Translations under genes and position numbers: made by a program
Assembly (NCBI RefSeq): GCF_036588685.1
Contig: NC_086373.1
Span: 42,904,001 to 42,968,000 of the forward strand
DNA from: Mytilus trossulus
Lineage: Eukaryota
Direction of reading: 5' to 3'
Length of the DNA: 64,000 nucleotides
The notes under the pieces: model-generated
Databases searched by the model: none
The model's input: only the letters and a program-made list of their open reading frames with translations
What the model was told of the DNA's origin: nothing
Shown: one piece after another, positions 1 to 64,000 of the stretch
Numbering within the stretch: the first letter of the stretch is position 1
How the letters are laid out: each line of letters opens with the position of its first letter

Positions 1-779
1 AATGCATAACTCGAACGATTTCATTTCCTAGAATAAAAATTTCTACTAGGTCAAGCTTTATTGTTCTTCAAATAGAACTAGTCCATCGTTAATCAGCTAA
101 ATCTCCTGTGTTTTGATGAATTATTAATTGTATGTTTAAAGTGTTTTCCATTGATTTTTTGCATTTATTTCTTGTAAGTTTTTATTTAATTTGTACAAGC
201 TTAAGAGTCTTATTTCTATGGAGACTTTAATTATTAAAGATGTCAATTAATTTTGATTGTGGCTTTATTTACAGAAGCGATGTTCATAAGATCTTTATAT
301 AAAAAAAATTGTAATAATGAACGGTATGCAATATGTTTAAGAGTTTAAGACAAAATACATCATGAACTTTTTTTAATGAACAAGATTTTCAGAATTGTTT
401 ATACATAACAAGTAAGTTAGCTAACTACTTTCATTCGAATATGAAAATATCAGGGGGAAAAACAGACAGGGCCGTGGTAAAAAATGAAAATAAAAGACCA
501 ACACCAGTCGATGCACAATTAATGCTACGGATAAAGATTGAGCATCACGAACTCGGTAAAACTTCGAAAAGAAAATCAGTGCTCCGGAACAGTTTGATAG
601 TCCCTGCTTTAGTCTAGTGACACCCTTCGTGTTGATAATGTCAAGTAAATATTTGGTGATAAGTGACAAGAAAAACAGAGGGAGAGCTTTTGGCTACAAG
701 TAGAACATATGATGACCATCTGTGACACAGATATAACATAACGGCCAACCGAATTATGATTGTGTCAAAAAAACTTTAG

Positions 780-1100
780 ACATAATGGCTTCGGTTTTAT
801 CACCCAGAACCCTCTCGTATAAGCAAGAACACTACAGCAAAAAAAATCATAATAAACACTGCCCTTTCTTGGATTTTGATAAATATGTCGTCAACGGAAA
901 GCTTAATACCAAAATTAATGATAAAATAGATGATTTTTCTTTTCCTATAGTTAATTAAATCATCAATTTTTAGTTGGTGAAGTTTCGATGTCACCATCTT
1001 ATGGTGTTTTTATATCTCAAATTTATTTAATTTGGCTGGTCATCGGTATGTAACAACGTATTTGGTTTTAACTAAAGAATCTCTGTATTACTGACACACA
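780..1100 (+). mobile_element. Penelope-like RT C-terminal fragment
   Basis: Degenerate CPFLDFD...NGKLNTKINDKIDDFSFPIVN, similar to the element at 14640-14800. Confidence 0.55.
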
Positions 1101-1716
1101 CTATTACACTCCCCCCTTTGGTGGGGAACAATTGGTTTGATTATATAGGGAAGCACTTTAGCATGACGGGAACGTCCATCACTCCTCGTGAAAGTTCTGG
1201 ATCCGCCACTGTGTCGACAACTGTTGTTTCTTTTGTTAGCTATTTTGAAATCGGACTCTGACTTCTTCTGGACTGAGTTTTTGCTGTGTGTTTGTATATT
1301 CTACATTGTTGAGATGTTTAGGGGAGGGTTGAGATCTTTCAATACATGTTTAACCTCGCCATATTTTTGATGCTGTCCTCTGGCCTTTTGGTCTTGTATG
1401 TTATTGTTTAATTTAGTTCATTTATATGTTTTGGAGTTTAGTGTGACATTCATTGTCACTGAACTAGTACACATTCTGTAAAAGATTAAGCCTTCCTCCA
1501 GTAGCGGAATTTTCTCGCTGTGTTGAATCCATTGTTGGCATTCGGCTATTTTTTTTTGGCTGATGTCTCTTTTGACACATTACTCATGTTCATATTCAAT
1601 ATTATGTATAGTGAAAATTCATTCAACAAAAATCCCAATTTGGATAATGTTCATTTAATGTTTGATTAACTGCTTAATTTTCAATAAAAAACACATATTA
1701 CTATAAAATGAAAGAC

Positions 1717-1722
1717 TTTATT
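1717..1722 (-). terminator. Probable polyadenylation signal of paralogue 1 (equivalents at 11185-11190 and 24898-24903)
   Basis: AATAAA sits in a block conserved ~1 kb downstream of all three paralogue stops (plus strand: ACACAT..ACTA.AAAATGAAA.ACTTTATTT). Confidence 0.6.
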
Positions 1723-2804
1723 TCAAGAATTATAAAAAGCACCATGTCATAAAACTTGTGGATTTAGAATAGCACCTATATATATAATTTAGCAATGCCA
1801 CATTTGTATGATCTTACTCCAATGACATCGAACATTTGCTCAACTCGAATGATTATGAGTGGAATGTTCGAAGGCCCCTTACGTCAAACATTTACTATTT
1901 CTGTATAATAATACTGCGCATGATTACTCACAAAATAATACATTTATATATATACAGTTTTTAAAAAAAAAATGCAAAATGTATACATATTATTTCTTTG
2001 TGCAGTAATCATATGTTGTTATTCAAGTAACTTATAAATTTGAATTGAACATTTATAAATCAACACAATGTATAAGTCTTACAATTTATATTTGCTAAGG
2101 TAGAGCTTTTATCTATCAAAATCGATCGTGTCAAACATTTCTTTGTTGATTATCTGAACTACCTTTTTTCTCCAGCGATGATAACGAAATGACAAATCGG
2201 GATTTGTTTAAAGCATGTCAGTATGCAACTGTAGCAATATATTAAAATATAAGTATATTAAAGATGTATATTGAATAAGTGACAGGAGATCTTAGAGTCC
2301 AAATAACGAAGATATAAGCTGTTAAACATGATGTATATTATCATATAGCTCTTAACAAGCATTATTTATGCACATAATAAATTCGCCCTGAGAAAAGTTT
2401 AAATTTAACATAAATGCAATTTGTGGACAATTAGAAGTGCTTTTTTTCTTCCTTTTTTTTATCACTCAGAAATATTCAGGTAAACAAAAACGATGTAGTT
2501 ATTTGATAAGGCAAAAGTACCCCAGTTTTCTTATACCCTTTAAAATATATTTCATAATAATAAAAAAAAACAATTTGAGACTCATGGCTATGTTCTTTGG
2601 TATAATTGTCAAAGGCGTTCACTATATATTCGAGTAATGTATTTTCTGAAGTTCTTGGGTGAATAAAATCAATGTTACATACGCATGCATTTGTACACAG
2701 AAAATAAGAATTCGAATATATAAAAGGAAAGTTCAATTAAATAAAGTTAAAATGATGTCTCACTCTGCTAGCAAATATTATCCTTTGTACTAGTGGACGC
2801 ACAT

Positions 2805-5800
2805 TTACTGTGGCGTTGGTGCAGTCGGTTGTTCGTTTGGCTTAGTTTGATAGGATGCTTCCTCGTACGATGGAGGATTATATGCTATATTAGAATAACC
2901 CGCCATAGGGGGTTGCTGCGTTGGCTGGCCGGTTGGGTAAGTTGGCTGTCCGGCTGGGTAAGTTGGTTGACCGGCTGGGTAAGTAGGATATGTGTACTGT
3001 GGTTGATAGCCTGGCTGTTGTGGATAGTATGGAGCACTGTAGGCTTGTTGTTGAGCTGTAAATTATATAAAGAATATAGATACACGCAAGTTTAAAAACG
3101 CTATCGAAAGTTCATTTTCTAATTTAGGTTGTCTTTGACATAAATAAATAGATCTTTCAGGCTTTAATGCTAAGGTTGCAAGTGTCTATTGTCGTTCGTT
3201 GTTCCCCTGTTCCTTGGTATTACGCGACCCAATGCCTCGCGTGTTGTATAAAATACATTGCTTTGTCCATTGACGAAACTTATTTGAAGTGTTCACTTTA
3301 CTCTCTACTCAATAGAACTGTTGCAACATTCAACTCCTTGTTATGTAATAGGTTATGTAAAACCAAGATTTACACCGTGTCATGGGTTATAATCCAAATT
3401 AGTTTATTGTTAAGTTGATTTTCCTTCCTTGAGATATTTTTGGATATATGTGAAAGTATGTGGTAATCATGAAAATCTCAAAATAGTAAATAAAACTTAA
3501 CATTTTACTTATTTCAAGATTGATGTGGATAAATTGGTTGATATGTGGTTAACATTTGTTTGCACCTGTCCTATGTCAGGAACTTGATGTTCAGTGGTTG
3601 TCGTTTATTGATGATTCAGACGCGTTTCTCGTTTCTCGGCGTTATGTATTCGGGTTTAGTTTTCTGTAATTAGTTAATACTTCAGTTTCTTTATGTATAT
3701 CTCTTTCATATTCATTTGAAAAAATTTACTGTTTGTAATAACATGAATTGTTCTATATAATAATAATGTTCCTATCCCGGGCATAAAAACAATGCCGTAT
3801 TTGGCGAAACCTTTTCAACTTTTGATCTTCAGTGCTGTACAACTTTGTACTTTTTTCACTTTCAATCTTTTATATCTGGGCGTCACTGGTGAGTCTTGTG
3901 TGAATAAGGCGCGTTTTTGGTGTATTGAATTTTAAACCTGATGCTTTTTGTTATCTATTAATCATGTTTTTCTTTGTCTAATATGTTCTCCTATTTATTT
4001 GTATTGTAGTCCTGTAATATTATGTTGTCATTTCAATGTTATATTTAACTTTGCCATTAAAGTGCGAGGTTTGGCATGCCACAAAACCAGGTTCAACCCA
4101 CCACTTTTATTCCCCTTTAAAAGTGTCCTGTACCAAGTCAGGAATATGGCCATTGTTATATTATTGTTCGTTTCTGTGTGTGTTGCATTTTAACGTTGAG
4201 TCGTTTGTGTTTTCCCTTATTTTTGAGATATTGAGATAAGACGTGGCACGGTATTTGTCTATTCAAAATTCATGTATTTGGTTTTCATGTTATATTTGTT
4301 ATTCTCGTGATGTTTTGTCTGATGCTTGGTCCGTTTCTGTGTGTGTTGCGTTTCGGTGTTGTGTCGTTGTTCTCCTCTTATATTTAATGCGTTTCCCGCG
4401 GTTTTAGTTTGTTACCCCGATTTTGTTTTTTGTCCATGGATTTATGAGTTTTGAACAGCGGTATACTACTGTTGCCTTTATTTCTCGTTTGCAGAGTCAT
4501 TACATGATAAAGACTTGCAATATTAGTTAGAATTCAAATTTTTTGTATCATATATGTGTTTAAAAATAAGACATTACCTTTGCTAGAGTCTACTGACAAT
4601 GATTATGGTTAGGAAGGAAATTCAGGTCTGACTATAACAATACCAATTATTTTAAGTCTTTCTGGTTACGGAAGGCTGTACTGATATCGATAGTTCGGTA
4701 AGATCTGTTTACTGCTGGTTGGTCTTCTATTTCAACTCGTTTTTTTTTATTATATAGGTTGTACCGTTGGTTTAATTTCCTGTTTGAATGGTTTGACACT
4801 AGACATTTTTAGCGCGATTTGTTATAGCTTGTATTTCGGTGTGAACCGATGTTCCTTGTTGAAGACCGTTATTTGTCCTATACTATAATTGTTTACTTTT
4901 ATAAATTGTGACTTGGATAGAGAGTTGTCTAATTGGCACTCATACCACATCTTCTTATATCTATTTTCAAATAAACTTACATGCATTGGTAGTCACTGTA
5001 GAGACTGATTGATTATTAACAATTGTTGATCCATTGTAAGCTGGACGTCTTTTACAGAATCTACATAACAAAACCATTACCACAATACAAATTACGAAAC
5101 TGATTCCTCCTCCGATAGCTGAACCAATTATTCGTGCGGTGCTCCTGTAATATTTCCACATTTTAAATTAGTTTCACCATTATTTATCAATGTTGTACAA
5201 ACGTTTATACTAGCTTATTTACGGAATAAAAGTTCACTTGATAACTCCAAGTTTAAAGTCGAAAAATTTAGAGAAAAAAATAATGGCCGTAATACGCTTC
5301 CGTACTTTTTCACACGGTATGTTAATAAGAAATTTATTTTCAACATTTAAAAAAATCGTTTATTTCAGCTTAGACGTCAATTACAAATGACAAGTTACAA
5401 GTTCATATGTGAGAAGACCAAGTTCGCCATGCGTTGGTCGACGATTTAGTTTGAATATAAATGCTAGTTTTTCCCCTTTGAGTTTTCTCGGTTAAAAGGT
5501 TTCATATCGCAATACAAAAATGAAGCATTGATTTTCTTATTAATAAGTTACTTACCAATGACTGCCATAGGTGTAGTAATAATAGCAGTAATAACTACTG
5601 GTGTAGTAATAACATGTAGCCGTGCTCTGGATCACTACAAAAGAACAAAATTAATTACAAATCATATATATACATTTATATCGCTATTTTGTGCATTTTT
5701 CCTTTGATCTTTTTTTGTAATATTTGTTTATATCATGCTACTCGCTTGAGATGGAAAATATCGCTAGAAACTAAGGAGGCACGTGGCGTTGCTAATGAAA

Positions 5801-8800
5801 TTGACATGAAATTGACAACGTCGTCATAGGTATATAAAAAAAAAAGCGATAAACAGATTATCATTGATCATCTCAACAATAATCTATAAATATATAATTT
5901 GTGTTATAACATAAGAATTAAAAACTAATATCAAATAATAAAATGGATACAACAGTAATTTTCTTACTTACAGTCGTCTCATTAAGTGGCAAATACAGTT
6001 GAAATCAGTTTTGACATCTCTTAAAATGTGTCAGGAAATGTGAGGCGGACAGTATTCAAAACAACTCTATTAGAACTGTAAAAAGCTGTGTATGATGTCT
6101 TAGAAAACTTATGAACAATTTTACCATACCATATTGCGACAGTTTTTGATCTAGAAGATTTTTTTTGAAACGGTGTTCGTACTAAAATAGTGAAAGAAAT
6201 GCATTCTATGTCGTCCTTTAACATGTCAATTATGTTTTCCATTTTCCCACGGTGACAAGGAATTGTCGTAACTACATAGGAAACATTTAATGCGTCTGAC
6301 TTCTTTGACAGCTGGATCTTAAAATTATAATGAGAAATAGAGAAAAAACTGCCAAACAAGACTATGAAACATCAGTATAGTTTTACTTTAGAACCGAATC
6401 TGACAGTTCTATCATAGAACAGATTCTGATAATTCTGTCCTGGGAACAGTATACCCAACATCAATATATAAACAAGTCTAAATTGAAAACTACGTTCAAA
6501 ATCTATGATTGCGTTCGATAAAAACCGCATTTTTTATACGTGTGAATGTAAATTCTTTTAGAATGGCATTAATAATTTTAAAAAGGTTTACTTTTACAAT
6601 GTGAAATGTTTATACTGTATTATTGATGGTGAGACGTTAATAAATTATTATTGTATTGTATTGTATTGTATTGTAAAACGAATTTCGTTGTAGAAGGGTC
6701 TAAATACAGCACAAACAACATTTTTCAAAAGACCAAACAAGTGAAAAAGTATATTTAAACAAAACGCATTTGACTAACAGGTTGAACAACTGATGTTCTT
6801 TAACTCTGCTGACTGCCATTGGCGATTGTTAAATAAAATTGATCACGAGATGTAACAAAATGGATCTTAATATACATTTAACTTGATACTAAACAGAAAA
6901 CAATAAACTTGTGGCCCAGATGTTATGCCACAAACATAAGGTGTCAATATTTTTTTTGTACACCAGATCTAGATTTCGACAATATATGTCTCTTCGGTGA
7001 TGTTAGGGACCGAAACGGTATTTGGAAGCCATATAATTTAGCCTCAATCTATGATGGACTCTTGAATTTAAGAGTCAATAAAGGTTGAACGGATGATATA
7101 AACTGGAAGTAAAATATGATACAAGTTCAAATGAAAAAATATATAAACTAGTCTAAATTGAAAACTACGTTCAAACCAAATGAATGATTGCGTTGGATAA
7201 AGACCACAATTTTTATACGTGTGCATGTAAAACAAATTTCGTTGTAGAAGGGTCTAAATACAGCACAAACAACATTTTCCAAAAGACCAAAAAAGTGAAA
7301 AAGTATATTTAAACAAAACGCATTGGACTAACAGGTTGAACAACTGATATTCGTTAACCCTGCTGACTGCCATTGGCGATTGCCAAATAAAATCCAACAT
7401 CAATATATATATATATGTATATGTTCCTGTTCGACCCTAGAACACAATCTGATAGTTCTATCCTAGAACTGATTCTGACAGTTCTACCTTATTCTTACAT
7501 ATTCTGACAGCTCTACCGTAGAACAGATTCAAACAATCAAGTGTACCACAGAACAGTTTAGGGTTTAGGACAGTGTTATTGTAAACTCAAGCAAATTAAA
7601 AGTTGTCTCTCGAACAGAGTCGAACCATTCTTTGTTAACTATACAACTTGAGATCTCATAAACATGTTTAACCCCGTCGCATTTTTGCCCCTGTCCCAAG
7701 TCAGGAGCCTCTGGCCTTTGTTAGTCTTGTATTATTTTTAATTTAGTTTCTTGTGTATAATTCGGAGTTTAGTATGGCGTATATAACTGAACTGGTATAT
7801 ATATGTGTTAAGGAGCCAGCTGAAGGACACCTCCGGTTGCGGGAATTTCTTGCTGCATTGAAGACCTATTGTGACCTTCTGCTGTTGTCTATTCTAGGGT
7901 CGGATTGTTGTCTCATAGAAACCTTCCCCATTTCCATTCTCAATTTTATAACTATTATATGACAGATTATTCAGACAGTTTTGTAGAAGGATTCGAACCT
8001 AGTATCCCAACAATAAAGTGAACAACTATCACACAGATCGAAGCCTTTAATAGTGCAATACTTATATATTTGAATTGATATATGTTGTAAAGCGTTTAGG
8101 GTAATTTTAATATTAAATAATGCGCTGTTATAAATACTGTATAATACTAACAATAGTGAGTAATTGAAGGGAAGAGTGTGAAATACATGATGTATAATTC
8201 GATTAACAAATCGATGTAAGAAAAATTAAAAAAAAGGTGGGTTCTCTATCCAAGACAGAACATCAGTACATGCATAGCAAACACACACACAAACAGCAAA
8301 AGAACAGCGCTTTAATTGCTATTCTTGATGTCAAAGTCACTATAACTTTCATGAGCTCTTTTTTACAGTAATAATTTTCAAAAAGTTTAGCCTCGAGCAT
8401 CACTGACAATAAATTAGTGTAAATGCGCATCTGGTGTAGAAAAGTTAATAACGTTAATGGTATTACGTGACATGTTGAATGATATAAAACTCTTTTAAAA
8501 AAATTAACACATATTATGTTAGCTTCATCAGAGTATCTAAACAATTGTGTAAACCAGTTAATTATGACACATGATTTTTCTTCATTGACATTCTCAGTTT
8601 GTTCAGAATCTACTTCCATTTTAGTGACATATTATTTGAGTAAACTTTGCGTGAAACGACGGATATGGTATAATGTATTTCCCAGAAAGAAGCCCAGAGC
8701 GATTGGACCAAACAAAGTATAAATTCTCTTTGGGATTTAGCCCCCTTTGCGTATTTCGGATCAGGATACTTAGTGTTGTCTGTGACATAATACTTTGACT

Positions 8801-9843
8801 ATTTAAAAGGTGTGGTGAATCACACCTTCTATAAATTTTAAAATGAAAATAATCAGAAAACTTAAAATTAACAGTTTTAAACAAGGACGATCACGATAAC
8901 GATAAAGGAAAGGACAAAATCAGTAAATTTTATATCAATGAACATGTTGACAAGATAGAACAAGTTAACGGTATAGGAAAGTAATCTTCAATTGATATAC
9001 GATCATACATGTATACATGTAAACAGAAAAAATAGTGTTGACAAGGGCGATAACCGAAAGTATCACCTACAAGTATAATGATAAAATCGATCCACGTTAG
9101 TTGTCTTTATATGAGAGTCAAAACCAACTTAAATTTAGTATTATATTAAAATAGTAAGATATTAAAAGGACACTGTTCATCATGTCATGTATATTTATTT
9201 TCAAATTGTACATATAATAATGGTTCATTAATTATCTGCATAAATATTCTTTTGTAACACAGTTGGTCAACTAACCCATAACTTTTAATCGATATCATTT
9301 CTTCTTCTTCTTTAGGTTTTCAGTAGTCCTTCAATGATCTGAAGATTATTTACTGTTTGCGCGCGCAGCGTGGCCTATATATATATTTACAAAAACAAAA
9401 GGGCCAAAACAAAAACAAAAATATTTGGAAATAAATTTGAGGTGCATAATTTATTAAAATTGTGATTAAAACTATGTACATAGGCTAATAATGAGTTAGA
9501 TGAATTTGTGGAGAACAGCTGGTGTGAGCTGTTCTCTGAAAGTGTCGACTGTGGCGACAGCGACTGTTTGCATTGGCAATAAGTTCCACTGAGTTATGGT
9601 ATATGGAAAAAATGAGTATTTAAATGTATCTTTTTTGGTTGAAATGTGTCTAAAAGTATAATTATGGTTTTTGCGTGTTCTACTGTCTGATGGTATGAGA
9701 ATAGCCGATGGTATAGCTACGATTTGATGTACTATTTTATTTCATTTGTATTGACATGTGACTTCCTTCATAAATTATATAAAATTCTACCTACCAGAAG
9801 CAAGAAAAGTAAATAAAAACAAATACAACTGTCGTCCTTCCAT
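2805..9843 (-). CDS. CYYR1/Shisa-like Cys/Tyr-rich type I membrane protein, paralogue 1 (180 aa, 4 coding exons)
   Basis: Exons 9795-9843, 5556-5634, 4981-5144 and 2805-3055 join with GT-AG introns in phases 1,2,1 (543 nt). Protein: MEGRQLYLFLFTFLASVIQSTA (signal peptide), TCYYYTSSYYCYYYYTYGSHWSTAR (ectodomain), IIGSAIGGGISFVICIVVMVLLC (TM), RFCKRR..., QQQAYSAPYYPQQPGYQPQYTY(PTYPxGQ)3...NPPSYEEA...EQPTAPTPQ*. Family assigned from architecture only. Confidence 0.85.
6471..7393 (-). mobile_element. Non-coding retrozyme/PLE-like insertion: partial tandem repeat with a hammerhead motif and a 16-bp TSD
   Basis: CCAACATCAATATATA at 6455-6470 and 7394-7409. 6471-6835 is repeated at 7147-7393. A hammerhead-like motif lies at 6959-7003 on the minus strand. 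Confidence 0.65.
7645..7950 (+). repeat. Dispersed SINE-like repeat (related copies at ~1320-1600, 50650-50822, and 36840-36980 reversed)
   Basis: Shared GTTTAACCCCG...CCTGTCCCAAGTCAGGAGCCTCTGGCCTTTGTTAGTCTTG...CATTTCCATTCTCAATTTTA. Confidence 0.6.
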
Positions 9844-9935
9844 TTTGAAACTTCTTGGTAATTGTACTATTTCACGGATGTTTGATTTTAAAAGGCCCAC
9901 TGATCAATAGTAGAAATTCAAATACCTGAGTTCTA
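9844..9935 (-). promoter_or_regulatory. Conserved proximal promoter/5'UTR block of the paralogues (also ~23475-23565 and ~32720-32815)
   Basis: Minus strand GCCTTTTAAAA.CA.ACA.CCGTGAA...TTCAAAATGG is shared by all three genes, with a TATA-like TTTAAAA about 45-55 bp upstream of the ATG. Confidence 0.5.
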
Positions 9936-10690
9936 TAAATAACCCTTAAGGTACATAAGTATATTTATAAATTTTAAAATGTAACGGTATACATTCAAAA
10001 ATTTATATAAGTCCACTCGATGTTTTATATTAAGTAAGACCACAAATAAAGGATCGCAGGTGTAGGTACCGTCTAACGTATAACATTTTATTTTTTCTAA
10101 ATGGGATCATTTTTTATTTATTTCCCTCTTTTGGGCTAAAGAATAAAAAAGGTCCCAAAAAGTGAAAACATCTCGAGTCTGTGGGTTTTTTTTCTTTAAT
10201 TTTGAAACTTCTTCACCAAACGATGTGTACTCAAATGTTATCTTCATAAAACATATAACAAACTAGTTTATCTGAAGATTTTTACGACTTTTTCTTTGGG
10301 CTTGTGAGAAACCGGATTAAGAATAAATTATGACTCGCATGCACATGACCTCATGTGACAATAAGACAAGAAGGAGGCGTGGTACGGTACGATTGACAAC
10401 TTGATAACCGCGAAAGACAAGGATTGTAACTCCTGTTACGCGTTTTATATGACGAAGTTCACTGTGACACATTACGGATTTCAAAAGATGGACGAATTGT
10501 TGTGATTTTTCTCTTTTTTTCAGAAAATGTATATTATAAAACTGAGATAATCCTATAAACTTTTCCAATAACATTTTGGCAAGAGGGTTACTGCAAATTT
10601 ACAAAGTACAAATATATATATACATTATAATGATTGATTGATTGTTGGTTGCTTAACGTAACATTATGAAAATCAATTTATATATGGGCC

Positions 10691-11135
10691 TAGAATCATA
10701 TTTAAAACAGTGTAGTCCTGGCCATTGATTGACGACCTAAATTATCCCATCGACTGGTACAGATTAGGTGAACGTTTGTCGGTAACAATCACTGCTCACT
10801 ATGTAATTGTTAAAGACACTGAATCTGTGGGGTCACCAAAGGTTCTCAACACATAAATAAAGCAATTCGAAAAACGAATCCGGAATGATATGATGTGTTG
10901 ATTTATATCAATAATATAAATCAAAACATAAAGGTTATTCCTGAATAATTGTTCGAATTATTTAATTATTAAAGGCGTTAAGAACCTTTGGTGACCCCAC
11001 AGTTTAAATTCTATAATAAGTAAGAAGTGAGCAATGGTCGTTACAGACAAACGTTCACCTAATCTGTCCCAGTCAATGGGACAATTTAGGTCGTCAATCA
11101 ATGGCCAGGACTACACTGTTTTGAATATGATTCTA
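10691..11135. mobile_element. MITE with ~110-bp TIRs (TAG...CTA)
   Basis: TAGAATCATATT..AAACAGTGT.GTCCTGGCCATTGATTGACGACC at both ends, inverted. Internal IR TGTGGGGTCACCAAAGGTTCT. A second copy lies at 57022-57465. Confidence 0.85.
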
Positions 11136-12124
11136 TATACATCGATAAAAAAAAACACACACACATGACTATAAAATGAAAAACTTTATTTTTAAAAATT
11201 GTATCAATGAACAGCAAAGCATTATAAAACTTTATAAAAGCAATTTAGATTTAAGCATTAGAAATAAACGACTTGTTGACTATAAGTGACGTCAGAAAAG
11301 TAAACTTATTTTTCTGAAATAAAAAATACTGTAAAGTTAAAAGGAAAGAATACTTTATTTTGATACATTTTTGATACAAGTTGATTGTCAAATAAAGGCA
11401 GGAGGGATAACTTGAGTGCTAAATTTTGAAAAGCACAATGACATATGTATCGCGTACCGTAAGTACCATGTGTATATTGCATGTCTTAAACAAACTTCTG
11501 TTTTTTTCCCCGGGTTGGTCGTTTTCGGTATTATGACTGCAACAAGAATAGTCAGTAAGTCCAACTAGCCTGTCGAATAACCGACAGTTTTGTAGAAATG
11601 TCAGAGTGTTTTCTTCTCCAATTCACATTTGACTGATATATATTTAAAGTTGTTGTATAATTCTTGCCAGACGACAATTATAATCAAAGACGTAATATGA
11701 TCAGACAATAGTGTTGCTCTTTATACGAACATAGTATATTATTAGAACAATCTCATTACTTTCTTCTCTGTTATTGTGAATTGCGGTATAATTTGCATTT
11801 TCAAAGTTCTGATATTTTACAGTTTAAATATTAATATATTGAAATCCATACCCCCGTATGTACAATTCTTGGATGATAAAAAGCATTTGTTTTATATGTA
11901 TTGAGACATACTCAATAAGAAAATGAATATGAAAAAAAAACTTTAAAAATTTTCTTGTTATTAATTATTTTTTCTGATAAGCGGAATATGTATTGGTGAA
12001 TCGAATGACCATATTCACAATGCTGTCTTTTCTTTTGTTATTGAAGTAACTTTGTTAGATTCGTTTTGTTATAAGTCTTCCGTTTATATAAATCAATTTG
12101 TTGTACAATGTGCTTGCGAATCAT

Positions 12125-15100
12125 CTACTGCATGGGTGCAGTCGGTTGTTCATTTGGCTTAGTTTGATAGGCTGCTTGTTCGTACGATGGAGGACTGAAA
12201 GCAGTATTAGAATATCCCGCCATAGGGGGTTGCTGTGGTGGCTGAACGGTTGGATAAGTTGGCTGACCGGTTGGGTAAGTTGGTTGACCGGCTGGGTAAG
12301 TTGGCTGACCGACTGGGTAAGTAGGATATGTGTACTGTGGTTGATATCCCGGCTGTTGTGGATAGTATGGGGCACTGTAGCCTTGTTGTTGTTGTTGTTG
12401 TTGAGCTGTAAATCAAGCAAGAAAATAATACACTGAATTTTAAAATACTATTGAAAGTCATCGGCATAAATGGATTGTACTTATGTAGCAGTCTTTCTTT
12501 TTTCGCGTACTTTATATTAAGCTGATGTTCTCATTAATTATACGTTTTCAGTTTACATATAAGTGAAGCCTTTTGAGTCTCCTTTGGGTGTCATTTGAGC
12601 TTGTAATATTTCAACGTTCCTCTTACAATTTATTAATTAGAACATGTTTTCAAAATATTTAATGAAGCAAGTTGAAACTGCATACATTTGCATATTGACG
12701 TATTCTCTATATCGACTTTATCTTTTGTAGACTATATATGTCTCCTTTCGAGTTTTATTTTTTATACCGTTGCATGGTAGAATAAAAGTAATGTGATCTG
12801 AATCTGATGGCACATAGTTAACTAGACATCAAATACTTGTACCGAATTTGTTAAGAGGATTTCATAATAAATACTACATGACCATTGCTAAATGTGTGTG
12901 GTCGTAAAATTTAAAGTATACTTATTCCTTATTAGTTAATATTTGTGACTTGGATGGAGAGTTGTCTGATTGGCACTCATATCACATCTTTTTATATCTA
13001 TTTTCAAATAAACTTACATGTAGTCACTGTAGACACTGCTTGGTTATTTACAATTGTTGACCCCGCGTAAGCTTGACGTCTATTACAGTATCTACACAAG
13101 CAAACTATGACCACAATACATATTATGAGGCTGATTCCCCCTCCGACCGCTGATCCAGCTACTCGTGTGGAGCTCCTGCAATATTGTTCACATTTATCTA
13201 ATGTTCCTCCTATTTTTAACTTGTTATATTAACAGAGATAGGGTTCATCCCTCTCCCCCTTTTTCCCATTTTGTTTTACTTGAAAAAAGGGAAATCAGAA
13301 TTCAAAGGTGTCATAACCTACTTGGATTTGAATTATAAAAAAATAAAATAAAAAATAGTTCTATACACGAACTATACAATTGCCCTCTGCTTATAATTTA
13401 TAAGAAAAATATAGAGTATAGAAATTATGAAGAAAGTATACTGTTCTTCGTCGGCATTTTCTTTAATCAATCAGAAAATTTTATTTGTTGAGCTCGATCC
13501 GGCAATACAGTTGACTTTATTTTTTTCGTATGCATGGTAACGAAAAATTCCCTTAAATAGAACTGTATCATCTGCATACATAAGAAAATATAAATAGAAA
13601 AAATAAAAAAAGAAGATGTGGTATGATTGCCAATGAGACAACTATCCACAAAAGACCAAAATGACACAAACATTAACAATTATAGGTCACCGTACGGCCT
13701 TCACCAATGAGCAGAGCCCATACCGCATATAGTCAGCTATAAAAGGCCCCGATAAGACAATGTAAAACAATTCAAGCGAGAAAACTAACGGCCTTATTTA
13801 TGTAAAAAAATGAACGAAAAACAAATATGTAACACATAAACAAACGACAACCACTGAATTACAGGCTCCTGACTTGGGTCAGGCACATACATAAATAATG
13901 TGGCGGGGTTAAACTTGTTAGCGGGATCCCAACCCTCCCCCTAACCTAGGACAGTGGTATAACAGTACAACATAAGAACGAACTATAAAAACAGTTGAAA
14001 AAGACTTAACACATCAGATAGACAAAAAATAAAAGTGAACGTGGCCGGGTACTTATACATCCCGACACAAAAAGACACAATGAACAGATCTGAGAGTACT
14101 TGCAGTTATCTGACAGCTAGTTCAAAGCCTTTAACAACTAATAACAAAATCATGCCTCTAAGACTAAGCAATTAATCCGTACACATCCAACATACAATGG
14201 ATTTAGTGTAAAGACGTCATAAACAGCCAGAGAAAAAACATGACCTTGTGCAATGCCAAGTTACAGGTATCGGCAGATTGTACATCCATGAAAATGTATA
14301 TGTATATAACATACTAGTAATATTTAGTTAGCTTTTAATCTACTTATAACAAAGTCAATATGTATACCAATAAAAACAACATTCAATGATCTTATCACAA
14401 TGTTAAATAGGTAACCTTTAAGAATAAGTTTATTTAAAGGAGCGACAAGTTTACATGGATCATTTCTAAATTTCCGGGCACGGTTAACAACATTTCCGTA
14501 AAAATGAGGATGTTCTATCCCGTTTGAAATAAGTTTTCAACAGATACAACCAAACTTCAAAACCAAATCTTTATATCTATGGAAACATTTAGTAATTTAT
14601 GGTAACGATATCCCTGGTTTAATAATTTACTAGTAATGGAAAATTAACAATAAGGAACGAAAAAATCGTCTCTTTTGTGGAAAATTTTAGTGTGTAGTTT
14701 CCCGTTTAAAACCGAAATATCTAAATCCTGGAAAGGACAGTTTTTCCGAATACATTTGATTTATTTAAAGTAAGTTCCTTGGAGTAAATTTCAGCAGTAT
14801 GTTGAGAAAATTCTTGATTATTTAAGGAAAAATATCATCAAGATAACGGTAAGTGTTGTTGAATTTAACAATTAAATGCAATTTCGACGGGTCTTTACTG
14901 AGTTTAGTCATACACTGTGATTCGTAACAGTACAAACACAAGTCTGCTATTAAAGGGTCACAATTAGTGCCCATGGGGATACCTACAACCTGTCGATAAA
15001 CTTTGTTGCCGAAAAGTACGTAAATATTATCAAGGAAAACATTAACAGCCTTAATCATCTCATCACACCTCCAGTAAGTATATCTTGCAAATTTACCTTT

Positions 15101-18100
15101 CTCATTAGAGAAGAAGGCTTTAAATGAGTTGCAGCAAATATATCTACATTCAGCTTTACCAAACGACCATTTAATTAAATAGGAACACTTTTGTTTAATA
15201 AGATACTGTGGAAGTGTAGTGTAAAGAGTAGAAAAATCAAAACTTTTAACAGAATCAAAAGGACCATCAAAAGCCCGCAATTTATCTAAAACATCCAAAG
15301 AATTTTGTACACTCCAAAAATGGTTTATACCACTATGTTCATATATTTTATTACAATAATTTATGATAAACTCTTTAATAGTAGTTAATGAACTAGTTAA
15401 GAGCACTGACAGATTAGTTGTAGAACACTTACTAGAGGCCGAGATGAAACGATATTTAAATGTTTTTTTGTGTAGTTTAGGTAGCAAATACATAGTAGGG
15501 ACCTTCAAATGTTCAGAAGAAGCCTTAAGCTTTGATGTGGTTGTGATATGCTTGTTTACTATATGACTCACTGTGGAGCAGATGGACTTAAATGTAGATG
15601 AATTTAAAATTTCATTCTTAAGAACGTCCGTGTAGTATTTACGTCATACCACAACCACATTGTTGGCTGCGTAGATCATATTTAGCTCATATGACCGACA
15701 ACCTTGACTTATGAATTAATTTCTAAAGTGATTTTAAAATTATATACAAAGATTATAAACTTGAGGCTCTTAAAAGCCTGTGTCGCTCACCTTGGTGTAT
15801 GTGCACATTAAACAAAGGAAACAGATGTATTTATGACAAAATTGTGTTTTGGTGATGGTGATTTGTTTGTAGATTATACTTTACTGATCATTCTTGCTAC
15901 TTACAATTTTCTCTATCTGTAATAAACTTGGCCCTTTAGTTATAGAGGAAAATATTTTGTAAAAACTTACCAAAATTTACCAAATTTATGAAAATTGTTA
16001 AAAATTTACTAAAAAGGGCAATAACTCATTAAGGGGTCAACTGACCATCTTGGTCATGTTGACCTTTTTGCAGTTCTTTATTTGCTGAACATTCTTGCTG
16101 TTTACAGTTTATCTCTATCTATAATAGTACTCAAGATAATAATCAAAAACAGATAAATTTCTTTAAAAATTACCAATTGGGGGCAGCAACCCAACAACCA
16201 GTTGTCCAATTCATCTGAAAATTTCAGGGCAGATAGATATTTACTAAATAAACAAGTTTACCCCTTGTTTAATTTGCTATAAATGCTTTGGTTTCAGAGT
16301 TATAAGCCAAAATCTACATTTTACTACTATGTTCTATTTTTAGCTATGGCGGCCATCTTGGTTGGTTTGCCGGGTCATCGCACACATTTTTTTTAACTAG
16401 ATACCCTTATAATGGTCGTAGCTAAGTTTGGTTAAATTTGGTCAAGTTGTTTCAGAGGAGAAGATTTTTGTAAAAGATTACAAAATTTACGAAAAATTGG
16501 TAAAAAATGGCTATTAAGGGCAATAACTCCTTAAGAGGTCAACTGACCATTTTGATCATGCTGACTTATTTGTAGATCTTATTTTGCTGAACATTATTGC
16601 TGTTTACAGTTTATCTCTAACTATAATAATTTCAAGAAAATAAGCGAAAACGGACAAAATTTCCTTAAAATTACCAATGCATGGTCAGCAACCCAACAAC
16701 GGATTGTCCGATTCATCTGAAAATGTCAGGGCAGATAGAGCTTGACCTGATAACAATTTTACGCATTGTCAGATTTGTTCTAAATGCTTTGGTTTTTGAG
16801 TTATAAGCCAAAAACTGCATTTCCCCCCTATGTTCTATTTTTAGCTGTGGCAGCCATCTTGATTGGTTGGCCGGGTCACGCCACACATTTTTTAAACTAG
16901 TTACCCTAATGATGATTGTGGCCAAGTTTGGTTTAATTTGGCTCAGTAGTTTCAGAGGAGATGATTTTTGTAAAAGCTAACGACGGACGAAGACGACGAC
17001 GACGGACATCGACGACGACGGACGACGGACGCCAATTGATGAGAAAAGGAGATAATGATTCTCCTTGCACCAATCCATCATTTCTTTGGAAGAAATTTTA
17101 GAAATGTCCTTCAAGTTTCACACAACATATAATTTGGGCATACATAGATTCAATAACTGGTTTTTATTTTACAGTTAATAAGTTTCCACTTATACCGCAT
17201 CTGATTAAACTTAACCACATTTGAAATGGGATACACTATCAAATGCATTTTTATAATCTATGAAACAGCAATAAAATCGTTTTCTAATACGCATAGACTT
17301 AGCAATTAGACAATGGAGTGCGAAGATTGCATCGGTTGTTTAATCATAACCTGGTGTAAATCCAAACTGTGAATCGGTTACTTCTTTTGCTTTTTGTTTC
17401 GCTCTTATTGGTGAGCCTGGTGTAAATAATTGATGTAAAAAGTTTCCACACATGGTTTACGAGATAAATACCACGATAGTTGCCAGGGTCGTCTACTGCT
17501 CCTTATTTGTAAACTGGTATTATTGTGCCAGGATTTTTTATTTTGTTGGTTTACGGATCCGCCGACCAGATATTTCCGATTTTGGTAAAAAAAAAAAAAT
17601 GTAGTTTCGTGTTTTTTTTATTTCCGCCGACCCTATAAAATGCATTAGCCATTAAATAAAAAAAATAAATATCGGCTTTATTAAATTTTACCTTCGAACT
17701 GTGTTATTTTCAAAACCTGTCGTTTTGTTTTGTTCTAAAAAAAAGATACAATCTAAATCTAGCCAATCGCTGTTAAGATGAGTTGTATTTTCCGACAATA
17801 GTTTTACGAAACGAAACTTATGTTAATGGTCTGTTACAGTAAGATCGTTTTAATTTTTTTGTCACCATTCCGTAAGATATATAGTTTGACACATTTTATT
17901 ACGCAGTTGTTTACAATGTATGTCATCGTTATAGACGAAACAGATCCTTCTAAACGAGAACGACAGCTAGTAAAGATTACGGAAGTGCCATCCGTACTAT
18001 AGACAGCAGTCCTAATTATCAGTCAAAAGATTAGTATAAGAAAGTTGAAGAAAAACTGAAAGAGATAGAAGTCTATGAACCAGTTAGTATGTTTGATTTA

Positions 18101-21100
18101 GAGCCAGAAGACAGATATGATAGACGAAAGTGGATAACAGACATGAAGTTGACCTTTCCTGTTTCAATTTACACCTATCAACATGGAAACTATATGGGTA
18201 ATCTGAATTTTCTTTGGCGGATACCCGAAGATGAAAATCTTAGAAATGATATGAAACAGTTATCTGCAGTTGAAAAACTCAGAAAAGAAATTCCTATTTA
18301 TTCCTCAAGACAGGTAAGGAAAACATTTATTGACAGGTACACCAGAACAGGACTTAAACCAGCTGTTTTACGGGAGATGTTCAGATTCTTGACAAATGAT
18401 GATACAGCCCCAGAATCTTCCTTACAAGAGAATGTCGACATCAGAGTCATAGTAAGCATAATAGATGCTGACGATCCAGATCTTTTATATGATCTAAGAA
18501 AAAATAATGGTTATCCAAAATGTGGAGATTTGGAGCCTTTTTGGAAAGAGCTGAAATCCTTTCTGAATGAAAAGACAGGTGTACATGAAAGACGCGGAGC
18601 CGACCATGAGTACATGCATTGTGCTATATCCCTATCCGATTTACGTAACCAGATAGCATCATGCTTGACAAACATAGCCCGCATTCCAAGTTTGTCTACA
18701 ATAAGGTACAATTTTTGGCCACCAAGTCCAACTCACAACAATGCAGCAAATTATACTGGGAGGTTTAAGGTCAAATTTGCAGTACAACAAAGACTTCTGC
18801 ATGGCCAACATGAAGACAAATGCTTTGCGACACTTCAATACAGTTTATTTAAAGAAATGGTTGTTAGATGGAAAGGACATGCAAGATTTATTTCCTTAGA
18901 TGATAAAGCCATTGTACCAGTTGGAGAACCTGCTCAGCCATTATCTACTGGAGTGAGACCTCACAACAGATCTTTGACACTTGGGGTTGATCATTAGTTG
19001 CACTCTATCATGATTTTCATGTGTGTGGAATTGTTCCATCTGTGCTTTTTTCTGTTTATATTCCTGATGACAGACAGTTTCTACGAGGGGCCAGTATTTG
19101 TAACTTTAAAAGATAAAATCTTTCAGCCTTCAACAGCTATACGTCATGCTGTTGAATCAGTTGACATACTTCGTAGTCTGACAGGGGACATTAATCTTGA
19201 TGTACACAGATGGCGTTCCAGATCACAGGTCTACATTTTGGTCAGTGCAAAAAGCCTGTATACTGATATTTATTTCTTTAGACTTGGACATGCTGGTCAC
19301 TGCACGCACAGCACCAATGGCTAGCTATGCCAATCCAGCAGAGAGAATAATGAATCTCGCTTTGCAAAATGTAGCCATGGAGAGACCAGACATGATAGAA
19401 GACTATTGAAGAATGATGAAGAGAAACGGCTCAATGACCAAAGTTAGGAACATAGACGAGAAAGAACCAGATTTCAAAATTGCACTATTACAGTCAACAA
19501 AACATGTTATATCAAAACTTGATGACAGATTCAGTATACTGAAGTGGAAGGACAGGAATGTAAACATGCACGAAAGTGCAAATATTGATGATATAGAAGA
19601 CATTGGTCATTTGCTGAGTATTCTTGACCACCTGGATGGAGGCCTCTCAATTGAAAAACAGAAAACAAAAAAAGGATATAGAGAAGTTTAGATGCCTGAA
19701 GAATTTTATAAATCTGCACACCAGAGAAAGACAATACACATACCAAATAAAGAAGTGTGGAAACTGTGCCTATTGCACAATAAATCCCCCTCGTCTATCC
19801 CAAGAGTTGTTTGATAATCTACACTGGCTGCCAGATCCTGTCCCAGTTCAAAAAGATAGTGATGAATACAAGTCTTTTGATGATGTCTATGGAGTAGATT
19901 GTTATCAACGGTACCAGGATTATAAATTAGTACGCCAGACGTGCGTTTCGTCTACACAAGACGCATCAGAGTAGAAACAGATGATTCTGGGAGATCCAGC
20001 TTAGTCAGCAAAAACGTCCCTACATCAGCTGATCTTTGTCACAAAGGAGGTTTTGTAGCAGCAAGAGCGAGATCATTTATTATTTGCAGAGATTGTGGGA
20101 AGAGGAGAGTAGTGTACTCTGGCAAGCGTCTAACTATAGACCAGATGAGATAAATAGAGCGGATACAAGAAGAGTTCATATTTACTTGTGGGGCCCCATT
20201 ATTTCCAGATGGAGTCATGAAAGAGAGTGTTTATGTCAGAGAAGGTCAATCGTGTAACAGTGAATGGAAACTACCTATTATTCAGATGTAATTGGATTGA
20301 ATACACCAGTTTGTTTCTTCTGTGGTGATACTGAGGTGATCACAAACCAAGAAATACAGAACCTCAAACAAGAATATGGAATCGTTCGACCTATATGCGA
20401 CACATACTTCCAGGGTGGAAAGAGACCAGCAATGACGAATGCACTAAAAACCAAACAAGAAAATGAGATAAACATACAATTTTATTTCAAAAACAGTCTT
20501 TAATAAGCACACAAGAAGTGTAAAAACATTGACATTGCATTAATAAAACTGTCAAAGACATTTACATTTGACAATATTAAAATATTGTTTTAAAACATTG
20601 TTTGATGATTTTTTGGGGTCTCCCATGATGGTGGTATACAGAAATCAGTTAATATATATCAGAAGGGTACTATAGTCATTTACCTTAAAAATCAGTAATT
20701 TTTGGGCCTTTTTTTTGACCGACCGACCCGACCTTTTCAGATGAAAAATCCGTAAACCAACAAATTGAAAAAAACATGCCTAATGCTGTTAACCCATATT
20801 TCTGGAAACTCGCCATGACTCAATATACGGTTAAACAGTTTGCAAAATACTGGTTTGATGAAGTTTATGCTCGTTAATATAAAGTTGTTATAATAACTAA
20901 AGGACCAAAAGTTAAAAAAAAATTGTATATGACGTGCTTTTTCTGCTTTGTACAAAAACCAATGCTCGAAATACAATAAAATTTGTTTGCACATGCGAAC
21001 GTTGACTACTGCAGAAAAATGAATTTTACCAATATGGCATGCATTGAATGTATTTTATTTTAGTGCCTGTCTGCCTAAGAACCAGGCAGTGGTGAAAACA

Positions 21101-23474
21101 TGACCAAAACAAAACCACCCAATTTGACATTGATTTCAGTTCATAATATTTAGTTATGCACAAAAATAACCTTCATTTCCATTTTTTGTTCTGGTAATAG
21201 AAGATACAATTTGGTTGAAATGCACTAGAAATTAACGAATAAGGGGACTGGATAACTCTATAATTTGCTATCATCCTAACCAATTTTCTAACCAAGTTAT
21301 TTGATATTACCAGACACACACAAACGAAAGACTAATACTTTTTAAATCTGGATGATGGTTGGTATCAAATAGCATGATTAGGTCGGTGGGTTTTTTCATG
21401 TTTTAATTTTTACCTTAATTGCCTGATTCTTACAAAGACTTGCTTTTTAGAAATATACAATACAAGTGCATTGACTTTACACATCAACGATATAAGGATG
21501 AGGCTTCGAATCCTTATATCGTTGATATGTCAATTCAACGCACTAGTATCGTCTTTATACTACAAAACAAACATTGTTGTTTAATTTGTTAATGTTACTA
21601 TTTGATTTAGATATTGTGAAACTTCCCCTTTTATGAAAAAACATTCTTTCATGAATGCAGGCGGAGAAATGTACAACACAATCGAAAATGTACATTACCT
21701 GTTGAAATGGGCAATCTATGGTGAACGAATTTGTTTGATAATGAAATAAAATATCAAGAATAAGCATTAACATAATAGTTTATAATTTGCAAACTGAAAA
21801 TATTAACAAGTGAAATATGATTTTTTTTCTCTAAAAATTGCAAAAGCAATATTATTAAGTTTGAGTCGTTGTATACATTGTAAACAAGAACAGGTCGAAT
21901 AGGTCGTATTCATAATTAATTATAATTTCGAAAATTTCTATTTAAATATTCATGAGGAAAAGTGATATCAGGTCAGTGACTGTATATGACATAGAACGCA
22001 TTTTTGACTGCTCAAATAGAACGCGTGCAGTATAACTTAAAATACTTTCGAACTCCTAAATGAATCGAAGCACATGCTGTTTCTGACTACAATGTGTGAC
22101 AATTCGCAATTGACATATTTGACATAGATACGACAACGTTCATGTTGGCTTTTCAAAACCCCTTCCTCTAAAATAACACATAGAAAGCAGTGTGCTTGTT
22201 CACAAACATAAAAGAGAGGTTCACAAAAGAGTCTACATTAACGCTCTACACCTATACACACCGGACATAGAAATAACCGTAACTGTCCTAATCAGAATCG
22301 AAATAATTGATGCAAGCTATATATATACTTTATTGTAGTTTGAACATAGATAGGCATTATCGTGATTATTTTTGCCATTATTTTTTAAACATCCACAAAA
22401 TCTTGGTATTTTTTTAAAAGTAACTTACCAGTATGAGTAGTAATAATAACAGTAATAACCACTATATGTGTAGTAGTAGCACACAGCCTTACACTGTATC
22501 ACTGAAAAAATAAACATAATAGCATAAAGATATTTTGAGAGTGAAAGGTACAGATTAAGGCTAGCACTCCAACCTAAAATTGACAAAATAATCTGAAGTA
22601 ATATTCTTTTCTTGTATTTTTTTAACATTGATTTCGTCTCTCTACGCTCTGTTGCAAATGTAGTTTGAATATATATAACCCCTCTAAAAATCTGTCAGAT
22701 CTGTCATGAGAAAAATCTAGAATTATACTTCTCTTTAGTTGTTTTTTGACGGAATCTGTCTTACTTTAGAACCATTTGGACAGTAACATTTTAAGGAAAT
22801 TTCTTATTTTATAAGGAACAATTATATCCTCTTTCTATAGTATGCACCAGTACTTGTAAGAACATGTTTTCTAATCTATTTTCGAAAATTAAATCGATAT
22901 AATTTATTTTGTGACTATATTTATTTAACCACTTTTTAAAATATTTGTTTGTCCATTGAATTAATCTAATATAAAACTGTAAAGAAGATATTGATCATGA
23001 AATTTCTTTTTTAACATAATATTTTGGTAAAATCAAAATTGTATTATTAATACACGTTTGATCAAATAAAAAATAACTAGTCTTAGTCGACGTTTAATGT
23101 GCATGCGTAATTGCTGCAGCTGTGTCAAATTTTAATGATATATCACAAGTACCTATTTCGAAATGGGCCGAAGCATTTTAATCAACTTAATTATGATAAG
23201 GATAATAGAATATAGCATATAGAAGAAAAAAATATTAAAAGATGTATATTTCATGTATTTCATAAAATTGAAATGGTCAGCGTGTTACACTGATGTGGGT
23301 TTGTTTTTTTTATTTTATATGGCGTGTTTTTAATCGACAGTATTATGGTATCTACTACGTATATGTAAGTTTTGTATGTTCATTTGTTCTCACATTTGCC
23401 TTAACATTCATTAAGATTTACCTACCAGAAGCAAAAAAAGTAGATACAAACAACCAAAACTGTAGGCCTTCCAT
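12125..23474 (-). CDS. CYYR1/Shisa-like Cys/Tyr-rich type I membrane protein, paralogue 2 (186 aa)
   Basis: Exons 23426-23474, 22429-22501, 13018-13175 and 12125-12405, GT-AG, phases 1,2,1 (561 nt). Protein: MEGLQFWLFVSTFFASVIQCKAVCYYYTYSGYYCYYYYSYWSSTRVAGSAVGGGISLIICIVVIVCLCRYCNRR...Q7GYSAPYYPQQ...SPPSYEQA...EQPTAPMQ*. Intron 2 is ~9.25 kb and filled with TEs. Confidence 0.85.
13600..15670 (-). mobile_element. Penelope-like element, 5'-truncated RT plus 3' non-coding region
   Basis: ORF 14822-15571 contains YLLPKLHK, SFDFSTLYT, GIPMGTNCDPLIADL and YRYLDDI. A degenerate continuation (CPF.DLDI...KRDDFSF) lies at 14640-14800. Confidence 0.8.
15760..17050 (-). mobile_element. Second copy of the same HINE-like family (~2 repeat units, 5' hairpin missing)
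   Basis: Reverse-complement match to 51760-53997, including the GAC/GGAC microsatellite at ~16980-17030. Confidence 0.8.
17526..20780 (+). mobile_element. Degenerate Zator/TP36-like DNA transposon
   Basis: TIR core TTTGTTGGTTTACGGAT near 17542-17558, with its reverse complement near 20748-20764. Fragmented transposase at ~18000-20460 shows SLDDKAIVPVGEP, HDFH, TDGVPDHR and RTAPMASYANPAERIM, plus C-terminal CxxC motifs. Confidence 0.75.
19899..19968 (-). mobile_element. 70-bp retroposed hammerhead-containing fragment with a 7-bp TSD
   Basis: GAGTAGA at 19892-19898 and 19969-19975. The insert RC is (C)TGATGCGTCTTGTGTAGACGAAACGCACGTCTGGCGTAC...ATCCTGGTACCGTTGATAACAA. Its removal restores transposase YGVETDDSG. 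Confidence 0.75.
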
Positions 23475-23870
23475 TTTGAACAGGAAGTTCTTATTTTGTC
23501 TATTTCACGGCTGTATGATTTTAAAAGGCTGAATTGATTAATAGGTAGAAATTTAAGTACCTGAATTTATCAAATATCACAACAGTACAAGTGCAGTATT
23601 TAATGAATACACATGACATGCAATATGAAACCTATATGACGTGGTATCGTTGCAAATAAAAACTACCCACCGTTTAATGAACAAGGATGTAAACTACTCA
23701 CTGCATGTGTTTACCTGGGGGGAAACATTTATATAAATAAAACAAATGATACAACAAAAATAGCGAAATATTGTTTGTGCATTTCAAAATGATTAGAGTC
23801 TAATAAACCTATCAACAGTTCCAATAACAGATACTCTCATCATAGATACCAGGATTAAAAATTTATATTT

Positions 23871-23914
23871 ACGCCAAACGCACGTTTCGTCTACGACAGA
23901 CTCATCAGTGAAGC
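23871..23914 (-). ncRNA. Minimal type I hammerhead ribozyme, intact core, GUU site
   Basis: RC: GCTTCA-CTGATGA-GTC(TGTCGTA)GAC-GAAA-CGTGCG-TT-TGGCGT. Confidence 0.65.
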
Positions 23915-25944
23915 TCGACTGAAAAATGTTTTTTTTTTAAAGTACGAAGTTGAAGAGCATTGAGGACCATAAATTCCTAAAAGTGTTGCCAAATACATCT
24001 GAGGTAATATATTCCTGAGGTAGAAAAGCTTTGTTTTCAAAAATTCAAAGTTGATTGTTGATTGGTGGCGGTCAGTTGTTATTGGTGGAGGAAGCCGGTA
24101 GAGAGCAACCGACATTCTTTTCGCATCCACAATCTCAGTGTTGACTGGCTAGTGATACAGTAGTTCGAATCCTTATACATGTATAATTTGGCACCAATGA
24201 ACCGACTAGCAGTTGACACTTTTTTTTTACACAGTTAAGTGGCAGGTTTTTCTTGTGGTTTTGGTTACACTTTTTGTCCTTCCTTTTGTTCATTCTGATC
24301 TTCAGTTGTAATAAGACTGCCAGGTTTATCGACTTGGAGTCATATGATTTGTCCTCATTATTTGCAAGTGTTAGGTTTAGATATCATCAACATTCGTTTA
24401 TTATGCAGACAACGCGTCGACATTAAGATGGGTTTATTTTCCCCCTTTTTATCACAGACACTTGTCTCAGAAAAAAAAATTCCTATACACCTTAAAAAAA
24501 ATCCTATATACCTTAGGAATTTTTTTTTCTGAGACGAGTGCCTGTGCTTTTTATGCTGGACGTTAAACATCCATCTATGATGGATGGATGATCATGGATG
24601 GGTGGATGTTTAACGTCAGTGGAATATTGTAGCAAAGCCACCAACGGGCCATCATTGGGTCTCCAATACAGCGAGAAAATCCCTTGTGTTTTGGAAATAA
24701 TTATAATGCTTGTTAATGTAATATGTTATTTGACTCTAATGGCGATACACGTTGGTTTATTTCATCGGATATTCCATTTTTTAAACTCTTAAGAACTTTT
24801 TAGAACGTTATTTATAACTATTTGTTTAATAAAGTTCTAAAGTTCTATATATTCGTCGGTCAAAGAAACCCAAACACATGACTAAAAAATGAAAGACTTT
24901 ATTTGTATTAATGAATATTAACAGCAGTATAGTATAAAACATTATAAAGCCATTTAGATGATATATTTGATATAAAAATATAAACAGCTGGTCACTTTAA
25001 AAGAGGGACGAAATATATCAAATGGACAATCAAACTCATAAATCGAAAATAAACTGACAACGCCATGGCTAAAAATGAAAAAGACAAACAGACAAACAAT
25101 AGTACACATGACACAACATAGAAAACAAAAGATTGCACAACACAAACCCCATATTTAAATGACGTCAAATATTAACTTATTTTTTTGGGAAATTAAAAAA
25201 TACTGTAAAGTTAAAAGTGAAGAATACCTTATTAAGATTCTTTTTATAAAAGGTTGATAAAGGCAGGAAAGATAACTTGAGTGCTAAATTGGAAAAAAGC
25301 ACAAAGACACCGTATATGTATCGCGTATCGTTAATGTACATATAGATACAACTATTAAATACATAAGTAGAGCAGAATAAGTTTCAACTATCCTATCAAA
25401 TATCCGAAATTCAATTTATAGACATTTCGTAGCAGTTTCTTCTCAAGTTACTGGTTTGATGATGGAAGTTTTTAACGACCTTGACTTGCTATACAGCCCT
25501 TGCACGATCGGTCAAATTACTCGTTTAACACTGAGACTATAGGAATATTCACAGAACCAATTTTTTTTAATGGCATAATTCTTGACATACGACAATTTTA
25601 TTCAAAGTATTTGATAATATATGAGAAAAAAAGTATTATTGATCTTCATAAAAAAAAAATCGCATAATTTTACCCCGGATGTACTGCACTTTTATTTCTG
25701 TTTATTTAGACCAACATAATGAGGAACTGAATTTTATGAGAAAAAAAGCAGCTTTACAAAATTACACAGTAAGAGTTATATAGAATGAATCTGAAATCAA
25801 GTTTCATGTTATTTAAAAATTATGTTTTCTGGTTAATCGAGTGATACCTTTACCATTTTTTAAATGAAGTAACATAGTTAGACTTGTTATGCTATTAAAC
25901 ATCCGTTTACATCAATCAAGCTGTTGTACAAAGAGCTTGCGAAT

Positions 25945-28900
25945 CTACTGCATGGGTGCCGTCGGGTGTTCATTTGGCTTAGTTTGATAGGCTGCTTGTT
26001 CGTACGATGGAGGACTGAAAGCAGTATTAGAATATCCCGCCATAGGTTGATCTGCTGGCTGACCGGTTGGATAAGTAGGCTGACCGGCTAGATAAGTTGG
26101 TTGACCGGCTGGGTAAGTAGGATATGTGTACTGTGGTTGATATCCCGGCTGTTGTGGATAGTATGGAGCACTGTAGCCTTGTTGTTGTTGAGCTGTAAAT
26201 CAAACAAGAAAATAATACAATGATTTTAAAATTCTATTAAAAGTACATTATGTGAATTAAGATCGGCATAACTCAGTTGTACGTTGTACTCATTCTAATC
26301 CGTTTTTCGATTGTTTTATACTTTAAAAGCTGATATTATGATTAATTGTATGTTTTACTAGTATAACATATTAGTGTAGCCGTTTGATTCTCCTTTGGGT
26401 GTCGTTTGAGCTTAAATAATTACATATAACATATTAGTGTAGCCGTTTGATTCTCCTTTGGGTGTCGTTTGAGCTTAAATTTATTTTATCAATGTCAAAT
26501 TATTATTAATAATATGCAAACGGTCCTCGGACCATTTAATCATTTCAACATGTTGTCAATAAACAGTAAAAATCACAAAAATACTGATCTCCGAGGAATA
26601 TTCAAAATGGAAAGTCCCTAATCAAACGGTAAAATCAAATGATAAAACACATCAAACGAATGGACAACACCTGTGGTGTTCCTGAATTAGTACAGGCATT
26701 TTCAAATGTAGAAATTGGTGGATTGAACCTGGTTTTGTAGCGCTAAACCTCTCACTTGTATGACGGACACAATAAGTAGAATTGTCAAAACATGAGTACA
26801 GCAATCATCACTGAATTTTCTAAAAAGTTATAATTTCACATGGGGAATGGTGGTATGGCAAGGTTAAAGAATTAAGAGTTTTATTAGAACTAATTTCAGG
26901 ATCTCAAAGAGACCGAGATTTAAAATTATTCAAGAGTCCATATGGTTAATACCACTATGCGAGTAAAATAATTTAGTCAAAATATTTAATAAAGCAAATG
27001 TAAACTGCATTTACGTCTTGACAATTACTTTATATCCCCTTTATTTTTTGAAGACTATAGTGCTCCTACCCATTTTTTTCTTGCGATCAGCGCATCGTAG
27101 AAAACAGGTTATATGATTTTCATTTGAAGTCACATGTCAGCATACAAAATTATATAGTTGCACATGAAATTGGCCAATTCATGATCACTTTATATTATCA
27201 TATATACTACATTATTGATTTTAAATATGAATACTTAATCTAAAGACACTAGTGTTTCTTTATTATAGATAACCGCCTCGGTTGTCTCGCCTAGAGTGTT
27301 TGATGTCGTTGGTTAGAACCCTATGCGGCCTCAAATCAAAGAATTGTAAATTGTAAATTGCTGTTTGTCCGTTAAGCAAGTGACATTTATGACAGTTAGA
27401 GCAAATATGATCGCCTCGCAGTCAGAATAATGTTTCTGGGTATGGTGACATATCTTGCTACAGACTGTTACCATCGTGAACTGTGAAATAGCATGTTGTA
27501 AATCTGGTCTACAATTCGTTCGCTATGCCGTGTCTGTTGTGACGTTTTTTATTTTACTGAACGGAATCTATGTATAACTGGTAAATCATTAAGCTAGAGA
27601 TATCGGTACCACAAATTGCTTAAAACCTTTACTTAATTCTTCAAAAGATATAAAGATTTGGTTGTACTTATTTCGAACGGGATAGCACATTCTCATTTTT
27701 ATTGACATGTTGATTACTGTGCCCGGAGATTTCGAAAAGATCCTTGTAAACTTATCGATCCTTTAAATAAACTTGTTCTCAAAGGTAAATAGTTATCAAC
27801 CAATTCAACACTCTAATGAGATCATTGAATATTGTTTTATTGGCTCTTATATCGATTTTGTTATCAATAAATAAAAAGCAAACGAAAAAATATACAAATA
27901 CATATTCATGGATCTACAGTCTGTTGATACCTGTATCTTGGAATTGCACAAGGTCATATTTTTCTCTGACTATTCACACCGTCTTTCTAATAAATCCATT
28001 GGAAATTGGATGTGTACTGATTGATAATTTAGTCTTAGATTCATGAATTCTTTAATTAGTTATTAGTGGCTTTGAACTATAGCTGTCTGTAACTGTGAGT
28101 ACTCTCAGATCTGTATTTAGTGTTTTATTCTGGTTGGGATACCCAGCCACTGATTTTTATAGATCGTTCTTATGCTGTACTGTCCCAGGTTAGGGGAAGG
28201 GTTGGGATCCCGCTAACATGTTTAACCCCGCCACATGCTGTATTTATGTGCCTGTTTCAAGTCAGGAGCCTGTAATTTAGTGGTTTTCATTTGTTGATGT
28301 GTTACTAATTAGTGTTTCGTTCCTTTTTTGTACAAAATTAGGCCGTTAGTTTTCTTGTTTAAATTGTTTTACGTTTGTCATTTTGTGGCCTCTTATAGCT
28401 GACTTTGTGGTATGGGCTTTGCTCATGGTTGATCTCGGATATACGGTGACCTATAGTTGTGGATAGTTTCTGTGACATTTGGTCTCTTGTGGAAAGTTGT
28501 CTCATTGGAAATCACACCACATCTTTTTTATAAGCAGGATTTATATTTCATATCACATAATCATGATCTTTTTTTTTTGAATATCAAATTATTTGCAATG
28601 TACTGGACGTTGAACAACTATCAATTCATCGTTACTAGAAAACTCTTACTTCCAATAGTAGTAACTGTAGGCATTGATTGACCAGTAGTAAATGTTGACC
28701 CCATGAAAGCTGGACGTCTATTACAGAATCTACACAGCAAAACCATTACCACAATACACACTATGAGGCTGATTCCTCCCCCGACTGCTGATCCAATTAT
28801 TCGTGCGGTGCTCCTGAAATATTGTTCATATTTATTTCATGCTCTATCCGTTTTTTACTTATTATATTGAAAGATGTAGGATTAATTCCCTTGTTTCAAT

Positions 28901-31900
28901 TCACTTGACCATGCAGGGTAGAATCTGCAAGCTATTAAAACCGCCTACTGGAATTTGAATATAAACGAGTCTATGTCATACACTAAGAACATATTTCCAA
29001 AGTTTTACATATTGCTATAAAATAAAATCATTTTAGCACAAGATGTTTACCTTCTTTTACACAGGCACTTGTCTCAGAAAAAAAAATCCTATATACCTTA
29101 TTAAAACACATTTTTTTCAGAGGCAAGTGCCTGTGTTCTTTTATACAAGATAAGAACCCAGACCTTCATCTTTATAAAATATACTAGAACACACCCGTGA
29201 TATCGCGGGTCCGTGACTGATTTAAAGTATGTAACTATGCGCAAGACTTATATTTGTATTAGTATTGTCATCTGATAAAGTCATGCCGATTATAAGATAG
29301 TTTTCACAGTTTTCTCTGCTTTCAAATCATTCTGTTTTAACCCGTCTAACTGGAACTTATCAATTATTGGTAATATTAATTATTTGGAAAACAAAAGGTC
29401 CTGGGATGGAGTATTTTTTTAATCAACAGCATTGTCCTATATTAGTTATAAATTAAAGTTGAATTCTTTGATTCGCTGTTTTACGTCATGCCCGCTAACA
29501 AATTGAAAACTGTACCTATACGCCTTATTTTTAGTATTCGTATTGTTATCTGATTAAAATACTACAATAGGTAACAATTTGACAATTTAGTAGTGTCAAC
29601 CCTATGATTATGACCCGTGTATATAGCATATCCTGAATACACCGTTTGGTGGTGCGCCTGTCAAATACGGAACGTACAGATAAGGTAAGGTAACAGATGA
29701 ATATACTATTGGTATCGGTATCGGACTCGACCCGGAACTTCTTAATTATTGGCAATATTAATTACGTGGATAACAAAAGGGCCGGGAGTGGTGTAATTTT
29801 TAATCTACACCTTTGTACTATATTAGCTATATATAAAGTTGAATTCTTTGATTCGTCGTTTTTACGTGATGACGGCTGACAAATTGGACCTCGTAATTTT
29901 AGTATTATAGATATAACTTTATACAAAAGATCTACGATTTCAAGGTCACCGATGGATTGGCATACATATTTTTCTCATTATGTGACTTTTTTTTTCATCG
30001 AAGAAAGGTGAGTTCGAACGTATTCAAAGACTTATTTGTCACAAATAGAAGGAAATTGTGTAACCAAACTAAACCTCATCACCATTTTCTATAATTAATC
30101 ACCAAATTTCGTTCAGACTAATTCCTCTCGGCGACAAAGTGAATTTAATTTTTTTCGTATTTATTTCTACAAAAATCATTCGAAACAGGGGATAATAAGT
30201 TAACGTGTTAAGATAAAATGTTATAATACTGATATAACTTATATATATCACCAGCTTTTTTTATTTAACGAACTTCGGGAGACGAGCAAACAACTTGATT
30301 TATTCCCTATAATTTGGTCTATGGTTTAGAATAAATATAAGTTAATGTAGCTCCACCTTCAATATTATTTCTACTTTAGAAAAAAAGGCAAACTGTTAGG
30401 AACCACAAAGGACCCCTAATTTGTTTAAAGTAACTTACCAATAATGAGAATAATAATAGTAGTAGTAGCTGTAGCAGTTATTTCCATAGTAACAAGAGGC
30501 TTTACACTGTATCACTGAAATAGAAACGTATTTATAGAAATATAGTTAATAAACAGCTGCGCCATGAGCGCATGATACGCCCGACGTCTTATGTCGAAGT
30601 TATATGCAATAATAATAAATAGTTTCTGAGAAAGTTTTAAGCAATATAAACCATATATAGTTTTTGAGACATTGCGGGAAACCCCCCACCCTGGTTTTTT
30701 TTTTACACAAAAAACTAAATATCACTAAAATAAAATTTTGAATCAAACCCAAAAAGTATACAGATCTTTAGATCAATATAACAAAGAAGTGTAAAGTTTT
30801 AAGGAATAATCATAATTTTTTATAGAGATACGGCACAACATGTAAAAAAAACTCCCCCTTTTTCAAAATACCCAATCAATAAAAAATGAAATTTTGAATC
30901 ATCATCAAAAAGTATACAGATCTTAAGATTGATATAACAAAGACATGTGTAAAGTTTGTAGCAATAATCATAAATCAATTTTGAGATATGGCGCGACATG
31001 TAAAAAAAAACTCCCCCTTTTTTACAAAATACTCAATAACTCAAAAATGAAATTTTGAATCATCACCAAAAAGTATACAGATATTGAGATTATTATAACT
31101 AAGAAGTGTTTAAAGTTTTAAGCCATAATCAAGAATCGTTTTTGAGATACAGTGCGACATGTGAAAAAAACACCCCTGTTTTAGTTACAAAGTGCCGTAA
31201 ATCAAAAAGTTTAAATCTAATTTTCACCAAAAAGTATACAGATCATTTGACTATTACAAGAAACAACTATATTAAGTTTCATGAAATTTGGATAAGTCGT
31301 TCTCAAGTTACGGTGCGACATGTTAACGCCATACAGACAGACGGACAGACAGACAGACGGACGGTACGACAGACGGTACGACGGACGGACGGACGGACAC
31401 CGGACATGTGTATACCATAATACGTCCCGTCAAAATTTTGACGGGCGTATAAAAAGATTTAGGGGCGGGTATAGCGGAAACCCCAACCTACAATTGACAA
31501 CATTCATAATAAAAACAAGTTTACTTATATAAAGTGTGTTTAACAATCATCACGCTGCGCTCGGTTACAACTGTAGTTTTAATCAGTCTTAACCTTTCTT
31601 AAAATCTGTCAGAGAAAAGTTTTAAACACTTCATCTTATTTTAAATAACCATGTTTGACAGCTGTCCTACCCTAAAACAATTTTGGACAGTTTTGTCTTT
31701 AGAAAATCTTGATTTCCATTAATACCGACTTTTTTTCCATATAAACGAAAAATAAAACAAATCTTTGACGTAAATGAATTTAAAAATTATGTATTCTTTG
31801 CCAAAAGCCAAAAGACTTTATCAACGTCTAGAATAGTTATCAAAAGGTACCAGGATCATAATTTAGTACGCCAGACGCGCGTTTCGTCTACATAATACTC

Positions 31901-32719
31901 ATCAGTGACGCTCTTAATCTTATCAAAATATTTATAAAGCCAAACAAGCACAAAGTTGAAGAGCATATATCGGGAACAACTTCCTTATTATATATTGTTA
32001 TGGTCCGGAAATGAAATAAATAATAAATCGATATATTTTATAAACGTGACTATATATTGGTTTCATAACTTTTAAAAATATTACTATTGAAATAATATGA
32101 TATTTTTTTTATAAATATTTTGATTTGGTAAAATCTATCCCCAATCCTATGACACGTACGATCAAAAACAAAGAATTTCTGATTGACTGTTCAATGCGAA
32201 ATTGCTACAACTGATTTAAATTGAATATCACAAGTAATTATTTCGAAATGGGCCGAATGATATAGGTGTTGTCATCGTCGACAGCTATTTATTTTTTTTG
32301 ATGTTTATTATTTTACATTGTATTGTATATGACACTGGAATATTTACTGTAAATGAATGATTGTGTATATGTGAAATATAGTTATAGTCATAATTGTTTA
32401 TTTTGTTGTATGTCACAAACTTAATGTTTAAAGTTTATATGGCAATAAATATTTTGAATTATATGTCTCCATTATTAAAGTATATAAGAAAACAAATAAA
32501 ATAAAATGGCCACAGTGTGTTATTTTTACCTATTTAAATCTCGATTATTATGGCATTTGACACATGAATATATAAAGTTTTAGATGTTTAACAAATTCAT
32601 CTTTTAATGTACAAGGAAATAGTGTTTCATTTGTTCTTACATTTGCCTTAATTAATTAATCTCTACCTACCAGAAGCAAGAAGAGTAAATAAAGATAAAC
32701 AAAATTGTAGGCCTTCCAT
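25945..32719 (-). CDS. CYYR1/Shisa-like Cys/Tyr-rich type I membrane protein, paralogue 3 (178 aa)
   Basis: Exons 32671-32719, 30439-30514, 28650-28813 and 25945-26192, GT-AG, phases 1,2,1 (537 nt). Protein: MEGLQFCLSLFTLLASVIQCKASCYYGNNCYSYYYYYYSHYWSTARIIGSAVGGGISLIVCIVVMVLLCRFCNRR...SPPSYEQA...EHPTAPMQ*. Confidence 0.85.
26362..26480. repeat. Local tandem duplication of ~60 bp in paralogue 3 intron 3
   Basis: TATAACATATTAGTGTAGCCGTTTGATTCTCCTTTGGGTGTCGTTTGAGCTTAAAT occurs twice. Paralogue 2 has one copy at ~12555-12602. Confidence 0.85.
27500..27800 (+). mobile_element. Penelope-like RT C-terminal fragment
   Basis: Degenerate RYRYHKLLKTFT.FFKRYKDL...GIAHSHFY, similar to the reverse complement of 14400-14640. 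Confidence 0.5.
29184..29911 (-). mobile_element. Non-autonomous Helitron
   Basis: On the minus strand it begins TC and ends CTAG, has the sub-terminal hairpin CCCGCGATATCACGGG, and sits between A and T with no TSD. Confidence 0.8.
30552..31455 (-). mobile_element. Helentron/HINE-like element of a different family with ~160-bp tandem repeats and an (ACAG/ACGG)n microsatellite
   Basis: Terminal hairpin ATACGTCCCGTCAAAATTTTGACGGGCGTAT (31420-31450), microsatellite at 31333-31400, repeated AAAAAGTATACAGAT units, and hairpin GCGCCATGAGCGC with sub-terminal ATACGCCCG at the other end. Confidence 0.72.
31868..31911 (-). ncRNA. Minimal type I hammerhead ribozyme, intact core
   Basis: RC: GCGTCA-CTGATGA-GT(ATTATGTAG)AC-GAAA-CGCGCG-TC-TGGCGT. 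Stem I is GCGUCA/UGGCGU, the cleavage triplet is GUC, and helix III is short and palindromic. Confidence 0.75.
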
Positions 32720-33018
32720 TTTGAACAGGAATTTATTGGTAATTGTCTGGTTCACGGATGTATGATTTTAAAAGGCCTATAACAATTGATCAATAGGTCG
32801 ATATTTAAGTACATCTATTAATAAATACCCCTACAATACAGTCTGTAAAGGTATATTCCAAATATGTCTATATGCCGTATTTTATTTGAGATGTCCGAAT
32901 ACTTTGTATGATAAGATAAGATAATATATTTTTTTTTATTTTAATTAATGGGTACATGGAGAGCAAAGTTATATAAACAGATTTATGGGTAAACTGGAGA
33001 AAAAATGTGTAACATTTA

Positions 33019-33167
33019 CTGGCGAGGATCCAGAGGGGGAGGGGGGTTCCGGGGGTTGAACCCCACTTTTTTTGGACGATCAATGCATTTGAATGGGGAC
33101 ATGTAATTTGACCCCCCTTTTGTCCTGGGTTAGGAACCCCTCTTTAAAATAGCTGGATCCGCCCCTG
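33019..33167. mobile_element. Small GC-rich MITE (GGATCC...GGATCCGCCCCTG)
   Basis: Short imperfect TIRs around G/C runs. A related end, GGATCCGCCACTG, is at ~1199-1211. Confidence 0.55.
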
Positions 33168-35262
33168 GTTTAATATTTCAAATTTCAAAATGGGTGTAGT
33201 CTGTTTTTCTTCCCTAATTTATTTAAAAGAATAAAATTTGACCTGTAAGAAACAACACATGGAGTATTCGAAGTTTTAAACTCTGCCTTCAATATTAATA
33301 AAAGTCACCCATCCGTTATCAGGTTATTACCAAAATAAAATCACAAAAATACTGTACTCCGATGAAAATTCAATCGGAAAGTCCCAATCACATGACAAAA
33401 TCAAATGACAAAACACATCAAACGAATGGACAACAACACTTAACTTGAACTATTTTGAAAACAGTCCGACAATGCACAAAAATACTTCCCAACGCAATTT
33501 GGGGCATTTTTCAATTTTTCACATTTTTAAAGTTTTAATGGTAACGGCAGCCATTTTGAATGTTCCACGTCCAATCATTACTTGCCTGTTTAAATTAAAT
33601 CAATTTTCAATAAGTTGTTGGAGATTTTGAAATTTTTTGACATTTTTGTCGTTTCCATGGTAACGGTGTCCCTTTCAAAGTTTTAATAACAGCAGCAACA
33701 TTGATTTATGTCATGTTATATTAGCATCATGCTGTTTCACTCTGTTTCATCTTATATTCCTTAAGAAATTGCGACATTAATGTTTTTTTTTCCATAGGGT
33801 CAGTGTTAAACTTTTCTCCAGTTTTCATGGCAATGACAGCCATTTATTTTTCACCTCCATAATTTGTTTTTCGTTTGAATTTAATTTGTCTCAACTTTTT
33901 ACTGACTCTTTTAAAGACTACACGTACGTTATGTGATTCATTCATTGAAGGAGGCCGTTTGGGGACAACCTACAGGTGCTTGAAGCCGCTTTATTTAGAC
34001 TATCTCATCAGCAAGCATACCATATTTTTGTTCTAAACGTGTTTTCTTTCGTCTATAGCTATATTTGTTATCATAACTCAGTTTGTATTTTCTTCATAAA
34101 TATAGACGAATAAATTTAGAAGATCTACGAAATTGTCCGAAAATGACTATTAGTATTATTCGGTTAATAATTTCACTACTTACTGTATATGAACTTTCTA
34201 CCGAACTGGAAGCAAACATTTTTCCATAAAATACTATTGACCGGTAAATAGTTTAAGAAACTAGTTAGCGATTAAATTCCATTAACAGGAAATATTGAAA
34301 GCAAATGTATACCAGGCTCTAGTGTAAACAGTGTATAACTTGCATGTTTTATTGTATACAGTTTCCCAATTGATTTCTTGAAATATTAAGTAGGGGGATG
34401 TAATTACATGTTTAAAAAATTTTGGGTGCTGAATCTTTATGTTAAGTAGTGATTTGGTCCAGTTCAAAAAGGTCAAATTTTATCACGTCTGAAGCTGTCT
34501 AACTGAATTTTACACCCCCTTAACACAGAATTGTCAATATTTTGAGTTAGAGCTGGTAGAAGTTTCTATAATTTTGATAGTAATTGTCTCACAGGTAGTA
34601 CACTACACTGTAAAAATCTTTTTGAGAAAGAGCAGGTTCGATTTTTTTTAATTTGAATTTATTGTCTAAAACAAATGCACTACGAAATAAATGTGTTCTC
34701 GGGCCTCTTGGCTGTCTTCGCATCGGGAAATAATTTGAGTCTCAGGGGACAATAAATGTCCCCTCACCAATTAAATAAGTGTATAATATTGCTTGAACTT
34801 TTATTCTCGCAGACATTTTACCTAAAGAGCTCGTTACTGTATTAATTATTTTTATTTTCCGATAAAATGCCCTGATTACAAAAATACAAAACTCGAAGGA
34901 AAATTCAAAACGGGAAGCCCTTAACAAAATGGCAAAACCAAAAGCTCAAACACATCAAACGAATAGAAAAGAACTGTGGCTCATAGTCCCTACTTGGTAC
35001 AGACATTTTCCTTATGTAAAAAAATATGAGTTAAGCCAGGTTTTATATCTATCCTAAACCTCTCACTTATGTGTGACAGCCGAACAGATTGGATCAAAAT
35101 AATTTAATGTCTTGATTTTTGTGTGTGTTTTTTTTGTTTATAGACCGTGAAAACTAACACTTTAAAACAATGAATTGAAGTGATCCGTTATGTTTTGCTT
35201 TCAAATAATAATATGCGTATATGGTGTCAGTATACAAAATTAAATATAGTAAATTGTTCAAA

Positions 35263-38200
35263 ATGGCTTCCCAATCGTTGTTGATATTAATATCTGTAGT
35301 GACCATAGGTAATGTATAATTCATATTGTTGTTAACTTTTTAAATAAAAAAAAAAGAAAACAGTTTTTCAAATGAGGTGATTCTCATAGTCAGATATTTT
35401 TTTCATACATTAGAAACATATAAGACATATAATACAAATGTATTATATATATATCATTGGATAAACGATTCTTTTCTACAAACATGTTGACCTATCTAAT
35501 TACTGCTAATGAACATTGTATGAATGAAAATATAATGATTATTAAAATATGTAGTCAGCCTTTACTCTTTCTTCTTCTTTTTTCAGGGCTTTTTGAACTC
35601 GTTGAATCGACTAAACTTGATCCTGAGTAAGTATTTGTATATGAAAAGCTGCAATTTCATGCGTAAGTATGGAATAAAAAGAGACGTAACATATATTATT
35701 CTATTACCTGTTATAAAAAAAAGCGACAGCACTTAAAGTATTAAAAGTCGTAGTGTTGGTAACAGTAGTACAGTATAGGACCGAACCAATTCAAATTGAC
35801 AAATTTGTTTGTCAGGAGTCAGCAGCCTATTGTTCAGTGGTTGTCGTTTGTTGATGTGGGTTATATATCGTTTTCATATAGATAAGACTGTTGGTTTTCC
35901 TGTTTGAATGGCTAGAAATACACCAGTCATGTTGGGGCTTGCTGTTCTGCATGAGCCAATGATTCATATTGGAGGCCTTACTTTTACTTTGACCTATCAA
36001 TGGTTTACTTCTAACACATTGTGACTTGGAGGGATGTTGTCTCATTGGCAGTCATACAGTATTTTATTTCTAAATTGGTTATGTGCAGTGAACTACAGAG
36101 ACATGCGAACATATAAAGAAGTGAAATCAACTGCTTTGGAAATGTAAGTATTCGCTGTTCCTGACTGACCACATGCACACTGTGTAGTCTAGTATTGATA
36201 AATATGAAATCTGCTATGCGAGCAACACACATCAGATTGCTATGCCAGTCCGAAGATTTTGTCCTTCTTGTTGGAACCCAAAGGATATCATCGAGGTGTA
36301 AAAATAGGATAAACCATAGGCTTAAACCATCCGACAGCAAAACCATATAACATGTTAAAGAGGGGGCATCTACTTTGCTTTGAGGAATGTATAAATACTC
36401 AGTCAAGTCTGATCGAAATGGAAACGTTAATTCCAAAACCAATTTAAAAGAAACGGAGTGTCACGTTTCCTTTGTGTGAAATAAAAACTCTTGCAAAGGG
36501 GTGTCTGTAGGTGGCCAAGTTCTCACTATCATACCCTATCAAACAATCCCCAACTTTCAAGTTCATGTCGCAGTCAAAATGCCATACCATACATCCGGCC
36601 GAACATTTTGGGGAACCTATACTTATTGGAATTATTGTAGATGATAATACATGAAATTTTTGCCTCTAGATGTTACATATGCACAAACAACAATCGATTT
36701 TTCATATTGTTGGCTCTTTTTGTGCAACACAAATTAACAAATAGCCTGTAGTGATTTACTTTTTGTCGGGATCAACTAAGTTCTTACTAGTTTCTTAGTA
36801 AAGGGAATGGTCTTATTTCACACAAGTCTACAAGCAGCAAATAAAATTGACAATAGTGTGGGGAATATGTCAAAAGGACAAAACCCGACCAACGAGCAGA
36901 AAACAGCAGAAGATTAAAAATGGGTCTCTAACACAGCAAGAAAATTACGCCCCCGGAGTCGGGCTTCGGCTGGCACTAAAACATGAATACAAACCACCGA
37001 CAAGAGATGCATACTACAAGAAACATCTACATAGAAATTGATATTCAAATTATTAGAGATATATTTAATAAAATATAAAAACCAAAAATAATAAGAAAGA
37101 TATGAATTACTAATATAATACAATATTAGGGACATTTATGCTGCTTTACTATTTGAATTTTTTTTTTTCGTATTTTGATACCAATAAAGCAAAGAAGCCT
37201 CCATTCTTTTTATGAGCAACATAAACTAATCTTTGAAAGACATTAGATTGGTCTATTGAAAGCATCGTCTGATTTCCTATTTATACTTAAGTGTAAGTGT
37301 ACTAAATGCATGTATATACGGTAACTACAGACGGCCTCTATCAAAAGACACTGAAATGTCGTCTAGTAGTTTTATTTATAATCTATAATTTAATTCGAAT
37401 ATGCAAACAATTGTTGTTTTGTTTTTTTTGATAATCATGAAATAATTTCATTTAAATTGATTTTTTCAGTGCTGGTTTGAAATATTATATTATTGGCGGA
37501 ACCGTCTTGGGAATATTCCTAGCCATTGTTGTGATTTCATTGTATGTACTCTGTTGGTGCTGTAGATTACAGAAGCCTAAAGAGGATATGACAGAATTGA
37601 AGACACTAGATGTACGCTCACGTTTTAGTGAGGCAACAACACCAAAACACGCTGTCATTACAAGTAAGACAAATATCATTTCTGTAACTTGTATGGTGTG
37701 TTCGATTGAATAACCTATGTTTAACAGCACTTTCCGCGTTATAATCTATTTCTAGTGGAAGGAAATCGCTTTCTTGGAGAAAATAACTGACCGTCTGCAG
37801 GACACTAACAATCCTGGTATATTAAAGTTGGATTTGAACGTGCTGCCACGTGCGGGGTTCCAATTCCCAGTGTTTTTCACTTATTTTCTTAATTTTGTCT
37901 TGAATCTTTGGCAAACATTATTATCTTTGAAAAAACAACATCAGACCACTTAAAAATTTGTTTGGAAAACTGTACATGAATTTAGGATTGTCATTTTACC
38001 ATCTTTTTTTTCAATTTCGAAGAACCCGTAACGGTGTCTTCCTCCTATTCCCACTTTTTAAAAATACTATTCCTTCTATTCCCACTTGCAAATAACAATA
38101 GATGTTTTGATAAATAATTTGTTTTTATAACAATCAAGGTTAATTAGAATTTCACCTAAGATTTACCTGTATTTAAAAAAAAAAGCATAACATAATTGGT

Positions 38201-38817
38201 ACAATACCTTCTTCACGTGGAATAGATTGACAAACTTTAATAAACTTGTAAACAGTGATTGTCTAAAGTGTGTGCTACAATGTGTGATTTGATTTAGTGC
38301 TATTGTATAATTTGTGTTGCATTATGCTGCTTAAATCTACAGTTGAATTTGTGTTATAAAAGTAATAAGATAATTTACTTATATTTATTTTAATTTCTTT
38401 CATATTTATTTTGTTTAAAAAAACCAGAATTCATACAGATGCAAAAATAACTTTTTACTTGTTCTAATCAAGGATTTGTATAGTTAGAACTATACAAATC
38501 CTTGTTCTAATTAAAAAAAAACACTGGTCAATTAACAGTTGATTAAAAAATGTTTGTACAGTTTAATCCTTTGTTATCACAGATTTTCCTCCTATTCCCA
38601 AGTGAAAACAATATGAAAACAATGAAAATTAGGAAAATATTATAGACTTCATACCATTATATTCTCTCAAAATGTATTAACTTGAATTAAATTGAATTTA
38701 ATATTCATGTATGTTTTAGGTATGGCACCGAGAAGAGATTTCATGAAGAAAGGAGACGACCCATTGCCTTACAAAAAGAAACCCAGACTTTTAAGAAGAG
38801 AAGAAAGTTATGTCTAA
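35263..38817 (+). CDS. Small type I membrane protein (125 aa) with juxtamembrane Cys cluster and C-terminal ESYV
   Basis: Exons 35263-35308, 35587-35626, 37470-37663 and 38720-38817, GT-AG, phases 1,2,1 (378 nt, no internal stop). Protein: MASQSLLILISVVTIGLFELVESTKLDPDAGLKYYIIGGTVLGIFLAIVVISLYVLCWCCRLQKPKEDMTELKTLDVRSRFSEATTPKHAVITSMAPRRDFMKKGDDPLPYKKKPRLLRREESYV*. Confidence 0.75.
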
Positions 38818-39399
38818 CAGTTTCTAAATGACTCAGAGGGGATTTTTATTGAATTATTATATATTTACGAAGTATTAAAATAAATGTCATAAAAGGTCTA
38901 ACTAATTGTTACATTTGTTTCATTCCGGGTTTTAAATTTTAGACTTCAGTTGGTTTAAGATATAAAAGATCTTATATCAACAGGATGTTTGGTAATGCGT
39001 TTTTTTTTTTATTAAAACCCTTTATTTTTCTTTAGGTATATAAGGAATGAAGATATCCATCAATCTTTGAACTCTGTTAAAGATTAACCGGAACTATTGT
39101 GAGCCTTAATCCATTAATTGGAAATCTGATTCATTTAGTTGAGGCTTATGCTAGTATGACCAGGTTGTTGGTCACCTCTTTCGTGTTCATTAGTTTCGGG
39201 GGAAAACTATCGGTAGTTTAGATAAAGTCCAAGTCTTTGGAAAGTTTACATATTTATTTCACATCCATATATTTCAAATATCAAAACATAACTGATTAAC
39301 AACATAAAACAAATATAAAATACAAATTCAAAAGACTAATTGACATACGGAAAATGAACCAATCAAATATCTTTTAATTAAACAATATTAATTCGCGTT

Positions 39400-42300
39400 T
39401 TGCCAAAAGCGGGATTAAGGATTAAAAACATGCTTCGTATTGTTTTCGATTCCGGTAAAATTCCAGAAGCATGGTTAGTTGGTAACATTATTCCTTTTTA
39501 TAAAAATAAAGGTGATACAAAAAAAACAGAAAATTATAGACCTATCACAATTCTTAGCTGCATGGGAAAGCTATTTACATCAGTTCTGAATTCAAGACTA
39601 TCCACTTTTTTGGAAACTTACTTATTGTTAAATGAAAATCAATCAGGATTTAGAAGAGGCTACTCAACCACAGATAGTATTTTTGTCCTACATATTCTTT
39701 CGAACTATTGAAGATGCGAAAGAAAAAACTTTTTTGTGCTTTTATAGACTTTGCAAAAGCCTTTGACACAGTTTGGCGATCTGGTTTATGGCAAAAACTT
39801 TTGGAGAATTTTATCAGTGGAAAAATGTATGATACCATTGTAAATATGTATAGTAACATAAAATCTCGAATTTTTTATGGTAGTGTATTTTCAGAGTATT
39901 TTCCTTGTAATGTCGGTGTACGTCAAGGCGAAAGCCTCTCACCTTTATTATTTTCTCTATATATTAATGATCTTGAACATTTTTTAAAAGAACAAGATGT
40001 AGAAGGGTTAAAAACAGTATCCGATGATATAGAAATTGAGCTAGACTACTATTTAAGATTGTTTCTGATTATGTATGCAGATGACACAGCTCTTTTGGCA
40101 GAGTCAAAAGATGACCTACAGAAGCAGCTTGACTCTTTGTATAACTATTGTGAACTTTGGAAATTGAAGGTTAATGTAAATAAAAGTAAAATTGTAGTTT
40201 TTTCAAAAGGTAGACCATTATCAAATATAGAATTTAAATATAATAATACTGTTTTAGAAATTGTGAATGAGTTTACGTACCTTGGTGTTATTTTTTCTAG
40301 AACAGGAAGTTTTTCTAAGGCAAAAAAGGCACAAACAGAAAAAGCCACACACGCTATGTACGATGTTATCCGCAAAGGTCGAAAGCATAATTTATCTATA
40401 GAATGTCAAATCGATCTTTTCGATAAAATTGTCAAGCCTATTTTATTGTATGGAAGTGAAGTTTGGGGAGTGGGCAATAATTCTATTATTGAAAGGGTCC
40501 ACCTTAAATTCTGTAAAATTTTGTTAAATGTAAAGAAGTCAACGCCAGATTTCATGATTTATGGAGAACTTGGGAGATATCCTTTGGAAATTGATATCAA
40601 ATTGCGGATTTTAAATTACTGGTCGAAACTTATGTGTGAAAAGCAAGAAAAACTTCCTGTTATTTTGTATAAATACAGTGCGTGAACTGGTGTCAAAATA
40701 TTATCGCCCCTGTAAACAGTGGGCTCTTCTGACTAGAGGTAATCGGTAAAGAATAGCGGAAAATTGTGTACATTGTTTACGAGCTTGAAATGAGCTAACA
40801 CAGACGAACTGAGACGTGTCAACGTAATGTGAATATGATAATGCACCAGGTAAATTATTAATTGTTAAGTTTATCACATCATCGTATCTTCATATGATAG
40901 GTAAATAAGTGAATTTTCGATTTTAAGTGTCGTCAGGGTTCAAACCTGGAATCATGCCAACCTTTCATTATTTTTTTTAAATACTAACCTATAGTCGGAA
41001 CATCTTGATTTTCTCCCAATTTGTAAAGTTAATTATGCTGCTTGACATATATTTTTTTTGGGAAAAAAAATTGATATGCAGTCAAATGTGGCAGTTTTTA
41101 ATATTTGTTGCTATGTGAAATAAAGGGAAGTAAATTAAAGTAAAAGAAGGCGCGCTTTTTCAAATAGTAAACAATTTAATTCAGATGCATAGTATTTTGT
41201 CAAATGATAAAGAATATCGTAGAAACTTGCTAGAAATTCATCTAATTTATAAAAGATATACAACATGACATACTGAAATCTGAAAAGGGGTTAAACCGCC
41301 ATACCTTGAACAAATTCAGTTAAAAAAGGGGGGTAAAATGCTACGAAATTTAGATTTTATTTATTTTTTGTCGACAGCCAAAAGATGATTTGACACTAAT
41401 TTGACATTTCATTGTAAAGTATAATTGGCTTTTTTTGGGGTCTCTGTTTATTGTGGTCTGATGTTTTCAGGTTCTCTTTGGATTGCCAAATAATATTATA
41501 ATCATCTAATTGAATGTTCAAATTATTTTGCGATGGTGTGTATGGAAGGAAGACTGTCATAAAACCCAACAGTTCCGGATGGCCCTTTAAATAATTGCTT
41601 AACATCAATAGCGATGTAAGATTCAAGTGTTTGATTTAGCACAAGTTTAGCCGGGTTTTCCTTGTAATTGTGGCAGAAAAACCACTAGACAGTGTCATGC
41701 ATTGAAAGGATATCAAACGGATATTTTATGGAATGATTCTCATACATATAAAATCATTCTTTCATGCAGCAATTTTTAATTTCCAATATAAACTCTGAAA
41801 AGACAAGAGCATAGAAATGTATACCAATGAGAAACATTCTTTGTGAATAAAATCATTCCAAAACTTAAATGTGTCATTAGTGTTGCATTATTTATCAGTA
41901 GAGATAATCAGATTCCAGTAAGATTGTCCAACTGATGGTTTTTGTTTTTAATCATTTTTGTAAATCTTAGTTCTTTTGACAATCCGGGCTGTGCATGTTG
42001 CCCGGCTGCCCCTTTCAGTGTGAGACAATATTTTGTTTATAATAAACAAAATCACTGATTCAAGACTGGAGCGGACCCCTTTTAGGCAGTTAGTGCGAAT
42101 CCTTTAGGTTTAAACCATTACATGCAATACGGGGGAGGGGGAAGATTTTTTTTTTACAGAGTCAAACATTTTTCCTAATAATAATACATTGAGATTTAAT
42201 ATATACTTTGTTATATGTAGTGTGTATATTAAAGTATTGCCAACAAAATTCATCAAATTTGGGATCATAATATTGTTTAAGAAAAACCCTTAATCCCTGT

Positions 42301-43890
42301 ACATCATAAAAGTTCATAATCTTCTGTAACACACGTGCATGGTTAATTCGGATCACATATTTTCTATTCCGATGTTACAAGAATTCGAAGGTTCATATCA
42401 TTTACAATATCATTCAAAAAAATTCTGGGATTTTTTTTACTATCAACGTTAAACCTCGAAGTTACATTGTAGTAAAATAAAATCCAATAAAAACGTTGAA
42501 TGTAAATGATATGCACCTTTAAATCTTATATTGTAGGACTCATGTTGTTCAAACATAATGTGTTGATCAATTATGTTATGATGATTTTGATAAACTTCAC
42601 ATTAGGTAATCTTTCACGTATATTGATTACATTATATCGAGTTGTCCCAACGATATACTTGTCGGTGTGCTCGATCATACGAATTTACCGACATTCATAT
42701 AGACAAAATGACACAACTTTGAAAAATTCTTGTGACGAAACTACATTTCGGAACACGTTAAAAATTGGATACCCAGAAAGCTACATTATTAAGGTTTGAT
42801 ATATATTTTTTTCAAAAAAAAAGAAAAATATGCAGTCAAATGTGGCAGTTTTTTACACCCCCCTATGTTGAACAATAGGTTGTTCAATTAACAGCATGTT
42901 TGGCAATTAAAAAATCATATATTAACACATTTAGCTTTAACATATACTTTATTTATAGTGGTTGTATAAAAGTTATATAATGGTTTTGTGTTTTAAGAGA
43001 TATTCATCCCTATGCATATCGGGTTTTATGCGTAAATTGTCTCTCCTGTTTTTAGACCTTTTCTATCTCTTTCATAAGAAGAGTGACTTTTCTATTGTTC
43101 TAGTGTCACTGGAAATCCCACTGAATATGCATATAAAAAGTATGGGATGAGTATCCCATGGCTTAATAATATAAAATCTGTTCTTGATAGCTGTGGACTG
43201 TCATATGTTTGGAATGCACAGTACTTTGTTAGTAAAACATGGTTATATCATAAGGTTAAAGTTAGTGTTGTGGACCAATTCAAACAAAATTGGCACTCTA
43301 TCTTATTAGAATCGCCAAAAGCAATTAATTATCGTCTTTTCAAAGATAATGCTGAAAGAGAAAACTATTTTAAGATCCTAGATGATAAAAATATTATTAC
43401 TTTTTGTAGATTCAGGATACTCAGTCATAAACTTCCTATTAAAACTGGAAGGTGGAAAATGTACCTAGAGAAAATCGAAATTGTAAACTATGTAATTCAG
43501 GAGATATTGGGGATGAATTCCACTATATTTTTAAATGTTCGAATTTTAATCATGATAGAGAAAAAAAATTGAAACCATATTATCTAAATAGACCAAACAT
43601 ATTGAAATTTCATGATTTGATGAATACTAGAAACATCAGTATGTTGAATCATTTATGCAAATTTATCAGACTGATTAATAAACAGCTGGACTCTTAGGGG
43701 AAACATTGTTTAATATTTTTTTATATAATATTTTAGACATGCAAAATGTGTTTTGTATATTACATGTAACTGGAAATATTTTTCCAGTTGAAGATCATAC
43801 ATTTGTATTAATTCTGACTATACATTGTATGTTATATTATAAATGTTTATATTATCTCTGTACCATGGATTTTTGGTTTATGAGAATAAA
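39400..43890 (+). mobile_element. 5'-truncated CR1/L2/Jockey-group LINE RT remnant, split by a DNA transposon at 40676-43123
   Basis: Motifs NYRPITILS, NQSGFR, FIDFAKAFD, GVRQGESLSP and MYADD (39400-40675), continuing as SIPWL... and CKLC..GDEFHYIFKC (43124-43697). AATAAA near 43885. Several frameshifts. Confidence 0.85.
40676..43123. mobile_element. Non-autonomous DNA transposon (CAGTG...CACTG termini, 4-bp AATA TSD)
   Basis: AATA at 40672-40675 and 43124-43127 flanks imperfect TIRs. Removing the insert restores the LINE frame ...ILYKYAYKKYGMSIPW. Confidence 0.8.
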
Positions 43891-43898
43891 GATATATA

Positions 43899-45866
43899 TG
43901 TCGTGTACAAGTTGCGATTTTGTACAGGTTATAACATGCACAAAAATATTGTACATGTTATAACTTGTATGATGCAAAAATACAAGTTATAACATGTACA
44001 AAAGTACCCCATACATGTTATAACCTGTACAACATATTGCTTAAAAATGGTTTTAACTTGTACAAAATTTAAAATAAATCTTAAAGAAGTAAAATATACA
44101 TTTAAATTCACCAATGCATAAAGAACAACAATAAATAGGCTAATATATCTTTATATCAATATCTTTGGATCTATTCTTCAACATTGTTGGCCTTCAGCAT
44201 GACTTAGGTAAATATATAACTCACGTTTTGTTTTTACACTATAATATCATTGCATGAGGCGAATGTTATTTTGATGTTTTTAATATATATCCTTTTCTTT
44301 GAAAGCATTTATTTGTAGCCTTTGGATGTTGTCTGCTCCATTTGCGGGTTGTTTGTCGTTAGACACATACCCAATTTCAATTTTCAATTTTATTTGTAGA
44401 CACATCTATCCTGGATATCCTCTTATGTCTTTTAGTGTCAACTAGAATGAAAGTATTTTACTATTGCCTTCAAAGTGGACACTCACAATTAAAATTCATC
44501 AAATAAAGATAAGTCCATACATAGGCATAAGAGGATCATAAGACATGTCCTAAGATATATGGGTCGTTTTCAAAAAATGTCGAATTTTCAGTACACCCAT
44601 GCTAACTTTTTTTTTATTTCTAATGGAAATTTCAGTTGTAATGGTTTAAATGAAAGCTTGTCGATTTGTGATTCAGAACATCAGAACATTAATAATAAAC
44701 ACACCTTACATCTATTTTGATAAGATTAAACTGCATTAAGACCCATTTTGGGGGTATTTGTCTGCGTACAGTGTCAGAAAATCACAATTCAAATGATTTT
44801 TTTGCGATTTTCTGATCGGCTTGATATCTGCAAAAGGTACTTTTTAAGAACCTTAAATATTACTTTAACGAAAAATCGTAGCTTCTATATCATTGTATGA
44901 AGCATATTATCTACAAACTAAATCGAATCTACGTACAGGAGGTTCATGTCTTTTCTGTTACCGCTACTTAAATCAGCCGTTAAATTATTCTCCCTATGAA
45001 TATTGAATCAGTCAGTGTTGATCTCAAAAGTACAAAGTAATCTTTAAGAATGATATAGAATTACTGTCTGTTGATGAGGTAAATATGCGGTTTTATTGAC
45101 TTTTAAAGTGACTACAAATAAATGCTTTCAAAGTAAAGATATATATTTAAAACATCAAAATGACATTCGCCTCATGCAATGATATTATAGTTTATAAACA
45201 AAAAGTGAGTTATTAATTTACATAAGTCATGCTGAAGGCCAACAATGTTGAAGAATAGATCCAAAGATATTGATAATGAAGCCTGGTCCAATGAAAACTA
45301 TTTGAGCTCTCTCTTGCTTTTACAGAGTAAGCATATATTACATTGTTTTAGTCTTTGCGTGTTATAAACATGAGAGAGGGGAGTATTTCCCAAAATTATA
45401 AAGAATCGTTCTTAAATTTGTTGGAAGGATTTAGAAACTAGTATCTAATGTAATTGTCATTGTGGAATGCAAGCTTTTAATAAATAGTTTCACGCTTATT
45501 TCAACCATGATGGACTGCATAAAACATACAATTACATGAAAACACATTTTGCCAACATTATTCAAGAAACATATATTTCTGAAACTTTGTGATCATTGTC
45601 CTCAACAGAAAAAGACACGTTCTGGCCTATTTATTGTTGTTCTTTATGCATTGGTGAATTTAAATGTATATTTAACTTCTTTAAGATTTATTTTAAATAT
45701 TGTACAAGTTAAAACCATTTTTAAGCAATATTTTGTACAGGTTATAACATGTATGGGGTACGTTTGTACATGTTATAACTTGTATTTTTGCATCATACAA
45801 GTTATAACATGTACAATATTTTTGTACATGTTATAACCTGTACAAAATCGCAACTTGTACACGACA
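43899..45866. mobile_element. Foldback/MITE with ~240-bp TIRs (TGT...ACA) and a second internal inverted repeat
   Basis: 43899-44140 is the inverse of 45625-45866, and ~44155-44310 is the inverse of ~45125-45275. Flanked by TATA on both sides. Confidence 0.85.
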
Positions 45867-46111
45867 TATATATATATATGTTTGTCAAGAATGGCTTTCG
45901 GCAGTTATCACTTACTGTCGAATTATCTATATTCTTTTTTACAGAACCTTTTATGCTAAATACGGATATAAATCTTTGATAATTAATCTGTACGAAAGGA
46001 TTATAATTAAGTGTAAAATACAAGTAACTTTTGAATAGCGTAAAATACAATTAAACTAATAAATTATTAAAACGCAATGAGGACTCGGAATAATTGTTAA
46101 ATATAGGATTA

Positions 46112-46252
46112 AACACATTTTTTCTAGAGGTTATTGATGTGTAAACCGGGGCGGTTAACTCACAAACTAAATAAAAGTCCGAAGGACTTTTATGTCAAGT
46201 TTGTGAGTTAGAGCCCGGTTTACACATCAATAACCTCTAGAAAAAATGTGTT
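46112..46252. repeat. ~140-bp palindrome adjacent to the 3' end of the HERO-like element
   Basis: AACACATTTTTTCTAGAGGTTATTGATGTGTAAACCGGG...CCCGGTTTACACATCAATAACCTCTAGAAAAAATGTGTT, with a central AAAAGTCC-GAA-GGACTTTT. Confidence 0.85.
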
Positions 46253-46339
46253 GAATCCTTATAATTCTTCAGCCAAACATACGCGATTATTAATTTACAT
46301 TATTACTTTGATGGCTACAAGTTACTTACATACAGTACT

Positions 46340-49300
46340 GGTGGAATTACTGAAATCACCGCCAATGTCCTCAGCCGAGGCCATCCATCATCATGTGTTT
46401 CGACCCCTAGCTCGGTACACTCTCAGGATGGGGGGTCCACAGTGGTGATCAATCACTGCGCATTGGTGGTGGGTTTCCAGCTACTACTATCTCTCTTCAT
46501 CCATATCCAGCAAGATGCTTTCTCTGCTGTTTGGCCCAGTTTCTTTATTGCTGCTCTTCTATTCTGGCCAGTCACTCCAACTGCAGAAAACATTCTCCAC
46601 ACTGACTGTGCAGGGAAGCCTCTGCAGCCAACCTCAATAGGAAAGTTCCATGTCTGCCATCCTTTATCTCTGCACTCTGCCAACAGTCCATCATATTTTG
46701 CCCTCTTTCTTTCATTTGCTTCGCCACATCTCTCCTCCCAGGGAACTGTCAACTCTATGATTACTACTTTTTTACTGCTTGTAGACCAAAGTACCATGTC
46801 TGGTCTTAGGTTAGTTGGTACAATATCAGGAAATTGCATCTTCTTTCCTAGATCAACTTCTAACTGCCAATCCTTCGCCTGATTAAGCATTCCTGATATG
46901 TTCTTTTTACTTTTCTGGCCTACTTCACCCTCCTTCACAAACTGGATCTTGATAGGTTTGTCTCTAATGTGTTTAGCATCCTTTCTCTGTTTCTCTATAA
47001 CTTCAGCAAGTTCCCGGAGTACTTGGTTGTGTCGCCATGTATATCTCCCCTGTGTAAGAGCGATATTGCACCCTGAAAGAACATGTTGTAGAGTTCCTCT
47101 TTTTCCGCACAAGGGACAGTCTGGTGTTTCTGATAGTTTCCACCTGTACAGATTTGAAGGTGTCGGTAACACATCATACACTGATCTAAGAAGGAACTGC
47201 AGTTGGTATTGCGGATAACGCCATATATCTGACCATGTAAGGGATAGTTGTTCCAAATCCCATCTCGACCAAGCACCTTGGCTCCCTAATTCTACTGTCT
47301 TTGCTTGTCTGTTTTCTTCTTCTCTAGATTTTATCTCTCTTTGGACAAGACTTCGTCTTTCTTGTGTGTTAGCGTTCTTCCAGTAGCAACTTTTTGATGT
47401 ACCAAGGCCCTGTCGTCCTACTGCCACTGTTCCAACAATATCTTTATGCCTCAATCTACTCTCTGCCTCTGTAACTGCTTTTGATGCTGACCATTTTCGT
47501 CCTGTTCTTACTTGGACGCCTGCTGTTCTTACTTTCTCATCTCTAGATTCTTTCAGTGTCATCACAAGGCGACTTTTGCTAATTTTAAATTCTTCCACTA
47601 GAGATGTAAATGGTAGCTGCAACTTTGCAGTCCTGCTGTATAGTCCTACAGTTGTAAAACTTGGAGGGACACCTAAACATTTCCTTAGATGTCTGTTGAT
47701 GGTTCTTTCAAGCTTCTCAACTGTTGTCAACGTTATTTCGTACAGCATAAGTGGCCATGATATCCTTGGCAGGAGTCCATGTTGGTATATCCATGCCTTT
47801 AATTTCCCTGGTAGACCTGTCTTGTCGATGTTCCTCATTCCCTCTGAAACCTGTTGTTCTATTCTCTTGATATTGTTTTTGTCACTTAGAGAGTCATCAT
47901 ACCATTTTCCTAAGCACTTGATGGGATTGTCTATTATTGAAGGAATGACTTCTCCTTGCACCTTTAGTTCGACTTGGTGTGTTCTCTTCCCTTTCCTTAT
48001 AATTAGAGCTCTAGACTTCTTTGGCTTGAAAGACATCCTTGCCCATGTTACTGTCTCTTCCAATGCCTTTAATACCCATCTAGCCTGGACATGGGTATCT
48101 GTAGTGATGGTTAAGTCGTCCATGAACCCTCTATTTGGTGGTTGCCTGATGTCAGTTGATGTTTTCGGGCCTCTAGTTTCTCTCTCACCAGATTTAATAA
48201 TCATATTCATTCCCATGACAAACAAGATAACTGAGATGGTACATCCAGTAACTATTCCTTTTTGTAGTTTCTGCCATGTTGTTGTAAATGTGCTTGTTGT
48301 AAATCGCAGCTCAATCCCACTGAGATAACTTCTTATCACTTTCTTAAAGTGGTCGGGAATATGGTAATGATCTAGTGATTGTTGTATCAGCATGTGAGGA
48401 ACAGTACCATAGGCATTAGCCAAATCTAGCCATACTACTGTCAGATCTTTCTTGTTCACTTTGGCCTCTTGAATAAGTTGTGAAATGATGCTTGTATGTT
48501 CAATACATCCTGAGAATCCTGGTATTCCGCCCTTCTGTACTGAAGTGTCTACATAGTTGTTATCTGTCACATATGATGTTATCCTTCTAGCCATAATAGA
48601 GAAGAAGATCTTTCCTTCTACATTTAGGAGGGAAATTGTCCGAAATTGTGTGATGTCCTCCGATTTTTCTTCTTTTGGAATAAAACACCCCTCTGCTTTC
48701 TGCCAACATGATGGTATCTTCCCTTTCCTCCAAACTACTTTCAGTAGCCTCCACAGGTGTTTCAAAACTTTTGGGCACTTCTTATATACCTTGTACGGTA
48801 TGCCATTTGGTCCTGGTGATGATGCTGACCTGGCTTTCTTCACTACATCTGACACTTCTTTCCATGATGGTTCCTTAGTGTTCATTGGTATTTCTGGTTC
48901 TTGTACATTTTCTATCCTATCGCAGTTACCTAGATGTTCCCACTGCCTTTCGTCGCTGTGTGTTCTGATAGATGTTTTTCCACTTCCTCTTTCGTGCTTT
49001 TTACTGAACCCGCCTTTGTTCCGTCCAGTGTTGCTTTGGTAAACTTGTAGGGGTTGGCAACAAACATTGCTCTCTTCTTCCCTCTTTCTCTCCTTGCTTT
49101 TCTGATTCTTTCTGCTCTTTGTAGATTGTTTCTTCTTTCCCTCAGTATTGATCTTAACTCATTCAATCCTTCTTTTTCCTCCTCATTTGCTCTTTTATAC
49201 TGCTTTGTGACATCATTAATTTCGGTTCTGAGTGTTTGTATTTCTTGTTGACGTCTGTTATGTTTCATGTTACCCTGAGTGCCTTCTCTGGTTTTGATGT

Positions 49301-49850
49301 TACTAACTCCAAATCTATCTTGTCCTACTGCATACACAAGTGTTGACAATGCTGATATCTTCCTTTGTACGTCTCCTGTAAGTGTGTTATCCAAGATCTT
49401 GTCTAGGTCTTCATCAAAGATCTCCCATCTCCTATCATCTGTTGGTGGCCATTGTATCTTTTCTTTCCTGCTGTCTGCTGAAGGTGTTCTCGATGTTCTC
49501 TGCTGGTTTTGATTCCCTTGCTCCTCCTCAATGTTGATCTGAGTAGCTTCATTAGGTAAGAGGTCCTCAGCACTGTGGTGTGCTTCCTGGCTGTGGTCCT
49601 CCGTCGTCTCATCAGTGTTAACTGTGCGTTCCCTTTGCTGCTTCCCAGATCCACACTTAGTTCTTGCCTGGTGTATCTTTGCAAACCTTCCCACAATGAC
49701 ACTTGGTTTCTGCCGTTGTTCCAGTCAAAGTCCGTTGGATTAGCCGAGTTGTTACCGTTTTGTCCTGCTCAATGGGTCTCTCATCCTCCCCCCCTCTCGG
49801 AAGACCCTGGGGGTATTGCTCTTTATTCTGTTCTGTAGCTATATGTACCA
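46340..49850 (-). mobile_element. HERO-like (R2 group) non-LTR retrotransposon with RT, CCHC knuckle and restriction-like endonuclease; frameshifted
   Basis: ORF 46453-48885 has RT motifs WLDLANAYG, GIVTGCTIS and GFMDDL, the knuckle CPLCG..GTLQHVLSGC, and the RLE motifs RHN and LRPDMV...IIELTVPWE...ERKRAKY. Upstream ORFs (48930-49694, 49657-49860) carry a broken N-terminal zinc finger, KCHCGKVCK / KIHQARTKC. Ends are approximate. Confidence 0.88.
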
Positions 49851-51724
49851 ACAGATGCACAATGTCATGTCGTAACTAATGAGTACGCCGCCATCTTGAC
49901 TTTCTAAAAAATTAAATGTTCGACAAATGCAACAGAATCCAAAATGAACTAGCACCTACCTCAAAAACTCAATTTTATTAGATACTGTCCGAATTTGAAG
50001 CGTACAAGTTACGAAATATTCTTCCGTCTGAAAGTTTTCAATCGTATATGACGTCGTGTATGCCATGACGTTAATTCGCCAAATCATTCGTGAAATTTTC
50101 CGGAATTTTATTTAAAGTTTATTTTTATACATTTTCGAAGCTTTAGTGCATTTATTTTATTTCTTTTGTTGGGGTTATATATGCATTAGAATAGAAACAA
50201 CTGTTATGCAATTGTTTTATAATCTCAACTTGCTGAAAATCCCAGCATCCTGCAAGAATGTGTATCGCGCATGAATAGATTACAAAAGTAGTTTCAGAAA
50301 CATGGTTTATCGAAGTGTAAACCAAGAGAAAAATTCTACTTGACCAATCCGATTCAAGTATTTATAGATATGCAAATGATATAAGAATTATAAGCAAATA
50401 TCATAAAAATATACAAAATCCTAAATGTGAACTTTGAACGAACAATTGTCGGGTCCTTATCTGATACTCCCGTATCAGCATGTGTAAATTATGAACGAAT
50501 AATATTTCAAAATGATAAGATATGTATACAGGAAAAATTAGAAAGAGCAAAATTGTATTTACATTATTTACAAGCGCGTTATTACGAACAATTGTCGGGT
50601 CATAAGTAGTTAGCAATGAGCTAGACGCGAAGATGTGCAAATAAAATATGTTCATTATCACTGAACTAGTATATATTTGTTTAGGGGCCAGCTAAGGACG
50701 CCTCCGGGTGCGGGAATTTCTCGCTACATTGAAGACTGTTGGTGACCTTCTGCTGTTGTTTTTTTATTTGGTCGGGTTGTTGTCTCTTTGACACATTCCC
50801 CATTTCCATTCTTAATTTTATTAAACTAATAGTGTCCTGTGAAAAAGTGTCCATGTGGACAGTTTTTCATTGAAATTTGGTATTTAATAATGTCCATTGC
50901 CATGGAATGGTGTCCCTCAAAAGGACAGATTTGTACTGCCAACACTATGAAGTAGTGTCCACTCACAGGACACATTTTTATAGTAGTTTAAATTGTGTCC
51001 TCCAAGGGAAGTAATAGAAAGGTCATTTCAAAGTTTTATTATACTTGAATTTTAATTAAAATATGAAGTCTTGATTGACATTATTAAATCCTACAATATA
51101 CTCCTTAATAAAGAAAACAGATACTGTAAAATAACTTGGACACTCAACATATACCCCAACGACAATGTATAGCAAAGCTGAAGTCGTGGATAATTATGAT
51201 AGTTCAATTCTGTTTTCCTTTTGCATTTCAACCAAAAATGAAATACTGGATCTCTATTCGCCATATTGAACAAATAAAGTGGCTTTACAACGCAATATTG
51301 ATAGGTCTACTTAGTGCTCCACGAAACTCCTTCATAATTTGAACATCAATGTTATCAGCAATAAAATAGACAAAGAGGGTCGGTTGAGAAGAAAAAGTAA
51401 AGTTTTAGTCATTCCTTAAAAAAAACCTTAACGGGTGCAATCACGATTGGTTTGAAGTAACAGAATACCAGTTTCATGGATGACGACAAATATGTTTAAA
51501 TTATCAAAAACACAATCCTGTTGTCTTTTTCCTCAATTGCGATCGACCGATTTAAACTTATTGACCAACAAATGTGTACTTTTACAAGCAACACGACGGA
51601 CGCAACAAATGGAGCAAGATCTCCTTTCCATTCAAGACCACCTGAGATCATGCTTGGTTTTTGAAAGGGTTAAATTTACCCAGTCTTAGTATTCCTGTGT
51701 TGCTTTTCTTATTCTTTATGTCGT

Positions 51725-53997
51725 TTTTAGCTCACCTGGCCTTCGGGCCAGGTGAGCTTTTCTCATCACTTGGTGTCCGTCGTCCGTCGTCGTTAACTTT
51801 TACAAAAATCTTCTTCTCTGAAACTACTGGGCCAAATTAATCAAAACTTGGCCACAATCATCATTGGGGTATCTAGTTTAAAAAATGTGTGGCGTGACCC
51901 GGCAAACAAACCAAGATGGCCGCCATGACTAAAAATAGAACATAGGGGTAAAATGCAGTTTTTGGCTTATAACTCAAAAACCAAAGCATTTAGAGCAAAT
52001 CTGACATGGGGTAAAAAATTTTATCAGGTCAAGATCTATCTGCCCTGAAATTTTCAGATGAATCGGACAACCCGTTGTTGGGTTGCTGCCACTGAATTGG
52101 TAATTTTAGGGAAATTTTGCTGTTTTTGGTTATTATCTTGAATATTATTATAGATAGAGGTAAACTGTAAACATCAATAATGTTAAGCAAAGTAAGATTT
52201 ACAAATAAGTCAACATGACCAAAATGGTCAGTTGACCCCTTTAGGAGTTATTGCCCTTTTAAGTCAATTTTCAACCATTTTTCATAAATTTTATACATCT
52301 TTTACAAAAATCTTCTCCTCTGAAACTGCTGGGCCAAATTAAACCAAACTTGGCCATAATCATCATTGGGGTATCTAGTTTATAAAATGTATGGCGTGAC
52401 CCACCAAACAAACCAAGATGGCCACCATGGCTAAAAATAGAACATAGGGATAAAACACAGTTTTTTACCTATAACTAAAAAACCAAAGCATTCAGAGCAA
52501 ATCTGACATGAAGTAAAATTGTTTATAAGGTCAAGATCTATCTGCCCTGAAATTTTCAGATGAATCGGACAACCCTTTGTTGGGTTGCTGTTCCTGAATT
52601 GGTAATTTTAAGGAAATTTTGCTGTTTTTGGTTATTTTCTTCAATATTATTATAGATAGAGATAAACTGTAAACAGCAATAATGTTCAGCAAAGTTAGAT
52701 TTACAAATAAGTCAACATGACCAAATGGTCAGTTGACCGCTTTGAAGTTATTGCCCTTTTAAGTCAATTTTTAACCATTTTTCGTAAATTTAATATATCT
52801 TTTACAAAATTCTTCTTCTCTGAAACTGCAGCGCCAAATTAATCAAAAGTTTGCTACAATCATCTTTGGGGTGTCTAGTTTAAAAAATGTGTGGCGTGAC
52901 CCCCAGACCAACAAGATGGCCGCCATGGCTAAAAATAGAACATAGAGGTTAAACGCAGTTTTTGGCTTATAACTCAAAAACCAAAGCATTTAGAGCAAAT
53001 CTGACATGGGGTAAAATTGTTTATCAGGTCAAGATCTATCTGCCCTGAAATTTTCAGATGAATAGGACAACCCGTTGTTGGGTTGCTGCCACTGAATTGG
53101 TAATTTTAGGAAAATTTTGCTGTTTTTGGTTATTACTATAGATAGAGGTATACTGTAAACAGCAATAATGTTCAGCAAAGTTAGATTTACAAATAAGTCA
53201 ACATGACCAAATGGTCAGTTGACCCCTTTAGGAGTTATTGCCCTTTTAAGTCAATTTTCAACCATTTTTCATAAATTTTATACATCTTTTACAAAAATCT
53301 TCTCCTCTGAAACTGCTGGGCCAAATTAAACCAAACTTGGCCATAATCATCATTGGGGTATCTAGCTTATAAAATGTATGGCGTGACCCACCAAACAAAC
53401 CAAGATGACCGCCATGGCTAAAAATAGAACATAGAGGTTAAACGCAGTTTTTGGCTTATAACTCCAAAACCAAAGCATTTAGAGCAAATCTGACACGGGA
53501 TAAACTTGTTTTTCAGGTCAAGATTCATCTGCCCTGAAATTTTCAGATGAATCGGACAACCCTTTGTTGGGTTGCAGTTCCTGAATTGGTAATTTTAAGG
53601 AAATTTTGCTGTTTTTGGTTATTATCTTGAATATTATTATAGATAGAGATAAACTGTAAAGAGCAATAATGTTCAGCAAAGTAAGATTTACAAATAAGTC
53701 AACATGACCAAAATGGTCAATTGACCCCCTAAGGAGTTATTGTCTTTTATAGTCAATTTTAAACAATTTTCATAAAATTTGTAAATTTTTACTACTGGTA
53801 ACATTTTCCACAGAAACTACTGGGCCAAGTTCATGATAGATAGTGATAATTGTAAGCAGCAAGAATGTTCAGTAAAGTTAGATGTACAAACATATCACCA
53901 TCACCAAAACACAATTTTGTCATGAATCCATCTGCTTCCTTTGTTTAATATTCACATAGACCAAGGTGAGCGACACAGGCTATTTAGAGCCTCTAGT
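51725..53997 (+). mobile_element. Helentron-associated non-autonomous element (HINE/DINE-like) with about 4 copies of a ~500-bp internal tandem repeat
   Basis: 5' hairpin AGCTCACCTGGCC-TTCG-GGCCAGGTGAGCT, then a GTC/GTCC microsatellite. Repeat units start near 51799, 52301, 52802 and 53288. The 3' end has AGGTGAGCG plus the stem-loop AGGCT..AGCCT, in a T-rich target. Confidence 0.8.
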
Positions 53998-54297
53998 TGT
54001 TTTTTTGCCATGACATTTTCTAAATTTATGAGTTTGAATATACCTTTGTTAGCCTATAACTCGCTTTTCTGTTTAAAGTAAAGATATCAACAAAAGTCAT
54101 GCAATTTGGTATGACTATTTCTGTATTCTTACTAAACCTTTTCCAACAGAAAAATGTGGGTATGTTCAGTTTACTATTTTTGTGTTTGATGCTGATAAAC
54201 GTGTTATGTATTAGTATCATTTGATATTGAGTGCACCTTGTATTCGAGACAAACAGCTGTGCCAAATATTTGATAGAAAACATTTGTATAAGTATAG

Positions 54298-54902
54298 ATT
54301 ATCACATATTTGTTATGAATATCGTAGGTTTTGCATATGCAATAACCTCCAAATTGCCCGGGGCAAAAAAGACATATCCATATTGTGCCCTGTTCCTAAA
54401 GACGTGACGTCATTGCATCCTCAACAACACGTTTGTGATTATTTGCATAAGATTTTACCTTTTATGTATCATAAAATTGTTATAATTTACGTTTTTTCTC
54501 TTTTCTGCAGAACTTAAATATGTGATAAAAAGATTATAACATGCCCTTTTCCATATTGGCCCGGGTATCATCCCGAGACTCCCATATCGGCATCGAGGCT
54601 TTAGCCGAGGGCCGATATGGGTCGAGGGATGATACCCGGGCCAATATGGAAAAGACATTTTATAATCTTTTTATCACATATTTAAGTTCTGCAGAAAAGA
54701 GAAAAAAACGTAAATTATATCAATTTTATGATACATAAAAGGTAAAATATTAAGCAAATTATAACAAACGTGTTGTTAAGGATGCAATGACGTCACATCA
54801 TTAGGAACAGGGCACAATATGGATATGTCTTTTTTGCCCCGGGCAATTTTGAGGTTATTGCATATGCAAAACCTAATGTATTCATAACAAATATGTGATA
54901 AT
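54298..54902. repeat. ~605-bp near-perfect palindrome (foldback element)
   Basis: Arms ATTATCACATATTTGTTATGAATA... and ...TATTCATAACAAATATGTGATAAT, with a short spacer centred near 54600. Confidence 0.9.
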
Positions 54903-55310
54903 AAGTAAATATAAACATGTTTACCAGAATTATGGAATAATAGAAAAATAAAACCAATAATCAGTTCATTTTTTTATTTCTCTGTTCCTCTTATTCTTAC
55001 ATCTAGTAGTTTGATATCCATTTTAAAAACACAATAACATCATACTAAATTACAATGCATTATAAATATTTTTTAGTTATAAACATGTAGCAAATGCGCT
55101 AACATATTTTGGCGCTTAAAACTTAGTTTACTTTTTTTTTTAAACTCGACAATAACTTTAATTCAAAAGATGAGCTATGTCCAGTTCTATTGTCCAGCGT
55201 TCATAAATATGATGATTAAAGAAAAAAAATGAACAAGACAAAAAAGATTCATGTAAAAAGCTAAAAGAAAAAATGAAAGAAATCGGGGGTAAAAATCAAT
55301 CTAACACAAG

Positions 55311-58300
55311 TTACATTGGATCTGGTATAACTTCGTTTACTTCATTTGTAAACTTCTGGTCTCCCAGGTAAATATTGTCCTCACATTGTCTGAATTTTCT
55401 TGTTTCTCTCCAGACACACTCTTCGCCATTATGAAAACATATACCATCGTCATGGTAACAATCAAACATAATTCCAAATTCCCACTCGCACGTGTTGTTG
55501 CTGTCCAGTTGTCCACACTGTCCTTCCCGGCAGAAAGAAAACTATTAAAACATAAACTGGTCAATTAAAAGATGAACATACAAAAAATATATGAATAAAT
55601 TTTAATGTCCATTCAATAAATTGCCAATCAAATTCAGCAAAAAAGTGATGATACGAGCTCTGTTTAATTTCCTTAAAAATAATTTATTAATAGTAAAACA
55701 CACTGATGTTTCTGTTTTGTTTTAAAACCAATTAAATTTGTAAGATTTGAAGTGTATAAAGTGTTCGTTTTATTTAGCCTTTTCTGGATGCCTTTAGTAA
55801 GGAAATATATTTATTATTGCCAGGAGATATGGTTTACGCCATTGCCAGGTAGTTAGCAACATAGATATAGGAAGATGTGGTATAACTGCCAAGAAAACAA
55901 CTCTCCATCTAATAATTTATAAAAGTAAACCATTACATGCACGGCCTTCAACACCGAGCTTTGGCTCACACCGAACAGCAAACTATAAAGGACCAAAAAA
56001 ATACCCTTGACGGACGACAATTACATGAAGTTCTTAAAGCTATGTCGCTGGGCTACCAAATTTCGCAGATACATTTTAAACATCATTTTCCAATGATTAA
56101 ATTCGAAATAAATCAAGTTTAAAAATTGTCTTAAATTTTGTCATATTGGTGCCTTCCATTTTGAAGGCTGGAAGCTGACCAGCTATTCCCTGTTTTTCAT
56201 TGGATACTGACTGTAGTTCTAGAGTTTGATTGCTAATGGTAATATATTTTACAGTACTGACAAAAATATATGAATGTGAGGACCAGACCGAAAATTTGTC
56301 ATGAATTTTACAGACAATATAGACTTGCATTGTACATTTGAACCTCAGCCTCTTTGGACTACCTTGATCAATAGAGACTTACCTCACACTGACATCCAGA
56401 TTCATATTTAAATCTAAGACCATTTTTCTGTGCCTTTGTCAGATTGTGATATGGTTTTACCCATTCACAGATAGATGTGTATAGATTATCGTCCATTATA
56501 GTTCCTGTGGGAAATAAATAAAGAAAGAATAACCAACGATGCTCTTATAGTATTTCAATATTTTGAGATATAATAAAAAAAAAAAAAACATTTAACATGA
56601 CAATCAAAATGCAAAAATGTAACACGTTTTCTGCTGCAGTTCTAAAACAAGGTGTAAAATTTTAAATTATTATGGAAATTTCCAATAGATTACAGTTGGA
56701 TTGCATAAATATCCTACAAATATTTTTCCTGTAGCAGGGACAGGCTAAACAAATAACAACACCCCAGACACAAATCTTGAAGAATCACTTGCCTGTTATG
56801 ACGTAGTTTACATCCATTTCTAACTCTCCAACCCCGCTACCAGATGTTGAAGAAATGATCATTGTCTTAGTTGCATTTTCATACTCTGGTCCTGCCTAAA
56901 AGTTGAAAATAGTTCGATAAAGGCAAACGTGACATGTATATTAACATATATCGTTACTGATTTGCAAGGTAGAGGCTGGCTATATATTCGAAACACGCAG
57001 GCCGATATTAGTTACACTAAATAGAATCATATTCAAAACAGTGTGGTCCTGGCCATTGATTGACGACCTAAATTATCCCATTGACTGTGACAGATTAGGT
57101 GAACGTTTGTCTGTAACGACCATTGCTCTCTTCTTACTTATTATAGAATTTAAACTGTGGGGTCACCAAAGGTTCTTAACGCCTTTAATAATAAAATAAT
57201 TCGAAAAATTATTCAGGAATAACCTTTATGTTTTGATTTATATTATTGATATAAATCAACACATCGTATTATTCCGGATTCGTTTTTCGAATTGATTTAT
57301 TAAGGTGTTGAGAACCTTTGGTGACCCCACAGATTCAGTGTCTTTAAAAAGTACATAGTGAGCAGTGATTGTTACCGACAAACGTTCACCTAATCTGTCC
57401 CAGTCAATGGGAGAATTAGGTCGTCAATCAATGGCCAGGACCACACTGTTTTGAATATGATTCTATCATACATCATAACAGGCAATGTTGGTCCTCAATG
57501 CTCTTTAACTTCGTACTTTATATGGATTTTTTTATCTTTTTTAAATTCGAGCGTCACTGATGAGTCTTTTGTGGACAAAACGCGCGTCTGGCGTAAATAC
57601 AAAATTTATCCTGGTATCTATAATGAGTGTATTTACATTTTGTAATGTTCTAAACCTCTTTTGCAGGTTCTCGTTTTTCAAGAAGGGAATAAAATGGGAA
57701 GAAATTGTTCATTTGCCAATATTTCTATATTTGACCATATTTGTCTGTATTCAATGAGAAGTCTCATTAGATAAAACTTATAACTTTCTATCTTGATATC
57801 TTCGACAATTGAAATCAAAGTACGGTATGAAGCCCCTTTAACATCATTACGACTTCTAGAACAGACATGTTTATATTTAAACTGGTGAAAACTCATGACA
57901 CAAATCAAGGTATTGTACTTTACTTTTGTGTGCCTGCTAGGGACCCCCAAAGGTATAGCTATTTTAAAAACAATAAAGTATAAAAAATTAAATAGACATA
58001 AGGAACCATACATAGAATACAAAAACATAATTACGATTATCTTATCCTGCGTTTGCTGGCACCTCAGTTTCGTAGTTATTTGTAAATTTATCAACAGGGA
58101 ATTTGGAACAAATAATTTGTTATTACGAATCAGGTCTTACCTTGAAAACCTTTTTGATGTTCACAATATAATGAACCGCCATAGGGAAGCCCTCTTTACT
58201 ATAGATAACATCTTTGTCCAAGATTCCGGCCAAAACGACTGTTTAAAAAGAACATGAAGAATTGAACAAATAATTTAAAAGGTTACAGGAAAATGTACCA

Positions 58301-59922
58301 CTTACGCATTAAACGTAACCCTCTTAGCTGTTTCAGCGTTGACATATATTAAGATGTAAGCTAATGTATATTCGCATAGTAGTTGAGCAGATTGAATTAA
58401 AAGACTAGTGTAAATGATAACGGCTAGTGTAAATGATGCCTTTATTGACCATTGTAAACTATAAGGGCTGGTGTAAATGATGCCTTCAAGTCTAGTGTTA
58501 ATGAGAAAGACTTGTGTAAAGAATGTCTTTAAAGACTAGTGTAAACAATAATAGCTAGTGGAAATGATACCTTCAAAGTCTAGTGTAAACGATAACGACT
58601 AGTGTAAACGATAACGGCTTGTGTAAATGACCCCTTTCTAAGGCTAGTGTAACCGATAACGGCTAGTGTATTAAAATGGTACCTTCAAAGACTGGCATAA
58701 ACGATAACGGCTAGTGTATACATACACTAGTGAAAATGGCAAAGGCTAGTTTTATATTATGCCTTTAAAGATTTACGACTAGTGTAAACGAGGCATTTTT
58801 GTATCTCACAGTTTCAAGTTTTCTTAAAGACACTCATCATAGTAAGAAACCAATGCTCTCTTAGTCATGATGTTATTAATATACAAAAGTGTCGCTTAGA
58901 CATGCTTTATCGTCAAACAATGAATCCACCACTTCCTATATAAACAAGTGTCTTCCGTCTAATTGTTCGAATGACTTAATCCAATTCAAACAAGTGTGAG
59001 GAGTTTAACGAGAATTTGAAGTATGCCTATGTTTGTTTTTATGAAGTCTTAAACTCGTACGATAAGTTCAAGTATGTATGTTTTTAAATAATCTTACGCA
59101 CAAAAAAAACTCAAAAAAAAATGTAGAAACCTTATTTGACGCTTGTCGGTATGCCACTTTTACATTGCTACAGCTATAAAGCAACCAACAATAACTAGAA
59201 TAGCAAATGTACGTCATTTTCAAAATTGCTTGTAGTAGAAACAACAAATCTGTAGCATTACTACATGTGTACCAGAAATTGATAAAATATAAATTGTTTA
59301 AACTTTCACTCAACATACAAAAAGGTTTAATCTGTAACCAAGTTTACTGAAACACTCTCCCTTCCTTTTTTTTTTATTGTTGATAAATATGTTTATCAAA
59401 CTACATAAAAAAGAGTTTTAATCAAATACAACAATTTTTCGAATTAAAATTGCAAAGCCACACTTTTTTGACAAATTTAAGCAAAATTGTGATTTTATAA
59501 CAAAATTTGTTTGACATATGTTCCTACGTTGTGATGGTGTAGTATCATATTCAAAAGTAAAATAACTAAACGTCCAAGATATTGAAGAAAGACTTTTTTA
59601 AACTATAGCATTATTCATACAATATAACACGAACTAAAGCACAACAACCACAACTGCACAACCCCCTCCGACAAGAAAACTTGCGCACAAAAAATGTACA
59701 AACAATGACAAAACAACAACAAACAACGCATGATCTTATACATGTAGCTTGATTTGATACAGACACAAATTGTGTTAAACTTTATAACTTAATATATGGC
59801 ATTGTCTTACCAAAGTCCGATTCACAATACTGTTGTTGTGGATGGCGGAGTTCACACATACAATCTCCATACTGAACAGCATGAAAAAGCAAAGCTGCCA
59901 CCAAAATGTTTACAGCTGCCAT
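55311..59922 (-). CDS. TIMP: Tissue inhibitor of metalloproteinases (TIMP)-family protein, 221 aa, atypical
   Basis: Exons 59811-59922, 58141-58238, 56793-56895, 56383-56504 and 55311-55541 (666 nt). Signal peptide followed by the TIMP signature CMCELRHPQQQYCESDFVV, then Y.V.IKKVFK, NYVITG, SICEWVKPYHNLTKAQKNGLRFKYESGCQC and a Cys-rich C-domain ending ECVW. Intron 3 has a GC donor. Confidence 0.92.
57022..57465. mobile_element. Second copy of the 10691-11135 MITE, opposite orientation, in TIMP intron 2
   Basis: Near-identical reverse complement of 10691-11135. Confidence 0.85.
57551..57594 (+). ncRNA. Hammerhead ribozyme copy with G12A change (probably inactive)
   Basis: GCGTCA-CTGATGA-GTC(TTTTGTG)GAC-AAAA-CGCGCG-TC-TGGCGT. 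Confidence 0.6.
58400..58790. repeat. Degenerate minisatellite with core CTAGTGTAAA(T/C)GA in TIMP intron 1
   Basis: More than a dozen copies of the core spaced roughly 20-35 bp apart. Confidence 0.8.
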
Positions 59923-61219
59923 TTTCTGTGAAATTGAAAAAAAGAATACATTTTCCATAATGTATAACTGGAAATAAACTAGGAATGTAAAAATGATGTA
60001 AGTGGACTACAGCAAATTGTGTCATTTTGTGTTTTAAAAAAAAAATTCTGTCCGAAATGCTGTTTGAATATGTAAAATTGGTCGCTGACTTACAAACTTA
60101 AAACAATCGCCCCATTTAACAAAACTAATAACATTTGAAAAATCGTTTTCATCCGATGATATCATTCATAAAAAAAATATATTAAAAAAATATATACAAG
60201 AACAGAACAAGAAAGGACATTTATAAAGTGTTACATTCTATCCATTTTTCATCAGCCTATGTTAAATCTAAAAAAATACAATTTCAATAATAATACACTG
60301 ACCTTATTTCAGATGTGATGAACAATATACATGTGATTCGATGATGAAGATATGAATTATTTAATATACAAATAATAATGAGTTTCGGATGATGTAGGTG
60401 AGAGCCTTCTTCCGTTCTCATTGGTATTGATGTCAGGAGTGTTGACAAATACTCAAGACTCAATCATGTGTAATCATCTCCTTATATTTGACTGTGCCTA
60501 AAAATAAGAAATATAAGTGGGAGGCCTATGTTTTTCTCATTTCTATTCCAAATACACAATAAATTTATATAAGATAATGTAAGAGTACACTTGAGGATAT
60601 TGTACTTTAAGTTATATTTTACACAGACACCTTCTTTTTTTTTAAATACACACCCAAAGCAACACGTACGTAATTTGTACGTAACAATGAACACCTACAT
60701 TGACGCCCATCCTGCAATGTTTTCATAAGAAACTCGTCGTAGTTGTCAACCATTCTTCTCCGTTTCATAAGTCTCACTGTGTCTAAACCACACCGGCAAA
60801 ATTTGTTCGGACTCGATGGTATCTAACATCCGGCACAATGACGGAACATTAATAGACAGAAGAAAGCTAGGTATCTCTTTATTTTATTATTTTTTTTATG
60901 ATATCGAAGAATATATATACATATACAACTATTTACTATTGTTATATGCAACATTTTCTACAACTGTTCTATATTAACGAAGAAATAAGTAAAAATGCAT
61001 GTCAAAATGACGAATTGAGTGAACCTTGCCTCGAAATTGTTTAATTTCTGATTTGGAACTTCCGGTGCAATGGCGGCGCCCACGTTTTTTAACATGCTAG
61101 AGCAAATTTAATTTAATTGTGGCCTGAAACCCTCAATATAAAGCTACAAAGTAACAGAATTCAACAAAACAAAAGTATGAATATAGAAATTTAACAAAAA
61201 TTTAAATTGAACGTTTAAA

Positions 61220-63241
61220 ATGCCATCAATTGGAAAAGACAGCCCTAACCCCCATACCACGACGGACACGAGGTCAAAAACAGGGGCAACAACAATTAAA
61301 CACACAATAGGATCAAATCAAGCAACATTTGAACTAAAAAATGAGAATATTTATCTATGGAGACGAGCCCTTTTAATTCGTTACTTCAAAATTCTTGGAA
61401 GTCATGAAAAAGCAAAAGTTGAATGGAATGACTTTGACCAGAAATCGAAACTGATAGAAATTGCTGATGATAAACATGCATTTACAAATAAAATCCCAAA
61501 GAAAGAATTATTCAAATCAGCAGTGTCGATTACATTGGATAAACAGAAACTCTTTGTGATTACTATTTACTATACAACCAAAAAAGCCACTATCCAGGGT
61601 CAGGGGACAAGTGAATGGTTACAATCTGAATTTAAAGTCATAAATGAAACAATCAATAAAATTAAAGAGATTAAACAGAAAGGGAACCTCCCTTGTGATG
61701 TAGATAAAATTTTTAGTGAATTAAAGTTTAAGAAGAATGAACTAATTGATATAGAATCTCCAGAAGACCTGGAACCAATAGCTGAACATGTACATGTACA
61801 GGCAGATAAAGTTATAGTTGATATTGAAAAGATACATGTACCTTCAGAAAATGAAACACAAAACGAAACATTCAAACCGAATACATCTGTCCTAAACAAC
61901 CAAGAGGGATATGATCAAGCTAAGATGAAGATTCTTGAATCTGAACTTGAAAAGATTAGGTCCGAACAAACTCGCCACAAAGAGGAGATAACTCAAATGA
62001 AAACAACAATACATGACCTAGAAATTGAACTTGTGAAAAAAGACACTGAATTACAAGCAGTACAAAATCTATGTACTAACTTGCAAACTAATTTAAACAA
62101 GATAGAACATTTGAATGAACAAATTGACAAAGAAAAATCATTGAAAATAAAAAAGAATGAGGATAGATTGAAAGAAATGGCAAATGAAAGAAATCAAGAA
62201 ATCCAACGAGTTGTCAAAATGGAACAAAACATAAAAGAATTGCAACATACAATTGAAAAAGAAGCAGAAAAACGCGTAGAGGACCAAACCTACCATGCAG
62301 AGACGAAAACCAAGGATACAAAACTACATGTAGAAAGTGCCGAAGAAGATAATCACATACAAACCGAAAGAATATCTGAAAAGAAAAACAGTGAGAAAAA
62401 TGAGCCCGACAGAAGCAATAATAATATAAAATCTTATGCTGGTGTGAGAAATCCAACTTTAAGGAAGGAAAACAGCCACCACAGGGATACCTATGATTTA
62501 TTGATAATAGGCTCTTCGATTATCAAAGACATTGACGGCAAAAGATTGTACAAAAATAGAAAAGTTAAAGTTACCACTCTACACGACAAAACAGTGTTTG
62601 GAGCAATTCAGTATATCAAATCGTTTAGAGATAAAGCAAAACATATAATGTTCCAAATAGGCTCCAATGATATAGAACAGAAAACACCAGACGAGGTTAT
62701 CGAAGAAGTAGAAGAACTAGTCAGAGTGACACAAAGATATAACCCAGATGCAACAATCACTTTTGGTGAAATACTGCCACGTTTTTTGAGTGACAGATAT
62801 TATGCTAAGTTTTTCAATGAACACCGCCTTATTTTTAATGTTCAATTGTATGAATTATGTAAAGATTTAGATTTACATTTTGTAAGGTATGATTTCATTC
62901 AGCCTGATTATTTTGTAGATGGAATACATATTAAAGGTCATGGCATTCCAATTATGGTTATGTCCATTAAAAGAGTACTCAATACACTACTAAATGTAAA
63001 GTTATGGGAAAACAATGAAAATAACACAAAAACAAATCATGTAAGAAACAATGGTATACCTAATTATCAAATGCCAAATTCAATAACAAACAGAAAGCAG
63101 AGAGATCATCAAGCTTTTGAGCAGAAATCTCATTTTAATAACCCTATACATGTAGGGAGTGAAAGTGCTATGAATGGCAGAAATAAAATTGTAAATATGA
63201 TGGAGCTCATGTTACAGGAAATGAGAACGGGTCAGTGGTAA
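61220..63241 (+). CDS. Intronless 673-aa coiled-coil + SGNH/GDSL-like protein, probably a CR1/L2-type LINE ORF1 or derivative
   Basis: Long E/K-rich heptad region, then SGNH-like blocks LLIIGSSII, FQIGSNDI and FVDGIH. This layout is typical of esterase-bearing LINE ORF1. No ORF2 is visible before the window ends. Confidence 0.65.
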   Translation: MPSIGKDSPNPHTTTDTRSKTGATTIKHTIGSNQATFELKNENIYLWRRALLIRYFKILGSHEKAKVEWNDFDQKSKLIEIADDKHAFTNKIPKKELFKSAVSITLDKQKLFVITIYYTTKKATIQGQGTSEWLQSEFKVINETINKIKEIKQKGNLPCDVDKIFSELKFKKNELIDIESPEDLEPIAEHVHVQADKVIVDIEKIHVPSENETQNETFKPNTSVLNNQEGYDQAKMKILESELEKIRSEQTRHKEEITQMKTTIHDLEIELVKKDTELQAVQNLCTNLQTNLNKIEHLNEQIDKEKSLKIKKNEDRLKEMANERNQEIQRVVKMEQNIKELQHTIEKEAEKRVEDQTYHAETKTKDTKLHVESAEEDNHIQTERISEKKNSEKNEPDRSNNNIKSYAGVRNPTLRKENSHHRDTYDLLIIGSSIIKDIDGKRLYKNRKVKVTTLHDKTVFGAIQYIKSFRDKAKHIMFQIGSNDIEQKTPDEVIEEVEELVRVTQRYNPDATITFGEILPRFLSDRYYAKFFNEHRLIFNVQLYELCKDLDLHFVRYDFIQPDYFVDGIHIKGHGIPIMVMSIKRVLNTLLNVKLWENNENNTKTNHVRNNGIPNYQMPNSITNRKQRDHQAFEQKSHFNNPIHVGSESAMNGRNKIVNMMELMLQEMRTGQW

Positions 63242-63254
63242 TATGTCTGAATGT

Positions 63255-63600
63255 TTAGAAGAAAAATCTAGTCTATTGATATATAACCGGTATATGTTTA
63301 CCGCCATATGTACTTTTCATATGTTTTGATTACAAACTGATTTTTTTATGTCAGTGATAAATATGTATAAATAATTAGAAGAAAAATGTATAGTTTATTG
63401 ATATATTGCTTACCGGTATATGTTTACCGCCATATGTACTTTTCATATGTTCTGATTACAAACTGATTTTTTATGTCAATGGAAAATATGTATGAATCAT
63501 TAGAAGAAAAATGTATAGTTTATTGATATATTGCTTACTGGTATATGTTTACCGCCTTATGGAATTTTCATATGTCCTGTTACAAACTGATTTTCTATAT
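63255..63600. repeat. Three tandem ~120-bp repeats immediately 3' of the 673-aa ORF
   Basis: TTAGAAGAAAAA...GGTATATGTTTACCGCC...TTTTCATATG...TTACAAACTGATTTT occurs three times. Confidence 0.85.
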
Positions 63601-64000
63601 ATAGAACTAAAACACAAATGGGAGGTGTACATGTAAAATAAATTCAAAAGAAAAGCTTTTTTATTTTTATTTTTTAATTTCTTTTTTATATGTTCAAAGT
63701 GTGACTAGAAATAAAATAAAATTATATGACAAATAGGTTTTTGCACTGATATATACAACAATATAAATATAAATTTGTTTATTACATTAAATTGTCTTTG
63801 GTATTGATTTTAATATAATTGGTAAATACTAGTATATATGCAAGGGCTTAAAATATTGATTTTTCTGAATTTAAAGAATAGAGTTACCTTCCATAGACCA
63901 TACACAAGGTAATATCATTTGAACTTTATATTGTGAATATTGAGGTTTTCAGGTTTACAACAAAATAAGAAAGATTTATATGCTCAAATGTCAAATTGTT

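What the first reader, a model, noticed from the sequence alone, without database searches (positions are those of the whole stretch)
2805..32719. Tandem family of miniature Tyr-rich receptors whose tails pair two ESCRT/NEDD4 late-domain motifs (PPSY + PTAP)
Seen: three intact 4-exon paralogues, none shown whole by the ORF track. All keep PPSY (e.g. 2865-2876) followed 12 residues later by PTAP (2817-2828), just before the stop, while the ectodomain diverges. Known: PPxY binds NEDD4-family WW domains and P(S/T)AP binds the TSG101 UEV domain. The pair occurs in retroviral Gag late domains, Ebola VP40, ARRDC1 and LITAF/SIMPLE. CYYR1/Shisa-like proteins carry PY motifs. Inference: an expanded set of adaptors that capture something at the surface and route it into multivesicular bodies or budding vesicles.
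Basis: partly seen in the sequence, partly recalled or inferred. Interest (0 to 1): 0.8.

Follow-up and report, generated by a model that had tools for sequence, protein, structure and literature searches.

The report
Mussel ubiquitin-to-ESCRT sorting adaptor trio
Three neighbouring mussel genes encode tiny membrane proteins whose tails end in a conserved three-part signal that likely recruits a ubiquitin ligase and the cell's vesicle-sorting machinery, a variant of a known family of membrane adaptors rather than a new class of receptor.

Summary
There are three intact 4-exon minus-strand paralogues (178-186 aa), each ending PPSY-x12-PTAP-x2/3-stop. Contigs of probable RNA runs join exons 1-3 of gene A, and gene C equals a RefSeq Mytilus protein.

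They belong to a large molluscan Tyr-rich offshoot of the CYYR1/Shisa-like PY-motif adaptors. They have 2 ectodomain Cys instead of the defining 6 and miss the Pfam cut-offs.

Motif identity among the three copies is weak evidence, because 40 of 90 tail 4-mers are equally invariant. Wider data are stronger:
- P[ST]AP stays exactly 12 residues behind PPxY in 3 of 5 distant clade tails, with T/S exchange; 2 of 5 lost it.
- It occurs in 7 of 46 relatives against 1.2 expected.
- The only distal-tail lysine sits between the motifs in 15 of 16 sequences.

Likely mechanism: a NEDD4-family ligase binds PPSY and ubiquitinates the lysine, TSG101 binds PTAP plus ubiquitin, and the adaptor with its client enters multivesicular bodies. 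'Receptor capturing a ligand' is unsupported: the ectodomain is about 24 residues. PPxY plus P[ST]AP is already known in cellular proteins (TMEM55B). No binding was tested.

The parts
9795..9843 (-). Gene A exon 1, coding part (ATG, predicted signal peptide)
   Evidence: contigs X5 rec19 and X7 rec27 cover 9795-9950 with 0 other letters
5556..5634 (-). Gene A exon 2: Tyr-rich ectodomain with 2 Cys
   Evidence: joined to exon 3 in 3 of 4 runs
4981..5144 (-). Gene A exon 3: transmembrane helix with GxxxG, juxtamembrane Cys and basic residues
   Evidence: hydropathy 2.73
2805..3055 (-). Gene A exon 4: Pro/Tyr/Gln tail, 21-nt repeats 2920-2984, PPSY-Lys-PTAP, stop
   Evidence: contigs cover 2500-2988/2997 in 3 of 4 runs
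2865..2876 (-). Gene A PPSY
2841..2843 (-). Gene A lone distal-tail Lys (+11 from PPSY), predicted ubiquitin acceptor
2817..2828 (-). Gene A PTAP
23426..23474 (-). Gene B exon 1, coding part
   Evidence: model only
22429..22501 (-). Gene B exon 2 (Tyr-rich, 2 Cys in the mature part)
   Evidence: model only
13018..13175 (-). Gene B exon 3 (transmembrane)
12125..12405 (-). Gene B exon 4: PPSY 12193-12182, Lys 12160-12158, PTAP 12145-12134
32671..32719 (-). Gene C exon 1, coding part
   Evidence: product equals P0002
30439..30514 (-). Gene C exon 2 (Tyr-rich)
28650..28813 (-). Gene C exon 3 (transmembrane)
25945..26192 (-). Gene C exon 4: PPSY 26013-26002, Lys 25980-25978, PTAP 25965-25954

Best explanation
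The three genes encode small single-pass membrane proteins related to CYYR1/Shisa-like adaptors, whose terminal PPSY-Lys-PTAP cassette likely works as a ubiquitin-to-ESCRT hand-off that sends the protein and a bound client into multivesicular bodies for lysosomal degradation. Shown: gene structure, the motifs, their spacing and conservation, and the family link. Inferred steps: (1) the signal peptide is cleaved, leaving a loop of about 24 residues closed by one disulfide; (2) the GxxxG helix and the loop hold a client membrane protein; (3) a NEDD4/WWP/ITCH-type ligase binds PPSY(E/D) and ubiquitinates the only distal lysine and/or the client; (4) the TSG101 UEV domain binds PTAP and the adjacent ubiquitin; (5) the PxYP repeats upstream may add Ca2+-dependent ALG-2 binding. 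PTAP is an accessory booster gained and lost within the family; PPxY is the core.
For: Family link: Atlas feature hits are CYYR1-like and shisa-5-like mollusc clusters (0.95, 0.91, 0.90; the first may be the protein's own cluster). 8 of 22 relatives scanned hit Pfam CYYR1 below its cut-off. The profile of the Mytilus proteins also retrieves 6-Cys members. PPxY is in 31 of 46 relatives against 8.2 expected, and P[ST]AP in 7 of 46 against 1.2 expected, while permuted controls give 2, 0 and 0 of 46; all 7 also carry PPxY. In the window's clade (support 100/99), distant tails P0016, P0034 and P0075 keep P[ST]AP exactly 12 residues after PPxY; P0016 and P0034 share only 4 of 12 spacer residues with gene C (read). 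S/T exchange recurs in two other pairs, P0020/P0023 and P0036/P0072. One Lys lies at +11 in 15 of 16 clade rows. Human CYYR1 binds WWP1/2 by PPxY, is ubiquitinated on K154 just after its last PPxY, and sits on late endosomes (PMC11399591). TMEM55B needs both PPxY and P(S/T)AP to recruit ESCRT (PMC10761734). The genome's TSG101 keeps Y68, N69, I70, T92 and M95 and, by my reading of the preceding exon, Y63-R64; these are listed peptide contacts (PMC7650771).
Against: No binding, localisation or client is shown. P[ST]AP is lost in 2 of 5 distant clade tails (P0015 and P0046 types) and absent from 39 of 46 relatives and 14 of 17 other putative loci in the genome. Two of the 7 hits (P0020, P0023) are close sisters in the tree, so there are about 6 independent cases. 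P0075 lacks the Lys. The window proteins have one PPxY, whereas CYYR1 binding depended on pairs, and WWP1/2 depletion did not change CYYR1 level. The window-type proteins hit no CYYR1/Shisa Pfam model (0 of 4). The profile match to a 6-Cys member covers only 28 transmembrane columns. TSG101 residues 141-143 were not examined.
Confidence: 0.55

Rival explanations
1. An ordinary PY-motif adaptor in which PTAP is incidental or dispensable; sorting relies on ubiquitin alone.
For: The motif is absent from most of the family and lost in 2 of 5 distant clade tails. Paralogue tails are 85-91% identical anyway. Short Pro-rich motifs recur in these tails.
Against: About six-fold enrichment over shuffles with flat permuted controls, a fixed spacer of 12, S/T exchange while the spacer diverges, and 2 synonymous against 0 non-synonymous differences in the PTAP codons (small numbers).
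Confidence: 0.2
2. The cassette drives outward budding (ARRDC1/late-domain style), loading the Tyr-rich loop or a client on shed vesicles.
For: The same motif pair is used by viral late domains (abstracts in search listings) and by ARRDC1 (recalled).
Against: The characterised relative CYYR1 acts at late endosomes and lysosomes. GYxx-hydrophobic sequences precede PPSY in gene A and some relatives (read; their role as lysosomal signals is recalled). There is no membrane-binding oligomerising domain as in Gag or VP40.
Confidence: 0.12
3. Variable recognition receptors: the Tyr/Ser/Gly disulfide loop acts like a minimal antibody loop that binds outside ligands or microbes and delivers them to lysosomes.
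For: 10-11 Tyr and 15-16 Tyr/Ser/Gly among 23-25 residues. Among 9 gene-C-type records exon 2 has 5 of 27 substituted columns plus indels, against 0 of 54 in exon 3 (p=0.003). There are many loci with different loops.
Against: Exon 2 is no more variable than exon 4 (10 of 83; p=0.52). pN/pS between paralogues is 0.25-0.39, on an ambiguous alignment. Much of the variation is Tyr-run length. The loop is very short and membrane-proximal.
Confidence: 0.1

Closest known systems
CYYR1 and the Shisa-like/STMC6 family (WBP1, WBP1L, VOPP1, TMEM92)
   Same: Signal peptide, short Cys/Tyr ectodomain, one transmembrane helix with juxtamembrane Cys, Pro-rich tail with PPxY, and a lysine shortly after the last PPxY (K154 in CYYR1; PMC11399591).
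   Different: 2 mature ectodomain Cys and a Tyr run instead of the six-Cys pattern; one PPxY instead of three; added terminal PTAP; below or outside the Pfam CYYR1 cut-off.
SHISA5/Scotin and SHISA4
   Same: RefSeq names orthologues 'protein shisa-5-like'. Pro/Tyr repeats resemble the type-1-like ALG-2 motif described for Scotin (PMC5037681).
   Different: No Shisa cysteine domain; no Shisa Pfam hit.
TMEM55B, and LITAF/SIMPLE and ARRDC1 (the last two recalled)
   Same: Cellular proteins using PPxY plus P(S/T)AP together to bring NEDD4 ligases and ESCRT-I to a membrane (TMEM55B: PMC10761734).
   Different: Unrelated architectures; none is a miniature type I protein with the motifs at the extreme C-terminus around a single Lys.
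Drosophila Commissureless / PRRG4 / yeast Rcr1
   Same: Short single-pass PY adaptors. The extended motif (PY followed by acidic and small residues) resembles that of Comm and PRRG4 (PMC5578492).
   Different: No PSAP/PTAP mentioned in that paper (0 occurrences); different ectodomains.
Viral late domains (Gag, VP40)
   Same: PPxY and P(S/T)AP pair.
   Different: Host spliced genes with no viral feature; the order is PPxY then PTAP, 12 apart.

Membership tests
Shisa-like / STMC6 (incl. CYYR1) | N-terminal signal peptide | tested here: met
   Hydrophobic N-terminus and modelled helix 2-23; no dedicated predictor was run, so the cleavage site is inferred.
Shisa-like / STMC6 (incl. CYYR1) | Six-Cys ectodomain, C*C*CC*CC (PMC5578492) | tested here: not met
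   2 Cys in each mature ectodomain; 6 of 44 aligned relatives show a six-Cys-like pattern.
Shisa-like / STMC6 (incl. CYYR1) | Single transmembrane helix with Cys near its end | tested here: met
   Hydropathy 2.7-2.9; helix 42-72 at pLDDT 70-90.
Shisa-like / STMC6 (incl. CYYR1) | Pro-rich tail with a PY motif | tested here: met
   PPSY in 3 of 3; PPxY in 31 of 46 relatives.
Shisa-like / STMC6 (incl. CYYR1) | Pfam CYYR1, WBP-1 or Shisa score over cut-off | tested here: not met
   0 of 4 Mytilus proteins; 8 of 22 relatives hit CYYR1 and 1 hit WBP-1, all under cut-off.
Shisa-like / STMC6 (incl. CYYR1) | Common descent with six-Cys members | tested here: inconclusive
   Retrieved by one profile at E about 1e-4 to 1e-3, Atlas features; the base of the tree is unresolved; hhalign covers the transmembrane part only.
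NEDD4-family PY adaptors | PPxY-dependent WW-domain binding and ubiquitination | not testable with these tools
   Motif and nearby Lys present; binding untested.
TSG101-UEV ligands (late-domain type) | P[ST]AP in a disordered cytosolic segment | tested here: met
TSG101-UEV ligands (late-domain type) | Motif conserved beyond background | tested here: met
   3 of 5 distant clade tails at spacer 12; 7 of 46 against 1.2 expected; not universal.
TSG101-UEV ligands (late-domain type) | Motif-dependent TSG101 binding | not testable with these tools
   Only partial pocket conservation in the genome's TSG101 was checked.
ALG-2 type-1 motif carriers | PxYP-x4-YP and Ca2+-dependent binding | tested here: inconclusive
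   PxYP in 27 of 46 relatives against 8.2 expected; spacing is 5 in the window repeats and exactly 4 in P0016 (read); binding untested.

The most novel reading that the evidence does not exclude
Molluscs have turned the Shisa-like scaffold into a multigene set of miniature antibody-like sorters. A variable Tyr/Ser/Gly disulfide loop picks the target, and a modular PPxY-Lys-P[ST]AP cassette, gained repeatedly in different branches, hands it straight to ESCRT-I for destruction or shedding in vesicles.
Probability: 0.1. Interest if true: 0.75.

Novelty: new variant of a known kind. Interest (0 to 1): 0.4.

Why it matters
It points to an unstudied molluscan expansion of PY-motif adaptors (about 20 loci in this genome) in which ESCRT-I docking appears to be added repeatedly to a NEDD4 module. 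The natural variants (motif plus Lys, Lys only, motif only) give a ready test of how PTAP and a nearby ubiquitin cooperate in a cellular membrane protein. The logic itself is known from TMEM55B and viral late domains, so the surprise is moderate.

Tried and rejected
Fourth paralogue: none. Exon 4 finds 3 loci in the genome, the self-comparison of the window shows three exon sets, and 30 kb left and 10 kb right gave only one weak, unconvincing match.

Positive selection on the ectodomain: not seen between paralogues.

Folded ectodomain: the AlphaFold model has pTM 0.31 and only the two hydrophobic helices are confident, so no fold search was run. The PDB profile search gave only generic transmembrane-helix matches. 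Atlas structure hits were all under TM 0.4.

Expression: no run was on record as RNA, so level and tissue were not assessed.

P0014 (named DLG1 by its source) has a different C-terminus without the motifs. It was treated as a probably faulty model and counted as a miss (13 of 14 Mytilus-like records keep both motifs).

The family-defining paper (Pei and Grishin 2012) was not available. Earlier scan findings: nothing. No complex was predicted: no whole mussel TSG101 protein was in hand, and the pair would resemble solved structures.

Tyrosine sulfation or DOPA roles for the loop were considered from recall and set aside; there are no acidic residues in the loops.

Full report
OBSERVATION. Exon models built from the DNA give three intact genes: A (9843-2805, 180 aa), B (23474-12125, 186 aa) and C (32719-25945, 178 aa). 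All have GT-AG introns in phases 1/2/1, a spacer of 12 and 2-3 residues to the stop. Gene C is identical to P0002, RefSeq XP_063444445.1 of Mytilus trossulus. That is a predicted model and may rest on the same DNA.

SPLICING. Contigs of four runs (RNA by guess) were laid on gene A only. Intron 2 is skipped exactly in 3 of 4 runs. X5 and X7 each have one contig holding exon 1 and exon 3 with 80 and 75 letters between. Exon-3 pieces stop at the donor 4981 in 3 of 4 runs, and exon 4 with its 3' UTR is covered. The exact intron-3 joint is not among the rows shown. The exon-4 frame is backed by 13 of 14 Mytilus-like protein records from five named species and by the more distant P0016.

Identity between paralogues is 62-69% (signal), 54-79% (ectodomain), 65-73% (exon 3) and 85-91% (exon 4). 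40 of 90 four-residue windows in exon 4 are invariant. So the tail as a whole is conserved, and the three copies are not independent witnesses for the motifs. pN/pS is below 1 in exons 2-4.

WHAT IT IS. Each protein has a signal peptide, then a mature loop of 23-25 residues with 2 Cys and 10-11 Tyr. One transmembrane helix follows; its G49 is invariant and G53 nearly so across 44 aligned relatives. The tail is about 110 residues and disordered. Atlas features point to molluscan CYYR1-like and shisa-5-like clusters. The Mytilus proteins hit no relevant Pfam model (0 of 4), but 8 of 22 relatives hit CYYR1 under its cut-off. The profile retrieves 48 representatives, among them six-Cys proteins. 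The six-Cys pattern that defines Shisa-like/STMC6 proteins (PMC5578492, passages; PMC10531659, passages) is not met. I therefore call them a derived offshoot that works like the family, not strict members.

SIZE OF THE FAMILY. In the genome, exon 4 finds only the three window loci. A relative's transmembrane exon finds 21 candidate places, including a tandem cluster at C1:20.42-20.51 Mb (lower bound, some weak). Of 17 putative last exons I picked downstream of such matches, 14 carry PPxY and 3 carry P[ST]AP (unvalidated models).

IS PTAP REAL? I examined 52 relatives outside the near-identical Mytilus set; 6 fragments were dropped and 46 kept. P[ST]AP occurs in 7 against 1.17 expected from shuffles (p about 1e-4). 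Permuted controls occur in 2, 0 and 0, and all 7 also have PPxY. In the tree the carriers fall in six places, on an unresolved backbone and at different tail positions, which suggests repeated gain. Within the window's clade (100/99) there are five distant tail types. P0016, P0034 and P0075 keep the motif exactly 12 residues after PPxY, two of them as PSAP, though the spacer has diverged. The P0015 and P0046 types lost it. S/T exchange also separates P0020/P0023 and P0036/P0072.

The only lysine in the distal tail lies 11 residues after the start of PPxY, between the motifs, in 15 of 16 clade rows; the exception, P0075, keeps PTAP. Human CYYR1 is ubiquitinated by WWP1/2 on K154, just after its last PPxY (PMC11399591, section 5 read whole, other passages). 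The genome's TSG101 keeps the peptide-contact residues I could examine (contacts from PMC7650771, one passage). The 21-nt repeats encode PxYP units like the type-1 ALG-2 motif reported as type-1-like for Scotin (PMC5037681, passages). This is a weaker lead.

MECHANISM (inferred). A ligase binds PPSY and ubiquitinates the lysine and/or the client; TSG101 then binds PTAP plus ubiquitin, and the complex enters intraluminal vesicles. That UEV binds ubiquitin and PTAP at separate sites is recalled. TMEM55B shows both motifs being required for ESCRT recruitment by a cellular membrane protein (PMC10761734, passages). Against: one PPxY only, PTAP loss in sister lineages, and no effect of WWP1/2 depletion on CYYR1 level. 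Confidence 0.55. Rivals: PTAP incidental 0.2, outward budding 0.12, variable recognition loop 0.1. For the last, gene-C-type records differ at 5 of 27 exon-2 columns against 0 of 54 in exon 3, but exon 4 varies as much.

WHAT IS IN PRINT. Searches of the held library found no paper describing this molluscan subfamily or a P[ST]AP in it: 5 papers; 1 abstract book, not read; 4 papers; one notes Shisa-domain enrichment in mussel gills, PMC5549309, passages; PMC5911496 was a false match; 0; 7 listed; 20 of 34 listed; 20 of 19,015 listed, none with CYYR1; a weak search. The defining paper by Pei and Grishin 2012 could not be read and may already cover such members. No supplements were read. ARRDC1, LITAF and VP40 precedents are recalled.

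VERDICT. A real feature, correctly seen. It is a new variant of a known kind: miniature two-Cys, Tyr-rich PY adaptors with a conserved PPxY-Lys-P[ST]AP end. Interest 0.4.

Noticed in passing
G000:C10:33091477-33091677 and 33158347-33159299 (L077-L079): Two TSG101-like UEV genes lie about 68 kb apart; the second has Phe in place of the Tyr68-equivalent pocket residue.
   Followed up: partly
G000:C1:20420000-20515000 (L042-L053): A tandem cluster of at least 5 near-identical Tyr-rich family genes ending in PPxY motifs without P[ST]AP, plus one more divergent member with PTAP.
   Followed up: partly
P0004, P0007-P0010, P0012, P0013: RefSeq isoforms in M. edulis and M. californianus appear to mix exons of different paralogue types (for example C-type exons 1-3 with an A-type last exon): annotation chaining, gene conversion or real cross-paralogue splicing.
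   Followed up: no
window 5556-5634 and 5555-5707: Run X7 has an exon 2 about one codon shorter (Tyr-run length variant); a contig of X1 joins 5555-5707, including the end of intron 1, to exon 3.
   Followed up: no
window 12033-12602 vs 25856-26413: Exon 4 of genes B and C is 96% identical while their exon 3 is 79%, hinting at gene conversion of the tail exon.
   Followed up: partly
window 46453-49724 (-), 39382-40685 (+), 61211-63241 (+): Non-LTR retrotransposon-like frames: RVT_1 plus zf-RVT; RVT_1; and a 676-aa frame with a GDSL-lipase-like match under cut-off, probably a LINE ORF1.
   Followed up: partly
window 13176-22428 (gene B intron 2): A 9.25-kb intron swollen by repeats: a 273-aa and a 320-aa open frame with no Pfam hit, and an array of about 500-bp units (15922-16998) also present at 51778-53998.
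   Followed up: no
window 10691-11139 and 57018-57478; 54278-54922: Palindromic MITE-like elements; the first pair is 95% identical.
   Followed up: no
G000:C3:7085198 and 7088311; G000:C9:73664900-73665500: A duplicated identical last exon in one family gene; tandemly repeated exon-2-like sequence upstream of another.
   Followed up: no

Follow-up and report, generated by a model that had tools for sequence, protein, structure and literature searches.

What kind of protein is built around a single short exon that encodes little more than a tyrosine-rich loop? The question is raised by a 64,000-nt stretch of Mytilus trossulus DNA (NC_086373.1, positions 42,904,001 to 42,968,000; hereafter the window), in which we found three tandem four-exon genes (A, B and C), all on the minus strand. 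Exon 2 had been placed in a preliminary description at 5556-5634 (79 nt), 22429-22501 (73 nt) and 30439-30514 (76 nt), and these positions and sizes hold. The same is true of its peptides, with 10, 11 and 10 Tyr and loops of 8, 9 and 5 residues between two Cys in genes A, B and C, respectively. Each exon 2 is bounded by AG and GT, runs from phase 1 to phase 2 and is in frame. The exon scan gave three matches in the real window and none in 15/15 block-shuffled windows, indicating that the matches are not due to chance. The features are as follows.

Gene A exon 1 (coding part), 9795..9843, minus strand: start codon and most of the signal peptide.
Gene A exon 2, 5556..5634, minus strand: end of the signal peptide and two-Cys Tyr loop of 8 residues, 10 Tyr.
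Gene A exon 3, 4981..5144, minus strand: Gly-rich transmembrane helix, CxxC-basic stretch, Thr-rich linker.
Gene A exon 4 (coding part), 2805..3055, minus strand: Pro/Gln/Tyr tail with a single Lys, stop; 21-bp repeat at 2920-2984, PPSY at 2865-2876.
Gene B exon 1 (coding part), 23426..23474, minus strand: signal peptide, predicted on the basis of splice signals and similarity to genes A and C.
Gene B exon 2, 22429..22501, minus strand: two-Cys Tyr loop of 9 residues, 11 Tyr.
Gene B exon 3, 13018..13175, minus strand: transmembrane helix and CxCxxC-basic stretch.
Gene B exon 4 (coding part), 12125..12405, minus strand: poly-Gln from (TTG)7 at 12383-12403; 21-bp repeat at 12239-12322, PPSY at 12182-12193.
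Gene C exon 1 (coding part), 32671..32719, minus strand: signal peptide.
Gene C exon 2, 30439..30514, minus strand: two-Cys loop of 5 residues, then a six-Tyr run.
Gene C exon 3, 28650..28813, minus strand: transmembrane helix and CxxC-basic stretch.
Gene C exon 4 (coding part), 25945..26192, minus strand: Pro/Gln/Tyr tail; 21-bp repeat at 26057-26121, PPSY at 26002-26013.

The whole gene C model is identical, letter for letter, to RefSeq XP_063444445.1 (P0004; M. trossulus LOC134724957), and its exon 2 DNA has one match genome-wide. Intron 2 of gene B, upstream of exon 3, spans 9.3 kb and contains mobile-element remnants.

Public contigs show exon 2 spliced in for genes A and C. The gene A exon 2/3 joint (5143-5555) was present in 3/4 runs (X8, X6, X10), and in 3/4 runs exon 1 sequence adjoined exon 2 as a loose end. 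For gene C, the exon 2/3 junction appeared as a loose end in 4/4 runs. Contigs resembling gene B were found in X8 and are only partly resolved. An exon 3/4 joint (3053-5024) was seen in 4/4 runs but is assignable to no single gene, the 20-kb read comparison being swamped by interspersed repeats. The intron-sized CT..AC joint suggests that the contigs are of RNA origin; none of their sources is on record as RNA.

For each protein a signal peptide is predicted, followed by a short ectodomain, one predicted transmembrane helix, a CxxC-basic stretch and finally a tail rich in Pro, Gln and Tyr. With the cleavage site placed by the -3/-1 rule, the mature ectodomains would be 25, 23 and 24 aa long with 40%, 48% and 42% Tyr (A, B, C), in keeping with the earlier figure of about 23-25 aa; each contains two Cys, putatively joined by a disulfide. 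The transmembrane segment has a hydropathy of 2.5 over 21 residues, and a type I topology with signal cleavage is likely. CxxC and basic residues lie at the cytoplasmic end of the helix in all three genes, a stretch that may be palmitoylated. The tail of each gene holds one PPSY motif, followed by an acidic residue in 3/3 genes. AlphaFold2 gave a mean pLDDT of 56 for P0001 (28 sequences; ectodomain 43-45) and 47 for P0004 (9 sequences). P0001 was modelled with a helix at 3-26 and another, of pLDDT 69-85, at 48-77, whilst no confident fold was obtained for the ectodomain of either protein (pLDDT 41-45).

The suggested link to Shisa/CYYR1 proteins proved right, since homology to six-Cys Shisa-like members was detected. 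Among 82 new HMM hits, 11 were six-Cys proteins. Profile-profile alignment (hhalign) matched the two-Cys to the six-Cys set at 99.7% probability, a value that is partly circular because one HMM picked both sets, and placed the two Cys on Cys1 and Cys2. In L042, a six-Cys paralogue in this genome, Cys1 and Cys2 likewise enclose a Tyr loop, encoded by an exon of identical phases, and scallop P0068 shows this arrangement too. The top three ESM Atlas matches were mollusc CYYR1-like/shisa-5-like clusters (0.95, 0.91 and 0.90); with the N-terminal part as query, scores fell below 0.9 and serve as a lead only. The six-Cys pattern C*C*CC*CC, ascribed to the STMC6 group in PMC5578492, is absent after the signal peptide in genes A, B and C. 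As their two Cys correspond to Cys1 and Cys2 of the six-Cys domain, the proteins are a truncated variant and not members by the six-Cys definition.

Even at E 10, P0001, P0002 and P0004 had no match to Pfam Shisa, CYYR1 or WBP-1; P0014-P0016 likewise had none to CYYR1 (PF10873, curated cut-off 31 bits). PF10873 was sub-threshold on several two-Cys relatives and above its cut-off in only 3/59 scanned proteins, all six-Cys (P0046, P0059, P0077). A PF10873 search of the genome gave no match, with controls equally silent, and is uninformative. Neither Shisa_N (PF13908) nor an eight-Cys Shisa domain was found in window-type proteins. Most forks were unresolved in a tree built from 68 columns of 45 helix regions; the two-Cys/six-Cys labels need 4-5 changes on it, of which the starred branches force only one, so that it is compatible with a single truncation as well as with several. 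Two other candidates were set aside: an MLANA Pfam match on P0001 below its cut-off (20 of 27 bits), and a PDB sequence search that returned only transmembrane-helix likeness (best APP C99, E 8e-5). RefSeq annotates XP_063444445.1, XP_071158204.1 and XP_052063346.1 as uncharacterized or shisa-5-like, and the two-Cys Tyr loop is undescribed there.

The design extends well beyond the window. The rest of the M. trossulus genome holds nine or more further two-Cys Tyr exons, a lower bound as they were found via transmembrane-exon matches only. Two-Cys Tyr-loop relatives also occur in oysters and a chiton, and all nine named hits bearing the design are mollusc records. Loop length ranged from 4 to 15 across 27 measured relatives, with a mode of 10 (14/27). 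The chiton loop matches that of mussel L027 at 11/12 residues. This conservation from chiton to mussel favours constraint over diversification but is no proof of it, since low-complexity loops can converge. TAT and TAC are used equally in the Tyr exons (TAC 50%). An [LP]PxY motif is present in 17/29 two-Cys Tyr relatives and missing from 12/29, some of which may be partial models; PPxY is also found in the related P0001, P0002 and P0014-P0018.

We then asked how the loop changes. Exon 2 had been called a microsatellite-like micro-exon, and neither term fits: TRF at score 30 returned 93 rows with no repeat in any exon 2, the longest pure triplet runs are only 2, 3 and 4 units, and 73-79 nt exceeds the usual micro-exon cut-offs. 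By contrast, every exon 4 contains a 21-bp minisatellite, and that of gene B has (TTG)7 as well. Slippage of Tyr runs nevertheless has backing. Adjacent Tyr codons were identical in 34/56 pairs across 14 exons (permutation mean 27.2, p = 0.04), and TAT/TAC positions are saturated in exon 2 (12/26, against 4/36 in exon 4; three non-independent pairs). Gene C has one-codon, one-Tyr length alleles of exon 2, and its orthologues carry runs of 5, 6 or 7 Tyr. The claim that all length changes fall in TAT/TAC runs thus applies to gene C orthologues and fails for the 8/9/5 loop differences, in which codons for Thr, Ser, Gly and Asn take part. All changes do preserve frame, as any working internal exon must. 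"Hypervariable" and "microsatellite" were overstated: loop length changes easily yet is not clearly hypervariable, and it is exon 4, not exon 2, that holds the true repeats and the larger length changes.

Such slippage would be expected if the ectodomain were a degenerate Shisa-like remnant of scant specific function, whose Tyr runs drift whilst helix and tail do the work. The TAT/TAC saturation of exon 2, the spread of loop lengths and the lack of a predicted ectodomain fold are in line with this, as is the Tyr stretch kept without a Cys loop in 10/82 HMM hits. However, drift in a non-repeat exon would not maintain Tyr richness in mussels, oysters and a chiton with TAC at 50%, and the modal loop length and the near-invariance of gene A exon 2 across runs also speak against it. 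We consider a remnant improbable.

Does exon 2 then vary more than the other exons? Between paralogues, residue differences were 31-38% in exon 1, 21-46% in exon 2, 27-35% in exon 3 and 9-16% in exon 4, with 3-12 gap codons in exon 4 vs 1-5 in exon 2. The transmembrane region and tail are thus not conserved as had been stated: exon 3 diverges as given, and exon 4, with fewer substitutions, has more gap codons and the repeats. An excess in exon 2, whose absence had been named as a refutation of the original reading, was found in part, over exon 3 in gene C only (variable columns 5/27 vs 0/54, p = 0.003). Six edulis-complex sequences of gene C held five different exon-2 peptides and an unchanged exon 3 (6/6).

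This pattern would fit a diversified recognition surface, an antibody-like loop for variable non-self or gamete ligands in which slippage and paralogue turnover are selected and PPSY clears the ligand. Loop composition in the 27 relatives (60% Tyr, 12% Ser, 8% Arg, 4% Gly, about 1% Lys) resembles that of antibody paratopes, in which Tyr/Ser/Gly loops are favoured. The genes form tandem clusters at this locus, at C1:20.42-20.51 Mb and at C3:6.96-7.08 Mb. In PMC5549309, Pfam Shisa is over-represented in Mytilisepta gill, a result for Shisa as a whole and not the two-Cys subtype. On the other hand, gene C exon 2 was no more variable than exon 4 (p = 0.52) or the remaining protein (p = 0.14). Gene A exon 2 showed no indel in 3/3 covering runs (3 studies), with 4/237 differing letters vs 8/489 in exon 3, and its orthologues vary more in exon 3 (12-13/54) than in exon 2 (3-4/27). 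Exon-2 dN between paralogues was 0.11-0.30 with no sign of dN/dS above 1, dS being saturated. No conserved YxxL/I signalling motif was found in the tails of genes A, B and C, and a 24-residue ectodomain would barely clear the membrane. We therefore regard selected diversification as unlikely. Its fullest form appears equally doubtful: the first hairpin of a Shisa-like domain might have become a Tyr/Ser/Arg paratope some 20 residues long, encoded by one exon and closed by a disulfide, in a tandem repertoire varied by TAY slippage and gene turnover and wired via one PPxY to NEDD4-type ligases for lysosomal clearance of bound ligand.

Molluscs tan extracellular matrices, and a mollusc-restricted design (among the nine named hits) with 40-48% Tyr could be a membrane-tethered tyrosinase or peroxidase substrate, its DOPA or dityrosine cross-links fastening epithelium to byssus, shell, periostracum or cuticle. 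Mussel foot proteins, however, are secreted and pair DOPA with Lys, whereas the three ectodomains are membrane-anchored and contain no Lys, a residue scarce in related loops as well. The family also occurs in a chiton, which has no byssus, and in adult-cementing oysters, and a PPSY degradation motif would be unexpected in a structural anchor. The cross-linking role put forward in the preliminary description is thus weak, and we judge it very unlikely. Sulfotyrosine, which depends on acidic residues near Tyr, also appears disfavoured, as none is found near the ectodomain Tyr of genes A, B and C.

The best mechanism is provided by the PPSY tail, which had not been weighed before. We propose, with a probability of about 0.5, that the three genes encode truncated Shisa-like (CYYR1-related) proteins that act as NEDD4-family ligase adaptors for partner membrane proteins. 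By analogy with human CYYR1, PPSY would bind the WW domains of WWP/ITCH/NEDD4 ligases and lead to endosomal or lysosomal turnover. The loop and helix would select partner membrane proteins, the loop making a short-range client contact; selection would keep it aromatic, with TAY-run slippage altering its length as a by-product. PMC11399591 reports that human CYYR1 binds WWP1, WWP2 and ITCH via PPxY at late endosomes and that STMC6 proteins are proposed as NEDD4-ligase adaptors. Counting against an adaptor, a dozen or more paralogues exceed the need for a housekeeping one, a single PPxY stands where CYYR1 has three, and 12/29 two-Cys relatives show none. The missing Pfam matches and the lack of a confident ectodomain fold also tell against this reading. 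Since ectodomains that are short by nature can be cleaved without shedding (PMC13507816), we weighed direct release of a Tyr-rich peptide by gamma-secretase and rejected it: PMC12219630 lists human CYYR1, SHISA5, WBP1L and TMEM92 as low-confidence non-substrates.

What results is the sound annotation of a variant not described before, with a function proposed from sequence. Six or eight Cys are the defining feature of Shisa-like ectodomains, and this mollusc subfamily keeps just the first two, around a Tyr-filled loop. It is mollusc-wide, much duplicated and hidden in databases as "shisa-5-like", "CYYR1-like" or "uncharacterized". With only 20 residues from one exon, and with variants supplied by nature, it offers a very small test system for Shisa-like ectodomain function. 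Were the loops diversified binders coupled to ubiquitin ligases, bivalve immunity or gamete biology would gain a new recognition system.

Among known systems, mussel foot proteins (Mfp-3, -5, -6) share high Tyr in a mussel extracellular peptide but are secreted and Lys-rich, whereas the Tyr-loop proteins have a predicted membrane helix, Lys-free ectodomains and non-byssate relatives. PRRG4 and Drosophila Commissureless are likewise short single-pass proteins with an extended PY motif: PPSYEQAA of genes B and C is close to GLPSYEQAV of PRRG4, and GLPSYDEAL enters the PRRG4-Commissureless comparison (PMC5578492). Their ectodomains differ, and we claim functional analogy only, not homology. Shisa proper (SHISA1-9, e.g. 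SHISA5/Scotin) is similar in layout and in its Pro-rich PY tail, and NCBI names some orthologues "protein shisa-5-like", but the mussel proteins do not have its domain of eight Cys, C*C*CC*C*CC*C as given in PMC10531659. The closest known system is CYYR1 (human Q96J86; PF10873), in the STMC6 group with WBP1, WBP1L, VOPP1 and TMEM92. The mussel proteins have two Cys rather than six, with the CC...CC half replaced by Tyr runs, and one PPxY rather than three, and their genes have expanded in tandem arrays. They share with CYYR1 a signal peptide, a very short ectodomain (32 residues in human CYYR1, which has a similar Gly-rich helix, according to PMC12219630), a Gly-rich single helix ending in Cys and basic residues, a Pro-rich tail with PPxY, and profile likeness to the six-Cys mollusc members that exceed the PF10873 cut-off.

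Gene models for the three tandem genes were built from self-comparison of the window and splice signals, and all introns had GT-AG ends.

9843-2805, minus strand: gene A, four exons, 180 aa
23474-12125, minus strand: gene B, four exons, 186 aa
32719-25945, minus strand: gene C, four exons, 178 aa

One M. trossulus protein in RefSeq, XP_063444445.1, has the same sequence as the gene C protein throughout. In each gene, a hydrophobic leader is encoded by exon 1 together with six codons at the start of exon 2, and the remainder of exon 2 encodes the ectodomain. Exon 3 encodes a Gly-rich helix, followed by a CxxC-basic stretch and a linker rich in Thr, and exon 4 a Pro/Gln/Tyr tail with a single PPSY and a single Lys. 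The preliminary description of three in-frame Tyr-rich exons was confirmed: on the minus strand, exon 2 has AG/GT borders, is 79, 73 and 76 nt long in A, B and C, is entered in phase 1 and left in phase 2, and encodes 10, 11 and 10 Tyr with Cys-to-Cys spacings of 8, 9 and 5 residues. These exons were the only Tyr-rich Cys-containing stretches in a six-frame scan of the window, and the exon scan gave three matches in the real window against none in 15/15 shuffles. With signal cleavage predicted after residue 22, the ectodomains would be 25, 23 and 24 aa long; Tyr would make up 40-48% of them, and Lys, Asp and Glu would be absent. The DOPA reading of this Tyr-rich ectodomain is weak, and we regard a role in DOPA or dityrosine cross-linking as very unlikely.

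Four public sequencing runs from four studies, taken as RNA by guess only, were compared with 4975-5660 (13 contigs). The gene A exon 2-exon 3 joint (5143 to 5555), bridging a predicted intron of 411 nt whose ends read CT..AC, was found in 3/4 runs (X8, X6 and X10), and beyond exon 2 the same three runs continued with gene A exon 1 letters. C-type exon 3 continued into gene C exon 2 in all four runs. Skipping of exon 2 in mRNA had been considered earlier; no skipping contig was present among those listed for the four runs, a listing that covers all but three loose ends and in which rare forms may be lost from the contigs. Exon 2 is real and spliced. Splicing of gene B is less well shown than that of A and C because, in the B-like contigs of X8, its exon 2 occurs only as a mixed loose end.

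In a profile comparison, the two Cys fell on Cys1 and Cys2 of the C*C*CC*CC ectodomain of Shisa-like proteins (99.7%, both sets coming from one HMM), and the ESM Atlas groups the gene C protein with mollusc CYYR1-like and shisa-5-like clusters. The Pfam families Shisa, CYYR1 and WBP-1 gave no match for window-type proteins; of the 59 proteins scanned, three six-Cys ones exceeded the CYYR1 cut-off. The window-type proteins are therefore homologous to six-Cys Shisa-like proteins but fail the six-Cys definition, i.e. they are a variant. In locus L042 of this genome and scallop protein P0068, a Tyr-rich Cys1-Cys2 loop precedes CC...CC, and the L042 exon phases equal those of A/B/C exon 2. On the simplest reading of these sequences, the two-Cys form would have arisen when the CC...CC half was lost; the tree did not tell one loss from several. 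That the ectodomain is now an inert remnant seems improbable to us.

A genome search that used a related transmembrane exon as query returned 20 matches (E up to 1), one being gene A. Excluding gene A and two others, 17 were examined up to 10 kb upstream. Nine predicted two-Cys Tyr exons were found, with the phases of A/B/C exon 2 and a loop of 10 residues in 7/9; the rest comprised one Tyr exon without a loop, two six-Cys exons and five with none found. The matches included a second tandem cluster.

G000:C1:20.42-20.51 Mb, same genome: second tandem cluster (loci L025-L032), predicted exons

This cluster has five of the nine predicted two-Cys Tyr exons (67-76 nt), which lie at C1:20.42-20.47 Mb and each have a loop of 10 residues, and also one Tyr exon without a loop. 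A profile search over 1.84 billion representatives returned 84 matches, 82 of them new, which were divided by rule into 29 two-Cys Tyr, of which two are doubtful, 10 Tyr-rich without a loop, 11 six-Cys and 32 other. Organism names were obtained for 9/10 matches checked: seven are from oysters, one is from a scallop and has six Cys as well as a Tyr loop, and one is from a chiton, whose loop CYFSYYYSYYYC is identical to that of mussel locus L027 at 11/12 residues. In the loops of relatives, Tyr accounts for 60% of residues, Ser for 12%, Arg for 8% and Lys for 1%. As the modal length of these loops is 10 (14/27 measured), the window loops of 8, 9 and 5 are probably shorter derivatives of a 10-residue loop that is widespread. 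A, B and C represent a truncated variant of the Shisa-like/CYYR1 family that is mollusc-wide and apparently undescribed. The literature searched gave no account of a Shisa-like subfamily with a two-Cys Tyr loop in molluscs; subscription papers and bivalve expression supplements may list these genes. Pei and Grishin 2012 reportedly defines the Shisa-like family and may mention reduced-Cys forms.

Exon 2 had been described as hypervariable. Amino acid differences among the paralogues were 31-38%, 21-46%, 27-35% and 9-16% in exons 1 to 4, with 0, 1-5, 0-2 and 3-12 gap codons, respectively. Gene C was compared in six edulis-complex sequences (the window, two M. galloprovincialis and three M. edulis models): substitutions affected 5/27 columns of exon 2 versus 0/54 of exon 3 (p = 0.003), and the exon 2 Tyr run numbered 5, 6 or 7. 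By contrast, exon 2 did not differ significantly from exon 4 (10/83 columns substituted plus 9 gap columns in five sequences; p = 0.52) or from the rest of the protein (p = 0.14). Relative to the window, gene C exon 2 lacked one Tyr codon in X10 and had an equal number in X3. Gene A exon 2 had no gaps in three runs and 4/237 differing letters, versus 8/489 in exon 3; one difference shared by runs was silent, and a second one in X8 was not listed. In gene A orthologues from M. coruscus and M. californianus, 3-4/27 residues differed in exon 2, with 3 gaps, versus 12-13/54 in exon 3. Taken together, these comparisons indicate that exon 2 changes length easily and, in gene C, is variable, but that it is not hypervariable in general. 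That the loops form a selected recognition repertoire is doubtful.

The microsatellite-like character of exon 2 also held only in part. Tandem Repeats Finder (TRF) at score 30 found no tandem repeat in exon 2 of A, B or C; the genuine coding repeats lay in exon 4, a 21-bp unit in each gene and, in gene B, (TTG)7 as well. Slippage has still left marks in the Tyr codons. Adjacent Tyr codons were identical in 34/56 cases, above the shuffled expectation (p = 0.04), and the tandem array of paralogue L037 has (TAC)4 in 12/20 units and (TAC)5 in 7/20, alternating. Aligned Tyr codons were unlike in 12/26 exon 2 pairs versus 4/36 exon 4 pairs (three non-independent comparisons); gene conversion homogenising exon 4 may lie behind its low value. 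At L037:4374-7107 (G000:C9:73.66 Mb, same genome), this paralogue's six-Cys ectodomain exon lies between two minisatellites derived from its own ends, the first of 14 units of 94 bp, each with an acceptor site, and the second of 20 units of ~67-76 bp with the exon 3' end and a GTGAGT donor in 5. They could be a source of alternative ectodomain lengths, an inert repeat or an assembly repeat.

Exon combinations drawn from different paralogues were also observed. RefSeq isoforms of M. californianus and M. edulis (P0005, P0006, P0014, P0009-P0012) combine one paralogue's ectodomain exons with another's exon 1 or exon 4, and the exon 4 variant that follows gene A exon 3 in X10 is one that RefSeq assigns to the C-type gene. 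Gene conversion, cross-gene splicing and mis-mapping are alternative explanations. The second half of exon 3 in the A-type orthologues P0001 and P0005, from M. coruscus and M. californianus, is C-like relative to window 4981-5144, which suggests mosaic exons among the paralogues.

Other features of the window were as follows.

35588-35627 and 37455-37690, plus strand: probable exons of a gene in divergent orientation, of which 37455-37690 encodes a hydrophobic helix, then CWCC and basic residues; no Pfam match
46453-49724, minus strand: non-LTR retrotransposon ORF, 901 aa (RVT_1 E 3e-20, weak zf-RVT), with an ORF of 264 aa ahead of it
39382-40685, plus strand: LINE-like reverse transcriptase fragment (RVT_1 E 4e-25 over 39678-40682)
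43087-43697, minus strand: LINE-like reverse transcriptase fragment
61211-63241, plus strand: intron-free ORF, 676 aa, with a coiled-coil-like stretch and a sub-threshold GDSL/SGNH match, probably a retroelement ORF1
14822-15643, minus strand, and 18035-20503, plus strand: mobile-element-like ORF remnants in gene B intron 2; neither of the two tested gave a Pfam match at E 0.01
10691-11148 and 57018-57478: two inverted copies (96% identity) of an internally palindromic 450-bp element, putatively MITE-like
43886-44318 and 45112-45879: second inverted pair (94-97% identity), likewise putatively MITE-like
15758-16998 and 51778-53998: repeats, period ~500 bp
30707-31244: repeat, period ~161 bp
63231-63594: repeat, period ~125 bp

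The AlphaFold model did not resolve the loop, and its hairpin and disulfide remain putative. By analogy, we give a probability of about 0.5 that A, B and C are ubiquitin ligase adaptors, in which the helix and aromatic loop would choose membrane clients. This reading draws on the roles of CYYR1 and WBP1L and on a PRRG4/Comm-like motif. PMC5578492 characterises the Shisa-like group as trafficking regulators that are short and cross the membrane once. Human CYYR1 uses PPxY to bind WWP1, WWP2 and ITCH at late endosomes and drives lysosomal turnover, and WBP1L is an adaptor in CXCR4 degradation (PMC11399591). Genes B and C encode PPSYEQAA, compared with GLPSYEQAV/GLPSYDEAL of PRRG4/Comm (PMC5578492).

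Follow-up and report, generated by a model that had tools for sequence, protein, structure and literature searches.

Gene Structure and Expression

The locus carries a TIMP gene of Mytilus trossulus on the minus strand, which we rebuilt from splice signals; all coordinates are positions in the window, i.e., the whole stretch of 64,000 nt that was analyzed. The gene has five coding exons, and its 221-residue product matches XP_063444471.1 (P0009) in every letter. Exon 1 (59811..59922) encodes the signal peptide, the sequence Cys21-Met-Cys23, the HPQ motif and Cys33 (canonical Cys13). The TGT codon of Cys21, the apparent Cys1, lies at 59860..59862 directly after that of Asp20, and the residue is predicted from a GDC|C reading in sister proteins and from cleavage scoring to occupy, most probably, position -1 of the signal peptide. 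Exon 2 (58141..58238; strands A-B and the AB loop) and exon 3 (56793..56895; the C-D connector) contain no Cys, and alignment with Cys70-bearing sister proteins shows that the C-D loop has lost Cys70 and is two residues shorter. The Cys70 column is occupied by Ser90, encoded by AGC at 56836..56838. Intron 3 (56505..56792, 288 nt) is of the GC-AG type, its donor beginning with GC. Exon 4 (56383..56504) supplies canonical Cys99, Cys124 and Cys127, and the coding part of exon 5 (55311..55541) encodes the C-domain with seven Cys, including an extra pair common in invertebrates (173 and 198), followed by the stop codon. The 3' UTR (54978..55310), whose end is a candidate, has hexamers at 55162 and 54978 that may serve polyadenylation, and RNA-type contigs in run X21 cover 55000-55310. 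The rebuilt model bears out the 13 Cys of the precursor counted in the sequence-only reading (21, 23, 33, 117, 142, 144, 149, 154, 163, 173, 180, 187 and 198) together with the AGC codon. Searched alone against Pfam, exon 4 matched PF00965 (E 8e-10, 39.2 bits, cut-off 23.1) and exon 1 reached 18.5 bits, under the cut-off. A second TIMP in the 64-kb window was not found by tblastn and motif scans, and Rfam gave no matches.

The gene is expressed. Record 25 of run X23, an RNA contig, spans exons 2-5 and reads exon 3 without a single differing letter, and the 288-nt joint of intron 3 is also present in X21 and X22. In X22 and X23, RNA contigs carry the 3' letters of exon 1 at a loose end, and the other exons are covered through to the coding part of exon 5. 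All three exon variants that were checked are synonymous, and the exact M. coruscus protein was found on 17 contigs, with Logan among the sources. Cys70 is missing in all 14 Mytilus models that cover exon 3 (14 of the 15 listed cluster members, from five species). The absence of Cys70, and of any Cys in exon 3, had been proposed from the M. trossulus sequence alone; gene model, Mytilus models and RNA contig all confirm it. An assembly error or rare allele, which could have undone that proposal, is ruled out by the orthologues and the RNA contig, because all five Mytilus species sampled lack the Cys and exon 3 is spliced unchanged. An alternative Cys-containing exon was likewise sought, and tblastn and motif scans of introns 2-3 found no Cys-Gly exon. 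The Cys70-less TIMP is a real, expressed Mytilus gene.

Fold and Sequence Variation

The TIMP fold is intact in the predicted structure (pLDDT 90.5), which shows an NTR/OB-fold N-domain and a disulfide-rich C-domain and superposes on TIMP-2 (1br9) with Z 20.1 and an rmsd of 3.1 over 168 residues. Membership of the family is further indicated by the near-identical P0001, which carries PF00965 and hits TIMPs of solved structure at E 1e-13. HPQ and the ten remaining canonical Cys are all present. The protein is acidic (pI 4.7; 32 Asp/Glu versus 18 Lys/Arg) and has three N-glycosylation sequons. The extra C-domain pair had been singled out in the sequence-only reading; the pair is present, but it is not a distinctive feature, because 109 of the 142 homologues that have the region carry it.

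That reading had also remarked that AGC is one base from TGC. The codon stands, but a TGC-to-AGC point mutation is not established as its history and the likeness may be coincidence, because the loop has been shortened by two residues and M. coruscus, M. californianus and one M. galloprovincialis model (P0007) carry Thr at the Ser90 position. A metagenome scan for codon-level comparison returned only three distant TIMPs (27-29% identity).

Within Mytilus, 18 of 29 columns vary in the MMP-facing loops, compared with 18 of 92 elsewhere in the N-domain and 4 of 56 in the C-domain; the loops were taken from the secondary structure of the model, the idea still comes from the same data, and the loop figure is inflated by columns next to indels. 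An initial test on wide post hoc segments, picked after viewing the alignment, gave 29/49 versus 11/128. Surface loops are described as variable in TIMPs generally (PMC3679795). The signal peptide is nearly invariant across Mytilus, with 0-1 differences in 21 residues.

Repeated Loss of Cys1 and Cys70

In the tree, the Mytilus group (support 95/99) lies inside a clade (100/100) that otherwise consists of Cys70-bearing proteins and that groups with a Pacific oyster TIMP (P0020). The close sister proteins that bear Cys70 are 56-61% identical, and a third homologue search yielded no further close members. Both Cys occur in 130 of the 136 usable non-Mytilus TIMPs; of the others, five have neither and one has Cys1 alone. 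Cys1 and Cys70 have hence been lost together in five of the six other TIMPs without Cys70, a figure that is partly non-independent as three of the five group together, and the tree requires at least four separate changes of the no-Cys70 label.

Signal-Peptide Cleavage

The leader is hydrophobic and homologous to those of the sister proteins. The latter read GDS|C, GDG|C or GDC|C at the junction, where Mytilus has one residue fewer; in P0169 and P0171 (GDC|C-Y-C) the residue before Cys1 is itself a Cys. Sites were scored only with a home-made empirical matrix built from canonical TIMPs, which placed the cut correctly at Cys1 in 97 of 130 leave-one-out tests. Of these 130 proteins, 121 have A, G, S, T or C at -1, one has Asp and one has Tyr. 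Asp at -1 had been judged a poor cleavage site in the sequence-only reading, and the matrix prediction agrees: the site before Cys21 scored -3.8 and was best in 0/500 bootstraps and 0/27 settings. The site after Cys21 (GDC|M) scored 11.3 and ranked first in 317/500 bootstraps and 15/27 settings, followed by the upstream site VQY|G (10.4; 183/500 and 11/27). The outcome depends on the training set, as VQY|G wins 8/9 settings once two rows with Cys at -1 are removed, and GDC|M wins 8/9 when training is limited to small -1 residues. Two further sites were rejected: QYG|D, earlier thought to fit, scored low (1.7), and CMC|E fits the simple rule but scored -3.0.

Because the sister proteins have one more residue before Cys1, the Mytilus "Cys1" probably sits at -1 and is cut off, which would leave 12 paired Cys. 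The mature chain would have 12 Cys if cut after residue 21 and 13 otherwise. The sequence-only reading had offered two branches, a repurposed TIMP with 12 paired Cys or one exposing a free thiol. The sister register, the bootstraps and the joint losses of Cys1 and Cys70 support the former, and the upstream site leaves the latter a smaller probability.

Discussion

MMP inhibition by TIMPs depends on the free amino group of Cys1, which is positioned by the Cys1-Cys70 bond. A Cys1-to-Ser change or a blocked N-terminus is reported to cripple it (PMC3003256, PMC5884528). Reasoning from such mammalian TIMP mutants, we infer that canonical MMP inhibition is unlikely in the Mytilus protein under either cleavage site.

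On balance we favor a secreted two-domain TIMP-fold protein that has wholly lost the Cys1-Cys70 reactive-site bond and acts as a non-inhibitory binding or adaptor protein. All five Mytilus species sampled have lost Cys70, with a two-residue shortening of the loop. The residue missing at the signal-peptide junction would place Cys21 at -1 of a G-D-C site, where signal peptidase would remove it. The mature chain of 200 residues would then start Met-Cys3, and its 12 Cys would pair into six disulfides: Cys3-99, Cys13-124 and four more within the C-domain. Canonical chelation of the MMP zinc would be impossible with no Cys1 amino group tethered in place. A putative extracellular binding role is the most likely one, and the conserved task may lie in the nearly invariant C-domain, which could bind matrix, the cell surface or a pro-metalloproteinase exosite, as the MMP-facing loops of the old inhibitor drift or become redirected.

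The alternative that fares best, to which we give perhaps one chance in a few, is cleavage after Tyr18 or Gly19, so that Cys21 stays unpaired and exposed behind a short N-terminal extension. Such a thiol could join molecules through disulfides, make cysteinyl-DOPA links or serve as a metal site, and the extended amino terminus would still cost the protein MMP inhibition. Tyr at -1 violates the (-3,-1) rule, and both its single occurrence among the canonical rows and the result of training on small -1 residues count against the upstream site, close as its score is to that of GDC|M. All 12 Mytilus models whose exon 1 reads intact retain Cys21, but this says little because the whole signal peptide is nearly invariant. 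Precedents can be named: the Pinctada TIMP P0021/P0177 lacks Cys1 and Cys70 yet has 13 Cys, and Sbp8-1, a protein of scallop byssus (Chlamys farreri) and also a bivalve TIMP, is reported to be non-inhibitory and proposed to be a thiol cross-linker that polymerizes via extra Cys (PMC5975577). In contrast to the Mytilus protein, Sbp8-1 has all 12 canonical Cys, with the extra C-terminal pair as the proposed free thiols, and is foot-specific; scallop byssal TIMPs are basic and Lys-rich, whereas the Mytilus protein is acidic, and no link of the latter to foot or byssus was found.

Improbable, in our estimate, is that the protein is still a metzincin inhibitor that binds ADAM/ADAMTS-type or microbial metalloproteases via a remodeled ridge, in which Met22 (or Cys21, if retained) and the rapidly changing loops would take part; this could hold with either cleavage site. 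N-terminally extended or T2G variants of N-TIMP-3 are reported to lose MMP inhibition (Ki 800 to over 1000 nM) and to keep that of ADAM17 (34-36 nM) and ADAMTS-5 (1.5-1.7 nM) (PMC3003256), but these mutants retain the Cys1-Cys70 bond. Agrin NtA, which resembles the Mytilus protein in its TIMP-like OB fold (Z 9.2 against the Mytilus model) and, on the favored reading, in having a single N-terminal disulfide and no Cys1, inhibited none of the six MMPs reported in PMC3439447; it differs in being a domain of a large laminin-binding proteoglycan outside the TIMP family. The concentration of variation on protease-facing loops, with signal peptide and C-domain fixed, can reflect an arms race, but relaxed constraint accounts for it equally well. 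The clade groups with oyster P0020, and an oyster hemocyte TIMP has been tied to wound healing and defense (PMC8382897).

A shade less probable again is a related reading in which Mytilus lost Cys70 and compensated by deleting one residue, which shifted the partnerless Cys into the signal peptide; diversifying selection would then have adapted the freed protease-facing loops to a new partner, possibly a microbial or ADAM-type metalloprotease. The outcome would be an immune binder that evolves fast and works independently of Cys1, with signal peptide and C-domain kept fixed. Its precursor would still read C-X-C and be annotated as an ordinary inhibitor. A hemocyte "metalloproteinase inhibitor 3" is reported to fall after Vibrio injection (PMC6697025); it could not be tied to the M. 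trossulus gene.

Very improbable, and already refuted by the absence of Cys70 in five Mytilus species and the RNA contigs, is an artefact or dead gene (assembly error, rare allele, unused exon with a Cys-bearing alternative, or pseudogene), to which the non-canonical GC donor of intron 3 and one M. edulis model (P0001) that skips the signal peptide might have pointed.

The non-inhibitory TIMP that we favor has known relatives. With canonical two-domain TIMPs (PF00965; human TIMP-1/2/3; oyster Q6DMR2, i.e., P0020) it shares the fold, a predicted signal peptide, HPQ, Cys3, 13, 99 and 124 and the C-domain Cys, and with the oyster protein also Met at position 2. Five coding exons are likewise the usual number, reported for 132 of 142 molluscan TIMPs (PMC10755359). 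It differs in the missing Cys70, the shortened C-D loop, the Asp before the apparent Cys1 and, probably, the lack of a mature Cys1. The Pinctada protein AGS32052.1 / KAK3103073.1 (P0177, P0021), a bivalve TIMP of the same wider clade (98/92), also lacks Cys1 and Cys70, but there Ser has replaced Cys while the cleavage register stayed as it was; it has an extra N-domain Cys and represents a separate loss on the tree, and a nacre TIMP that may or may not be this protein has been knocked down in P. martensii (PMC4660305). The Cys1 reactive site has also been lost on the TIMP/NTR scaffold in cnidarian TIMP-like proteins (Nematostella P0144, Desmophyllum P0122, the Stylophora cluster of P0147), echinoderm cases and tensilins, and such loss is described as arising repeatedly (PMC4860685, PMC8467561). 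The cnidarian and echinoderm cases visibly lack or alter C-X-C, whereas the Mytilus precursor shows it and would pass a motif check. We found no cleavage-shift route to Cys1 loss in print. Non-inhibitory TIMPs without Cys1 are a known, repeatedly evolved invertebrate class, and the Mytilus case is a recent addition to it rather than a new kind of system.

If our reading is correct, the C-X-C motif can mislead as a call for a functional TIMP, and Cys70 and the cleavage register would need to be checked as well. Repeated reactive-site loss in invertebrate TIMPs would gain a recent case whose full-site sisters are still close in sequence. Such a natural sister pair would allow the roles of non-inhibitory TIMPs in the expanded bivalve family, and the existence of Cys1-independent protease binding in nature, to be tested.

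Gene structure and fold

The window has the composition of AT-rich animal DNA (GC 28-42%). Splice signals on the minus strand define five TIMP coding exons (59922-59811, 58238-58141, 56895-56793, 56504-56383 and 55541-55311), which join in phase into a reconstructed precursor of 221 codons that include 13 Cys codons; molluscan TIMPs usually have five exons (132/142; PMC10755359, excerpt). Intron 3 (56505-56792, minus strand) is of the GC-AG type and is spliced in RNA-type contigs of three runs. The predicted product is identical to P0009, the Mytilus trossulus RefSeq protein XP_063444471.1. Exon 4 on its own passes the Pfam TIMP cut-off, and an AlphaFold2 model built from a 93-sequence alignment (mean pLDDT 90.5) matches human TIMP-2 with a Z of 20.1 and an rmsd of 3.1 over 168 residues. 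Sequence and fold both place the Mytilus protein in the TIMP family. Upstream, ~60300-60421 (minus) encodes the N-terminal extension of models P0001, P0007, P0011, P0013 and P0015 (M. edulis and M. galloprovincialis) and is probably a 5' exon of the gene; the M. trossulus model lacks this extension and begins at 59922. A three-residue duplication near the M. trossulus C-terminus (~55326-55334, minus) is missing from the other Mytilus models.

Two nested inverted-repeat (MITE-like) elements lie downstream of the TIMP 3' end (54278-54922) and in intron 2 (57021-57466), the latter being high-copy in read contigs. Intron 1 holds a diverged 44-bp tandem array (58387-58791), and the short intronic stretches 55800-56000 and 57480-57640 are covered by contigs to a very great depth in both DNA and RNA-type runs and are therefore dispersed repeats. 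At 61211-63241 (plus), a 676-codon open frame with a coiled-coil-like part and a weak GDSL/SGNH esterase match just below the cut-off (E 3.6e-07) resembles a non-LTR retrotransposon ORF1. By eye, open frames at 14822-15643 (minus), 39678-40685 (plus), 43087-43572 (plus) and 46453-49724 (minus) resemble fragments of reverse transcriptase from non-LTR or Penelope-type retroelements, and those at 18035-19974 (plus) resemble a broken DNA-transposon gene.

Loss of Cys70 in Mytilus

Exon 3 contains no Cys, and Ser90, in the Cys70 alignment column, is encoded by AGC at 56838-56836. We looked for an alternative exon 3 or a second TIMP in the window and found none. The 90%-identity cluster has 17 members from M. 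trossulus, M. edulis, M. galloprovincialis, M. coruscus and M. californianus; among the 15 listed, all 14 models that cover exon 3 lack Cys70, the fair count being five species since several members are alternative models of one locus. Contigs of four runs, from 24 found, were compared with 55000-58330. In X23, a run recorded as RNA, one 648-nt contig spans exons 2-5, agrees with the window at every letter of exon 3 and has exon-1 sequence at its end. Contig joints that skip 841, 288 and 1245 nt match introns 4, 3 and 2 of the gene model in length, and the 288-nt joint recurs in X21 and X22, whose RNA status is only guessed. No variant at the Ser codon was among those listed for the run contigs, and the three exon variants checked are all synonymous. 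The sequence-only reading, which claimed a TIMP without the Cys1-Cys70 disulfide, was thus correct about the missing Cys70, and the assembly error, rare allele or alternative exon that would have refuted it are excluded by the loss in 14/14 Mytilus models, the unchanged RNA contig and the window scan.

That reading had also remarked that AGC is one base from TGC. A point mutation is nevertheless a doubtful route to the loss, because the C-D loop is two residues longer in the sister proteins that keep Cys70 (P0016, P0169, P0017 and their cluster mates, 56-61% identical and probably from other mussels) and the Ser90 column holds Thr in M. coruscus, M. californianus and one M. galloprovincialis model; judging from the alignment, the Cys70 codon may simply have been deleted. 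M. galloprovincialis has two forms (P0007 and P0008 versus P0010). Between P0007 and the window protein there are differences at 15/121 N-domain and 1/56 C-domain places, and P0007 has a Thr-Gly-Val-Arg loop in common with M. coruscus and M. californianus; this divergent form could be either an old allele or a paralogue. The extra C-domain Cys pair, which that reading had pointed out, proved to be the common state in the set: of 142 non-Mytilus homologues whose alignment covers the region, 109 carry it.

Signal-peptide junction

A tree of 48 proteins unites the five Mytilus rows (95/99) and nests them in a 100/100 clade where Cys70 is retained by each of the five remaining rows. Sister junctions read G-D-S/C, G-D-G/C or, in P0169 and P0171, whose precursors have 15 Cys, G-D-C/C-Y-C. 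The Mytilus junction, G-D-C-M-C, is one residue shorter, so that Cys21, the apparent Cys1, probably stands at -1, directly after the conserved G-D, and would be part of the signal peptide. The deleted residue would be either Cys1 or the former -1 residue, with the same outcome.

Cleavage was scored using the best 150 of 369 homologue matches plus P0016; dropping 15 of these 151 non-Mytilus rows (those without a leader, misaligned in register or fragmentary) left 136, and both Cys1 and Cys70 are present in 130 of them. At -1 these 130 carry Ala (63), Gly (33), Ser (19), Thr (4), Cys (2), Gln (2) or one of seven singletons including Asp. A position matrix from the 130 rows recovered the Cys1 site of the sister proteins and, under leave-one-out testing, that of 97/130 rows. 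On the Mytilus precursor it gave 11.3 for a cut after Cys21, 1.7 after Gly19 and -3.8 before Cys21. Asp at -1 had been called a poor site, and the cut before Cys21 was best in none of 500 bootstraps; of the two sites proposed as better, GDC/M gave the top matrix score and QYG/D fell away. Cleavage after Cys21 ranked first in 15 of 27 matrix settings (Tyr18 11, Ala15 1) and in 317 bootstraps, a ranking that hinges on few training rows: removing the two with Cys at -1 made Tyr18 best in 8/9 settings, and limiting training to small -1 residues made Cys21 best in 8/9. Under the plain (-3,-1) rule for signal peptidase sites, only those after residues 21 and 23 pass. A cut after Cys21 leaves 200 computed residues with 12 Cys, and signal peptidase acting there would yield a fully paired mature chain. 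Upstream cleavage after Tyr18, which scored 10.4 and was best in 183 bootstraps, would instead give a free-thiol form, an outcome that we consider possible but unlikely.

Outside Mytilus, Cys70 is absent from 6/136 rows, and five of these lack Cys1 too: a Pinctada TIMP, Nematostella, Desmophyllum, a Stylophora-cluster member and one further record. The sole Cys70-less row of the 136 that keeps Cys1 is a gecko model. The no-Cys70 label requires at least four changes on the tree; three of the five double-loss rows group together, partly on long branches, so the five cannot be counted as separate events. A Cys1 without its partner is seldom retained, which fits removal of Cys21 in Mytilus. The Pinctada protein (P0021/P0177, AGS32052.1) is a deposited pearl-oyster TIMP that has Ser in place of Cys1 and of Cys70, and an extra N-domain Cys.

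Function

Changing Cys1 to Ser or blocking the amino terminus severely reduces MMP inhibition (PMC3003256, PMC5884528, PMC9409782, excerpts), and agrin NtA, which has the TIMP fold but lacks Cys1 and has one N-terminal bond, inhibited 0/6 MMPs in the excerpt of PMC3439447. Canonical MMP inhibition by the Mytilus TIMP would therefore be improbable under both likely cleavage sites and, with Cys70 missing, the protein would fall outside the definition of a canonical inhibitor. The gene itself is not decaying. Variable columns among the five Mytilus sequences number 4/56 in the C-domain, 18/29 in protease-facing loops (delimited from the model's secondary structure) and 18/92 in the rest of the N-domain, compared with 7/56, 5/29 and 10/92 in the P0016/P0169 group, in a test prompted by the same data, with few control lineages and counts inflated by indel columns. 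TIMP loops are variable in general, and TIMP C-domains bind metalloprotease exosites, the cell surface or matrix (PMC3679795, excerpt). Mytilus signal peptides show 0-1 differences over 21 places; the protein has a computed pI of 4.7 and N-glycosylation sequons at 77, 125 and 160.

Little C-domain variation, known C-domain binding and improbable inhibition together favour a non-inhibitory, fully disulfide-paired, acidic putative glycoprotein that would work through its C-domain, and we lean slightly towards this reading. An inhibitor of shifted specificity, which we regard as rather improbable here, nevertheless has genuine support, since N-TIMP-3 with an extension retains nanomolar inhibition of ADAM17 and ADAMTS-5 (PMC3003256, excerpt). 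An artefact is scarcely credible for a loss shared by five species.

Relation to known TIMPs

TIMPs are expanded in pteriomorph bivalves (PMC10755359, excerpt), and the Mytilus clade groups (98/92) with one TIMP of Pacific oyster, one of scallop and the double-loss TIMP of Pinctada. Scallop Sbp8-1, a byssal TIMP, is reported to be non-inhibitory, in an assay on a thioredoxin fusion, and to be polymerised through extra Cys (PMC5975577, excerpt); if N-terminal, thioredoxin could itself block inhibition. TIMP-like proteins lacking the N-terminal C-X-C are known from cnidarians (PMC4860685, excerpt), and C-X-C-less forms arose repeatedly in echinoderms (PMC8467561, PMC4807446, excerpts). Oyster and pearl-oyster TIMPs have been linked to wound healing, shell and ligament (PMC8382897, PMC4660305, PMC3004377, PMC8194122, excerpts). 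A literature search covering few subscription journals found nothing on this gene's Cys70 loss or on a cleavage shift hiding Cys1 loss; Mytilus byssus or shell proteomes and the papers that first described oyster and pearl-oyster TIMPs may list the protein. Non-inhibitory TIMPs are thus a known class, to which the Mytilus route appears undescribed. If AGS32052.1 is the TIMP studied in nacre formation, the MMP-inhibiting role assumed for it would be doubtful.
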